Source: Gemmatimonadaceae bacterium
Lineage (GTDB): Bacteria > Gemmatimonadota > Gemmatimonadetes > Gemmatimonadales > Gemmatimonadaceae
Reading direction: 5' to 3'
Assembly (NCBI GenBank): GCA_014379705.1
Contig: JACMLI010000420.1
Coordinates: 1-30,750, forward strand
Length of the DNA stretch: 30,750 bases
Numbering within the stretch: the first letter of the stretch is position 1; each line of letters opens with the position of its first letter. The notes under the pieces are model-generated. The model did no database searches, was not told the origin of the DNA, and saw only the letters and a list, made by a program, of their open reading frames with translations. Shown here one piece after another: positions 1 to 30,750 of the stretch. Both the position numbers and the translations under genes were made by a program.

Positions 1-1140
1 ACGGTGCCCGGCGATCACGTTGCCGTGGCGCTCCGCCGGCACAAGCGCTTCGCCGACGGCCGGCTGCAGCAGGTGCTGACGCCGGGCGCGTCGCGCGTTG
101 TCGCCCCATGCGTGCACTACGACGGCGACCGGTGCGGTGGGTGCCAGCTGCAGCACATGAGCTACGAGGCGCAGCTCGAGGCCAAGCGGGACATCGTGGT
201 GCAGGCCTTTCGCCGCATCGGTCGACGCGAGGTGACCGTCGACGAAATCGTCGCATCGCCGGCGCCTTGGGCGTACCGGAACAAGCTCACGCTCACGCTG
301 CGACGCGGGCCTGCGGGATGGTACGCCGGCCTGCGCGCGTACGACAATCCGGATGCGGTGTTCGCGTTGCGCGAATGCCCGATCACGTCGGAACGGGTGC
401 TGTCGGCCTGGGGAGAAGTCATGGCGGCAAGCGACCTGTTGCCTGCGGCCGACGAACTGCGTGGGATGGTGCGCGACACCGGGGAGGGCGCCGCGTTTCA
501 CCTGTCGGGGGGCACGTCGTGGGCCGAGGCCGCGACGTTCGCATCGCGCTGCGCGAGCCTTCGCTCGATTCGATGGGAGGACCAGCGCGGTGAGGTGCGC
601 ACCCTGCGGGTCGACGCGAGCGGAGCCACCAGTGCGGCGTCCTTTGCGCAGGTGAATACGCAGCTCGCCGGCGCCTTGCACGATCGCGCGGCATCTCTGG
701 CCACCTCGCGTGATCCAGTACGCGTGATCGATGCCTACGGCGGGAGTGGCGCTCTCGCCGGACGCATGCGGGCCGCCGGGCGCGAGGTCATCCTGATCGA
801 GCTCGACGGCGACGCCACGCGCCTCGCCCGGCAGGAACTGGGCGGCGAGGTCCGCGTCGTCACGGCACGCGTCGAGGAGCGCCTGACGAGGGAACTCCCC
901 GCCGACGCCGTCGTGCTCAATCCTCCGCGCACGGGCGTCGATGCCGCGGTCTGTCACGCGCTCGAGCAGGCCACTCCACGCGCGGCCACCATCGTGTACG
1001 TGAGCTGTGATCCCGCTACGCTCGCGCGCGACGTGGCGCGCTTGCCCTCGTGGCGCGTGGCCTCACTCACGCTCTTCGACATGTTTCCACAGACCGCCCA
1101 CGTGGAAACGGTGTGCGAGCTCGTCCCGGAGGGGGCATGA
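1..1140 (+). CDS. 23S rRNA (uracil-5)-methyltransferase, RlmD/RlmC (TrmA) family; 5' end runs off the window
   Basis: Fe-S cysteines (C..CGGC..ECPI), SFAQVN, SAM-binding VIDAYGGSG, NPPR motif IV, catalytic YVSCDPATLARD, DMFPQTAHVE. The frame is open from base 1, so the GTG at 4 is probably not the true start. Confidence 0.92.
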   Translation, partial: TVPGDHVAVALRRHKRFADGRLQQVLTPGASRVVAPCVHYDGDRCGGCQLQHMSYEAQLEAKRDIVVQAFRRIGRREVTVDEIVASPAPWAYRNKLTLTLRRGPAGWYAGLRAYDNPDAVFALRECPITSERVLSAWGEVMAASDLLPAADELRGMVRDTGEGAAFHLSGGTSWAEAATFASRCASLRSIRWEDQRGEVRTLRVDASGATSAASFAQVNTQLAGALHDRAASLATSRDPVRVIDAYGGSGALAGRMRAAGREVILIELDGDATRLARQELGGEVRVVTARVEERLTRELPADAVVLNPPRTGVDAAVCHALEQATPRAATIVYVSCDPATLARDVARLPSWRVASLTLFDMFPQTAHVETVCELVPEGA

Positions 1141-1637
1141 AGTACGCAGTGGATGTGAACGGCACTCGGATCGACCTGTCCCTTGCCGAAGGCGGCGTGC
1201 AGCTGGGGGGCACGTTCGTCGCCGCGCACCTGGGCGAGCTCGAGGGGACTCCGGTCCAGCTCGTTGAGCTGGAGGGGGAAGTGCACCGCGTCGTTGTCCG
1301 CGCCGGCGACACGCGGGGGAGCTACACCCTCTGGATCGGCGGCCATCGGTACCAGGTCGAGGCGCTCGACGAGCGCACGAGGACCATTCGAGAGCTGACG
1401 GCCGGGGCCTCGAAGCAGCTCGGACCGCGTCCCCTCGTGGCGCCCATGCCGGGGCTCGTCGTCCGCATTCATGTCGAGCTTGGTGACCACGTGGAGGCGG
1501 GGCAGGGCCTGGTTGCGATGGAAGCGATGAAGATGGAGAACGAACTCCGGTCTCCCTCGGCCGGGACCGTCGTGCAGATCCATGCGCGGCTGGGACAAGC
1601 TGTCGAGAAGGGTGCCCTCCTGGTGGAGTTGGCGTAG
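1137..1637 (+). CDS. Biotin carboxyl carrier protein subunit (acyl-CoA carboxylase biotin/lipoyl-attachment protein)
   Basis: APMPG...EAMKMENE biotinylation motif and V..G..VEKGALL C-terminus. ATGA overlap with the upstream stop and GGAGGG RBS fix the start at 1137 (MKYAVDVNG), not 1050. Confidence 0.93.
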   Translation: MKYAVDVNGTRIDLSLAEGGVQLGGTFVAAHLGELEGTPVQLVELEGEVHRVVVRAGDTRGSYTLWIGGHRYQVEALDERTRTIRELTAGASKQLGPRPLVAPMPGLVVRIHVELGDHVEAGQGLVAMEAMKMENELRSPSAGTVVQIHARLGQAVEKGALLVELA

Positions 1638-1883
1638 CCCCGCGGTGGTTTCCGTGTGACGACCTGCGAGGGATGAGCCGAAAGCAAGGGGCCTTTAGGC
1701 CATCCATGCAAAAAGCTTCTCCCTTGTACAAGCAGGGCGCCCTTGTCGGGATGAGGTTCCCCTCACTACCGTAGTGCTACGGATGTGGTGTCGGCGCGTC
1801 ACGGGGGAACAACCGCTCGTGGAGTTCCTGGACGTCGCGTCCCACACCGGCACGACATTCACCCTCCACACCAGGAGCATCTG

Positions 1884-4800
1884 ATGCAACGAAACTCTCG
1901 TTTGCTCAGCATGGCCCTCGGCGTCTTCGCCACGACGATGATGAGCGCATCATCGATCGCGGCGCAGGAGTCCGCGGGAACGATCGCCGGTCGGGTCATC
2001 GACCGGGGTACCACCCAGCCAATCAGCGAAGCGCAGGTCCAGATCGCGGCGAGCGTCCGCGGGGCTCGCACCACCGAGACGGGCGAATACCGCCTCACGG
2101 GCGTTCCCGCGGGCACGTACACGCTCCGCGTGGTGCGTATCGGCTACTCGCAGGAAACGCGTTCCATCACCGTGGTCGCCGGCCAGACCGTGACCGCCGA
2201 CTTCCAGCTCTCGGCCGCCGCCGTGCAGATCGACCAGGTGGTCGTGACGGCCACCGGCGAGACGCAGCGTCGCCGCGAGTCCGGGGCCACGACCACGACG
2301 ATCGCCACGGAAAACCTCCCGCTGCCGGCGGTGAACAGCTTCTCGAACGCGCTGTCGTCGCGCGCCGCGGGCCTCACCGTGATCAACGCGGGCGGTACCA
2401 CGGGGACGAACTCGCGCATCCGCATCCGCGGGTCGAACTCGATCAACCTGTCCAACGATCCGCTGATCATCATTGACGGCGTGCTCGTGTCCAACAACTC
2501 CGACAACTTCGGCGTCGGCCTCGGTGGCCAGACGACGTCGCGGTTCGACGACATCAACAACGAGGACATTGAGAATATCGAGGTGATCAAGGGCCCGGCG
2601 GGTACGGCGCTCTACGGATCGGCAGCCGCGAACGGCGTCATCCAGATCACCACCAAGCGGGGACGTGCCGGCAAGACGCGCTGGAACACGTATGCCGAAT
2701 ACGGCAACATCAAGGACTACACCGATTATCCGTCGAACTACCTGCAGGTCGGCCGCACGCCGGCCAACGCGATCACCACCTGCAACCTGGACTCGCGCGG
2801 GCGCGGCCTCTGTACGCCGATCGCGGATTCGCTGCTGTCGTGGAACCCGATCGAGAACGTGAGTCCCCTGCGGACCGGCTGGCGCGAGCAGTACGGCCTC
2901 AATGCGTCCGGTGGGGTGAATGAAGCCACGTACTACCTGGGCGGCGAATACGAGCGCGAGCAGGGCATCTACGAACCGAATCGCCTCCGTCGCATCAACT
3001 TCCGCACGAACGTGCGGGCGCAGCTCAAGAGCAACCTCGATGCGGCGATCACCATCGGGTACACGCGCTCCAAGAGCAACCTGCCGTTCAACGACAACAC
3101 CACGTTCGGCGCGATTTCGACGGGCCTGCTCGGCAAGGCCTACGACTGCTCGCTGACCACGTTCCGGACGAACACGCGTTGCGGCGCGGACTCGCTCTCC
3201 CGTGGCTATTTCACGGCGAATGTGCAGTCGACGGACTTCTTCGCGGTGGCCAACCAGCAGGACATCTCGCGCATCGTCATCGGCGGCAACGTGAACTACC
3301 AGCCGACGTCGTGGCTCCGCGGCGTGGGACGCGCTGGTGCGGACATCATCTCGCGCTACGACCAGCAGTTGATCCCGCCGAACAAGGTGGCGTTCAGCAC
3401 GGCGTCGCTCGAGGGCTCCCGCTTCAACAACCGCACCGAGACGCCGACGTTCAGCTCCAACGGCACGATGACGGCGTCGTTCAACCTGCTCGGTGGCGCC
3501 CTGACCACGCAGACCTCGGTCGGCGCCCAGATCGTCAACGAGATCAACCGCACCACCACCGCGACCGGCGCGGTCCTGACGCCGGGCACGGGCTCGCTCA
3601 ACGGCACCTCGGCGCGCTTCGCGGTGGGTGAGGCGAATTCGCAGGTCATTACCGTCGGCGGTTACGCCGAGGAGAAGCTCGCCTGGCGCGATCGCCTGTT
3701 CCTGACAGGCTCCGTGCGTGCGGACGACAACTCCAACTTCGGCGCCAAGCTCGGGCTCATCTACTATCCGTCGGTCAGCGCCTCGTGGGTGCTCTCCGAG
3801 GAGGCATGGTTCCCGAAGGCCGACTGGCTGAGCCAGTTCCGCATTCGTTCGGCGTACGGCAAGGCGGGCAACCGCCCGGGCTTCCGCCAGGCGAACACGT
3901 TCTTCTCCCCGGTCTCGGTGCGCCTCAATGGCGCGGACCTCCCGGCCGTGACGGTCGGTGGGGCCGGCAACGCCGACCTCAACCCCGAGATCTCCGAGGA
4001 ATTGGAAGGGGGCTTCGAGCTCTCCGCGTTCTCGGGCAAGCTGGGCATGTCGGCCACGTACTTCACCAAGACCACCAACGACGCCCTCGTGAGCCGCGTG
4101 CTCGCCCCGTCGTTAGGCAACGCGAACTCGCGCTTCGTGAACTTCGCCGAGGTCCGCAACAGCGGCATCGAGGCCGACTTCACCGTCGTGCCGTTGGAGG
4201 TCCGCAACCTCCGGTATGAACTGCAGGGCACCTACACGCAGCTGCAGAACCAGCTGATGGACCTCGGCACGGGCATCTCGCCGATCATCTTCGGCTTCAA
4301 CTCGTCGCAGCGGCACACCAAGGGCTCGCCCCTGGGCGCCTTCTACCTCCGCAACTACACCTTCGCGGACAAGGACGGCAACAACACGATCACGCGCGTC
4401 AACTGCCCGACGATCGGCGGCATCGCCAACCCGCAGGTCGCGGGCGGGCCGCAATGCGAAGTCACGCTCAGCGACACGGCGGTCTACCTCGGCCAGCCGC
4501 TGCCGCCCCGCGAGATCAACCTGAACCAGACGCTGACCCTGTTCCGCAACTTCCAGGTGACGGCGCTCCTCAACCACCGCGGGGGCCACAAGCTCTTCAA
4601 CTCCACGCGGGAGTTCCGTTGCTCGCAGTTCCGCAACTGCCAGGACATCATGGACCCGAGCGCGTCGCTCGAGGACCAGGCCAAGGTCATCGGTTCGCTG
4701 ATGGGCACCGTGCGCGGTTACGTCGAGGACGCGTCGTTCACGCGCCTGCGCGAGGTCTCGGCCACGTACAACGCGCCCGTGCAGTGGGCCCAGCGGCTCG

Positions 4801-4973
4801 GTCTCTCCACCCTCGGCCTGACGTTCGCCGGGCGTAACCTGGCGATCTGGACCGATTACACGGGCTTCGACCCGGAAGTGAACTCCAACGCGACCGCGCT
4901 GTTCTCGAGCGCCGACTTCCTGGCCCAGCCGCCGGTGCGGTACTTCGTGCTGCGCCTCAACGCCAACTTCTAA
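1884..4973 (+). CDS. SusC/RagA family TonB-dependent outer membrane transporter
   Basis: AGGAG RBS at 1873-1877 before ATG 1884. Signal peptide (..SIAA|QE), carboxypeptidase-regulatory-like N-domain, plug signature NEDIENIEVIKGPAGTALYGSAAANGVIQITTKRG, C-terminal Phe (LRLNANF). Confidence 0.95.
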   Translation: MQRNSRLLSMALGVFATTMMSASSIAAQESAGTIAGRVIDRGTTQPISEAQVQIAASVRGARTTETGEYRLTGVPAGTYTLRVVRIGYSQETRSITVVAGQTVTADFQLSAAAVQIDQVVVTATGETQRRRESGATTTTIATENLPLPAVNSFSNALSSRAAGLTVINAGGTTGTNSRIRIRGSNSINLSNDPLIIIDGVLVSNNSDNFGVGLGGQTTSRFDDINNEDIENIEVIKGPAGTALYGSAAANGVIQITTKRGRAGKTRWNTYAEYGNIKDYTDYPSNYLQVGRTPANAITTCNLDSRGRGLCTPIADSLLSWNPIENVSPLRTGWREQYGLNASGGVNEATYYLGGEYEREQGIYEPNRLRRINFRTNVRAQLKSNLDAAITIGYTRSKSNLPFNDNTTFGAISTGLLGKAYDCSLTTFRTNTRCGADSLSRGYFTANVQSTDFFAVANQQDISRIVIGGNVNYQPTSWLRGVGRAGADIISRYDQQLIPPNKVAFSTASLEGSRFNNRTETPTFSSNGTMTASFNLLGGALTTQTSVGAQIVNEINRTTTATGAVLTPGTGSLNGTSARFAVGEANSQVITVGGYAEEKLAWRDRLFLTGSVRADDNSNFGAKLGLIYYPSVSASWVLSEEAWFPKADWLSQFRIRSAYGKAGNRPGFRQANTFFSPVSVRLNGADLPAVTVGGAGNADLNPEISEELEGGFELSAFSGKLGMSATYFTKTTNDALVSRVLAPSLGNANSRFVNFAEVRNSGIEADFTVVPLEVRNLRYELQGTYTQLQNQLMDLGTGISPIIFGFNSSQRHTKGSPLGAFYLRNYTFADKDGNNTITRVNCPTIGGIANPQVAGGPQCEVTLSDTAVYLGQPLPPREINLNQTLTLFRNFQVTALLNHRGGHKLFNSTREFRCSQFRNCQDIMDPSASLEDQAKVIGSLMGTVRGYVEDASFTRLREVSATYNAPVQWAQRLGLSTLGLTFAGRNLAIWTDYTGFDPEVNSNATALFSSADFLAQPPVRYFVLRLNANF

Positions 4974-4975
4974 GC

Positions 4976-6364
4976 GTGATGACTCATATGCAAACCAACT
5001 CGACCGCCGCGCCCGGCGCTCGGAGCGTGGGGAGGCGTGCCGCGACCACCGCGACGTTCCTCGCCGCGCTCGCCCTCGGCGCGTGCAGTGTGGATGAAGT
5101 GCTCGACGTGCCCGATCCGGACGTCGCCACGCCGGTCTCGGTGGCCGACAAGAGCGCGCTCCCCGTGATGCGCGCTGGTGCCATCGGCGACTTCGCCCGT
5201 GGCTTCCAGGGCGGTGGTGATGCCGAAGACGGCATCATCCAGAACGGCGGCCTGCTGGCGGATGAACTCGAGTGGGCGGAGACGTTCCCGACTCGCCGTG
5301 AGTTCGATTCGCGCAACATGCAAACGGTGAATGGCAACATCAACACGCTGATGCGTTTCGCGCAGCGCGGTCGTACGTCCGCGGCCCGCGCCGTGCGCGC
5401 GTACGACCAGTTCGATGCGGCCAATCCGGCGCGGGCAGAGATGCTCAACCTCGAGGGGACGATGATCACCCTCATCGCCGAGACATTCTGCTCGGGCACG
5501 CCGCTCTCCGAACTGAGTGACGACGGCTCGACGGTGTTCGGCGACCCACAGACCGGCACGCAGCTGTACAACACCGCGATCGCCAGCTTCGACAAGTCGC
5601 TGACCCAGGTGGGCTCAGCGGCGGGGACGGCGGCCGCCCAGCAGGCGAACTTCGCCCGTGTGGGTCGCGGCCGCGCGCTGCTCAACCTCGGTCGCTTCGC
5701 CGATGCCGCCGCCGCGGTTTCCGCGGTGCCAACGGCGTTCTCCTACGTGACCGAACACTCCGAGAACAGTGGACGCCAGAACAACGGCATCTTCGTGGTC
5801 ATGGCGGTCAACCGTCGTTTCTCGGTGGCTGACAGGGAAGGGATCAACGGCCTGCCGTTCCGCACGGAGATCGATCCTCGGACCGCGAACACGCGCGGCA
5901 CGGGAGCGGCCAACGTGGGCTTCGACGGCACGACCCCCTTGTTCCTTCCGAACAAGTACCCGAACCGTTCGGCCGGCGTTGTGGTGGCGAACGGGATCGA
6001 GGCCCGATTGATCGAGGCCGAGGCCGCGCTGCAGGCTGGCAACGCGGGCCAGTGGAAGACCATTCACGACGCGATCCGGGCAACGGTCGGCCTCTCGGCG
6101 CTCACGGACCCGGGCACCCCGGCGGCCCGCGTGGACCTGCACTTCAAGGAGCGCGCGTATTGGCTGTTCCTCACCGGCCACCGCCTGGGCGACATGCGCC
6201 GGCTGGCTCGCCAGTACCAGCGTGGGATCGAGACGGTCTTCCCGACGGGCGCTTTTCCGGCATCCAAGGGGGGCGGCGCCTATGGCGTCGACGTGAACTT
6301 CCCGGTGCCGTTCGACGAGCTGAACAACCCGAACTTCACGCAGTGCCTGGACCGGAATCCGTAG
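4976..6364 (+). CDS. SusD/RagB family outer-membrane lipoprotein
   Basis: Starts 2 bp after susC. Lipobox LALGA|C (Cys codon 5084-5086); ARLIEAEA and ERAYWLFLTGHRLGDMRR are typical SusD C-terminal motifs. The start could be 4976 (GTG), 4979 or 4988. Confidence 0.9.
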   Translation: MMTHMQTNSTAAPGARSVGRRAATTATFLAALALGACSVDEVLDVPDPDVATPVSVADKSALPVMRAGAIGDFARGFQGGGDAEDGIIQNGGLLADELEWAETFPTRREFDSRNMQTVNGNINTLMRFAQRGRTSAARAVRAYDQFDAANPARAEMLNLEGTMITLIAETFCSGTPLSELSDDGSTVFGDPQTGTQLYNTAIASFDKSLTQVGSAAGTAAAQQANFARVGRGRALLNLGRFADAAAAVSAVPTAFSYVTEHSENSGRQNNGIFVVMAVNRRFSVADREGINGLPFRTEIDPRTANTRGTGAANVGFDGTTPLFLPNKYPNRSAGVVVANGIEARLIEAEAALQAGNAGQWKTIHDAIRATVGLSALTDPGTPAARVDLHFKERAYWLFLTGHRLGDMRRLARQYQRGIETVFPTGAFPASKGGGAYGVDVNFPVPFDELNNPNFTQCLDRNP

Positions 6365-6472
6365 TGGGGGTCGGGTAGTGGGGTAGGCGGGTGGTCGGGT
6401 GGTCGCAGTAACGGCACTGGTCGCAAGCCCAGCGCTGTGCCACCCGACCACCTGACCACGCGACCACCCGAC
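6361..6472. repeat. Inverted pair of 8-bp degenerate tandem repeats (element A)
   Basis: Left arm GTAGTGGG..GTAGTGGG GTAGGCGG GTGGTCGG GTGGTCGC (6361-6406). Right arm CCGACCAC CTGACCAC GCGACCAC CCGAC (6444-6472), the reverse complement of the left units. Confidence 0.9.
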
Positions 6473-6487
6473 AGCGAAGCGCCTCGG

Positions 6488-6516
6488 TTGACACTGCTGT
6501 TCGCCCTATCTACTTT
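6488..6516 (+). promoter_or_regulatory. Sigma70-type promoter for the rplM-rpsI operon
   Basis: TTGACA (6488-6493), 17 bp spacer, TACTTT (6511-6516), 90 bp upstream of rplM. Confidence 0.8.
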
Positions 6517-6606
6517 GAGGGTCTGCCGTAAACCACGAATTCCGAGCACTTTGCGCGTTTGTCACCACGGCGGTGACCCTCGCGCCGCCATCAGGTTTTT
6601 TCCTTC

Positions 6607-7053
6607 ATGAAGACTTTCAGCGCGACCCCCGCCGACATCGATCGCCAGTGGTTCATCGTCGATGCCGATGGCATGGTGCTCGGCCGACTCGCCTCCGAGA
6701 TCGCGAAGATCCTCCGCGGCAAGCACAAGCCGATCTTCACGCCGCACATGGACACCGGTGACAACGTCATCGTCATCAACGCGTCCAAGGTGCGGGTGAC
6801 GGGAAAGAAGAGCGAGCAGAAGACGTATTTCTCGCACACCGGCTACATGGGCCACGAGCGCCTTACGCCCTACGCGTCGGTTGCCGCGAAGCACCCGGAG
6901 CGCGTGATCGAGAAGGCGGTGTTCGGCATGCTCCCCAAGTCCGCCCTCGCCCGCCAGGTGCTGCGCCTCAAGCTGCGCGTGTATGCCGGCAGCGAACATC
7001 CGCACGTGGCGCAGAAGCCCACCGCCCTGACCTTTGACATCAAGAGCGCTTAA
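6607..7053 (+). CDS. rplM: 50S ribosomal protein L13
   Basis: [42 protein letters not shown] is the L13 signature. Confidence 0.99.
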
Positions 7054-7055
7054 GC

Positions 7056-7448
7056 ATGGCTGAATCGCAGATCCGCGCCGTTGGCCGCCGCAAGGAGGCT
7101 GTCTGCCGCGTGTACATCAAGCCCGGGTCGGGCAAGTGGGACGTGAACGGTCGCACGTTAGGCGACTACTTCCCGCGCCCGTCGCTCGTCTCGTCGATCC
7201 AGCAGGCGTTCACCGCCACGGACTCGCTGGGCAAGTACGACGTCCGCGCGCGCGTCGAGGGGGGTGGCCTCACGGGGCAGGCCGGGGCGCTCCGCCTCGC
7301 CGTCGCCCGCTGCATGGTCGAGGTGGATGAGACCCATCGCCGCAAGCTGCGTGACATGGGCCTCCTCACCCGCGATGCCCGCGCCGTCGAGCGCAAGAAG
7401 CCCGGCCGCCCTGGCGCCCGCAAGCGCTTCCAGTTCTCCAAGCGCTAG
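7056..7448 (+). CDS. rpsI: 30S ribosomal protein S9
   Basis: GRRKEAVCRV, V.GGGLTGQAGA.R, LLTRDARAVERKKPG..GARKRFQFSKR. Confidence 0.99.
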   Translation: MAESQIRAVGRRKEAVCRVYIKPGSGKWDVNGRTLGDYFPRPSLVSSIQQAFTATDSLGKYDVRARVEGGGLTGQAGALRLAVARCMVEVDETHRRKLRDMGLLTRDARAVERKKPGRPGARKRFQFSKR

Positions 7449-7454
7449 CCCTTC

Positions 7455-7485
7455 CCCGGGACAGCACTGCTGTCCCGGGTTTGTT
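7455..7485 (+). terminator. Intrinsic terminator/attenuator hairpin after rpsI
   Basis: CCCGGGACAGC-ACT-GCTGTCCCGGG (perfect 11-bp stem, 7455-7479) followed by TTTGTT. Confidence 0.7.
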
Positions 7486-7492
7486 GATCTCT

Positions 7493-7524
7493 CTGCACGC
7501 CCGCACGCCTGTACGCCCGTCCGT
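7493..7524. repeat. Orphan 8-bp degenerate tandem repeat
   Basis: CTGCACGC CCGCACGC CTGTACGC CCGTCCGT. Confidence 0.7.
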
Positions 7525-7540
7525 CTGTTCTCAACTCTCA

Positions 7541-7621
7541 CGCGTCCCGAGTCGCCTCGGGTGCCGGCCCAGCCGGTCGATGGCGGCAACGACGGACGCG
7601 GTGGCCCAACCCGACAAGGAG
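7541..7621 (+). promoter_or_regulatory. Putative rpsB (S2) autoregulatory leader RNA
   Basis: CGCGTCC (7541-7547) pairs with GGACGCG (7594-7600). GGGT (7559-7562) and ACCC (7609-7612) lie just before the AAGGAG RBS, resembling the GGGU/ACCC pairing described for S2 leaders. Confidence 0.55.
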
Positions 7622-7625
7622 CATC

Positions 7626-8543
7626 ATGGCCGCACCAACCCTCGAGCAGTTGCTGGAAGCCGGCGTCCACTTCGGGCACCAGACCCGTCGCTGGAACCCG
7701 AAGATGCGCCGCTTCATTTTTGCGGAGCGCAACGGGATCCACATCATCGACCTGCAGAAGACCCTCAAGCAGATCGAGACGGCGCAGGAGTTCGTGCGCC
7801 AGACCGTCCTCCGTGGCGAAAACGTCCTCTTTGTCTGCACCAAGCGCCAGGTCTCGGCCATCGTCAAGGCCGAAGCCGATCGCGCCGGTGCGCTCCACGT
7901 CACCGAGCGCTGGCTCGGCGGCCTGCTCACCAACTTCGGCACCGTCAAGAAGCAGACGCGTCGCCTCAAGGAGCTCGAGGCGGGCTCCGAAGCTGGTGGT
8001 GAATTCGAGAACTACACCAAGAAGGAACAGCTCCTCCTCACGCGGCAGCGCGACAAGCTGGCCAAGAACCTCTCGGGCATCAAGAACATGACGCGCCTCC
8101 CGGGCCTCATGTTCGTGATCGACGCCAAGAAGGAGCGCATCGCGGTCTCCGAAGCCAACAAGCTCGGCATCCCGATCGTGGCCATCTGCGACACGAACTC
8201 CGATCCCGACCTGATCACGGTGCCGATCGCCGGCAACGACGACGCGATCCGCTCGGTCGAGCTGATCACGAAGTTCGTCGGCGAAGTCATCGCCGAGGCG
8301 CGTCGCGAGGCCCCGATCAAGGCCGTCGAGGAAGAAGCCGAGGAGAGCACGTATTCGTCCGATCGTGGGCTCGAGCCCACGGGTGATGACGAACGTCGCC
8401 GTCGCCGCCGTCCGCGTCGCCGTCGCGCCAAGCCCGAGGCGATTGCCGCACGGCTCAAGACGCCTGGTGAAGCCGGAGCCGAAGGCGTCGAGGGTGCCGA
8501 AGGGGCGGATGCCGGCGGCGACGAGGTCGCCGAAGCCGAGTAG
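7626..8543 (+). CDS. rpsB: 30S ribosomal protein S2 with a long charged C-terminal tail
   Basis: LLEAGVHFGHQTRRWNPKM..FIFAERNGIHIIDL, RWLGGLLTN, PIAGNDDAIRS; AAGGAG RBS. Confidence 0.99.
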   Translation: MAAPTLEQLLEAGVHFGHQTRRWNPKMRRFIFAERNGIHIIDLQKTLKQIETAQEFVRQTVLRGENVLFVCTKRQVSAIVKAEADRAGALHVTERWLGGLLTNFGTVKKQTRRLKELEAGSEAGGEFENYTKKEQLLLTRQRDKLAKNLSGIKNMTRLPGLMFVIDAKKERIAVSEANKLGIPIVAICDTNSDPDLITVPIAGNDDAIRSVELITKFVGEVIAEARREAPIKAVEEEAEESTYSSDRGLEPTGDDERRRRRRPRRRRAKPEAIAARLKTPGEAGAEGVEGAEGADAGGDEVAEAE

Positions 8544-8633
8544 ATGACGTTAGGCGCGGGGCCCACTGGCGGCGCCCCGCGCGGACCACGGGAGCGACGG
8601 CCCACCGGAGCCCCGTCCTGAACGCAGGACCCC

Positions 8634-8664
8634 GAACGCCGCCGGCCACCCGCCGGCGGCGTTC
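8634..8664 (+). other. Strong hairpin in the rpsB-tsf intercistronic region
   Basis: GAACGCCGCCGGC-CACCC-GCCGGCGGCGTTC, a perfect 13-bp stem with no U-tract. Confidence 0.7.
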
Positions 8665-8688
8665 TCACAACACGCAAGGAACCTGACG

Positions 8689-9579
8689 ATGGCGATCACG
8701 GCAAAGGACGTAGCAGACCTCCGCGCGCGCACGGGCGCCGGCATGATGGATTGCAAGAAGGCCCTCGAAGAAGCCGATGGCGATATCACCCGGGCGATCG
8801 AGATCCTCCGCACCAAGGGGATCACGAAGGCCGAGAAGCGGGCCGGGCGCTCTGCCTCCGAAGGCCGCATCGTGGTCAAGCTCGCCGACCACGGGCAGAC
8901 CGCATCGATCGTCGAGGTGAACTCGGAGACCGACTTCGTCGCCCGCAACGACGAATTCGGCACCGTGGCGCACTCGCTCGCAGAGCACGTCTTCGCCGAC
9001 AGCGCCCTCGACTCCGCCGTGCATAACGCGGCCGAGAGCACGCTCCTCGGCCAGGCGTTCCACAATGACGCGTCGCAGACCGTGGGCGACGTCGTGAAGG
9101 CCGCGTCAGCCAGGACCGGTGAAAACGTCGTGCTCCGCCGCTTCGCCCGCTTTGCCACCGACGGCGTCATCGGCCACTACGTGCACTTCAACGGCAAGGT
9201 CGCCGCCGTCGTCGACGTGACGGGGGCCAACAACGACGCCGCGCGTGAGCTGGCCAAGTCGGTCGCCGAGCACATCGCGGCCGGCGTGCCGCGCGTGCCC
9301 TATGGCGTCACCCGCGACGACGTGCCGAAGGCCTTCGTCGACAAGGAGCGCGAGATCTTCGCCGCCCAGGCCAAGGAGTCGGGCAAGCCGGACAACATCA
9401 TCGCCAAGATGGTGGAAGGGCAGGTGAACAAGCTCTACGCCGAGGCCGCGCTGATGGAGCAGGAGTGGGTGCGTGACCCGAACATCCGCATCCGGCAGCT
9501 GGTCGAGCAGAAGTCGAAGGAGGGCGGCGCTCCGCTGGCGATTCGGAGGTTTGTGCGATACCAGATGGGGGAGGAATAG
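8689..9579 (+). CDS. tsf: Translation elongation factor Ts
   Basis: V.DLRARTGAGMMDCKKAL.EA.GD, EVNSETDFVARN, GENVVLRRFARF, RRFVRYQMGE. Confidence 0.99.
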   Translation: MAITAKDVADLRARTGAGMMDCKKALEEADGDITRAIEILRTKGITKAEKRAGRSASEGRIVVKLADHGQTASIVEVNSETDFVARNDEFGTVAHSLAEHVFADSALDSAVHNAAESTLLGQAFHNDASQTVGDVVKAASARTGENVVLRRFARFATDGVIGHYVHFNGKVAAVVDVTGANNDAARELAKSVAEHIAAGVPRVPYGVTRDDVPKAFVDKEREIFAAQAKESGKPDNIIAKMVEGQVNKLYAEAALMEQEWVRDPNIRIRQLVEQKSKEGGAPLAIRRFVRYQMGEE

Positions 9580-9718
9580 ACGGGATGGACGAGATAGACG
9601 AGATAGACGGGATGGACGAAATCAAGGAGTGCAGGGCGCACGGGTCTCATGACTTGCGCGTACGGCGCTACGAGGGTTAGGCTCGCACGCAATCGACTAT
9701 CTCGTCCATCTCGTCCAC
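9576..9718. repeat. Inverted pair of 9-bp degenerate tandem repeats (element B)
   Basis: Left arm ATAGACGGG ATGGACGAG ATAGACGAG ATAGACGGG ATGGACGAA (9576-9620). Right arm GACTAT CTCGTCCAT CTCGTCCAC (9695-9718). Confidence 0.9.
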
Positions 9719-9727
9719 TCGCCCCGA

Positions 9728-10441
9728 ATGTCCGACCTGCCCTACCAACGCATCCTGCTCAAGCTCTCCGGTGAAGCGCTCGCCGGTGACAAGGGCTTTG
9801 GATACGATTTCGAGCGGGTCGCCCAGTTCGCCGACGAGATCAAGACGGTCGTCGAGATGGGCGTCGGGGTCGGCCTCGTCATCGGGGGCGGGAACATGGT
9901 GCGTGGCACGCAGCTCGCCGCGCTCGGCATGGATCGGGTGGCGGCGGACTACATGGGCATGCTCGGCACCGTCATCAACGCCCTGGCACTCCAGGACACG
10001 CTCGAGAAGAAGGGCCTCGACACGCGGGTGATGACGGCGATCCGCATGGAGGAACTCGCCGAGCCGTACATCCGGCGGCGGGCCCTGCGCCATTTCGAGA
10101 AGGGGCGCATCGTGGTGTTTGCCGCCGGCACGGGTAACCCGTATTTCTCCACCGATACGGCCGCCGCCCTCCGCGCGATCCAGATCAAGGCCGACGTCAT
10201 CATCAAGGCCACGTCGGTCGACGGCGTGTACAGCGCCGATCCCAAGAAGGACCCCACCGCGACGCGTTACGAACAGATCTCCTACCGCGACGTCATGCTC
10301 GAGGAACTCGGGGTGATGGACCAGACGGCAGTCACGCTCTGCAAGGAGAACAAGCTGCCGCTGATCGTCCTCAACATTCACGAACCAGGCGCTGTCGCGC
10401 GCGCGGTGCGCGGCGAGCGCGTGGGAACCATGGTACGATGA
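9728..10441 (+). CDS. pyrH: Uridylate kinase
   Basis: [60 protein letters not shown]. Confidence 0.99.
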
Positions 10442-10989
10442 GCATCGCCAACATCCTCAAGGACGCGAAGGCCCACATGGACAAGGCCTTCGAAAGCACC
10501 AGGCACGAGTTCTCCTCGATCCGCTCGGGCAAGGCCACGACGAGCATGCTCGACACCGTGCGCGTCGAGATGTACGGGAGCCACATGTCGCTCAACCAGG
10601 TGGCGTCCGTCGCGGCACCCGAGCCCCGACTCCTCGTCGTGACCCCCTTCGACAAGGGGCAGATGAAGGCGGTGGAAAAGGCGATCCGTGAGTCGGACCT
10701 CGGGCTCGATCCGTCGGTCCAGGGGGCGATCATTCGCGTGCCCCTGCCGTCGATGAACGAGCAGCGCCGCAAGGACCTCGCGAAGATCATCCACAAGTTC
10801 GCCGAGGAAGGTCGCATTGCGGTGCGTCACTGGCGCACGGAAGCGCGCGCCGGCTTCAAGAAGCTCGAGGGCGTCTCCGAGGACGACGTGAAGCACGCGG
10901 AAAAGGACCTGCAGAAGCTCCATGACGACTGCATTGCGCGGATCGACGCCGCAATGAAGGCGAAGGAAGCCGAGATCATGGAGGTCTGA
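10438..10989 (+). CDS. frr: Ribosome recycling factor
   Basis: IRSGKA....LD.V.VE.YG, LNQVASV..PEPR.L.V.PFDK, IRVPLP.MNE.RRKDL; ATGA overlap with pyrH. Confidence 0.99.
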
Positions 10990-10992
10990 CCC

Positions 10993-11850
10993 ATCGGCGA
11001 ACTGGCGCGCCGAATCGCGGTCGCGGTCGTCGGCATTCCGCTCGTCATCGGGCTCGTCTACCTCGGCGAGCTCCCGTTGGCGCTGCTCCTCGGGTTGCTC
11101 GGTGGACTCGGTGCGTGGGAGCTCTACCGCATGGCGCGGCAGCTCGGCATCGAGGCCATGGACGTCGTCGGTATCGCGATCGCGGCCGCGATCCCGCTCT
11201 ACGCTGCACTCGATCGTTTGGGTGTGCTGCAGAGCCCCGCCGCGATCGCCGCCGTGGTGTTCATTGCGCTGCTCGGGATGAGCCTCTGGGCGCGCGGCGT
11301 CGGGGGACGCCCCCTCGAGTCGGTGGCCGTGACCGCGTTCGGAGCCGTGTACGCCGGTGGGATGCTCACCTTCGGCTTCCTCCTCCGGCACCATCGCTTC
11401 GCCGTGACCGCCGAAGCGGGGACGGCCCTCGTCCTCTTCCCGATCGTGCTCACCTGGGCGTCCGACATCGGCGCATACTTCGTGGGCCGCGCCATCGGCA
11501 AGGCGAAGCTGATGCCGGCCATCAGCCCCGGAAAGACGCGTGCCGGCGCCGTGGGTGCGCTGGTGGTCACCGTGCTCGCAGCGCTGGCATACAACACGTG
11601 GGTGCTCCGACCGATGGCGCAACTGACCCTGGCTCCGATGATCGTCGTGATCTTCGGCTTGGTGGTGAGTGTCGCCGCGCAAGTCGGGGACCTGTTTGAA
11701 TCGATGCTCAAGCGGGAAGCGGGCGTGAAGGACAGTTCGCACCTGTTGCCCGGCCACGGTGGGATCCTGGACCGCCTCGATTCGATCTACTTCGTGCTGC
11801 CCATCGCGTACCTGGTCCTCAACCGATTGCTCGTCGCCGCTCCGCGATGA
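10993..11850 (+). CDS. cdsA: Phosphatidate cytidylyltransferase; start uncertain (ATC 10993 proposed)
   Basis: TWASDIGAYFVGR.IGK.KL.P.ISPGKT..G, GDLFESMLKREAGVKDSSHLLPGHGGILDRLDS. CdsA-like N-terminal helix ELARRIAVAVVGIPLVIGLVYLG lies upstream of the first TTG (11077), and GGAGGT (10980-10985) sits 7 nt before ATC. Confidence 0.93.
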   Translation: MGELARRIAVAVVGIPLVIGLVYLGELPLALLLGLLGGLGAWELYRMARQLGIEAMDVVGIAIAAAIPLYAALDRLGVLQSPAAIAAVVFIALLGMSLWARGVGGRPLESVAVTAFGAVYAGGMLTFGFLLRHHRFAVTAEAGTALVLFPIVLTWASDIGAYFVGRAIGKAKLMPAISPGKTRAGAVGALVVTVLAALAYNTWVLRPMAQLTLAPMIVVIFGLVVSVAAQVGDLFESMLKREAGVKDSSHLLPGHGGILDRLDSIYFVLPIAYLVLNRLLVAAPR

Positions 11851-12980
11851 CCCGGGCCGGCGTTGCCATCCTCGGGGCCACGGGGTCGATCGGACGCTCT
11901 GCCGTGCGCGTGCTCAAGCGTCATCCGGAGCGCTTCGCCGCGCGTGCCCTCACCGCGCATTCCGCCCTCGACGACCTCGCGAAGTGCGCCGCGGCGCTCG
12001 ACGTGCCCTGGGTGGGGATCGTCGAGCCATCGGGGGAGGTGCCAGCCGGCTGGTGTCAGGGGCCGAGCGTCCTGACGACGGCGGCGACCCTTCCGGGTGT
12101 CGACATCGTCCTCAATGCCGTCGTCGGCGCCGCGGGCCTCGACGCGACCCTGGCGGCCCTCGGCGCGGGCAAGCGGGTGGCCCTCGCCAACAAGGAATCC
12201 CTGGTGGTCGCCGGGCAGCTCGTCATGGACGCCGCGCGAGCCGGGCAGGGAAGCGTCGTTCCCGTCGACTCCGAACACTCGGCAATCCTTCAATGCCTCG
12301 CCGGGCGCCCTGGTACCGAAGTCCGTCGGCTGATCCTGACGGCGTCGGGCGGCCCCTTCCGGACCTGGGACGCCGAACGCCTGCGCGCGGCCACCCTTGC
12401 CGACGCCCTGCAGCACCCCACGTGGCAGATGGGACGAAAGATCACGGTCGACAGTGCCACCCTGGCCAACAAGGCCATGGAGGTCATTGAGGCGCACTTC
12501 CTGTTCGGGGTGCCCTACGAGAACATCGAAGTCGTCGTGCACCCCCAGAGCATCGTGCACTCGATGGTGGAGTTCGTCGACGGGAGCGTCCTGGCCCAAC
12601 TCGGGGTTCCTTCGATGGAGCTACCGATCCTGTACGCGCTGACGCACCCTGACCGACTGGACGACACCGGGGTACCACGGTTCGACCCGGTGGGGGCATC
12701 GCCGCTGACGTTCGAGCCCGTGCGCCACGATGCTTTTCCGGCGCTGCAACTCGGGGTCGGTGCCGGGCGTAGGGGAGGCGCGGCTCCCGCGGTGTTCAAC
12801 GCGGCGAACGAACAGGCCGTCGCCCTTTTCCTCGATGGAAGGATCCAGTTTGGCGGCATTCCGTTGGCCATCAGCGCGGCGCTCGACGCGTTAGGCGGGA
12901 TGCCGGGTTCGACGCGTGACCAGTTGATGGCGGCCGACGCGGCCGCCAGGGACCTCGTTCGGGAACATTGCAGATGCTAG
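11847..12980 (+). CDS. dxr: 1-deoxy-D-xylulose-5-phosphate reductoisomerase (MEP pathway)
   Basis: ILGATGSIG, ALANKESLV, PVDSEHSA, LTASGGPFR, HPTWQMGRKITVDSAT; ATGA overlap with cdsA. Confidence 0.98.
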   Translation: MTRAGVAILGATGSIGRSAVRVLKRHPERFAARALTAHSALDDLAKCAAALDVPWVGIVEPSGEVPAGWCQGPSVLTTAATLPGVDIVLNAVVGAAGLDATLAALGAGKRVALANKESLVVAGQLVMDAARAGQGSVVPVDSEHSAILQCLAGRPGTEVRRLILTASGGPFRTWDAERLRAATLADALQHPTWQMGRKITVDSATLANKAMEVIEAHFLFGVPYENIEVVVHPQSIVHSMVEFVDGSVLAQLGVPSMELPILYALTHPDRLDDTGVPRFDPVGASPLTFEPVRHDAFPALQLGVGAGRRGGAAPAVFNAANEQAVALFLDGRIQFGGIPLAISAALDALGGMPGSTRDQLMAADAAARDLVREHCRC

Positions 12981-14155
12981 CCTGGCTCGCCCCGCTCATC
13001 GTCTTCGGCCTCGTGGTCTTCGTCCACGAACTCGGCCACTTCCTCGCCGCCAAGTTCGTCGGCGTCTATGCACCCGTCTTCTCCTTTGGCTGGGGCCCAC
13101 GGTTGTGGGGCATCCGGCGCGGCGAGACCGACTACCGCATCTCCTGGTTTCCCGTCGGCGGCTTCGTCGCGATGGCGACGCGCGATTCCGAGGGGAACGC
13201 CATCGAGGGGAACACGGACGTCGGCAACGCCGAGGCTTCCGAAGGGACCCCCGGGCACCAGAAGGGACTGAACCCCATCCCTTTCGACCCCACCGCGCTC
13301 AAGCCCTTCGGGCCAAGGCCGGTGCCACGCGAGCGTTGGGTCGAGTCAAAGCCCCTTTGGGCCAAGATCTTCGTGTTGTCGGCCGGCGTGATCATGAATG
13401 CGATTCTCGCCCTCGTCGTCGCCATCGGGAGCGTGTACCACTACGGGCGCCCGTACCTGCCGGCCGTGGTGGACTCGGTGGTCGCCGGTCGTCCAGCAGC
13501 CCTCGCCGGGATGGCGGTGGGTGACTCCATCGTGGCGATCAATGGCGCCGCGGTGCAGCGCTGGACCGACGTGGTAGACGTGATCTCGAACTCCCCGGGG
13601 AAGGCCGTCTCCCTCGACGTCATCCGTCGCGGCGGGGAACGCGCCACGTTGCAGGTGACTCCGGAGGGGGTGCAGGAGCCCGATCCGGCCACCGGAGCCC
13701 CGGCCACCGTCGGGCGCATCGGTATCGCCCAGCCGCGCCGTGCGCAGCGGGAATCGGTGACCTTCGGGACAGCCGTCACCGACGGATGGAAGGGCACGGT
13801 GGCCATGGGGTCGGACGTGTTCAAGGTCGTCGGTGGGCTGTTCAGCGGCGACGTGTCGGTGAAGCAGCTCGGCGGGCCCATCCGGATTGCCCAGGTGTCG
13901 TACCAGGCGGCGCAGAGCGGGGTCGAGACGCTGCTGTATCTGCTCGCCTTCCTCAGCATCAACATCGCGGTCCTGAACCTGATCCCGTTGCCGTTGCTGG
14001 ATGGTGGGCAAATCGTCCTGCGAGTAGTGGAAGCCATCAAGGGGAGCGAATTCAGCATGCGCGCGCAGGAGTACATCATGCGGGCCGGCATGCTCTTCCT
14101 GCTGATGATCTTCGTCCTCGTCATGTTCAACGACATCAAGGCCCTGTTTTCGTGA
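12974..14155 (+). CDS. rseP: RIP zinc metalloprotease RseP (site-2 protease, one PDZ domain)
   Basis: HELGH (HExxH), FSFGWGP, a PDZ-like region, GGPIRI, NLIPLPLLDGG. ATG 12974 preferred over TTG 12968. Confidence 0.97.
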   Translation: MLAWLAPLIVFGLVVFVHELGHFLAAKFVGVYAPVFSFGWGPRLWGIRRGETDYRISWFPVGGFVAMATRDSEGNAIEGNTDVGNAEASEGTPGHQKGLNPIPFDPTALKPFGPRPVPRERWVESKPLWAKIFVLSAGVIMNAILALVVAIGSVYHYGRPYLPAVVDSVVAGRPAALAGMAVGDSIVAINGAAVQRWTDVVDVISNSPGKAVSLDVIRRGGERATLQVTPEGVQEPDPATGAPATVGRIGIAQPRRAQRESVTFGTAVTDGWKGTVAMGSDVFKVVGGLFSGDVSVKQLGGPIRIAQVSYQAAQSGVETLLYLLAFLSINIAVLNLIPLPLLDGGQIVLRVVEAIKGSEFSMRAQEYIMRAGMLFLLMIFVLVMFNDIKALFS

Positions 14156-14562
14156 TTTTGTCTCGCCGTTTTCTGCTTGGAGTCGCATTCGCGGCCGCGC
14201 CGGCCTGCCTGGTGCCCGCCGCCCTGGGTGCGCAGCAGCGCCTGGTACGTTTCGAGATCACGGCGGTGAGCGACACGTCGCTCAACTTCCGCGTCGGCAC
14301 GGAGAAGTGGGTGGCGCCCGGACTCCAGGGGAGTGCGGTCGATCCGCGCCGGCGCGACCAGCTGGTGGCGCGCTACCGGGTGGCCTTCGTGCGCGATGGC
14401 GTTGCGACCGCGATGGTCACCGGGCAGACGACCGCCGTGTCGATCGACCACGTGGCGACGATGCCAGCGCCCGGGCGACGATGGTACCGTGGCGCGCCCT
14501 TCTGGGCGGGGCTGCTCCTCGGTGGTGCCGTGGGCGTCGCGACGACCGCGCTCACGAAGTGA
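14152..14562 (+). CDS. Hypothetical exported protein with a C-terminal membrane anchor (136 aa)
   Basis: GTGA overlap with the rseP stop. MILSRRFLLG...ALGA|QQ signal peptide, beta-rich core, and C-terminal RRWYRGAPFW plus hydrophobic helix. It is the tail of track ORF 13786..14562. Confidence 0.75.
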   Translation: MILSRRFLLGVAFAAAPACLVPAALGAQQRLVRFEITAVSDTSLNFRVGTEKWVAPGLQGSAVDPRRRDQLVARYRVAFVRDGVATAMVTGQTTAVSIDHVATMPAPGRRWYRGAPFWAGLLLGGAVGVATTALTK

Positions 14563-14566
14563 CTGC

Positions 14567-16216
14567 CTAACGCGCGTCGTCCTTCCCGTCGCAGATCAGG
14601 CTGATGAGGCGCGTCACCGGCCGCTCCACCGCAATCTGCACCTCCTGCTGCTCGTAGTCCTGGCAGGGTTTGTCCGCCGTGACGCGCAAGTCATACAAGC
14701 CCGTTGGGAGCACCAGGACTCCCGTCATGGGGAGTGGGCCTTCCTTGCGAACCCCGTCGCCCTGGATTTCATAACGAGCCCCTGACGGCAGCGGCGTGCC
14801 CCGAAGGCTGATCGACAGGGTGCCACAAGAACGCACGGGAAGTTGCACCCGTTGCGTTGCCCCGCTTCGCACCTGGATCGAACGCGTTTGCGATGCACTC
14901 TCACATCCATCGGGTGCCGTCACGGTCGCTCGCACCGTGTGCAGTCCGGGCTTCATCGTGTCCGCCGACCAGGCTCCATTTCCCACCGGCACGCCGTTCA
15001 CGGTGACGCTGGCGGCCTCCGGAGCCTCGATCGTCAGACGGGTGATGGGCCGACGAATCATCGACGTGTCGCCGCGCCGGATCGCTGCGATCACGGAGTC
15101 GATGGGGACCGGACGGGCACCGCTCAAGACGGTATCGGCGATTTTCGCGGTGAACACCTGGGTGGGGAGCGTTGGCGGGGGGAGCAGAGAGGCCGCCGGG
15201 CTGTTGCGCCGCGCCACGATCGGGAGCGCCGCGGCGGCGACCACGATTATCCTAAGCGCCGCCAGCGCCGCCCGTCGACCGCGACTCGCCTTGCGAGGGC
15301 GCTTCCCACCCAGGGCACGCTCGCGGACGGTCGGCGTCTCGGTCGGGGAGAGGAAAACACCCGAGGTGCCGAGCGAACCCCCGGCGCGCGGATTGGCCAG
15401 CACTTCATTCAACTCGTCCGCCAGCTGCTCGCCGGTTGCGGGGCGGTCGTCGGGGTGTTTGGCGAGGCAACGCAGGATCAGCCGCTCGAAGGCCGGCGAG
15501 ACGCTCGTGGTGATCGAGCGGGGGCTCGGTGGCGCGTCTTCGACGTGGGCCCTGGCAATCTCGTACCAGTCGTCCCCTTCAAACGGGAGGCGGCCCGTCG
15601 CGGAGCGGTACATGGAGACGCCGAGCGAGTAGATGTCTGCGCGACCGTCGAGGGGCTTGGCGCGGGCCTGTTCGGGGGCGAAGTACTGTGGCGTCCCGAC
15701 GACCATGTTCGTTCCCGTCTGCTGCGTGTAGCCGGAGACGGCGCGGGCGATACCGAAGTCCGCCACCACCGCATTCCCGTGGACGTCGAACAGGATGTTG
15801 TCGACCTTGATGTCCCGGTGGATTACCCCCTCGCGGTGGGCGAACCCGAGGGCGCGCGCCACATCGATCCCCACCTTGATGACGAACTCCTCCGCGAGGA
15901 AGGGCGTAGTGTCGAGCTTGTTCGCCAGCCCAGAGGGGAGGAAGTCCATGGCGAAGTAGACCGCGTCACCATCGCGGCCGACCTCGTAGATCTTGACGAT
16001 GTTTGGGTGGCGGAGTCGCGCCGCCGTCGACGCCTCCTTTCGGAAGCGATCCTCGAAGGTGGTATCACCCGCGAACTGCGGCTTGAGGACCTTGAGGGCG
16101 ACCGGGATCTCGAGCGTGGGGTCGTACCCGCGGTATACCCAGGCGAAGCCCCCCGAGCCGATCAGCTCCTCGACGCGGTACTTTCCGAGGGTTTTGCCGA
16201 GGTATCGTTCGGGCAC
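14567..16216 (-). CDS. Hanks-type membrane Ser/Thr protein kinase with an extracytoplasmic beta-rich domain
   Basis: IGSGGFAWVY, VALKVL, HRDIKVDN, DFGIARA, GTPQYFAPE, DIYSLG, RCLAKHP..RP; then one hydrophobic segment and a C-terminal PEGA-like region with cysteines. Confidence 0.93.
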   Translation of the reverse strand: MPERYLGKTLGKYRVEELIGSGGFAWVYRGYDPTLEIPVALKVLKPQFAGDTTFEDRFRKEASTAARLRHPNIVKIYEVGRDGDAVYFAMDFLPSGLANKLDTTPFLAEEFVIKVGIDVARALGFAHREGVIHRDIKVDNILFDVHGNAVVADFGIARAVSGYTQQTGTNMVVGTPQYFAPEQARAKPLDGRADIYSLGVSMYRSATGRLPFEGDDWYEIARAHVEDAPPSPRSITTSVSPAFERLILRCLAKHPDDRPATGEQLADELNEVLANPRAGGSLGTSGVFLSPTETPTVRERALGGKRPRKASRGRRAALAALRIIVVAAAALPIVARRNSPAASLLPPPTLPTQVFTAKIADTVLSGARPVPIDSVIAAIRRGDTSMIRRPITRLTIEAPEAASVTVNGVPVGNGAWSADTMKPGLHTVRATVTAPDGCESASQTRSIQVRSGATQRVQLPVRSCGTLSISLRGTPLPSGARYEIQGDGVRKEGPLPMTGVLVLPTGLYDLRVTADKPCQDYEQQEVQIAVERPVTRLISLICDGKDDAR

Positions 16217-16228
16217 CGTGTCGACGCC

Positions 16229-16257
16229 TTTACTTGTGAGGTGACGACCAGTAAGTT
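16229..16257 (+). promoter_or_regulatory. Candidate sigma70 promoter for rpsO
   Basis: TTTACT (16229-16234), 17 bp spacer, TAAGTT (16252-16257), in an AT-rich divergent intergenic region. Confidence 0.45.
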
Positions 16258-16315
16258 CTTATGCTTCAAACAACTTAGCTAAGAATGGGCGAGGGTCGCC
16301 CGGAGAATATACACC

Positions 16316-16576
16316 ATGGCTTTTGAAAAGGCAGCGACGATCGTTAAGTACAAGACGCACGAGACAGATACGGGATCTCCGCGCGTGCAGGTCGCCGTGC
16401 TCACGGAGCGTATCAATTACCTCACGGGCCACTTCAAGTCGCACCCCAAGGACCATCATGGTCGTCGCGGGTTGCTGAAGATGGTTGGTAAGCGCCGTCG
16501 CCTCCTCGAGTACCTCAAGTCATCCGACGTTGAAGGGTACCGTCAGGTGATCGGCGACCTTGGCCTGCGCCACTAG
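16316..16576 (+). CDS. rpsO: 30S ribosomal protein S15
   Basis: [52 protein letters not shown]; GGAG RBS. Confidence 0.99.
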
Positions 16577-16596
16577 TCTCCATTCCTAGGTAGTCC

Positions 16597-16633
16597 ACGC
16601 GCGGGGGCGCTCAGCCCCGGCGCGTTTTGTGTT
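16597..16633 (+). terminator. Intrinsic terminator-like hairpin between rpsO and pnp
   Basis: ACGCGC-GGGGGC-GCTCA-GCCCC-G-GCGCGT followed by TTTGTGTT. Confidence 0.65.
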
Positions 16634-16712
16634 GCAGTCACTTTCAGGTCCACTTGCGCTCCGGCGCCCATGAACGGGCGCCGCATGCAGCGCGCCATGA
16701 GGCAATCACACG

Positions 16713-18950
16713 ATGCAAAGAATCGAAAAGACCTTCGCGGGCCGCCCTCTGTCAATCGAAACGGGTCGGATGGCCAAGCAGGCCGCGGGGTCGGCGCTCG
16801 TGAAGTTCGGGGACACCATGGTCCTCGCTGCGGTCACCGTCAGCGACAACCAGAGCAACCTTCCTTTCTTCCCGCTCCTCGTCGAATACCGCGAGAAGAC
16901 GTACGCAGCGGGCAAGATCCCCGGTGGCTTCATCAAGCGTGAAGGTCGGCCGCACGATCATGAGATTCTCTCGGCACGCATCATCGATCGCTCGATCCGG
17001 CCGATGTTTCCGGAAGGCTTCAAGAACGAGGTGCAGGTCTACATCTACGTGATCTCGGCCGACCAGGAGAACGACGCCGACGTCCTCGGCCTCCTCGCCG
17101 CGTCGTTCGCCCTCAATGCCTCCAAGATTCCCTTCGCCACCCCGCTCGCCGGCGTCCGCGTCGGCCGCGTGCAGGAGAAGTGGATCCTCAACCCCACGTT
17201 CCAGCAGCTCGAATACAGCGACCTCGAGATCGTCGTTGCCGGCACGGCCGACTCGATCCTGATGGTCGAGGGCGGCGCGAATGAAGTGACCGAGGCCGAT
17301 GCGCTCGAGGCCCTCACCATCGGACACGCCGGCATCAAGGAACTCATCGGCTACCAGAACGAGCTGCTCGCCAAGGGCCGCACGGACAAGATGGAGTGGT
17401 CGAAGACTCCGGTGGCCGACGAGATCCTCGCGGCCGTGAAGAAGGAAGCCGAGGCCCGCATCGCGACGGCGCTCAACCAGAAGGACAAGGCCACGCGCGT
17501 GCAGGCGATCGAGAAGGTCAAGAAGGACGCGAAGGCCACGCTGGTCGCCGCCAACCCGGACTGGGCCCCCTTCGTCGGCTCCGTGCTCGATGACCTCGAG
17601 TATGTCGCCCTCCGCTCGCAGGTGCTCGACACGAAGAAGCGCGTCGACGGCCGCTCGTCGACCGAGGTGCGCGGAATTTCCATCGATACCGCTGTCCTGC
17701 CACGCGCACATGGCTCGGCGCTCTTCACGCGCGGCCAGACGCAGGCCCTCGTCGCCTGTACGCTAGGCACGGCCGCCGATGTCCAGCGCCTCGACTCGAT
17801 CCACGAGTCCGGGGAGTCGACGCAGTCGTTCATGCTCCACTACAACTTCCCGCCGTTCTCCACCGGTGAAGTGCGCCCGATGCGCGGCACCTCGCGCCGC
17901 GAGATCGGCCACGGCAACCTCGCCGAGCGGGCCCTGCAGGCTGTGCTCCCCGACTTCCAGGACTTCCCGTATACGATCCGCATCGTGTCCGACGTGCTCG
18001 AGTCCAACGGGTCGTCGTCCATGGCGTCGGTCTGCGGGGGTTCCCTGGCCTTGTTCGATGCCGGCGTGCCCACAAAGGCTGCGGTGGCCGGCGTGGCGAT
18101 GGGCCTGATCAAGGAAGGCGACAAGTACGCGATCCTGACCGACATCCTCGGCACCGAAGACCACCTCGGCGACATGGACTTCAAGGTCGCGGGGACCGAA
18201 AACGGGATCACCTCGATCCAGATGGACATCAAGATCCAGGGCCTCGACCTCGACATCATGCGCGAGGCGCTGGCACAGGCGCGCGAAGGCCGCCTGCACA
18301 TTCTCGGCGAGATGAAGAAGGCGTTGAGCGCTCCGAACGCGGACCTCTCGGCGTACGCCCCGCGCATCATCACGCTCAGCATCAACCCCGAAAAGATCGG
18401 CGACCTGATCGGACCCAAGGGCAAGACGATCCGCGGGATCCAGGAAGAGACGGGTGCCGAGCTCACGGTGGACGATTCGGGCCTCGTCACGATCGCGGCC
18501 GTCGGCGGCGAAGCGATGGAACGTGCTCGCCAGATGGTGCAGGCCATCACGGCCGAGCCGATCGTCGGTGAGACCTACGAAGGTGCGGTCAAGAGCATCA
18601 CGGCGTTCGGCGCGTTCATCGAGATCATGCCGGGCACCGAGGGCCTCCTCCACATCTCCGAGATGCGGCACACCCGCGTCGAGAAGACCGAGGATGTCGT
18701 CAAGAAGGGCGAGCGCGTCACGGTGAAGCTCATCGACCGTGATGAGCGCGGCCGCCTGCGCTTGTCCATGAAGGCGCTGCAGCCAAAGCCCGAAGGCATG
18801 ACCGAGGCCGAAGCGAACGCACCTGCGGGCGAGGGTGGCGCGAGTGAAGGTGCGTCCAACGGAGAAGGGTCCGAGGAACGCGAGCGCCGTCCGCGTCGCG
18901 AAGGTGGTGATCGCGGCGGACGCAGTGGCGGTGGGCGTGGGCGGAGGTGA
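16713..18950 (+). CDS. pnp: Polyribonucleotide nucleotidyltransferase (PNPase)
   Basis: IETGRMAKQA.GS, FFPL.V.Y.EK.YAAGKIPGGF.KREGRP, LPRAHGSALFTRGQTQ, FMLHYNFPPFSTGE, ESNGSSSMASVCG, GDMDFKVAGT; KH and S1 domains. Confidence 0.99.
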   Translation: MQRIEKTFAGRPLSIETGRMAKQAAGSALVKFGDTMVLAAVTVSDNQSNLPFFPLLVEYREKTYAAGKIPGGFIKREGRPHDHEILSARIIDRSIRPMFPEGFKNEVQVYIYVISADQENDADVLGLLAASFALNASKIPFATPLAGVRVGRVQEKWILNPTFQQLEYSDLEIVVAGTADSILMVEGGANEVTEADALEALTIGHAGIKELIGYQNELLAKGRTDKMEWSKTPVADEILAAVKKEAEARIATALNQKDKATRVQAIEKVKKDAKATLVAANPDWAPFVGSVLDDLEYVALRSQVLDTKKRVDGRSSTEVRGISIDTAVLPRAHGSALFTRGQTQALVACTLGTAADVQRLDSIHESGESTQSFMLHYNFPPFSTGEVRPMRGTSRREIGHGNLAERALQAVLPDFQDFPYTIRIVSDVLESNGSSSMASVCGGSLALFDAGVPTKAAVAGVAMGLIKEGDKYAILTDILGTEDHLGDMDFKVAGTENGITSIQMDIKIQGLDLDIMREALAQAREGRLHILGEMKKALSAPNADLSAYAPRIITLSINPEKIGDLIGPKGKTIRGIQEETGAELTVDDSGLVTIAAVGGEAMERARQMVQAITAEPIVGETYEGAVKSITAFGAFIEIMPGTEGLLHISEMRHTRVEKTEDVVKKGERVTVKLIDRDERGRLRLSMKALQPKPEGMTEAEANAPAGEGGASEGASNGEGSEERERRPRREGGDRGGRSGGGRGRR

Positions 18951-20233
18951 TCGTCCAGTCTTCCTCCGTGCTGTCCGCGGGTGACCTGACCGGGCTGCAC
19001 CGCACGACCCTGCCCAATGGGCTGACGGTCGTGTCGGAATACATGCCGCATGTCCGGTCCGTCGCACTCGGTGCCTGGGTACGGTCGGCATCGATGCACG
19101 AGGTACGTGAGCAGATGGGCGTGTCCCACATGCTCGAGCACCTCGTGTTCAAGGGCTCCCAGCGTCGCACGGCGCGGGAGCTCGCCCTCGCCCTCGAGGC
19201 GCTGGGTGGCTCGCTCGACGCGTACACGTCGCGCGAGCACACCGCCTTCCAGGCTCGCGTGCTCGACGAGCACCTGCCCCAGGCGGCTGACGTGATGGCC
19301 GACCTCATGTTCGCGCCCCTGTTGCGCGACAGCGACCTGGAACTCGAGCGGAAGGTCGTGCTCGAGGAGATCGCGATGGTCGAGGATGCGCCCGATGACA
19401 TCGTCTTCGAGCTGCATAACGAGTTGATGTGGGGAGCGCATCCCCTGGGGTACTCGATCCTCGGGACCCGGGGCACGGTCGGGGCGATGCGCCTCGACGA
19501 CATCCGGGCCCTGCATGCGCGCGCGTACCGCCCGGAACAGATCGTGGTCTCCGCCGCGGGGCACGTGGAGCACGAGGCGCTGGTGGACGTGTTGCTGCGC
19601 ACCGGTTGGGGCGACGTGCCGCGGGGAGACGTCCCGGCTCCGGTTGCCCCTCCCACGGGGACATACGTCACGGCCCGCCGGCAGGTGGAGCGCGACACCG
19701 CCCAGAGTCATGTGGTGATGGGGGCCCCGGCTTTCCCGTACGGCGACGATCGTCGGTATGCCCTGACGCTGCTCACGTCCGTGCTTGGCGGCGGGATGAG
19801 CTCGCGCCTGTTCCAGCGCATTCGCGAAGAGAAGGGGCTCGCGTATTCGATCTACGCGTTCCACCACCACTACTCCGGGGCCGGGATGCACGGCGTCTAT
19901 CTCGCCACGTCCCCGGAACAGGTCCCCGAAGCCATCGCCTCGGTGAATCGCGAGCTCGCCGACGTGGTGGCCCGCGGCCTGCCCGACGACGAGCTGCAGA
20001 TGGGCAAGTCCCAGCTCAAGGGACAAATCACGCTCTCACTGGAGAGTCCGGGTGCGCGGCTGTATCGTGCCGCGGCCACGGAACTCTACGGGGAGCCGTT
20101 TCGTCCGCTCGACGAGGTGTTGGCCCTCGTCGATGCGATCACGGACGCGGAAGTGGCCGGCGTGGCGCGCGAGTTCTTCGCCCCCGACGCCATGACCATC
20201 CTTACCCTGGGCCCCTCGGGTCCCAGCGACTGA
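18947..20233 (+). CDS. M16 family (pitrilysin/insulinase-like) zinc peptidase
   Basis: Inverted zinc motif HMLEH in GVSHMLEHLVFKG, NAYTS-like DAYTSREHT, VLGGGMSSRLFQRIREEKGLAYSI; GTGA overlap with pnp. Confidence 0.95.
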   Translation: MIVQSSSVLSAGDLTGLHRTTLPNGLTVVSEYMPHVRSVALGAWVRSASMHEVREQMGVSHMLEHLVFKGSQRRTARELALALEALGGSLDAYTSREHTAFQARVLDEHLPQAADVMADLMFAPLLRDSDLELERKVVLEEIAMVEDAPDDIVFELHNELMWGAHPLGYSILGTRGTVGAMRLDDIRALHARAYRPEQIVVSAAGHVEHEALVDVLLRTGWGDVPRGDVPAPVAPPTGTYVTARRQVERDTAQSHVVMGAPAFPYGDDRRYALTLLTSVLGGGMSSRLFQRIREEKGLAYSIYAFHHHYSGAGMHGVYLATSPEQVPEAIASVNRELADVVARGLPDDELQMGKSQLKGQITLSLESPGARLYRAAATELYGEPFRPLDEVLALVDAITDAEVAGVAREFFAPDAMTILTLGPSGPSD

Positions 20234-20257
20234 TTCCACCACCCGGACCTAACGAAC

Positions 20258-21373
20258 ATGCGCATCGGCGTACCGAAGGAGATCAAGACCAACGAGAACC
20301 GCATCGCCCTCGTCCCGGCGGGCGCCGAGGCCCTCGTGGCAGCGGGCCACCAGGTGGTGGTCGAGAAGGGCGGCGGTGATGGGAGTGGGTTCACCGACCA
20401 GGATTACATCTCGGTCGGCGCGTCCGTCGAGCCAAGCGTGGACGCGGTATGGGCCGGCGCAGACATGATCATCAAGGTGAAGGAGCCGATCGGGGTCGAG
20501 TGGCCCCGGATGAAGCGTGGCCAGGTGGTCTTCACGTACTTCCACTTCGCCGCCGATGAGCAGCTGACGCGCGCACACATGGCATCGGGCGCGACGTGCA
20601 TCGCATACGAGACGGTGGAACTCCCGCCGAGCGACCTGCCGCTGTTGATCCCGATGTCGGAAGTCGCCGGACGGATGGCGGTGCAGGAAGGGGCCAAGTA
20701 CCTGGAGAAGCTCTACGGCGGCCGTGGCGTGCTCCTCGGTGGCGTTCCGGGTGTCGCACCGGCCAAGGTCGTGATCCTTGGCGGCGGCATCGTCGGCATC
20801 AACGCCGCGAAGATGGCGGCGGGCATGGGCGCCAAGGTCGTGATCCTCGACATCTCGCTCGACCGCCTGCGCTACCTCTCGGACGTGATGCCCGCGAACG
20901 TTCAGCTGATCTACTCCAATCGCCACAACATCCTGGAGCAGATCGCGACGGCGGACCTGGTGGTGGGCGGCGTGCTGATCCCGGGCGCGAAGGCCCCGCG
21001 GCTGATCCGGCGCGAGGACCTCAAGCGGATGCAACCGGGCTCGGTGATCGTGGACGTGGCGATCGACCAGGGCGGGTGCGTGGAGACGATCAAGGCGACG
21101 ACGCACGAGAACCCGACGTACGTGGTCGATGGCGTGATCCACTATGGCGTGGCGAACATGCCGGGCGGCGTGCCGCGCACGTCGACGCTCGCCCTGACCA
21201 ACGCGACGCTGCCGTACGCGATGCAGCTGGCCAACAAGGGCTGGAAGCAGGCGCTGCGCGACAACCCGGCGCTGCTCAAGGGCCTGAACATGTTCGACGG
21301 CAAGGTGACGTATCCGGGCGTGGCGGAGGCGTTCGGGATGGAGTATCACGAGCCGGCGCAGTTCCTCGCGTAG
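20258..21373 (+). CDS. ald: Alanine dehydrogenase
   Basis: MRIGVPKEIKTNENRIAL.P, IKVKEP, LFTY-like VFTYFHFAA, PMSEVAGR, GGGIVG.NAAKMA.GMGA, VDVAIDQGGC, HYGVANMPG. Confidence 0.98.
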   Translation: MRIGVPKEIKTNENRIALVPAGAEALVAAGHQVVVEKGGGDGSGFTDQDYISVGASVEPSVDAVWAGADMIIKVKEPIGVEWPRMKRGQVVFTYFHFAADEQLTRAHMASGATCIAYETVELPPSDLPLLIPMSEVAGRMAVQEGAKYLEKLYGGRGVLLGGVPGVAPAKVVILGGGIVGINAAKMAAGMGAKVVILDISLDRLRYLSDVMPANVQLIYSNRHNILEQIATADLVVGGVLIPGAKAPRLIRREDLKRMQPGSVIVDVAIDQGGCVETIKATTHENPTYVVDGVIHYGVANMPGGVPRTSTLALTNATLPYAMQLANKGWKQALRDNPALLKGLNMFDGKVTYPGVAEAFGMEYHEPAQFLA

Positions 21374-21544
21374 GGCGGGCGCACGGGGCAAGTGAGGCGT
21401 GTGGGGCGTGTAAGGCGTGGCGCGCGGGGCCTTCTGCTCGGCGCGCCGCTGCGTTGATGCAGTCCTCGTGTTGACCTGCCTGACCGCAAGGCCCCTCGGG
21501 CACCCCGTACGTCTCACACGCCCTATACGCCTCACACGCCCTCA
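21370..21544. repeat. Inverted pair of 9-bp degenerate tandem repeats (element C)
   Basis: Left arm GTAGGGCGG..GTGAGGCGT GTGGGGCGT GTAAGGCGT (21370-21418). Right arm ACGTCTCAC ACGCCCTAT ACGCCTCAC ACGCCCTCA (21509-21544). Inner pair GGGGCCTT (21426-21433) / AAGGCCCC (21488-21495). Confidence 0.9.
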
Positions 21545-21549
21545 GACAC

Positions 21550-21996
21550 ATGACCGTCCAGATCCTCCGCCTCCCCACCAACCCCGATCTTCCGCTCCCG
21601 GCCCGTCAAACCGCCCATTCCGCCGGCTACGACGTGTGCAGCGCGGAGCCCGACTTCACGCTGGCACCTAACGAGCGGCGCGCGGTGCCGACGGGCTTCG
21701 CGTTTGCGTTGCCCGCGGGGTTGGAGATGCAGGTGCGGCCGCGCTCCGGGCTCGCGCTCAAGCACGGCATCAGCGTGCCCAATGCGCCGGGCACCATCGA
21801 TCCGGACTATCGCGGGGAGCTCAAGGTGATCCTCATGAACCTCGGGGCCGAGCCGGTGCTCGTTAGGCGCGGGGATCGGATCGCCCAGCTCGTCTTCGCC
21901 CGCTTCGAAACCCCCGACCTCGCCGAGTCCGGGAGCCTCGACGCCACCGATCGCGGCGCGGGGGGCTTCGGCAGCACCGGCCTGCGGACATCCTGA
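21550..21996 (+). CDS. dut: dUTP diphosphatase
   Basis: [44 protein letters not shown] (dUTPase motifs 1-5). Confidence 0.98.
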
Positions 21997-22158
21997 CCGA
22001 GCCTGCAGCGCACCCCTGAACGGTTAGCAGGCTGGCCGTTCGGTCATGACGACGGGCTCTACCGTGAGACTTTTTGACTCACCAGTCGTCTTCCATATGC
22101 GCACGAGGTCGCCCCGCGTGAAGTCGACCGAGCGCCTAGGTTGTGATTTGGCAACGCC

Positions 22159-22187
22159 TTGCACCACGTCATGTGCAGTGCTAGCTT
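22159..22187 (+). promoter_or_regulatory. Candidate sigma70 promoter for the mre-mrd operon
   Basis: TTGCAC (22159-22164), 17 bp spacer, TAGCTT (22182-22187) with an extended -10 TG at 22179-22180. Confidence 0.5.
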
Positions 22188-22254
22188 CGAGGCGATTGAC
22201 CCCGGCACGCTCTCAACTCACCGGCGCTTCACGAGCGCCAGGGTGTTCAAATAC

Positions 22255-23292
22255 ATGCGTTGGCCCTTTCCCAAGGGTGGCAAGCTCTTTCCCGCGAATG
22301 CAATCGCCGTTGATCTTGGCACGGCGAACACCCTGATCTACGTGAAGGGAGAAGGCATCGTCCTGAACGAGCCTTCCGTCGTCGCCCTGGATCGCGAGAC
22401 GAAGAAGGTGAAGGGCGTCGGGCTCGAGGCAAAGCGGATGCTGGGTCGCACTCCCGATGGCATCATCGCCGTCCGGCCCATGAAGGACGGCGTCATCGCC
22501 GACTTCGACGTCACCGAGAAGATGCTCCGGTACTTCCTGGAGCTGATCATCAAGAACCGGATGTTCAAGATCAAGCCGCGCGTGATCGTCTGCGTGCCGT
22601 CCGGGATCACCGAGGTCGAACGGCGCGCCGTGCGCGACTCCGCCCTCGGCGCGGGCGCCAAGGAAGTCTTCATGGTCGCCGAGCCCATGGCGGCGGCCAT
22701 TGGCGTCGGTTTGCCGATCGAGACGCCGACCGGGAACATGGTCATCGACATCGGCGGCGGCACCACCGAGATCGCCGTCATCGCGCTCTCGGGCATTGTC
22801 TCCGACACGTCGATCCGCACCGCGGGCGATGAGCTCGACACGGCGATCGTGCAGTTCATGCGCAAGAACTACAATCTCCTCATCGGCGAGCCGACGGCGG
22901 AGCAGATCAAGATCCATGTCGGCTCGGCGGCGCCGCTCGCCGAAGAGCGGGAGATGGACGTGAAGGGACGCGACCTCGTGTCGGGCATCCCGAAGATCGT
23001 GCACATCCACTCCACGGAGATCCGCGAGGCGATCCAGGAGCCGATCCAGCAGATCGTGGACGCCGTTCGTCGCGCCCTCGAAATCACCCCGCCTGAGCTC
23101 GCGAGCGACATTGTCGACCGCGGCATCGTCATGACGGGGGGCGGAGCCCTGATCCGTGGCCTCGACGTGATCCTGCAGCACGAGACCGGCCTTCCGATTC
23201 ACGTCGACGAGGATCCGCTCACCTGCGTCGTGCGCGGCGTCGGGCGCATCCTGGACGACGAACAGAAGTACTTCTCCGTCCTTTCTTCCTGA
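22255..23292 (+). CDS. mreB: Rod shape-determining protein MreB
   Basis: [65 protein letters not shown]. The start is ATG 22255 or GTG 22243, not 22159. Confidence 0.99.
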
Positions 23293-23301
23293 CCGCGGCG
23301 T

Positions 23302-24393
23302 ATGGCGCGTCCGGCACGGGCGAGCTCACGGGTCGACGCGGCGCTGCTGGTCGCCTGCACCCTGCTCGCCCTCCTCGCCATCGTCCTTCCCACGCCGACG
23401 CGGGACGCGATTGCCGGGGTTCTCCAGCGCACCTTCGCCGCCCCGGTTTTCGCGCTGCAGCTGCGGAGCGAACGGGCGCGCACCGCGCTGGCGGAACGTG
23501 AGCAGGTCGCGGCGCGCGTGGATTCCCTCGCGCTCCGCGTCGTCCAGCTGGGGCAGCTCGAAGCCGAGAACCTGCGGCTCCGCCAGCTCCTTGCTCTGGG
23601 CCACCGGGTGCAGCGCGGGTTCGTGCCGGCCGAAGGGCTGCATGGGCAGGGGATCGGCGAGAGCCATGCGCTCCTCCTGACCGTCGGCGCGAAGGCTGGC
23701 GTGGTCCCGCGCTCCGCGGTCGTGGCCCCGCAAGGCGTCGTTGGACTCGTCACGTCGGTCGGCAACACCACCAGCCAGGCGATCCTGTGGTCGCACCCCG
23801 ACTTTCGCGTCTCCGCCATGTCGGCCGATGGCGCCACGTTCGGCATCGTCACGCCGCACCTGAGTGGCAACGACGAGGCCTGCCGCGGGGCAGGGGAAGC
23901 GGCCTGCGCGGGTCCGGAGCGCATGCTCCTCGAGATGCGTGGAGTGGCCTTTCGCGATCCCCTCAAGCCGGGAACGCTGATCGCCTCGTCAGGCCTCGGC
24001 GGCGTGTTCCCACGCGGCATCCTGATTGGCACCGTGATCGGTGAACTCAAGACGACGGAGCAGTGGTCGCGCACGTACCTCCTCCGTCCATCGGTGCGCC
24101 CCCAGGACGTGTCGAACGTCATGGTGCTGTCACCCGTCCTTGTCACCGACAACCTCGCCGGCATGTGGGACACGGCGGGCGCGGGCGCGGCTGTCGTCGC
24201 GCGGGTCGTGGCGGCGGGTGACTCCCTGGCTCGTCGAGCCACCGCGGATTCCGCGGCCAGGCAGCGGGTGATTGACTCAACGGCCGCGGCACGTCTCGCC
24301 GCCGACAGTGTCGCCGCCGCTGCTGGGGTTGCCCCCCGTGACACGACGCGTGTCGCACCCGGAGTGCGGCGCGACACCGCCCGCCGCCCATGA
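23302..24393 (+). CDS. mreC: Rod shape-determining protein MreC with a low-complexity C-terminal tail
   Basis: Position after mreB; N-terminal TM, coiled coil (LEAENLRLRQLL), VV...GVVG.V, G.LIASSGLGGVFPRGILIG.V. Confidence 0.95.
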   Translation: MARPARASSRVDAALLVACTLLALLAIVLPTPTRDAIAGVLQRTFAAPVFALQLRSERARTALAEREQVAARVDSLALRVVQLGQLEAENLRLRQLLALGHRVQRGFVPAEGLHGQGIGESHALLLTVGAKAGVVPRSAVVAPQGVVGLVTSVGNTTSQAILWSHPDFRVSAMSADGATFGIVTPHLSGNDEACRGAGEAACAGPERMLLEMRGVAFRDPLKPGTLIASSGLGGVFPRGILIGTVIGELKTTEQWSRTYLLRPSVRPQDVSNVMVLSPVLVTDNLAGMWDTAGAGAAVVARVVAAGDSLARRATADSAARQRVIDSTAAARLAADSVAAAAGVAPRDTTRVAPGVRRDTARRP

Positions 24394-24878
24394 GTTGGCA
24401 GAAAGTAGCGCGCACGGCGCTGCTCTTCGCTTTCCTCGTCGCGCTGCACTTTACCGTGCGGCCGCTGCTTTCGTGGCGGTCCCAGCCGGATTTCCTCATC
24501 GTGGCGATCCTGCTGGCCGCAGTTCGGGTGCGTCCCGGCGTCGCCGCGCTGCTCGGGTTCGGTACGGGGCTCCTGGCCGACGCGCTGGCCCCGGCCACCT
24601 TCGGCGTGACGGCATTTGCGCTCTCGGTCATCGGCTTCACTGCGTCGTGGCTCAAGGCGGTATTCTTCTCTGACAACGTCGCGTTGCACGCCTTCTTCTT
24701 TTTCGTGGGGAAGTGGGCGTTCGACGTCCTGTTCATCCTGCTCGAGCGGCAACGCACGTTCCTCGAGATGGCCGCGCAGGTGGCGTTGTGGTCCCCCCTC
24801 TCGGCGGCGCAGACCGCGCTGGTCGGGCTGGTGGTGCTGATGCTCTTCCGCGGCATGCTGGAGGCGAACCAGACATGA
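24390..24878 (+). CDS. mreD: Rod shape-determining protein MreD
   Basis: Hydrophobic 162 aa with PDFL and GF..GLLADAL; lies between mreC and mrdA with ATGA overlaps. Confidence 0.92.
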   Translation: MSWQKVARTALLFAFLVALHFTVRPLLSWRSQPDFLIVAILLAAVRVRPGVAALLGFGTGLLADALAPATFGVTAFALSVIGFTASWLKAVFFSDNVALHAFFFFVGKWAFDVLFILLERQRTFLEMAAQVALWSPLSAAQTALVGLVVLMLFRGMLEANQT

Positions 24879-26643
24879 GCTTCCACCCAAACGATGTACA
24901 GCGCCGCGGGCGCGTGGCCGCCACGGTGGTCCTGCTTACCGTCGGCGTGCTCGCCTCGGCGTTCTTCCGCGCGCAGGTGCTCAACTCGGCCCGGTATCGC
25001 CTCTCGTCGGAGCGCAACCGGCTGCGCGAGGTCCCGATCCCCGCGGCGCGCGGGATCATCTACGACCGGCATGGCGAGGTGATCGCCGAAAACGTGCCGG
25101 GGTACTCGGTGTCGCTGCTCGGACCGTCGGCGGACTCGTTGCGGGCCACGCTGACGCGCCTGACGAGCATCATCGCGTTCTCCCCCGAGGACATCGACGA
25201 GGCCGTGCGTCGCTATCGGCGGGAGCCCAACCGGCCCACGGTGGTGCTGGCCGACGCGTCATTCGACCAGGTGTCGGTGCTCGAGGAGCACCGCGTGGAG
25301 TTCCCGAGCCTGATCATTCAATCGGCACCGAAGCGCTACTACCCGGATGGCCCGGCCGTCGCCGCGTTCACGGGCTATACCGGCGAGATCTCCGAGAAGG
25401 AGCTGACGCTGCCGCAATTCGAGGGCTACAAGAGCGGCATGGAACTGGGAAGGGCGGGCTCGAAAAGCAGTACGAGACGGAACTGCGCGGACGCGAAGGG
25501 AGCCGTTTCGTCGAAGTCGATGCGCGCGGACGCGTCGTGCGCGACCAGGCCGACCGTCCGGACGTGCTCCCCGTGGCAGGGCAGGCACTGCGCACGAACA
25601 TCGACCTCGACCTGCAACGCTTCGTGTCGAACTACCTCGGCGACACCTTGGTTGCCGGAGTGGTCGCGCTCGACCCGACGACCGGCGCCGTGCTGGCGCT
25701 GCACAGCTCCCCGTCCTTCGATCCGAACCGATTCATTGGCGGCGTGCCGACCAGTTACTACAAGATGCTGCACGACGACCCCCGGCAACCTCTGTACAAC
25801 AAGGCGATGCAGGGCCGGTATCCGCCGGCGTCGACGTTCAAGCTGGCGACTGCAGCCATCGCGCTCCAGGAAGGGATTGCCACGTTCGACACGCACATGG
25901 AGCGCACGTGCAACGGGGGCTACCAGTTCGGGTCGCGCTACTGGAAATGCTGGGACAAGAAGGGCCACGGCAACCTGAACCTCACGCAGGCGATCGCGAA
26001 GTCGTGCGATACGTACTTCTACCAGCTCGGGCTCCGCATCACGTTGTCGCGACTCCTCGCGGGGGGCGTGTCGCTCAAGATGAACGAGCGCTCCGGGATC
26101 GACCTGCCGAATGAAGTGGCCCCCCGGTGGCCCGATGCGCCGGCCTACCTCGACCGGGTGTTCGGCAAGGGGAAGTGGTCCAATGGCGAGACGCTCAACC
26201 TCTCGATCGGCCAGGGCTACAATACCCAAACCGTGCTGAACATGGCGCGCTTCTACACGGCGCTGGCCACCGACGGACGTTCCGCGCGCCCCGAAGTGGT
26301 CGCGCGCTCGCCGGAGCGCACGCAGATCATGAACCTCACCCCGCAGCAACTGGCCGGGCTTCGCGCGGCGATGGGTGACGTGGTGTCGGGGCGCGGCACG
26401 GCAGGGAGCGCGGCGATCGAGGGGGTGCAGCTGGCAGGCAAGACCGGCACGGCGCAGAACGAGACGGCCAAGGACCACGCCTGGTTCGTCGGCTTCGCGC
26501 CGCAGGAGGCGCCGAAGATCGTGGTCGCCGTGGTCCTGTGGCAGGGCGAGCACGGCTACGCGGCGGCGCGCATCGCGTCGAAGGTCATCTCCCACTACCT
26601 CAAGCGGCCGGCGATCGAGCCGGTGAACGTGGAGGGGGATTGA
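24875..26643 (+). CDS. mrdA: Penicillin-binding protein 2 with a one-base frameshift near 25448-25451
   Basis: The N-half (IPAARGIIYDRHG..IAEN, RYYP) is in the frame of ORF 24713..25978. The C-half (GLEKQYE..LRG, STFK, KSCD, GKTGTAQ, HAWF) is in the -1 frame, ORF 25537..26643. One extra base at CTGGG^AAG restores LGKGGLEKQY and a 589-aa protein. Confidence 0.93.
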
Positions 26644-27902
26644 TCCGGAAAGTCGTCGCCGACTATCCGTTGGCGATCCTCGCGCTACTCCTCTCGGCAT
26701 ACGGCATCGCGGTCGTCTACTCGGCCGGACAGACGGACGCGCGCGTCGCGACGGACCTCGGGGCCTACCAGCGCCAGCTGGCGTGGTTCGGCGTTGCGGT
26801 GGTCGGCGCCTTGGTGGTCTCCCGGGCTTCGGTGCGATTCCTCGAGTGGGCCACACTTCCGGCGTACGCGCTCTCGATCACGCTGCTCGTCGTCACGCTC
26901 TTCTTCGGTTCAGGGGCGGGCACGGCGGCGAGCGTCAAGGGGTGGCTCACGATCGGCGGCATCCGGCTGGGTCAGCCGGCCGAGTTGGCCAAGGTCGCCG
27001 TGGTCCTGATGCTGGCTCGCCTGCTGTCCTCGCGACGCGACCCGCCCAAGTCCCTGGTGGAGCTCTGGCAACCCGCGCTGGCCGTGGCTCTTCCCTGGCT
27101 CCTGGTCATGGCACAGCCGGACCTCGGGACGGGGATGGTGTTCATCGGCATCTTCTTCGCGATGCTCTTCTGGGCCGGCGTTTCGGGCCCTCTGCTGCTC
27201 CTGCTCGCGAGTCCCGCCGTGTCGCTCGTCCTCGCCTTCAGCACGGGGCTCTGGGGCGCGTGGTTCCTGATCCTCATCGCCGTCGTGCTCTGGTACAAGC
27301 CGTACGTGGTCGAGGGGGTCGTCCTGATCGTGGCCAACGTCGTGATGGGCGTGGCGGCACCGATCCTGTGGGAGAAGCTCAATCCGTACCAGCAGCGTCG
27401 CCTTCTCGTCTTCCTCGACCCGTCGCAGGATCCCAGGGCCAGCGGATATCACGTGATCCAGAGCCAGATCGCCATTGGGTCCGGCGGACTGACCGGGCGA
27501 GGGTACCTCGACGGGACGCAGAAGCGTGGCGCGTTCCTTCCGGAACAAACGACGGACTTCATCTTTGCCGTCGTGGGAGAGGAACTCGGGTTCCTTGGCG
27601 TGAGCCTCGCGCTGATGCTGTTCCTGTTCCTGTTCCTTCGCGTGATCCGGGTGGCGTCGCGGGCCAGCGACAGCTTCAGTTCGCTCGTCGCGTTCGGGCT
27701 CCTCGGCAGCTGGTTCGTGCACGTGGTCGAGAACATCGGGATGACGCTCAACCTGATGCCGATCACCGGCATTCCGCTCCCGTTCTTCTCGTACGGCGGA
27801 TCGGCGATGCTGGCGTGCTGGCTCGCGGTGGGGATCCTGATCCGGATCTCCGCGGAGGGGCGTGGGTCGGCGGACGCGTTACCCATCGGGTTTCGGGGGT
27901 AG
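26640..27902 (+). CDS. rodA: Rod shape-determining protein RodA (SEDS glycosyltransferase)
   Basis: QPAELAK, QPDLGT, YQQRR...FLDP..DP..SGYHVIQSQIAIGSGG..G.G, LPEQTTDFIFAV.GEE, NIGM...LMPITGIPLPFFSYGGS. TTG start at 26640 after GGAGGG, overlapping the mrdA stop. Confidence 0.97.
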   Translation: MIRKVVADYPLAILALLLSAYGIAVVYSAGQTDARVATDLGAYQRQLAWFGVAVVGALVVSRASVRFLEWATLPAYALSITLLVVTLFFGSGAGTAASVKGWLTIGGIRLGQPAELAKVAVVLMLARLLSSRRDPPKSLVELWQPALAVALPWLLVMAQPDLGTGMVFIGIFFAMLFWAGVSGPLLLLLASPAVSLVLAFSTGLWGAWFLILIAVVLWYKPYVVEGVVLIVANVVMGVAAPILWEKLNPYQQRRLLVFLDPSQDPRASGYHVIQSQIAIGSGGLTGRGYLDGTQKRGAFLPEQTTDFIFAVVGEELGFLGVSLALMLFLFLFLRVIRVASRASDSFSSLVAFGLLGSWFVHVVENIGMTLNLMPITGIPLPFFSYGGSAMLACWLAVGILIRISAEGRGSADALPIGFRG

Positions 27903-27911
27903 GTCGAGCTT

Positions 27912-28266
27912 GGGCTGGGGCGCCGCTGGGGGCTGGGGCCTGCGGCCGGCTTAACGCAGAGGCGCAGGGGACGCTGAGGCGCAGAGGACGGCCACTCGCG
28001 TTCACCAGAACTCTTCGTCGCGAGGGGAACTCACGAGCTTTTCTTTTAACTGGCTGCGGGAGCTGGGTACCTGAGCGCCAATCCCGCCTGAGGCCCAGCA
28101 CCCAGCCACAAAAAGAAAGAGACGTCTGGCGGCCGCGCCGTCTGCTTCGGGTCCGAAGGGAGACCAAAGCAGTTGCAGTCCTCTGCGCCTCACCGTCTTC
28201 TGCGACCCCTGCGTTAAGCCGGCCGCAGGTCCCAGCATCCAGCCCCCAGCATCCAGCCCCCGGCAA
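27912..28266. repeat. Nested inverted-repeat element (element D), possibly a non-autonomous mobile relic
   Basis: Arms of about 58 bp (27932-27989 / 28178-28236) contain perfect 21-bp and 15-bp blocks. They are flanked by 7-bp GGGCTGG/CCAGCMY repeats and enclose a second imperfect inverted repeat (28050-28077 / 28094-28118). Confidence 0.9.
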
Positions 28267-28308
28267 CCCCCTGCCGCAGCGTACGTGCCGGCCCCATCTT
28301 CCGGTCCT

Positions 28309-29172
28309 ATGGCTTGGTTTCGAAAGGAGAAGAAAGCCCGCCAACCCAGACGTGAGCGCCTCGAAATACCGGCGGACGCCTGGGAGAAGTGCGAGGCATG
28401 CGGGCATACGGACATCCGGGAGAAATTCGCCCGGAATCTCAACGTCTGCCCCAGTTGCGACTACCACCGTCGAATTCGTGCCCTGGAGTACGTCCAGATC
28501 ATCATGGACGACAATTCCTGGGAAGAGACCGACGCCGACCTGCGTTCGACCGATCCCCTCGGATTCCCCGACTACGCTGCGCGCCTGAAGAAGGCCCGGA
28601 CCAACGCCGGCGAGATGGATGCGATCCTGACGGTGGCGGGGAAACTCGGAGAGATGCCAGTGAACCTCGGGGTCATGGACTTTGCCTTCATGGGCGGTTC
28701 GATGGGCTCCGTGGTCGGCGAAAAGATCGCGCGGCTCGCCCAGCGTTCCCTGGAGCGAAAGCACCCGCTGATCGTCGTGTCCGCTTCCGGCGGGGCGCGG
28801 ATGCAGGAAGGCATCCTGTCGCTCATGCAGATGGGGAAGGTATCGGCGGTGCTGTCGCAGCTCGCCGATCGCCGCATCCCCTACGTATCCGTGCTGACGA
28901 ACCCGACCACGGGAGGCGTGAGCGCCAGCTACGCCATGCTCGGCGACGCGATCCTCGCTGAACCGGGTGCCGTGATTGGCTTCGCGGGCCCGCGCGTGAT
29001 CAAGCAGACGCTCGGCCAGGACCTTCCCGAGGGCTTTCAGACGGCCGAGTTCCTCCTCGACCACGGAATGCTCGACCTCGTGGCGCATCGCAAGGAACTC
29101 AAGCAGACGTTAGGCAGGCTCCTGCGTCACATGAGCGGCAAGCCCGCCGCGGCCGGATGGGCGACGAGCTGA
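28309..29172 (+). CDS. accD: Acetyl-CoA carboxylase carboxyltransferase subunit beta
   Basis: C4 zinc finger WEKCEAC..VCPSC, DFAFMGGSMGSVVGEKI, SGGARMQEG..SLMQM, PTTGGVSASYAMLGD, GFAGPRVI, FQTAEFLL.HG. Start MAWFRKEKK at 28309. Confidence 0.99.
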   Translation: MAWFRKEKKARQPRRERLEIPADAWEKCEACGHTDIREKFARNLNVCPSCDYHRRIRALEYVQIIMDDNSWEETDADLRSTDPLGFPDYAARLKKARTNAGEMDAILTVAGKLGEMPVNLGVMDFAFMGGSMGSVVGEKIARLAQRSLERKHPLIVVSASGGARMQEGILSLMQMGKVSAVLSQLADRRIPYVSVLTNPTTGGVSASYAMLGDAILAEPGAVIGFAGPRVIKQTLGQDLPEGFQTAEFLLDHGMLDLVAHRKELKQTLGRLLRHMSGKPAAAGWATS

Positions 29173-30446
29173 CGGGCTACAAGCGCGCCCTCGACGCGCT
29201 TTTCGAACGGACAACCGGCGTCAGCAAGTTCGGCCTCGAACGCACGGAGGCGTTCCTCAAGGCGCTTGGGAATCCGCAGCACATGCTGCGCGTCCTGCAT
29301 GTCGCCGGGACCAACGGGAAGGGCAGCGTATGCGCGACCCTCGAGGCGGTCTTGCGATCGCAGGGCCTGCGCGTCGGCAAATACACGTCGCCGCACCTCG
29401 TCGACTTTCGCGAGCGGTTCCTCGTGAACGGCGCCGCGATCGACCCGGCGTGGGTGGTCGACTTCCTTGGCCGGTGGACGCCGACAGTCGAGAAGCTCGG
29501 GGTCACCTTCTTCGAGGCCACCACGGCGATGGCGTTCGCCTGGTTCGCGAGGCGCGAGGTCGACATTGCGGTCGTCGAGACGGGGCTCGGCGGGCGGCTT
29601 GATTCCACCAACGTCGTCCGGCCCCTGGTCGCCACCGTGACGTCGATCGGGATCGATCATGTGGAGCAGCTGGGACGCACGCGTGAAGCCATTGCGGGAG
29701 AGAAGGCGGGGATCTTCAAGTCACGCGCTGCCGCCGTGATCGGGGAGCCCGACGCGGCCATCGCAGCACTCCTCGCGGGCCACGCGCGCGCCCGCGGGGC
29801 GTCACCGATTGTCGATGCGTGGCGCACGATGCCCCCGTCGGCCATCACCCTGAGTGACGGCGGTACGCGCTTCCAGATCACCACCGACACGGGGATTCGG
29901 CAGGTGCACACGCCGCTCGCGGGGGCGCACCAGGCCTCCAACACGCTCGTGGCGCTCCTCACCCTCCGCGAGGCGGGCGCCGCCTGGTGGCCAGGCTGGG
30001 ATGCGGCCATCCGTTCCCTCGCTCGCGTTAGGCTCCCGGGGCGCTTCCACCGGGTCGGGCGATGGATCTTCGACGTGGCGCACAATCCGGACGGGGCGCG
30101 CGTGCTCGTGCACACGCTGCGCGACGTCGGTGTGCCATCGCCGGTGACCGCGGTGGTGTGCGTGCTCAACGACAAGGACTGGCGTGGGGTCCTCGAAACG
30201 CTCGCGACTCAGGTCGATCGCCTGATCCTGACCAATGCGCCCACGGCACCGGCGAGCCGCGCGTGGGACCATAGCGAGGTCGGGGCGTTCGCATCACAGC
30301 TCGGTGTTCCAGCGACCCTGGAGCCCGATTTCGACGCGGCCCTCAAGGCGGCTGACGAGGCGGGAGGCACCGCCCTCGTGACCGGCTCATTCCACACCGT
30401 CGGCGACGCCATGGCTCGCTTGCAGGTAAGTCCTCTAGCCGACTAG
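29157..30446 (+). CDS. folC: Bifunctional folylpolyglutamate synthase/dihydrofolate synthase
   Basis: HVAGTNGKGS, YTSPHL..FRER, TFFE..TA.A, VETGLGGRLDSTN, IG.DH...LG, DVAHNPDG; the accD-folC order is conserved. Confidence 0.97.
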   Translation: MGDELTGYKRALDALFERTTGVSKFGLERTEAFLKALGNPQHMLRVLHVAGTNGKGSVCATLEAVLRSQGLRVGKYTSPHLVDFRERFLVNGAAIDPAWVVDFLGRWTPTVEKLGVTFFEATTAMAFAWFARREVDIAVVETGLGGRLDSTNVVRPLVATVTSIGIDHVEQLGRTREAIAGEKAGIFKSRAAAVIGEPDAAIAALLAGHARARGASPIVDAWRTMPPSAITLSDGGTRFQITTDTGIRQVHTPLAGAHQASNTLVALLTLREAGAAWWPGWDAAIRSLARVRLPGRFHRVGRWIFDVAHNPDGARVLVHTLRDVGVPSPVTAVVCVLNDKDWRGVLETLATQVDRLILTNAPTAPASRAWDHSEVGAFASQLGVPATLEPDFDAALKAADEAGGTALVTGSFHTVGDAMARLQVSPLAD

Positions 30447-30455
30447 CTTTAGCGA

Positions 30456-30750
30456 ATGTCGGCAGGGGCCTTACCAGGATTCAGAGACTTCTATCCCGAG
30501 AGCTTCGCCCAACGGTCATGGCTGTTTGACCGATGGCGTGACGTGGCTCGGGGCTTTGGCTTTGTCGAATACGACGGGCCGCCTCTGGAGACCCTCGAGC
30601 TCTACACAAAGAAGAGCGGCGAAGAAATCGTCGGCCAGCTCTACAACTTCACCGACAAGGGCGGTCGCGAGATCACGCTCCGGCCGGAGATGACGCCCAC
30701 GGTCGCCCGCATGGTGGCGGCGAAGGCGAACGCCCTCCGCAAGCCGGTGC
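30456..30750 (+). CDS. hisS: Histidine--tRNA ligase, N-terminal part (runs off the window; not in the ORF track)
   Basis: My translation MSAGALPGFRDFYPE...YDGPPLETLELYTKKSGEEIVGQLYNFTDKGGREITLRPEMTPTVAR matches the HisRS motif 1 region. Confidence 0.93.
   Translation, partial: MSAGALPGFRDFYPESFAQRSWLFDRWRDVARGFGFVEYDGPPLETLELYTKKSGEEIVGQLYNFTDKGGREITLRPEMTPTVARMVAAKANALRKPV

Follow-up and report, generated by a model that had tools for sequence, protein, structure and literature searches.

The window (the whole 30,750-nucleotide stretch analyzed here, from a soil bacterium of the Gemmatimonadaceae) carries genes that the preliminary description had named as those of SusC/RagA, ribosomal proteins S9 and S2, Dxr, a Ser/Thr kinase, dUTPase, AccD, FolC, and alanine dehydrogenase, and NCBIfam upheld these names. 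Eight perfect copies of the octamer CGTTAGGC (word 1) lie in and between these genes, all where they had first been described (Table 1). Dinucleotide-preserving shuffles gave 0.42 expected copies and never more than 4; for CGTTAGGY, 10 were seen against 0.66 expected. Recounting returned the same 13 TTAGG/CCTAA pentamers, with CG before 10 of them. We also verified that xCG-TTA-GGC accounts for four of the six TTA codons in the window, that dut and folC contain GTT-AGG, and that one GGTTAGGC is present.

Table 1. Copies of word 1, its one-off variants, and the second word in the window
Motif	Positions	Strand	Location
CGTTAGGC	4111..4118	+	SusC/RagA gene (1785-4973), TCG-TTA-GGC (S-L-G)
CGTTAGGC	7156..7163	+	rpsI, ACG-TTA-GGC (T-L-G)
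CGTTAGGC	8548..8555	+	intergenic, 5 bp past rpsB stop
CGTTAGGC	12889..12896	+	dxr, GCG-TTA-GGC (A-L-G)
CGTTAGGC	14565..14572	-	TAG is the Ser/Thr kinase gene stop codon (CGT-TAG-GC)
CGTTAGGC	21861..21868	+	dut, rarer phase xxC-GTT-AGG-C (V-R)
CGTTAGGC	29108..29115	+	accD, ACG-TTA-GGC
CGTTAGGC	30026..30033	+	folC, phase xxC-GTT-AGG-C
one-off CGTTAGGT	20247..20254	-	intergenic, upstream of alanine dehydrogenase gene
one-off CGTTAGGT	21666..21673	-	dut, antisense
one-off GGTTAGGC	9675..9682	+	
second word CTCGTCAGGC	23985..23994	+	
second word CTCGTCAGGC	881..890	-	GCCTGACGAG on + strand
second word CTCGTCAGGC	25158..25167	-	GCCTGACGAG on + strand

Enrichment of the word in the genome

The over-representation claimed for the window holds for the whole genome (5.04 Mb, 67.5% GC), in which CGTTAGGC is the most over-represented octamer. 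It occurs 1282 times (626 on + and 656 on -), against 72 copies expected from a Markov-1 model and 42 to 43 from Markov-2/3 models. Coding DNA holds 960 copies, compared with 47.1 +/- 5.0 after within-gene synonymous shuffling, so that the observed/expected ratio under a codon-preserving null is about 20 rather than near 1. The one-off variant CGTTAGGT is 4.9-fold enriched genome-wide; GGTTAGGC is not (41 versus 45 expected). We found no paper on the CGTTAGGC word in the literature.

The enrichment is independent of strand and reading frame. Density is the same in intergenic and coding DNA, and 18.8% of sense [SPTA]LG tripeptides and 22.5% of antisense xPN[VADEG] are written with the word. TTA makes up 45% of the Leu codons in xCG-Leu-GGC versus 0.4% elsewhere. 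The word supplies TAG and TAA stops too, and 94 called genes genome-wide end as CGT-TAG-GC. These observations bear out the earlier proposal that selection or drive acts on the DNA word and not on the protein.

Second word, dialects, and spacing

A second, 10-letter word, CTCGTCAGGC (word 2), occurs 392 times in coding DNA versus 18.5 +/- 3.6 under the codon-preserving null (21-fold). Both forms of CGTYAGGC are enriched, the T form at 1282 copies versus 43 to 72 expected and the C form (CGTCAGGC) at 1128 versus 490 to 555, the latter only behind a CT prefix (12-fold; GT, 3-fold; other prefixes, ~1-fold). The abundances of CGTTAGGC and CTCGTCAGGC co-vary over 31 genomes of relatives, one of which (G015) has word 2 only. 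Five Chthoniobacterales genomes use the dialect TCGTTAGGC, with 2900 to 5200 copies per genome, and in their copies T is needed at -1 (87 to 92%). A purine is preferred at +8 in both phyla, and the flanks hold no information beyond -2/-1 and +8. These patterns are best read as one reader whose site, (C)(T)CGTYAGGC, is degenerate. Neisseriaceae DUS dialects reportedly behave in the same way.

Copies of the word avoid one another. In genome G000 the density of pairs relative to the null was 0.05, 0.26, 0.43, and 0.52 below 100, 200, 300, and 500 bp; at greater distances it was about 1. Close pairs were depleted in either orientation (opposite-strand, 0.42 of null; same-strand, 0.35). The avoidance extends to copies of word 1 and word 2 within 200 bp of each other (z = -3.7, against -1.7 to +1.3 for five control words). 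Avoidance was repeated in G014, with 8 versus 35 adjacent spacings below 100 bp, so the exclusion zone (<500 bp) holds in two Gemmatimonadaceae genomes. In these genomes neighboring copies look redundant. In G316, a Chthoniobacterales genome, there is no such zone and spacing follows a Poisson pattern (CV 1.01). Inverted pairs of the terminator type are nearly absent (2 pairs).

Occurrence in relatives and phages

The word is found in Gemmatimonadaceae, in unrelated Verrucomicrobiota, and in some phages. As the preliminary description had supposed, it is lineage specific: occurrence is patchy over about 12 genera in three families, and a single genus spans 4000 versus 66 copies. Among the word-rich genomes searched, density varies about 10-fold; the extremes are one copy every 800 bp and one every 8 kb.

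Sites are partially conserved between G000 and G004 (78.9% DNA identity), with turnover: 28 are shared, 50 are found only in G000, and 16 only in G004, against an estimated chance re-occupation of ~13 to 19%. Where a site is not shared, its counterpart most often differs from the word by one or two transitions. The rpsI site has the same codons in G001 and G014, and 12 other genomes have CTC, CTG, or CTT at the conserved tripeptide. The dxr site recurs in G003, G004, and G005, and G014 has the one-off GCG-TTA-GGT.

True phage contigs are 14- to 37-fold enriched (6 versus 0.16, 8 versus 0.32, and 14 versus 0.99) and come to a density like that of the hosts, using the rare codons that the hosts use. 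Phage genes, a DNA polymerase gene among them, are rewritten with TTA, CTA, and CCT. One such contig has a T7-like replication module (helicase, exonuclease, gp2.5-type SSB, DNA polymerase, and primase).

A proposed molecular drive and alternative explanations

Of the options first listed for the octamer, a DUS-like or HIP1-like signal remains. The reading that we favor, with a probability of about 0.4, is a molecular drive that stems from a single degenerate reader of DNA, with a DNA-uptake tag as its most likely form; that the reader acts at uptake is what we infer. A sequence-specific double-stranded DNA reader with the site given above would confer a transmission advantage on word-bearing DNA. 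Competent cells would preferentially bind and import word-bearing fragments, and homologous recombination would then swap out untagged alleles. Because of this replacement, synonymous substitutions generating the word (CTG to TTG to TTA, CCN to CCT, a stop to CGT-TAG) would spread despite their codon cost. The reader would be easily gained and lost, probably via horizontal transfer. Per-site selection would be hard put to maintain thousands of weak sites, and drive is the demonstrated cause of the USS and DUS patterns.

The word is most like the "self tags" found in bacteria that import their own DNA. Like the DUS of Neisseriaceae (whose GCCGTCTGAA core has dialects and is recognized by the minor pilin ComP), it is short and nonpalindromic, has thousands of copies on both strands without polarity, places coding copies in the least costly frames, has lineage dialects one or two positions apart, and keeps part of its sites between species. 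Unlike the DUS, the word has an 8- to 10-bp core, belongs to a different phylum and is common to a second, is patchy even within a genus, is enriched rather than poor in phage contigs, and almost never forms the inverted pairs common for Neisseria DUS. As with the USS of Pasteurellaceae (AAGTGCGGT and ACAAGCGGT cores), frame preference is strong and comes from common tripeptides, spacing is more even than chance (here in G000 and G014), one-off variants are enriched, and there are two word subtypes; unlike the USS, the word has no AT-rich flanking segments, and its spacing is random in the Chthoniobacterales genome.

In favor of uptake, the genome has the hardware, namely, ComEC, a ComEA-type HhH domain, and 8 pilin-like genes, some of them FimT/GspH-like. 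Against it, the word-poor genome G008 has ComEC and ComEA equally, no ComP_DUS homologue scored above the cut-off, and in a test of five pilins none distinguished word-rich genomes from word-poor ones.

Several further observations count against an uptake tag. Uptake drive has no obvious route to a phage, if virulent; G316 lacks the exclusion zone, and terminator-type pairs are scarce; and patchiness on the scale seen within one genus and across two phyla is far above that of DUS or USS.

The strongest competitor, to which we give about half the weight of the uptake reading, is an intracellular writing drive, in which a word-binding protein would make mismatch repair or gene conversion favor whichever strand has the perfect word. 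All DNA that replicates or recombines in the cell, that of phages included, would then drift to the word, by a mechanism of the type invoked for HIP1. The rewritten phage genes (with TTA, CTA, and CCT), the Poisson spacing in G316, the near-miss counterparts of unshared sites, and a labile, phylum-crossing distribution as expected of a single mobile gene all agree with it. However, site-by-site action does not predict a 500-bp exclusion that ignores orientation and extends between words, a phage with its own polymerase is independent of host replication, and Vsr was found in only 4 of the 31 genomes, 3 of them word-poor. To our knowledge, no enzyme corrects toward an 8- to 10-bp word at every position.

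Somewhat less probable still is a protective self tag, by which an intracellular nuclease or defense system would spare, or stop on, word-bearing DNA. The logic would be that of Chi with a different enzyme and orientation ignored, and chromosomes and successful phages would be selected to carry the word. The phage enrichment, the even spacing in G000 and G014, and the equal strand numbers, as two-ended breaks require, fit this idea. Like Chi, the word is short, asymmetric, and over-represented, and carrying Chi can benefit phages. But opposite-strand neighbors are depleted like same-strand ones, which a strand-read signal does not predict, and selection site by site could hardly sustain up to ~6400 copies, each at the cost of a rare codon. 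The enrichment of known Chi sites is only few-fold, and they are skewed; the word is ~20-fold enriched, lacks polarity, and forces rare codons. None of the 31 genomes yielded RecC, and none of five searched yielded AddB (alpha type; the five include the word-rich G010 and G014, as well as G004 and the word-poor G008), which speaks against a RecBCD/AddAB version of the Chi suggested earlier.

A directly selected binding site, at regular intervals, for a nucleoid-associated or chromosome-organizing protein is improbable. It would account for the orientation independence and minimum spacing in G000 and G014, but not for patchiness even in one genus, the random spacing in G316, or the ~10-fold density range, and selection on single sites is too weak to keep up thousands of them.

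We consider it quite unlikely that the word is an orphan or restriction-linked DNA methyltransferase site that would be enriched via methylation-linked repair, as Elhai proposed for HIP1. The case for this would be that analogy and the C/T alternative at position 4. Cyanobacterial HIP1 (GCGATCGC) is likewise an octamer found once per 0.3 to 4 kb, imposed on coding DNA against codon preference, and patchy among related lineages; however, it is a palindrome containing a methyltransferase site, and the word is asymmetric. Because both the C and T forms are enriched, deamination of one into the other cannot be the cause. Repair that acts on a single position cannot account for enrichment at all eight, and Vsr shows no correlation with word abundance over the 31 genomes.

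GTTAGGC does equal the integron core GTTRRRY, as had been pointed out, and GTT is the IntI crossover triplet. Cassette arrays of relatives (G021 contigs C95, C80, and C43 and G019 contig C3) have attC sites whose 3' end is exactly the octamer, with one copy per ~550 bp, all on one strand, and most copies in relatives without the genome-wide signal are such ends. Genomic GWT sites can also receive cassettes (bioRxiv 10.1101/2022.09.11.507474). Nevertheless, it is very doubtful that an integron integrase or another tyrosine recombinase targets the word (as an attG- or attC R'-like site), and this reading is largely refuted as the cause. IntI does not track the word, being above the cut-off in 19 of 31 genomes, word-rich and word-poor alike, and absent or fragmented in G010 and G014, which are word-rich; the copies in G000 are solitary, lie in conserved genes, and have no attC-like flanks; the co-varying word 2 has GTC, against the GWT rule; and sites were born by synonymous point changes, not insertion.

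A strand-polar chromosome signal (KOPS/AIMS) or classical Chi is the least probable of all; polarity at the level of KOPS is refuted, and a weak leading-strand preference of up to ~1.7-fold may still be allowed. The word shows neither replication polarity nor an association with GC skew. The + and - strand classes do not differ significantly in occupancy (14.5% versus 8.6%), and word 2 is distributed 12:13 by strand over one 317-kb replichore. The 7:1 ratio in the window arises because 24 of 25 called genes are on + and [SPTA]-L-G is ~5 times commoner than x-P-N-[VADEG]. Gene orientation likewise accounts for the same-strand fraction of adjacent CGTTAGGC sites (0.553 genome-wide) and for the 43:16 ratio on G004 contig C14, where genes are 170:66.

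Abundance and coding context of the octamer

The window is contig C600 of an assembly of 5.04 Mb (758 contigs, 74% complete, 67.5% GC), here called G000, and its best DNA matches were Gemmatimonadaceae MAGs with 72-80% identity over 1-3 kb. The preliminary description had reported eight perfect copies of CGTTAGGC (word 1) in the window; all are where it placed them, whereas dinucleotide shuffles gave 0.42. For CGTTAGGY, with Y the last position, 10 were seen and 0.66 expected. Its other counts also held. There are 13 TTAGG/CCTAA pentamers, with CG ahead of 10 of them; xCG-TTA-GGC accounts for four of the six TTA codons; GTT-AGG occurs in dut and folC; and the gene names agree with NCBIfam matches.

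Across G000 we found 1282 copies of word 1 (626 on the + strand and 656 on the − strand), compared to expectations of 72 (Markov-1) and 42-43 (Markov-2/3). It ranked first among octamers under every Markov model except that of maximal order; the ratio of 1.01 given by that model arises only because the 7-mers within the word are equally enriched. The codon-preserving shuffle, which had been named in advance as the decisive check, left the claim standing: coding DNA held 960 copies, but shuffling synonymous codons inside each of the 3613 called genes gave 47.1 ± 5.0, and resampling codons from the genome pool gave 36.8 ± 7.1. The enrichment is real and large, and the Markov and codon-shuffle nulls rule out an artefact of composition or codon usage. 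The flanks of 1269 copies carried information only as a weak preference at −2/−1 and a purine at +8; therefore, word 1 is not a piece of a longer repeat. A larger repeat or mobile element around it was rejected on the same grounds and because intergenic copies share no context.

Most copies in G000 read xCG-TTA-GGC in the sense direction ([SPTA]-L-G, 731 copies) or G-CCT-AAC-G in the antisense direction (x-P-N-[VADEG], 171 copies). The second phase contributed 34 sense (V-R) and 24 antisense ([CSRG]-L-T) copies, and 215 were intergenic; 94 genes end in CGT-TAG-GC and 24 in GCC-TAA-CG. Word 1 contains 58% of the genome's TTA codons. TTA is the commonest Leu codon in the context xCG-Leu-GGC (731 of 1625) versus 0.4% elsewhere, and in the antisense context CCT spells 39% of Pro codons, versus 7% elsewhere. 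Occupancy of compatible tripeptides was 18.8% for sense and 22.5% for antisense, so the 4:1 ratio of sense to antisense copies reflects the greater number of sense-compatible peptides. This equal occupancy, and an intergenic density equal to the coding density, rule out a transcription-strand or RNA-level signal.

The phases of G000 were not filled alike. Occupancy was 19-22% in the phase that puts codon third positions on motif bases 1, 4, and 7, but the remaining open phase reached just 1.1-1.4%, though one transition suffices to turn CTG into CTA. The relative G014 and G316, a Chthoniobacterales genome, filled all four phases more evenly than G000 did.

A second word, dialects, and spacing

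The C form of the octamer, CGTCAGGC, was enriched in G000 only as the 10-mer CTCGTCAGGC (word 2), with 468 copies versus 38 expected (12-fold); the prefix GT gave 3-fold enrichment and the rest about 1-fold. Against codon shuffles, word 2 numbered 392 versus 18.5 ± 3.6, about 20-fold, as did word 1. It occurs in all frames, in both orientations, and in intergenic DNA too, forces the rare AGG codon, and has three copies in the window. The counts of the two words co-vary over 31 relatives, both being high in G000-G006, G010, G014, and G030; G015 has only word 2 (116 copies, versus 30 of word 1). In Chthoniobacterales, where word 2 is rare, the form is a 9-mer, TCGTTAGGC, T standing at −1 in 87-92% of copies. 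A purine is favoured at +8 in both phyla. Judged from these sequences, the simplest reading would be that the dialects belong to one reader family with a degenerate site, (C)(T)CGTYAGGC, whose positions would be weighted differently by lineage. The word is imposed at the level of DNA, with one degenerate candidate reader as its driver.

We compared the spacing of copies with a null in which the same number of sites was drawn at random from all compatible tripeptides. The observed/null ratio for pairs of word 1 in G000 was 0.05 at <100 bp, 0.26 at 100-200 bp, 0.43 at 200-300 bp, 0.52 at 300-500 bp, and ∼1 at >500 bp. Close pairs were depleted both on the same strand (22 versus 63.7) and on opposite strands (10 versus 23.9), and also between word 1 and word 2 (11 versus 30 pairs within 200 bp; z = −3.7); five control words gave z values of −1.7 to +1.3. 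In G014, which has one copy per 810 bp, the depletion was of shorter range (8 versus 35 adjacent spacings of <100 bp). Therefore, neighbouring copies act as redundant in Gemmatimonadaceae in any orientation or dialect, consistent with a per-fragment benefit that saturates. An exclusion zone fails as a general property in G316, where the spacing of 402 copies over 310 kb is Poisson (CV, 1.01).

Turnover of sites and phylogenetic range

The conserved T-L-G of rpsI is spelled ACG-TTA-GGC in G000, G001, and G014, and with CTC, CTG, or CTT in 12 others; GCG-TTA-GGC for A-L-G in dxr is common to G000, G003, G004, and G005. In a 240-kb alignment of G000 and G004 (78.9% identity), 28 sites were shared, 50 were found only in G000, and 16 only in G004. 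This sharing, 36-64%, is above the 13-19% expected under independent occupation, and where a site was not shared, the other genome has an ordinary synonymous spelling (CGCTGGGC, CGCTCGGC, or the TTG intermediate). Sites are therefore both kept and turned over.

In a survey of the phylum (301 genomes, 127 genera), high counts were confined to families f1 (genera g1, g32, g36, g38, g39, g41, and g42, plus g5 and g9 in the first sample), f2 (one genus, g69), and f3 (one genus, g20); no genome of families f4-f12 in this survey had a high count. When 185,579 species genomes were scanned, many Chthoniobacterales (Verrucomicrobiota) MAGs matched; five of these had 2884-5186 copies each, equally on the two strands. 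The word is thus lineage specific, as had been proposed, with a patchy range in f1-f3 plus Chthoniobacterales. In genus g39, two genomes have 3896 (G235) and 4141 (G292) copies versus 66 in G288, and of two sister genera, one is word-rich (G010, 605 copies) and the other word-poor (G008, 28 copies). Such sharp contrasts make phyletic profiling feasible. A tree of seven concatenated proteins placed G010 as the sister of G008 and, with full support, united G014 and genus g1 in a group that G015 joined weakly (support, 0.30). Several gains or losses are therefore needed. G013, an unpublished genome, is one word-poor row among the relatives and supports no claim.

Candidate readers and mechanisms

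The best-supported mechanism, to which we assign a probability of about 0.4, is that the word may be a DNA-uptake tag. It is favoured because uptake is the sole demonstrated cause of patterns like this and would explain the independence of strand and frame, the dialects, and the redundancy of neighbours. The defining feature of DUS and USS is that word-bearing DNA is preferentially bound and imported by competent cells. Like them, the word has hundreds to thousands of copies above the codon-aware expectation (960 versus 47.1 ± 5), is equal on both strands (626:656) without replication or transcription polarity, and has lineage dialects (CGTTAGGC; CTCGTCAGGC, the only form in G015; and TCGTTAGGC in Chthoniobacterales). 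Competence machinery is a further likeness, with ComEC, a ComEA-type HhH domain, and pilins present in G000, but ComEC and ComEA also occur in word-poor G008, so competence genes do not discriminate.

The dedicated DUS receptor of Neisseriaceae is a ComP-type minor pilin. In five word-rich genomes, matches to ComP_DUS (PF16732) reached 19-22 bits at most, under the 27.3-bit cut-off, and a reader from this family was rejected. G000 has eight pilin-like genes; we looked for five of them in other genomes, and none splits word-rich from word-poor by its presence. Homologues of a FimT/GspH-like pilin occur in 29 of the 31 genomes. A FimU/GspH-like pilin is in word-poor G008, G017, and G020 and absent from word-poor G288 and word-rich G030, and a second pilin-like gene at L058 is also found in word-poor genomes. 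The pilins L060 and L061 had a full-length match in G014 alone of five genomes searched and none in word-rich G010 and G030. Within genus g39, the FimU/GspH-like minor pilin is in G235 and G292 and not in G288. Separately, G000 contains a frame joining ComEA and PilB domains that may be a true fusion or reflect the loss of a stop codon; the ComEA-like protein of G008 is separate and has 350 aa.

Intracellular drives, taken together, are a doubtful but serious alternative, kept alive by phage enrichment, Poisson spacing in Chthoniobacterales, and extreme patchiness. A search of IMG/VR for pairs of copies separated by 470-499 bp yielded many-copy contigs, three of them true phages: L127 (large terminase; 24 copies in 11.8 kb), L091 (tail proteins and tape measure; 9 copies in 11.6 kb), and L138 (helicase, exonuclease, gp2.5-like SSB, DNA polymerase, and primase; 9 copies in 14.8 kb). 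Compared to codon resampling, these three contigs had 14 versus 0.99, 8 versus 0.32, and 6 versus 0.16 copies, a 14- to 37-fold enrichment. The copies within phage genes use TTA, CTA, and CCT spellings, as in hosts, and follow the Gemmatimonadaceae dialect. Phages and newly acquired DNA usually contain few uptake sequences, and the enrichment in these contigs is contrary to what an uptake tag would lead one to expect, although temperate phages would be subject to their host's drive too.

In an unlikely but conceivable reading that sets uptake aside, the word would be the footprint of a new kind of horizontally mobile reader, which would write or protect its own site of 8-10 bp within the cell, on chromosomes and phages of two phyla. 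That site is also the universal integron attC end, and cassette traffic and tag may be coupled.

The preliminary description had suggested an integron recombinase target. The attC, attI, and attG sites are recombined by IntI at a GTT (GWT) triplet and are tied to the presence of the integrase. In word-poor relatives, most copies of word 1 are indeed 3′ ends of attC sites in cassette arrays (contigs C95, C80, and C43 of G021 and C3 of G019), with one copy per ∼550 bp on a single strand and conserved upstream arms. IntI scored above the cut-off in 19 of 31 genomes of the order irrespective of the word, no attC flanks were found around word 1 in G000, and word 2 has GTC, without the crossover triplet. 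Since IntI does not track the genome-wide signal and word 2 has GTC, the integrase was rejected as the cause. A tag that matches the canonical cassette end might conceivably assist cassette capture. In Vibrio, chromosomal integrons are fed by transformation (PMC12614218), and in Neisseria an ICE appears to integrate at DUS (PMC7371117). Six further loci, L073 (IMGVR_UViG_3300023212_000464), L101, L216, L218, L225 (Lysobacter niastensis), and L303, have 6-15 octamers, all or nearly all on one strand, at 41-66% GC; these are probably integron cassette arrays of other taxa and on viral-labelled contigs.

The KOPS- or Chi-like polarity that had also been raised did not materialize. In G000, 55.3% of neighbouring copies of word 1 share a strand, the value predicted by gene co-orientation (0.66) and an 80% sense share, and there was no link between GC skew and strand. 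On a 317-kb contig of G004, almost wholly one replichore, word 1 was distributed 43:16 and genes 170:66; occupancy of the + and − strand classes (14.5% versus 8.6%) was not significantly different, and word 2 was distributed 12:13. Replication polarity was therefore rejected. KOPS and other architecture-imparting sequences are strongly co-oriented with replication and switch at ori and dif, whereas word 1 has no strong co-orientation. Chi, which has a leading-strand skew, is read by RecBCD or AddAB; RecC was found in 0 of 31 genomes and AddB in none of four searched (G004, G014, G010, and G008), and no skew was seen beyond that of gene orientation; a RecBCD/AddAB Chi was therefore rejected. 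HIP1 differs in being a palindromic octamer that contains a methyltransferase site; word 1 is non-palindromic. Very-short-patch repair, in which the Vsr endonuclease is paired with a cytosine methyltransferase and the T form is depleted and the C form enriched, was rejected because Vsr was uncorrelated with the word (4 of 31 genomes, 3 of them word-poor) and both forms are enriched.

In the literature, we found the octamer only in primers or unrelated contexts, no paper describing the word, and none tying uptake sequences to Gemmatimonadota or Verrucomicrobiota. To our knowledge, genome-saturating self words of known function are confined to Neisseriaceae and Pasteurellaceae, cyanobacterial HIP1 has had no explanation in 30 years, and natural transformation in these abundant soil phyla is essentially unstudied. 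The word is a third, very strong case. Its two co-varying forms and cross-phylum dialect outline the binding logic of the reader, and its carriage by phages makes the mechanism more approachable. If it is an uptake tag, soil lineages that carry it would exchange genes preferentially with one another, across phyla, and these bacteria could be made genetically tractable in a simple manner; if not, there would be a new molecular drive. Either way, the word is a practical marker for phage host assignment and binning.

Locations of pilins, fused frames, cassette arrays, and other features
Feature	Location	Description
FimT/GspH-like pilin	L059:1995-2435	
FimU/GspH-like pilin	L058:2431-3018	
Pilin	L058:2045-2431	
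ComEA-PilB frame	L064:3-1628, − strand (G000:C583)	ComEA-type HHH_3 (residues 110-170) in-frame with PilB domains MshEN and T2SSE; no intervening stop
Homologous frame	L067:1-2454, − strand (G004:C15)	818 aa, open-ended, HhH match
Cassette arrays	L001/L002 (G021:C95:1-30000), L003 (G019:C3), L005 (G021:C80), L006 (G021:C43)	One attC per ∼500-650 bp; ends ...TTAGGCGC(n5)CGTTAGGC, all same strand
Partial IntI	G021:C80:6419-7300	
GGACTAGTGG, examples	G000 C159:∼20750-20850 and ∼24000-24080, C45:∼8200, C278:∼1850	77 matches in G000, 73 intergenic
Short gene	Window 16400-16575	Skipped by the GC3-based gene caller; TAG stop at ∼16573-16575
ORF	Window 16713-18950	745 aa, next after the short gene
ACTAGT	Window, overlapping the stop at ∼16573-16575	Single occurrence in the window

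After the word, the most over-represented 10-mers of G000 come from tandem arrays of an 8-bp unit, GGACTAGT (variants GGGCTAGT and GGACTCGT). In the window, we take the short gene, by eye, to resemble ribosomal protein S15, and the ORF that follows it may encode polynucleotide phosphorylase.

Follow-up and report, generated by a model that had tools for sequence, protein, structure and literature searches.

In this study, we describe four periodic inverted-repeat elements, A to D, in the window (the whole stretch of 30,750 nucleotides of a Gemmatimonadaceae contig that was analysed), and on balance we lean towards reading them as gene-less members of a single genome-wide family of foldback DNA elements. 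Architecture, copy number, placement, units shared with cassettes that carry a gene, turnover from one species to another and the lack of strand-specific RNA selection were all observed directly. The original prediction had left open whether such repeats are footprints of a small mobile element family or mRNA processing and stability structures. Our results favour the view that these are rapidly turning-over elements at the level of DNA, rather than a conserved RNA device, because the junctions differ between congeners, no sense-strand bias is seen and no RNase III was found in the class.

Each of the four elements has a tandem arm rich in G, followed by a unique spacer and by a C-rich arm complementary to the first, and both the coordinates (given here without strand) and the shared design that had first been read from the sequence hold. 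In element A, the G-rich arm (6361-6405) is built of 8-nt units of the GGTCGGGT / GTAGTGGG type and starts on the TAG stop codon (6362-6364) of a SusD-like gene; a genome-unique spacer with a small hairpin of its own (6406-6439) is followed by a C-rich arm of CCACCCGA units (6440-6472) that pairs with the left arm. The G-rich arm of element B (9576-9619; 9-nt units GATAGACGA / GATGGACGA) starts at the TAG stop codon of tsf (9577-9579), and behind a genome-unique, internally structured spacer (9620-9696) the ATCTCGTCC units of its C-rich arm (9697-9721) end 6 nt 5' of the pyrH start. Element C carries 9-nt units GTGAGGCGT / GTGGGGCGT with an 18-nt double period in its G-rich arm (21370-21419), where degenerate units come first, from the ald stop codon TAG (21371-21373), and the regular core spans 21385-21419; its genome-unique spacer (21420-21507) contains two internal hairpins, and its C-rich arm (21508-21542) ends 7 nt 5' of the dut start. 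Element D is nested, with an outer pair of arms around an inner pair. The outer G-rich arm (27912-27945; GGGCTGG-type 7-mers with a 7/14-nt period) lies 9 nt after the rodA stop codon TAG (27900-27902) and is matched by an outer C-rich arm of CCCAGCATCCAGCC, again with a 7/14-nt period (28231-28265). The inner arms (G-rich, 27954-27990, with ACGCAGAGG / GCGCAGGGG units of 8-9 nt and a 17-nt double period; C-rich, 28178-28204) enclose a core (27991-28177) that is genome-unique and internally paired, and in which no remnant of a four-helix-bundle gene was detectable.

TRF and repeat scans found at least three tandem copies of a 7-9-nt unit in each element, with a complementary array nearby on the opposite strand. 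All four fold more stably than dinucleotide shuffles (z-scores of -5.0, -6.6, -4.3 and -11.1 for A, B, C and D), and an Rfam scan of the window at the gathering score gave no matches. They lie between protein genes, none of them in a helix loop of 23S rRNA, and, as had been claimed, all are located 3' of a TAG stop; this stop is at the ancestral position, since orthologues end at the same codon. A half-element was overlooked in the first reading: a solo C-rich array of GCACGCCC / GTACGCCC (7492-7528; reverse complement of the GGGCGTRC type), which has no G-rich partner and is located 3' of a plain hairpin and T-run after rpsI.

The source genome is a fragmented MAG (758 contigs, 74% complete), in which genes were called for this analysis by a crude, GC3-based procedure. 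The search for further copies that the original prediction had asked for was amply rewarded, as a scan that finds A to D returned 242 periodic inverted pairs, 215 of them G-first and 7 C-first. The genome thus contains at least 215 elements of this design, which fall into roughly a dozen unit families that recur and are spread over some 160 contigs. The arms have units of 7-9 nt, and some of 16 nt, with a median of 4 units per arm (interquartile range 3-4.6) and a median gap of 46 nt between paired arrays, and the spacer is unique in 151 of 180 elements. Neighbouring units within an arm are 75% alike, versus 70% for mirrored units, and the lengths of paired arms correlate weakly (rho 0.29). 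A separate, true REP-like family of 36 nt is also present. The unit sequences of A to D had been taken as unrelated to one another; they are not private, however, each belonging to a genome-wide family, with 39 loci for the GGTCGGGT family of element A, 56 for that of element B and 18 for the GGGCGTGTG family of element C. Their uniform polarity relative to transcription, put forward at the time as an argument, is automatic because a hairpin that is G-rich at the 5' side and C-rich at the 3' side reads identically on both strands. The non-trivial fact of polarity is the ratio of 215 G-first to 7 C-first elements.

Nearly all elements (205/215) are intergenic, and they lie a median of 4 nt from the adjoining 3' gene end, with 120 out of 218 within 5 nt of the stop or overlapping it. 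The median distance to the adjoining 5' gene end is 70 nt, so that, like the Xanthomonas arrays discussed below, they are nearer to the end of the upstream gene than to the start of the downstream one. Gaps between convergent genes are enriched 1.5-fold for elements, and 27 elements sit between divergent genes. A to D themselves all follow a TAG stop codon; genome-wide, where TAG is found at 115 of 218 adjoining stops (53%) versus a background of 38%, the enrichment is modest and the case for anchoring weak.

The link to genes is provided by repeat-armed cassettes. This genome has seven matches to the four-helix-bundle family (TIGR02436) and two GxxExxY genes (TIGR04256). Four full-length or frameshifted four-helix-bundle genes, among them the frameshifted remnant on contig C364, are enclosed by periodic arms on both sides, as is one of the two GxxExxY genes, on C522; longer copies thus do enclose genes of the kinds that the original prediction had named. 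The remaining three four-helix-bundle matches are cut by contig ends, with one arm left on C291 and C538 and none visible on C653, and two of these three look like a single gene divided over two contigs. Among the relatives, arms were recognised by eye at about 23 of the 29 loci with a four-helix-bundle gene and at 8 of the 15 with a GxxExxY gene, where an automatic arm criterion flagged 16 of the 29; loci from the unpublished genome G013 were excluded. The units of the cassettes recur at 56, 34, 16, 24, 2, 26 and 3 loci, versus 0-6 for shuffled units. The unit family of element B is also that of the arms enclosing the four-helix-bundle gene of contig C594. The inner arms of element D are CRCRGAGG-like, as are all GxxExxY arms, and so have the unit type found around the C522 gene and around the GxxExxY genes of relatives, the likeness between D and the C522 cassette being limited to the arm units. 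The outer arms of D can be compared with the GGGGCTR arms that flank four-helix-bundle genes in three relatives.

These observations support the notion of a generic family of gene-less versions of such cassettes, and A to D are gene-less relatives of repeat-armed cassettes rather than full members. A profile built from 34 four-helix-bundle sequences and searched in 113 spacers of at least 45 nt matched the three intact genes and the frameshifted one; the remaining 109 spacers gave no match, and controls showed similar noise. No remnants were found in the spacers of B, C and D, and the 34-nt spacer of A falls under the cut. The one documented case of gradual gene decay, on C364, does not make decay the general origin of gene-less copies. 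On C444, the cassette with a four-helix-bundle gene keeps its synteny throughout the genus, so that no mobility of gene-bearing copies is visible over such a period. Our literature search found no paper tying gene-less arrays to TIGR02436 or GxxExxY cassettes.

Between species, the junctions change quickly. At tsf|pyrH, six congeners have other units or plain hairpins, and in two other genera the junction has a length of 10-20 nt. Two congeners have an ald|dut junction of about 25 nt; at rodA|accD, two have 50-71 nt and a third has a different 8-mer. A search for nine of the unit families in 400 kb of the closest complete congener, with about 22 loci expected, found none of them. None of ten orthologous junctions is empty in this closest complete relative, however: GC-rich hairpin-like sequence is retained there, and at least two junctions have degenerate arms of a related unit. 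This indicates that many insertions are old, and that the contrast between species is partly one of arm regularity rather than presence. Public reads, in the form of short metagenome contigs of low depth, gave no filled or empty joints at the elements. One contig from the metagenome of another study is identical to positions 9672-9904 (the spacer and right arm of B and the pyrH start), and this independent match means that B is not an assembly artefact, a concern raised at the outset.

In the explanation that we propose, the elements consist of inverted arms of about 3-5 tandem units of 7-9 nt (sometimes 16 nt) around a short, locus-specific centre, and the loop of larger members holds a gene of the four-helix-bundle family (TIGR02436 / PF05635, the '23S rRNA intervening-sequence protein') or of the GxxExxY family. 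They may behave as selfish or near-neutral DNA that persists where insertion is tolerated, directly 3' of stops and 5' of the start signals of the next gene. Each arm would be altered by unit slippage and local duplication, with slippage as the likely engine, and would be renewed or replaced much faster than the flanking genes change. Transcribed elements would fold into imperfect hairpins, whose effect on RNA may be at most incidental, as intercistronic or 3'-end hairpins hindering exonucleases. Several observations go against this explanation. The flanks of 33 aligned copies show no target-site duplication, no transposase, RAYT (PF01797) or further enzyme of mobility turned up in the assembled 74% of the genome, and no movement was seen. 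Many insertions are old and the C444 cassette is syntenic, as described above. Unique spacers are ill-fitting for a simple copy-and-paste of whole elements, and the concentration of elements behind genes and between convergent ones would fit a selected role in mRNA stability as well.

Such a role is the most serious rival, although we consider it rather unlikely. The hairpins would then be selected RNA elements that shield upstream 3' ends from exonucleases or set cistron stoichiometry in the manner of REP and BIME sequences, with the cassettes a side issue. Besides the close placement behind stops and the preference for convergent gaps, the very stable folds and the hairpin-like sequence retained at the matching junctions of the closest relative would fit this, and the Xanthomonas heptamer arrays are likewise biased to upstream ORF ends (PMC4692102). 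However, neither stability nor G-U pairing prefers the sense strand: folding of sense versus antisense comes out at 58 versus 58, and G-U pairs at 439 versus 419, whole elements having about 50 predicted pairs on average, spacer structure included. The unit variation of A/G on the left and C/T on the right, which had been thought to preserve pairing through G-U, therefore gives no evidence of selection at the RNA level. Furthermore, 27 elements are located between divergent genes, empty junctions occur in further congeners and genera, and selection for a mere hairpin would not require units to be shared throughout the genome, which also has ordinary hairpin-plus-T terminators. The elements themselves do not fit the picture of intrinsic terminators, as U-tracts are lacking (a T-run of at least four within 15 nt 3' of the hairpin in 4/218). 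RNase III (TIGR02191, PF14622, PF00636) was found neither in this genome nor in 45 genomes of its class, in contrast to 14 of 15 genomes from other classes of the phylum, and a literature search on Gemmatimonadetes and RNase III returned nothing on the absence of the enzyme. Without detectable RNase III and U-tracts, the hairpins probably serve neither excision like that of intervening sequences nor intrinsic termination.

A bolder version of the DNA-level reading, which we put forward tentatively and consider rather unlikely, sees in cassettes and gene-less hairpins the two sides of a novel autonomous / non-autonomous system. In it, each small cargo protein would recognise arrays made of its own unit word and, without a classical transposase, would write, renew or copy them at hairpin-forming sites behind genes; the candidate actors would be the PD-(D/E)XK-like GxxExxY nuclease and the ring-forming four-helix-bundle nucleic-acid binder. 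This would account for loci sharing only a unit word and no centre, for the arm type following the cargo family, and for the abundance of regular arrays of nine families in this species, with at least 7 + 2 cargo matches in a 74%-complete genome, versus none in 400 kb of a sister species with 1 + 1.

Less probable still, the arms may be rows of putative sites for a multimeric nucleic-acid-binding protein, with a regulatory or packaging function. A pentameric four-helix-bundle protein could, for example, occupy some five units of a G-rich single strand, be it DNA or RNA, in which case gene-less copies would provide additional putative sites for proteins made elsewhere. The median of 4 units per arm is compatible with this, as are the Xanthomonas S23p homologue, cited as a homopentameric ring in PMC4990558, and the Geobacter paired octa- and heptanucleotide arrays interpreted as regulator sites (PMC2700814); arm type, moreover, follows the cargo family, CRCRGAGG-like for GxxExxY and other units for four-helix-bundle genes. 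However, the units differ between the sister proteins of C594 and C538, and between orthologous cassettes of this genome and a relative (G000 and G003), so that specificity would have to be loose. On a tree of the proteins, only close, syntenic orthologues have units in common, which points to co-inheritance rather than specificity, and the large GGTCGGGT, GGACTAGT and GGGATTC families are without a cassette in the assembled 74%.

G-quadruplex-forming regulatory repeats, as suggested for the Xanthomonas GGGAATC arrays, are a very improbable explanation: arms A and D do match the canonical motif of four G3 tracts, and related heptamers form quadruplexes in vitro (PMC4692102), but the motif occurs in 66 of 430 arms and in neither B nor C, and the large families GACGAGATR, GAAGCACGR and GGACTAGT have no G-tracts, so that the unit sequences largely refute it as a general explanation. 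Lastly, an artefact of a fragmented metagenome bin, suggested by the 758 contigs and by one relative whose contig breaks right at rodA|accD, can practically be dismissed, as the architecture recurs in independent near-complete genomes and on about 160 contigs here, part of B is matched exactly by another study, and arrays are not enriched at contig ends (97 observed versus about 134 expected).

To our knowledge, the short-period tandem repeats of 7-9 nt that are unusually common in many bacteria have no accepted explanation. Nor do we know of a function for the large four-helix-bundle '23S IVS protein' and GxxExxY families, the sole mechanism known to us for the class being excision of rRNA intervening sequences by RNase III. 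Here, one genome unites both, with hundreds of gene-less hairpins carrying the unit words of a few gene-bearing cassettes, and as arm type appears to follow the cargo family, it offers concrete protein-DNA pairs. Excision by RNase III is probably unable to operate in this bacterial class, which narrows the range of roles that hairpins can have there.

How do these elements relate to known systems? REP, BIME and REPIN sequences and MITEs such as the Correia elements of Neisseria are abundant intergenic palindromes behind genes, which are co-transcribed and able to alter mRNA fate, and Correia hairpins are substrates of RNase III. Whereas the copies of a REP or MITE all repeat one conserved sequence, the present elements share only a unit word, and both arm length and centre vary at every locus. 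A MITE was rejected for its unique spacers, in A to D as in most of the family, and for the absence of target-site duplications, and a REP or REPIN with a RAYT because the arms are unit arrays rather than one conserved palindrome of about 20-40 nt, and no PF01797 match was obtained. Closer in form are the foldback (FB) transposons of Drosophila, with long inverted arms of short tandem sub-repeats, unequal and variable arms, variable loops and mostly non-coding copies, a few of which carry genes. Sub-repeat arms, unequal arm lengths, variable loops and mostly non-coding copies are found here too, although FB elements are eukaryotic, much larger and without homology, so that the likeness is one of form only.

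The 23S rRNA intervening sequences, which RNase III excises, are the rRNA-resident form of the repeat-armed class. They share with it a long terminal stem with tandem units around a four-helix-bundle (S23p) gene, the existence of gene-less and decaying versions, and the proposal that they are selfish or once were mobile; in contrast, A to D are located between protein genes instead of in rRNA, carry no gene, and occur in a genome and class where the excising enzyme was not found. ORF-bearing intervening sequences are described for Coxiella burnetii, where tandem heptamers form the 28-bp terminal stem around the S23p gene, and, by citation in the same paper, for Leptospira and others (Warrier et al. 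2016, PMC4990558). Outside rRNA, inverted pairs of GGGAATC heptamer arrays are known from Xanthomonas campestris and X. citri (Rehm et al. 2015, PMC4692102), and paired tandem octa- and heptanucleotide 'sites' from Geobacter metallireducens (Aklujkar et al. 2009, PMC2700814). Both studies read the arrays as G-quadruplex elements or regulator binding sites and draw no link to cargo genes. Like the elements described here, these arrays have tandem 7-9-nt units facing each other on opposite strands across a variable gap, are about 90% intergenic and lie much nearer to the upstream gene end than to the next start, and the GGGATTC family of this genome has nearly the same word as Xanthomonas GGGAATC. 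Unlike them, a dozen unit families coexist here, most of which are unable to form G-quadruplexes. As such, the repeat-armed class has been noticed earlier but left unexplained, and A to D add members to a known kind.

Elements A (6361-6472), B (9576-9721), C (21370-21542) and D (27912-28265) are members, without a gene of their own, of a foldback family related to cassettes in which a four-helix-bundle (TIGR02436) or GxxExxY (TIGR04256) gene lies between inverted arms of tandem units. Reading the four stretches confirmed the build that the original prediction had given them, namely a G-rich degenerate tandem run, then a spacer, then the reverse complement of the first run as a C-rich one. Repeat tools independently recovered the arms as inverted pairs of 33-38 nt with 82-89% complementarity, and found tandem periods of 8, 9, 9/18, and 7/14 plus 17 in A to D. 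Single-strand folding gave z-scores against dinucleotide shuffles of -5.0, -6.6, -4.3 and -11.1, respectively, while Rfam gave no match at any of the four. The elements occupy the junctions of a SusD-like gene and rplM (A), tsf and pyrH (B), ald and dut (C), and rodA and accD (D). All four upstream proteins end on the same last residue as their orthologues, and therefore a native stop codon precedes each element and is not supplied by it.

Further periodic inverted repeats are plentiful in this genome (758 contigs, 5.04 Mb, 67.5% GC, rated 74% complete): searching for tandem arrays of period 5-24 with a reverse complement at most 700 nt away yielded 242 elements. Arms have a median length of 34 nt, or four units, and spacers one of 46 nt. 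The genome probably belongs to Gemmatimonadota, as a MAG of that phylum supplies the best named relative of its EF-Ts. The recurring unit families are GACGAGATR, GGTCGGGT, GGACTAGT, GGGATTC / GTGATTC, GAAGCACGR, GGGCGTGTR, ACGCAGAGG, the 16-mer GAGCGGGAGATACTGC, GGTGAAT and GTACTGG. Families GGACTAGT, GGACGAGT, GGACGGGT and GGTCGGGT are one or two changes apart and intergrade inside single arms. The units of A to D, described earlier as unrelated, each fall in such a genome-wide family and as such are not private to their elements. Nor is their shared polarity relative to transcription informative, since a hairpin with its G-rich arm 5’ (G-first) is G-first on either strand; the real asymmetry of the family is the near-lack of C-first hairpins (7, versus 215 G-first). 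A composite element at C111:3273-3423 has a left arm that shifts from GGACGGGT 8-mers to GACGAGATA 9-mers and a right arm of the GGTCGGGT family, resulting in a mismatch in every unit pair.

Judged by rough gene calls made from GC3 (3,735 genes), 205 of the 215 G-first elements are intergenic. The arm lies a median of 4 nt from the adjacent gene’s 3’ end (within 5 nt of the stop or overlapping it in 120 of 218 cases), and a median of 70 nt from an adjacent 5’ end. Gene contexts are co-directional in 96 cases, convergent in 49 and divergent in 27, against a background of 62/19/19%, which makes convergent gaps 1.5-fold enriched (p = 0.005). The proposed anchoring to TAG stops survives as a real but modest enrichment (53% of adjacent stops versus 38% genome-wide), due in part to units that themselves contain TAG. 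A run of at least four Ts follows only 4 of 218 hairpins, and ordinary hairpin-plus-T terminators do exist in this genome. One such terminator-like structure, consisting of a plain GC hairpin and a T-run, is located 3’ of rpsI at ~7455-7485; behind it, within the same stretch (7455-7528), comes a half-element, namely a solo array of C-rich 8-mers from the GGGCGTRC family that has no G-rich partner.

The link of such arms to four-helix-bundle and GxxExxY genes, which the original prediction had put forward, holds in this genome and in its relatives. Among the seven TIGR02436 matches here, four are enclosed by arms: those on C594 (GACGGGTG / GACGAGATG units, the family of element B), C444 (GAAGCACGR units), C59 (the 16-mer) and C364 (a frameshifted remnant with GGCAGAT units). 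The other three are cut by contig ends, with one arm each on C538 and C291 and none on C653; the C291 and C653 matches look like two halves of one gene split over contigs. A GxxExxY gene on C522 sits between ACGCAGAG-type arms, the same type as the inner arms of D, and a second, 180 nt downstream of the C111 composite element, lacks a right arm. Elsewhere in the genome, the cassette units recur at 56, 34, 16, 24, 2, 26 and 3 loci, versus 0-6 for shuffled units. In relatives, periodic inverted arms were recognised by eye at about 23 of 29 four-helix-bundle loci (at 16 by an automatic criterion), and another three of these loci are flanked by plain inverted repeats that are long; periodic arms are present at 8 of 15 GxxExxY loci. 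Since the armed GxxExxY loci of relatives all use a CRCRGAGG-like word (CACGAAGG, CGCGAAGG, CCGCAGAG, CACAGAGG, GCGCAGAT), cargo family and arm type seem to go together. Non-periodic inverted repeats of 28-65 nt also surround some of these genes (L040 and L060 in G014, L044 in G017, L076 in G015), and two G014 paralogues carry one common inverted repeat in a MITE-like manner.

Orthologous junctions differ between relatives. Short gaps are found in some congeners, at ald/dut (~25 nt in G003 and G005) and at rodA/accD (50 nt in G002, 71 nt in G005). In G004, the closest complete relative, none of the junctions paired with ten elements of this genome is empty (eight are 117-264 nt long, the other two 591 and 2,975 nt), and at least two of them, B and one on C541, carry degenerate GGACG-type arms; several insertions are therefore older than the split of the two species. 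At rodA/accD, G003 has a GGGTGAAC-type 8-mer hairpin, and the assembly of G001 breaks. At tsf/pyrH, G004 carries TAG followed by GGATGGAC / GGACGGGT 8-mers with a longer centre, G003 a small GAGCGGA hairpin, G005 a GGCAGGT hairpin, and G001, G002 and G006 plain hairpins; in two other genera these genes are 10-20 nt apart. A sediment metagenome contig that is ~95% identical over tsf stops matching at the last stop-codon base (9579/9580), beyond which 94 bases are unlike. What sets the present lineage apart is how abundant regular arrays are: the same detector finds 4.3 G-first elements per 100 kb here versus 0.25 in G004, and 0, 0.5, 1.3 and 1.5 in the more distant G008, G007, G022 and G021. 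Nine unit families were absent as regular arrays from 400 kb of G004, where ~22 loci were expected. Gene-bearing copies stay in place while their arms change, as the C444 cassette (C444:1440-1982), upstream of what is presumably a YchF-type GTPase gene, judged by one motif, is syntenic in all congeners examined (L050, L053, L054, L056, L057); four species have GMAGCACGR arms around it, those of G004 have decayed, and G003 has GGAGACG arms around the orthologous gene.

These data favour a DNA-level element, selfish or near-neutral, whose arms would evolve through slippage and which would be tolerated directly behind stop codons, the transcribed hairpin being at most an incidental 3’-end or intercistronic structure. 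The two arms of one element are not mirror images: adjacent units of an arm are 75% identical and mirrored units 70%, arm lengths correlate weakly (rho 0.29), and in some copies one arm counts 4 units and its partner 11, which fits lengthening and shortening through local slippage. A bolder reading, in which each cargo protein would write or renew the arrays built from its own unit word, would fit both the cargo-specific arm types and the contrast between this genome and its sister species. Copy-and-paste of whole elements is argued against by their unique centres, as 151 of 180 spacers match no other spacer and those of A to D match nothing else in the genome. What the remaining 29 have in common is another element, a REP-like hairpin of 36 nt (consensus near AACGACACGGGGCTCCGGCCTTCGCCGGAGCGACGA; at least 149 copies, many of them paired in tandem, for example C60:5067-5103 and C445:2419-2455), of which eight copies are nested in periodic elements and none lies in the window. 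An alignment of 33 copies shows no target duplication, and the genome yielded no RAYT gene.

A function at the RNA level fares less well. RNase III excision is the one mechanism established for this hairpin class, yet it is unlikely here because the gene was not found in the class: TIGR02191, PF14622 and PF00636 gave nothing in this genome or its near-complete congeners, TIGR02191 matched in 0 of 45 sampled genomes of the class (most 96-100% complete, three single-contig), and the two Pfam models gave nothing in the six of these checked, a result that holds for the genomes searched and is no proof of absence. RNase III is present in 14 of 15 sampled genomes of the phylum’s other classes. Selection for mRNA structure would predict that transition mismatches appear as G-U on the sense strand and as A-C on the antisense strand. 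In 118 elements with a single transcription direction fixed by neighbouring genes, the sense strand had the better fold in 58 and the poorer one in another 58, with 439 G-U pairs versus 419 on the other strand. Therefore, the A/G variation on the left and C/T on the right, previously read as preserving pairing through G-U, is simply a matter of transitions. A G3 quadruplex motif fits 15% of arms, and neither B nor C.

The hairpin class is already in print in pieces, as inverted heptamer arrays in Xanthomonas (PMC4692102), paired arrays in Geobacter (PMC2700814) and the Coxiella intervening sequence (PMC4990558). We found no paper connecting gene-less arrays with cassettes, nor one on the lack of RNase III in this class. 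To these the window adds a genome whose many unit families are well quantified, the argument from symmetry and the strand test, GxxExxY-type arms nested within element D, and a class that apparently lacks RNase III. Through the cassettes, the family is related to rRNA intervening sequences: that of the Coxiella 23S gene encloses an S23p gene in a terminal stem of 28 bp, which contains tandem GACAGAT heptamers and is cut at the first repeat by RNase III (PMC4990558), and its stem of tandem heptamers around a gene is the same build as that of the repeat-armed cassettes.

What the first reader, a model, noticed from the sequence alone, without database searches (positions are those of the whole stretch)
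10980..11079. cdsA follows the frr UGA in frame with no ATG/GTG/TTG: non-canonical start, read-through, or RRF-sensitive re-initiation
Seen: ...GAG GTC TGA CCC ATC GGC GAA CTG GCG CGC CGA ATC GCG GTC... continues in the frr frame straight into a CdsA-like first helix (ELARRIAVAVVGIPLVIGLVYLG). The first canonical start (TTG 11077) would delete that helix. A perfect SD, GGAGGT (10980-10985), lies 7 nt before ATC (10993). The stop is UGA-C, followed by a 6-bp hairpin TCGGCG/CGCCGA (10994-11013). Established: AUC can serve as a weak start codon, UGA-C is a leaky context, and without RRF ribosomes re-initiate in frame just after a stop codon. Inference: (a) a deliberately weak ATC start; (b) an RRF-CdsA read-through fusion; (c) a feedback device in which low RRF raises CdsA, linking ribosome recycling to phospholipid synthesis; or (d) a G-to-C sequencing error in ATG.
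Basis: partly seen in the sequence, partly recalled or inferred. Interest (0 to 1): 0.62.

Follow-up and report, generated by a model that had tools for sequence, protein, structure and literature searches.

The report
cdsA starts at conserved ATC codon
In this uncultured soil bacterium (family Gemmatimonadaceae) the essential lipid-synthesis gene cdsA has no normal start codon and most likely starts at a rare ATC codon three bases after the end of frr; nine related assemblies share this, so it is a real but fairly ordinary weak start, not an error or a fused protein.

Summary
GGAGGT (10980-10985) lies 7 nt before ATC 10993.

Nine independent assemblies share the invariant block ATCATGGAGGTCTGACC(C)ATCGG: seven species of the same genus, one species of a neighbouring genus, and one metagenome contig. 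This excludes a sequencing error.

Five of the nine have 3 nt between TGA and ATC. Four have 2 nt, which puts cdsA out of frame with frr. An RRF-CdsA read-through fusion, or strictly in-frame resumption, therefore cannot be the conserved mechanism.

In the sister genus and other relatives, ATG or GTG sits in the same alignment column as ATC. No canonical start is shared downstream: the first one falls anywhere from codon 17 to codon 61, and the window's TTG is CTG or CTC in the other eight. The start-less stretch encodes transmembrane helix 1 and evolves mostly by synonymous changes.

Best reading: a near-cognate AUC start served by a strong Shine-Dalgarno (SD) site, probably coupled to frr termination. 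It would throttle CdsA and, through ATGA overlaps, the downstream genes. NCBI already annotates this ATC start in one relative.

This is a new member of a known kind, of moderate to low interest. RRF- or IF3-sensing remains untested speculation. Unchecked notes of this scan flag ATC starts of cdsA in other genomes.

The parts
10438..10989 (+). frr (ribosome recycling factor), 183 aa, stop TGA 10987-10989; its ATG overlaps the pyrH stop (ATGA at 10438-10441)
   Evidence: Pfam PF01765 RRF, 196 bits; sequence
10980..10985 (+). Shine-Dalgarno GGAGGT inside the last frr codons (Met-Glu-Val), 7 nt before ATC
   Evidence: Sequence. Invariant in 9 of 9 ATC-clade sequences, although the Glu, Val and stop positions could vary silently. 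A Glu codon three codons upstream does vary between GAG and GAA. The sister genus with ATG starts has GGAAGT. GGAGG occurs upstream of only 11 of 207 unambiguous starts in this genome.
10990..10992 (+). Spacer CCC between the frr stop and the cdsA start; CC in 4 of 9 relatives
   Evidence: The one-base indel changes the frr/cdsA frame relation, so this stretch is not coding in the cdsA frame.
10993..10995 (+). ATC, the proposed near-cognate start codon of cdsA
   Evidence: Invariant 9 of 9. It aligns with ATG/GTG of the sister genus and other genera. NCBI protein MCC6319387.1 (285 aa, begins MGELARR) is annotated from this codon in a relative.
10993..11850 (+). cdsA (phosphatidate cytidylyltransferase), 285 aa if started at ATC
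   Evidence: Pfam PF01148, 204 bits; 4Q2G/4Q2E match E 4e-25 from residue 6
10996..11076 (+). Leader without a canonical start, encoding the N-terminus and transmembrane helix 1
   Evidence: Codons 2-28 show 307 synonymous against 162 non-synonymous pairwise codon differences among the 9 sequences. They align to TM1 of TmCdsA.
10994..11013 (+). Potential 6-bp hairpin TCGGCG/CGCCGA overlapping the start codon; not supported as a conserved structure
   Evidence: Local fold z = -0.58. 4-6 pairs are kept, with one G-U change and one mismatch, and no compensatory change. RNAalifold does not choose it.
11077..11079 (+). TTG, first canonical in-frame codon; not the start
   Evidence: It is CTG or CTC in the other 8 sequences. 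The first canonical codon falls at codon 17, 20, 29, 35, 47, 59 or 61 in different species.
11847..12980 (+). dxr; its ATG overlaps the cdsA stop (ATGA 11847-11850) and no SD is visible, so its translation is probably coupled to cdsA
   Evidence: Pfam DXP reductoisomerase domains. The ATGA or GTGA overlap is kept in 16 of the 20 relatives checked (L042, L013, L015 and L009 deviate). Sequence.

Best explanation
cdsA is translated from the near-cognate codon AUC at 10993-10995. Initiator tRNA would read it as Met, giving a 285-aa CdsA with an intact first transmembrane helix. The ribosome is positioned by the strong SD GGAGGU formed by the last frr codons, 6-7 nt upstream. Because the frr stop lies only 2-3 nt before AUC, much of the initiation probably comes from ribosomes that have just terminated on frr (translational coupling). 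Inferred consequence: the weak codon acts as a fixed step-down valve in the polycistron rpsB-tsf-pyrH-frr-cdsA-dxr-rseP. It would keep the membrane enzyme CdsA far below the abundant factor RRF, and through the ATGA and ATGCTAG overlaps it would also limit Dxr and RseP. Like other AUH starts, it should be sensitive to IF3 proofreading. Shown here: the anatomy, conservation across nine assemblies, alignment with relatives' ATG/GTG, the lack of any shared alternative start, and purifying selection on the leader. Inferred: Met initiation, coupling, the throttle function and IF3 sensitivity.
For:: anatomy; the block ATCATGGAGGTCTGACC(C)ATCGG is identical in 9 independent assemblies, with CdsA 71-84% identical to the window's in the seven full-length rows, while flanking synonymous sites vary. 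ATG or GTG occupies the same column in the sister genus (12 species) and other genera, and L017 has frr-TAG-CCC-GTG, the same layout with a canonical codon; no shared canonical start downstream, CTG 11002 is CTC/CTT in 7 of 9, and the leader evolves mostly synonymously; the leader encodes the start of the Pfam domain and TM1 of the solved CdsA; the ATC sequences fall in one well-supported clade (SH-aLRT 99), and a single origin is not excluded; overlapping stop/start junctions and no promoter or terminator matches between pyrH and dxr. NCBI already annotates the ATC start in one relative. Literature: AUC initiates at about 1-2% of AUG in E. coli and yields N-terminal Met (bioRxiv 10.1101/063800); weaker start codons tend to go with stronger SDs (PMC5622118); re-initiation works only at overlaps or very short distances (PMC10666635).
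Against: There is no experimental evidence (N-terminal peptide, Ribo-seq) for any member of this uncultured clade. ATC is the preferred Ile codon in a 67.5% GC genome, so 9 of 9 identity of the codon alone is weak evidence. The SD is partly constrained by the frr C-terminus Met-Glu-Val. SD use in this genome is modest: about 23% of confidently placed starts have a core motif. In the four 2-nt-spacer species an in-frame CTG overlapping the frr stop is an alternative, and NCBI chose it (P0051). The throttle function and the coupling are inferences.
Confidence: 0.8

Rival explanations
1. RRF- or recycling-sensitive device: CdsA is made mainly by post-termination ribosomes that resume at AUC just after the frr stop. 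Low RRF (or low IF3) would then raise CdsA, Dxr and RseP, linking ribosome recycling to membrane synthesis.
For: AUC is always 2-3 nt after the frr stop, whereas the ATG-starting sister genus has spacers of 11-120 nt. The SD lies inside the frr end. Near-cognate codons are the ones that initiation proofreading rejects (general knowledge).
Against: The in-frame relation is not conserved (2-nt against 3-nt spacers). In E. coli, four studies found no effect of RRF depletion on coupling (PMC7538156; PMC12548453). L017 and its genus use the same stop-CCC-start layout with GTG, so proximity to frr does not require a special codon. Nothing in the sequence is specific to sensing.
Confidence: 0.07
2. 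Read-through of the leaky UGA-C makes an RRF-CdsA fusion protein, which is the functional CdsA.
For: In the window and 4 relatives cdsA is in frame with frr, and the stop context is UGA-C.
Against: In 4 of 9 sequences (L005, L007, L008, L054) the spacer is 2 nt, so read-through runs into another frame. The spacer length changed at least twice on the tree. There is no supported stimulatory structure and no Rfam match.
Confidence: 0.02
3. CdsA starts at a downstream canonical codon (TTG 11077 in the window, as automatic gene callers assume), or at CTG 11002, and lacks all or part of helix 1.
For: Prodigal-type calls in databases give 257-, 269-, 266- and 239-aa versions.
Against: TTG 11077 is CTG/CTC in the other 8, and the first canonical codon ranges from codon 17 to 61. 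CTG 11002 is CTC/CTT in 7 of 9. Neither has an SD. The leader is under purifying selection and matches TM1 of the solved structure.
Confidence: 0.04
4. Assembly or sequencing error: the true codon is ATG.
For: The window comes from a fragmented MAG (758 contigs, 74% complete).
Against: ATC occurs in 9 independent assemblies from different projects.
Confidence: 0.01

Closest known systems
E. coli infC and pcnB (AUU start codons)
   Same: A natural near-cognate AUH start on an otherwise ordinary gene, giving low and, for infC, IF3-sensitive translation. These are the only two confirmed non-canonical starts in E. coli according to bioRxiv 10.1101/063800.
   Different: The codon here is AUC, not AUU. 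The gene is a membrane lipid enzyme. The start sits 2-3 nt after the stop of a highly expressed upstream gene and uses that gene's last codons as its SD. There is no experimental proof and no evident autoregulatory logic.
Translational coupling by termination-reinitiation at overlapping or closely spaced genes (ATGA/TGATG type; PMC6728339, PMC10666635)
   Same: Very short stop-to-start distance (2-3 nt), SD within the end of the upstream gene, and an operon whose other junctions are ATGA overlaps.
   Different: The restart codon is near-cognate. Coupling itself is not demonstrated here.
E. coli cdsA
   Same: The same enzyme, also with a weak start codon: TTG in NC_000913 at 195677.
   Different: TTG is a canonical alternative start. 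E. coli cdsA follows ispU, not frr.
frr-cdsA junction of Gemmatimonadaceae genus g12 (L017)
   Same: The same layout: frr stop, CCC, start codon, then Ser/Gly-Glu-Leu.
   Different: It uses GTG and GGAAGT rather than ATC and GGAGGT.

Membership tests
Genes with a near-cognate (AUH/CUG) bacterial start codon | The conserved N-terminus of the protein lies upstream of every in-frame ATG/GTG/TTG | tested here: met
   The Pfam domain starts at residue 7 of the open frame and 4Q2G aligns from residue 6; the first canonical codon is codon 29
Genes with a near-cognate (AUH/CUG) bacterial start codon | The near-cognate codon occupies the column of ATG/GTG in orthologues | tested here: met
   the sister genus and other genera have ATG or GTG at that column
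Genes with a near-cognate (AUH/CUG) bacterial start codon | Conserved across independently sequenced relatives, so not an error | tested here: met
   ATC in 9 of 9, with an invariant 17-nt block upstream
Genes with a near-cognate (AUH/CUG) bacterial start codon | Ribosome-binding site at a functional distance | tested here: met
   GGAGGT lies 6-7 nt upstream; the GGAG spacing mode in this genome is 6-7 nt, against 8-9 nt here
Genes with a near-cognate (AUH/CUG) bacterial start codon | Initiation at that codon shown experimentally (N-terminal Met peptide, toeprint or Ribo-seq) | not testable with these tools
   Uncultured clade; no data found
Programmed stop-codon read-through fusion | The downstream ORF is conserved in frame with the upstream stop | tested here: not met
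   4 of 9 sequences have a 2-nt spacer and are out of frame
Programmed stop-codon read-through fusion | A conserved stimulatory RNA structure after the stop | tested here: inconclusive
   A 4-6 bp hairpin is possible, but z = -0.58, there is no covariation, and alifold does not pick it
Termination-reinitiation coupling | Stop and restart codon overlapping or within a few nt | tested here: met
   2-3 nt in all 9
Termination-reinitiation coupling | Downstream translation depends on upstream translation | not testable with these tools
   Needs a reporter with a premature stop in frr
CdsA / CTP_transf_1 (PF01148) | Full-length match to the family profile above the curated cut-off | tested here: met
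   204 bits against a cut-off of 24, profile positions 2-262 of 264

The most novel reading that the evidence does not exclude
The AUC start placed 2-3 nt behind the frr stop is a sensor rather than a fixed throttle. Post-termination ribosomes not yet split by RRF, or 30S subunits short of IF3, would initiate at AUC more readily. A shortage of recycling or initiation-fidelity capacity would then raise CdsA and, through the ATGA overlaps, Dxr and RseP, tying envelope lipid and isoprenoid supply to the state of the translation machinery.
Probability: 0.07. Interest if true: 0.7.

Novelty: new member of a known kind. Interest (0 to 1): 0.36.

Why it matters
The finding corrects the annotation of an essential gene. 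Public databases give the same cdsA at least six different N-termini in this clade: 285 aa from ATC, 287 aa from CTG, and 269, 266, 257 and 239 aa from downstream codons. Most of these lack transmembrane helix 1. It also adds a well-supported natural AUC start, kept since the common ancestor of two genera, to the very short list of conserved near-cognate bacterial starts. In one survey, AUG-to-AUU switches were 1 in 61,358 and no AUC switch was recorded (PMC5622118). The case offers a clean natural comparison for studying how start-codon strength, SD strength and stop-start distance trade off at an operon step-down point: an AUC clade with GGAGGT and a 2-3 nt spacer, against an AUG sister clade with GGAAGT and 11-120 nt spacers.

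Tried and rejected
- **Sequencing error:** rejected, because 9 independent assemblies agree.
- **Read-through fusion or strictly in-frame resumption:** rejected, because the spacer is 2 nt in 4 sequences and 3 nt in 5.
- **CTG 11002, ATC 11014 and TTG 11077 as starts:** none is conserved. ATT 11035 (Ile codon 15) stays an AUH codon (ATT, ATC or ATA) in all nine but has no SD and lies inside helix 1.
- **Conserved hairpin:** not supported.
- **Known RNA family at the junction:** none found in Rfam at E up to 1.
- **Internal promoter or terminator between pyrH and dxr:** none found by the consensus scan, which is not validated for this phylum.
- **A genome-wide habit of non-canonical starts:** not seen. 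Only cdsA has the SD plus ATH signature among 8 of 1689 candidate ORFs. That scan only detects leaders of 20 or more codons in ORFs of 200 or more codons.
- **16S anti-SD check:** not possible, because no 16S 3' end is present in this MAG.
- **The look-up of encoding contigs:** I used the genome search at family level instead.
- **Collection scans with the junction pattern:** these returned only the clade itself plus one new contig.
- **Tree:** the careful run did not finish, so the quick IQ-TREE result is reported.
- **Unpublished genomes:** The other unpublished genomes flagged enter only the tallies.

Full report
**Observation**

The window is contig C600 of a fragmented MAG (758 contigs, 74% complete). 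Titles of matching public records place it in the Gemmatimonadaceae.

- frr (Pfam RRF, 196 bits) runs 10438-10989 and ends ATG GAG GTC TGA.
- The same frame continues open from 10990 to TGA 11848-11850. It encodes a full CdsA (PF01148, 204 bits, profile positions 2-262 of 264, starting at residue 7 of the open frame).
- The first in-frame ATG/GTG/TTG is TTG 11077, codon 29 counted from ATC.
- GGAGGT (10980-10985) lies 7 nt before ATC 10993.
- The solved Thermotoga CdsA (4Q2G/4Q2E) aligns from residue 6, so the stretch without a start encodes transmembrane helix 1.

**Relatives**

A protein search of 41 related genomes, a 401-genome family sample, and pattern scans of the genome and metagenome collections gave nine independent copies of the same junction. 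They are seven species of the window's genus (L003-L008, L010), one species of a neighbouring genus (L054) and one metagenome contig (L037).

All nine carry the identical block ATCATGGAGGTCTGACC(C)ATCGG. Synonymous sites just upstream (GCC/GCG/GCA, GAG/GAA) and just downstream (GGC/GGT/GGG, GAA/GAG, CTG/CTC/CTT, CGA/CGC) vary. CdsA identity to the window's protein is 71-84% in the seven full-length rows. This rules out a sequencing error.

**Frame relation**

Five sequences have TGA-CCC-ATC and four have TGA-CC-ATC. In those four, cdsA is out of frame with frr. On the CdsA tree the spacer length must have changed at least twice.

The bases between TGA and ATC are therefore not coding in the cdsA frame, and translation must begin at or after ATC. 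An RRF-CdsA read-through fusion, or resumption strictly in frame after the stop, cannot be what selection maintains.

**Why ATC is the start**

- In the sister genus (12 species, CdsA 67-74% identical by the window-query tblastn) the aligned column is ATG in 11 and GTG in 1, followed by the same Gly-Glu-Leu-Ala-Arg-Arg. Other genera show Met or Val followed by Ser-Glu-Leu.
- L017 has frr-TAG-CCC-GTG, which is the same layout with a canonical codon.
- Within the ATC clade no alternative is shared. The window's TTG is CTG/CTC in the other eight, and the first canonical codon falls at codon 17, 20, 29, 35, 47, 59 or 61. CTG 11002 is CTC/CTT in 7 of 9, and ATC 11014 is GTC in 8 of 9.
- Codons 2-28 show 307 synonymous against 162 non-synonymous pairwise codon differences, so they are translated and under purifying selection.
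- In the four 2-nt species a CTG overlapping the frr stop is in frame, but it directly abuts the SD and is out of frame in the other five.

**Ribosome-binding site**

GGAGGT is invariant in the ATC clade although it spans silent positions of Glu, Val and the stop codon. ATG-starting relatives mostly have GGAAGT.

In this genome only about 23% of confidently placed starts have an SD core, and 11 of 207 have GGAGG. This is therefore an unusually strong site paired with an unusually weak codon. That fits the reported compensation between start codon and SD strength (PMC5622118).

**Operon context**

The gene order is rpsB, tsf, pyrH, frr, cdsA, dxr, rseP.

| Junction | Sequence at the junction |
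|---|---|
| pyrH/frr | ATGA overlap |
| frr/cdsA | TGA-CCC-ATC |
| cdsA/dxr | ATGA overlap, no visible SD |
| dxr/rseP | ATGCTAG |

The cdsA/dxr overlap (ATGA or GTGA) is kept in 16 of the 20 relatives checked, including all seven ATC-clade rows (L042, L013, L015 and L009 deviate). No promoter-like or terminator-like site was found on the + strand between pyrH and dxr, and there is no Rfam match.

**Mechanism**

Shown: the anatomy, the conservation, and the absence of alternatives.

Inferred from established knowledge:
- AUC is read by initiator tRNA as Met at roughly 1-2% of AUG efficiency in E. coli (bioRxiv 10.1101/063800).
- Re-initiation after termination works only at overlaps or distances of a few nucleotides (PMC10666635).

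The most likely reading is therefore SD-anchored initiation at AUC, fed largely by ribosomes terminating on frr. This would act as a fixed step-down between abundant translation factors and low-abundance envelope enzymes. E. coli cdsA also uses a weak start, TTG.

Four E. coli studies found no effect of RRF depletion on coupling (PMC7538156; PMC12548453). None of them tested a near-cognate restart codon, so the idea is unsupported rather than excluded.

**Hairpin**

The six pairs exist in the window. However, the local fold is no better than shuffled sequence (z = -0.58). Across the clade 4-6 pairs remain, with one G-U change, one mismatch and no compensatory change, and RNAalifold does not choose the hairpin. 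The sister clade keeps 3-4 of the pairs in all but two rows (L049 keeps 1, L050 keeps 2). I treat it as a by-product of the Gly-Glu-Leu-Ala-Arg-Arg codons.

**Rarity within the genome**

Of 1689 long coding-like ORFs, 8 have a coding-like leader of 20 or more codons without a canonical start. Only cdsA combines this with an SD and an ATH codon right after the upstream stop. This is a gene-specific feature, not a general relaxation of start-codon choice. infC of the same genome probably starts at ATT, as in E. coli.

**Novelty**

NCBI already annotates the ATC start in one relative (MCC6319387.1, 285 aa). It chose the CTG in two others (MBK8249369.1 and MBL8959179.1, 287 aa) and a downstream GTG in another (MGQ0649940.1, 269 aa). 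Prodigal-type calls give 266, 257 and 239 aa.

I found no paper on cdsA start codons next to frr. Unchecked notes of this scan mention ATC starts of cdsA in other, unrelated genomes. I did not test those.

**Verdict**

This is a real near-cognate start conserved across a clade, and a new member of a known kind. It is useful mainly for annotation and as a natural case of start-codon and SD compensation.

Noticed in passing
G000 contig C62 (locus L038, minus strand; IF3_N match at C62:1276-1479): infC seems to start at ATT (ACT ATT CAG GAC ACA ACC AAG CGC ATT CGC GTC AAT), about 9 nt after AGAGGG. The only canonical codons upstream would add an implausible extension of about 30 residues. This is the classical IF3-autoregulated start type.
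   Followed up: partly
L016 (G023), L063 (G192), L064 (G275): uppS-cdsA junctions: Three other Gemmatimonadaceae species lack ATG/GTG/TTG at the aligned CdsA N-terminus. An in-frame CTG overlaps the uppS stop (CTGA). In L063 and L064 a GTG a few codons inside helix 1 is an alternative. These may be independent weak or non-canonical cdsA starts.
   Followed up: partly
window 10993-11850 and orthologues (P0001, P0002, P0003, P0021, P0051, P0121): The same gene carries at least six different annotated N-termini in public databases (285, 287, 269, 266, 257 and 239 aa). Most of them lack transmembrane helix 1.
   Followed up: yes
L069 (E. coli NC_000913, 195677): E. coli cdsA is annotated with a TTG start 12 nt after ispU. 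The enzyme thus has a weak start codon in the model organism too.
   Followed up: partly
window 12968-12980: rseP (Peptidase_M50 plus PDZ) probably starts at ATG 12974, overlapping the dxr stop by 7 nt (ATGCTAG). TTG 12968 is the alternative.
   Followed up: no
G157:C16:58030-58884 and G036:C130:865-1737: The cdsA matches in these two relatives contain one in-frame TGA each. This could be a frameshift, an assembly error or a pseudogene; I did not examine it.
   Followed up: no
G000 contig C465, minus strand, from 4846: Another coding-like leader of 21 codons without a canonical start (DEKDKPIPIPTIDAALGLFRG), with several ATC codons but no obvious SD. I did not examine it further.
   Followed up: no
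whole genome G000: Shine-Dalgarno use looks modest. About 23% of 207 unambiguous starts have GGAG, GAGG or AGGA at -20 to -5. GTG is nearly as common as ATG in that sample (89 against 102).
   Followed up: partly
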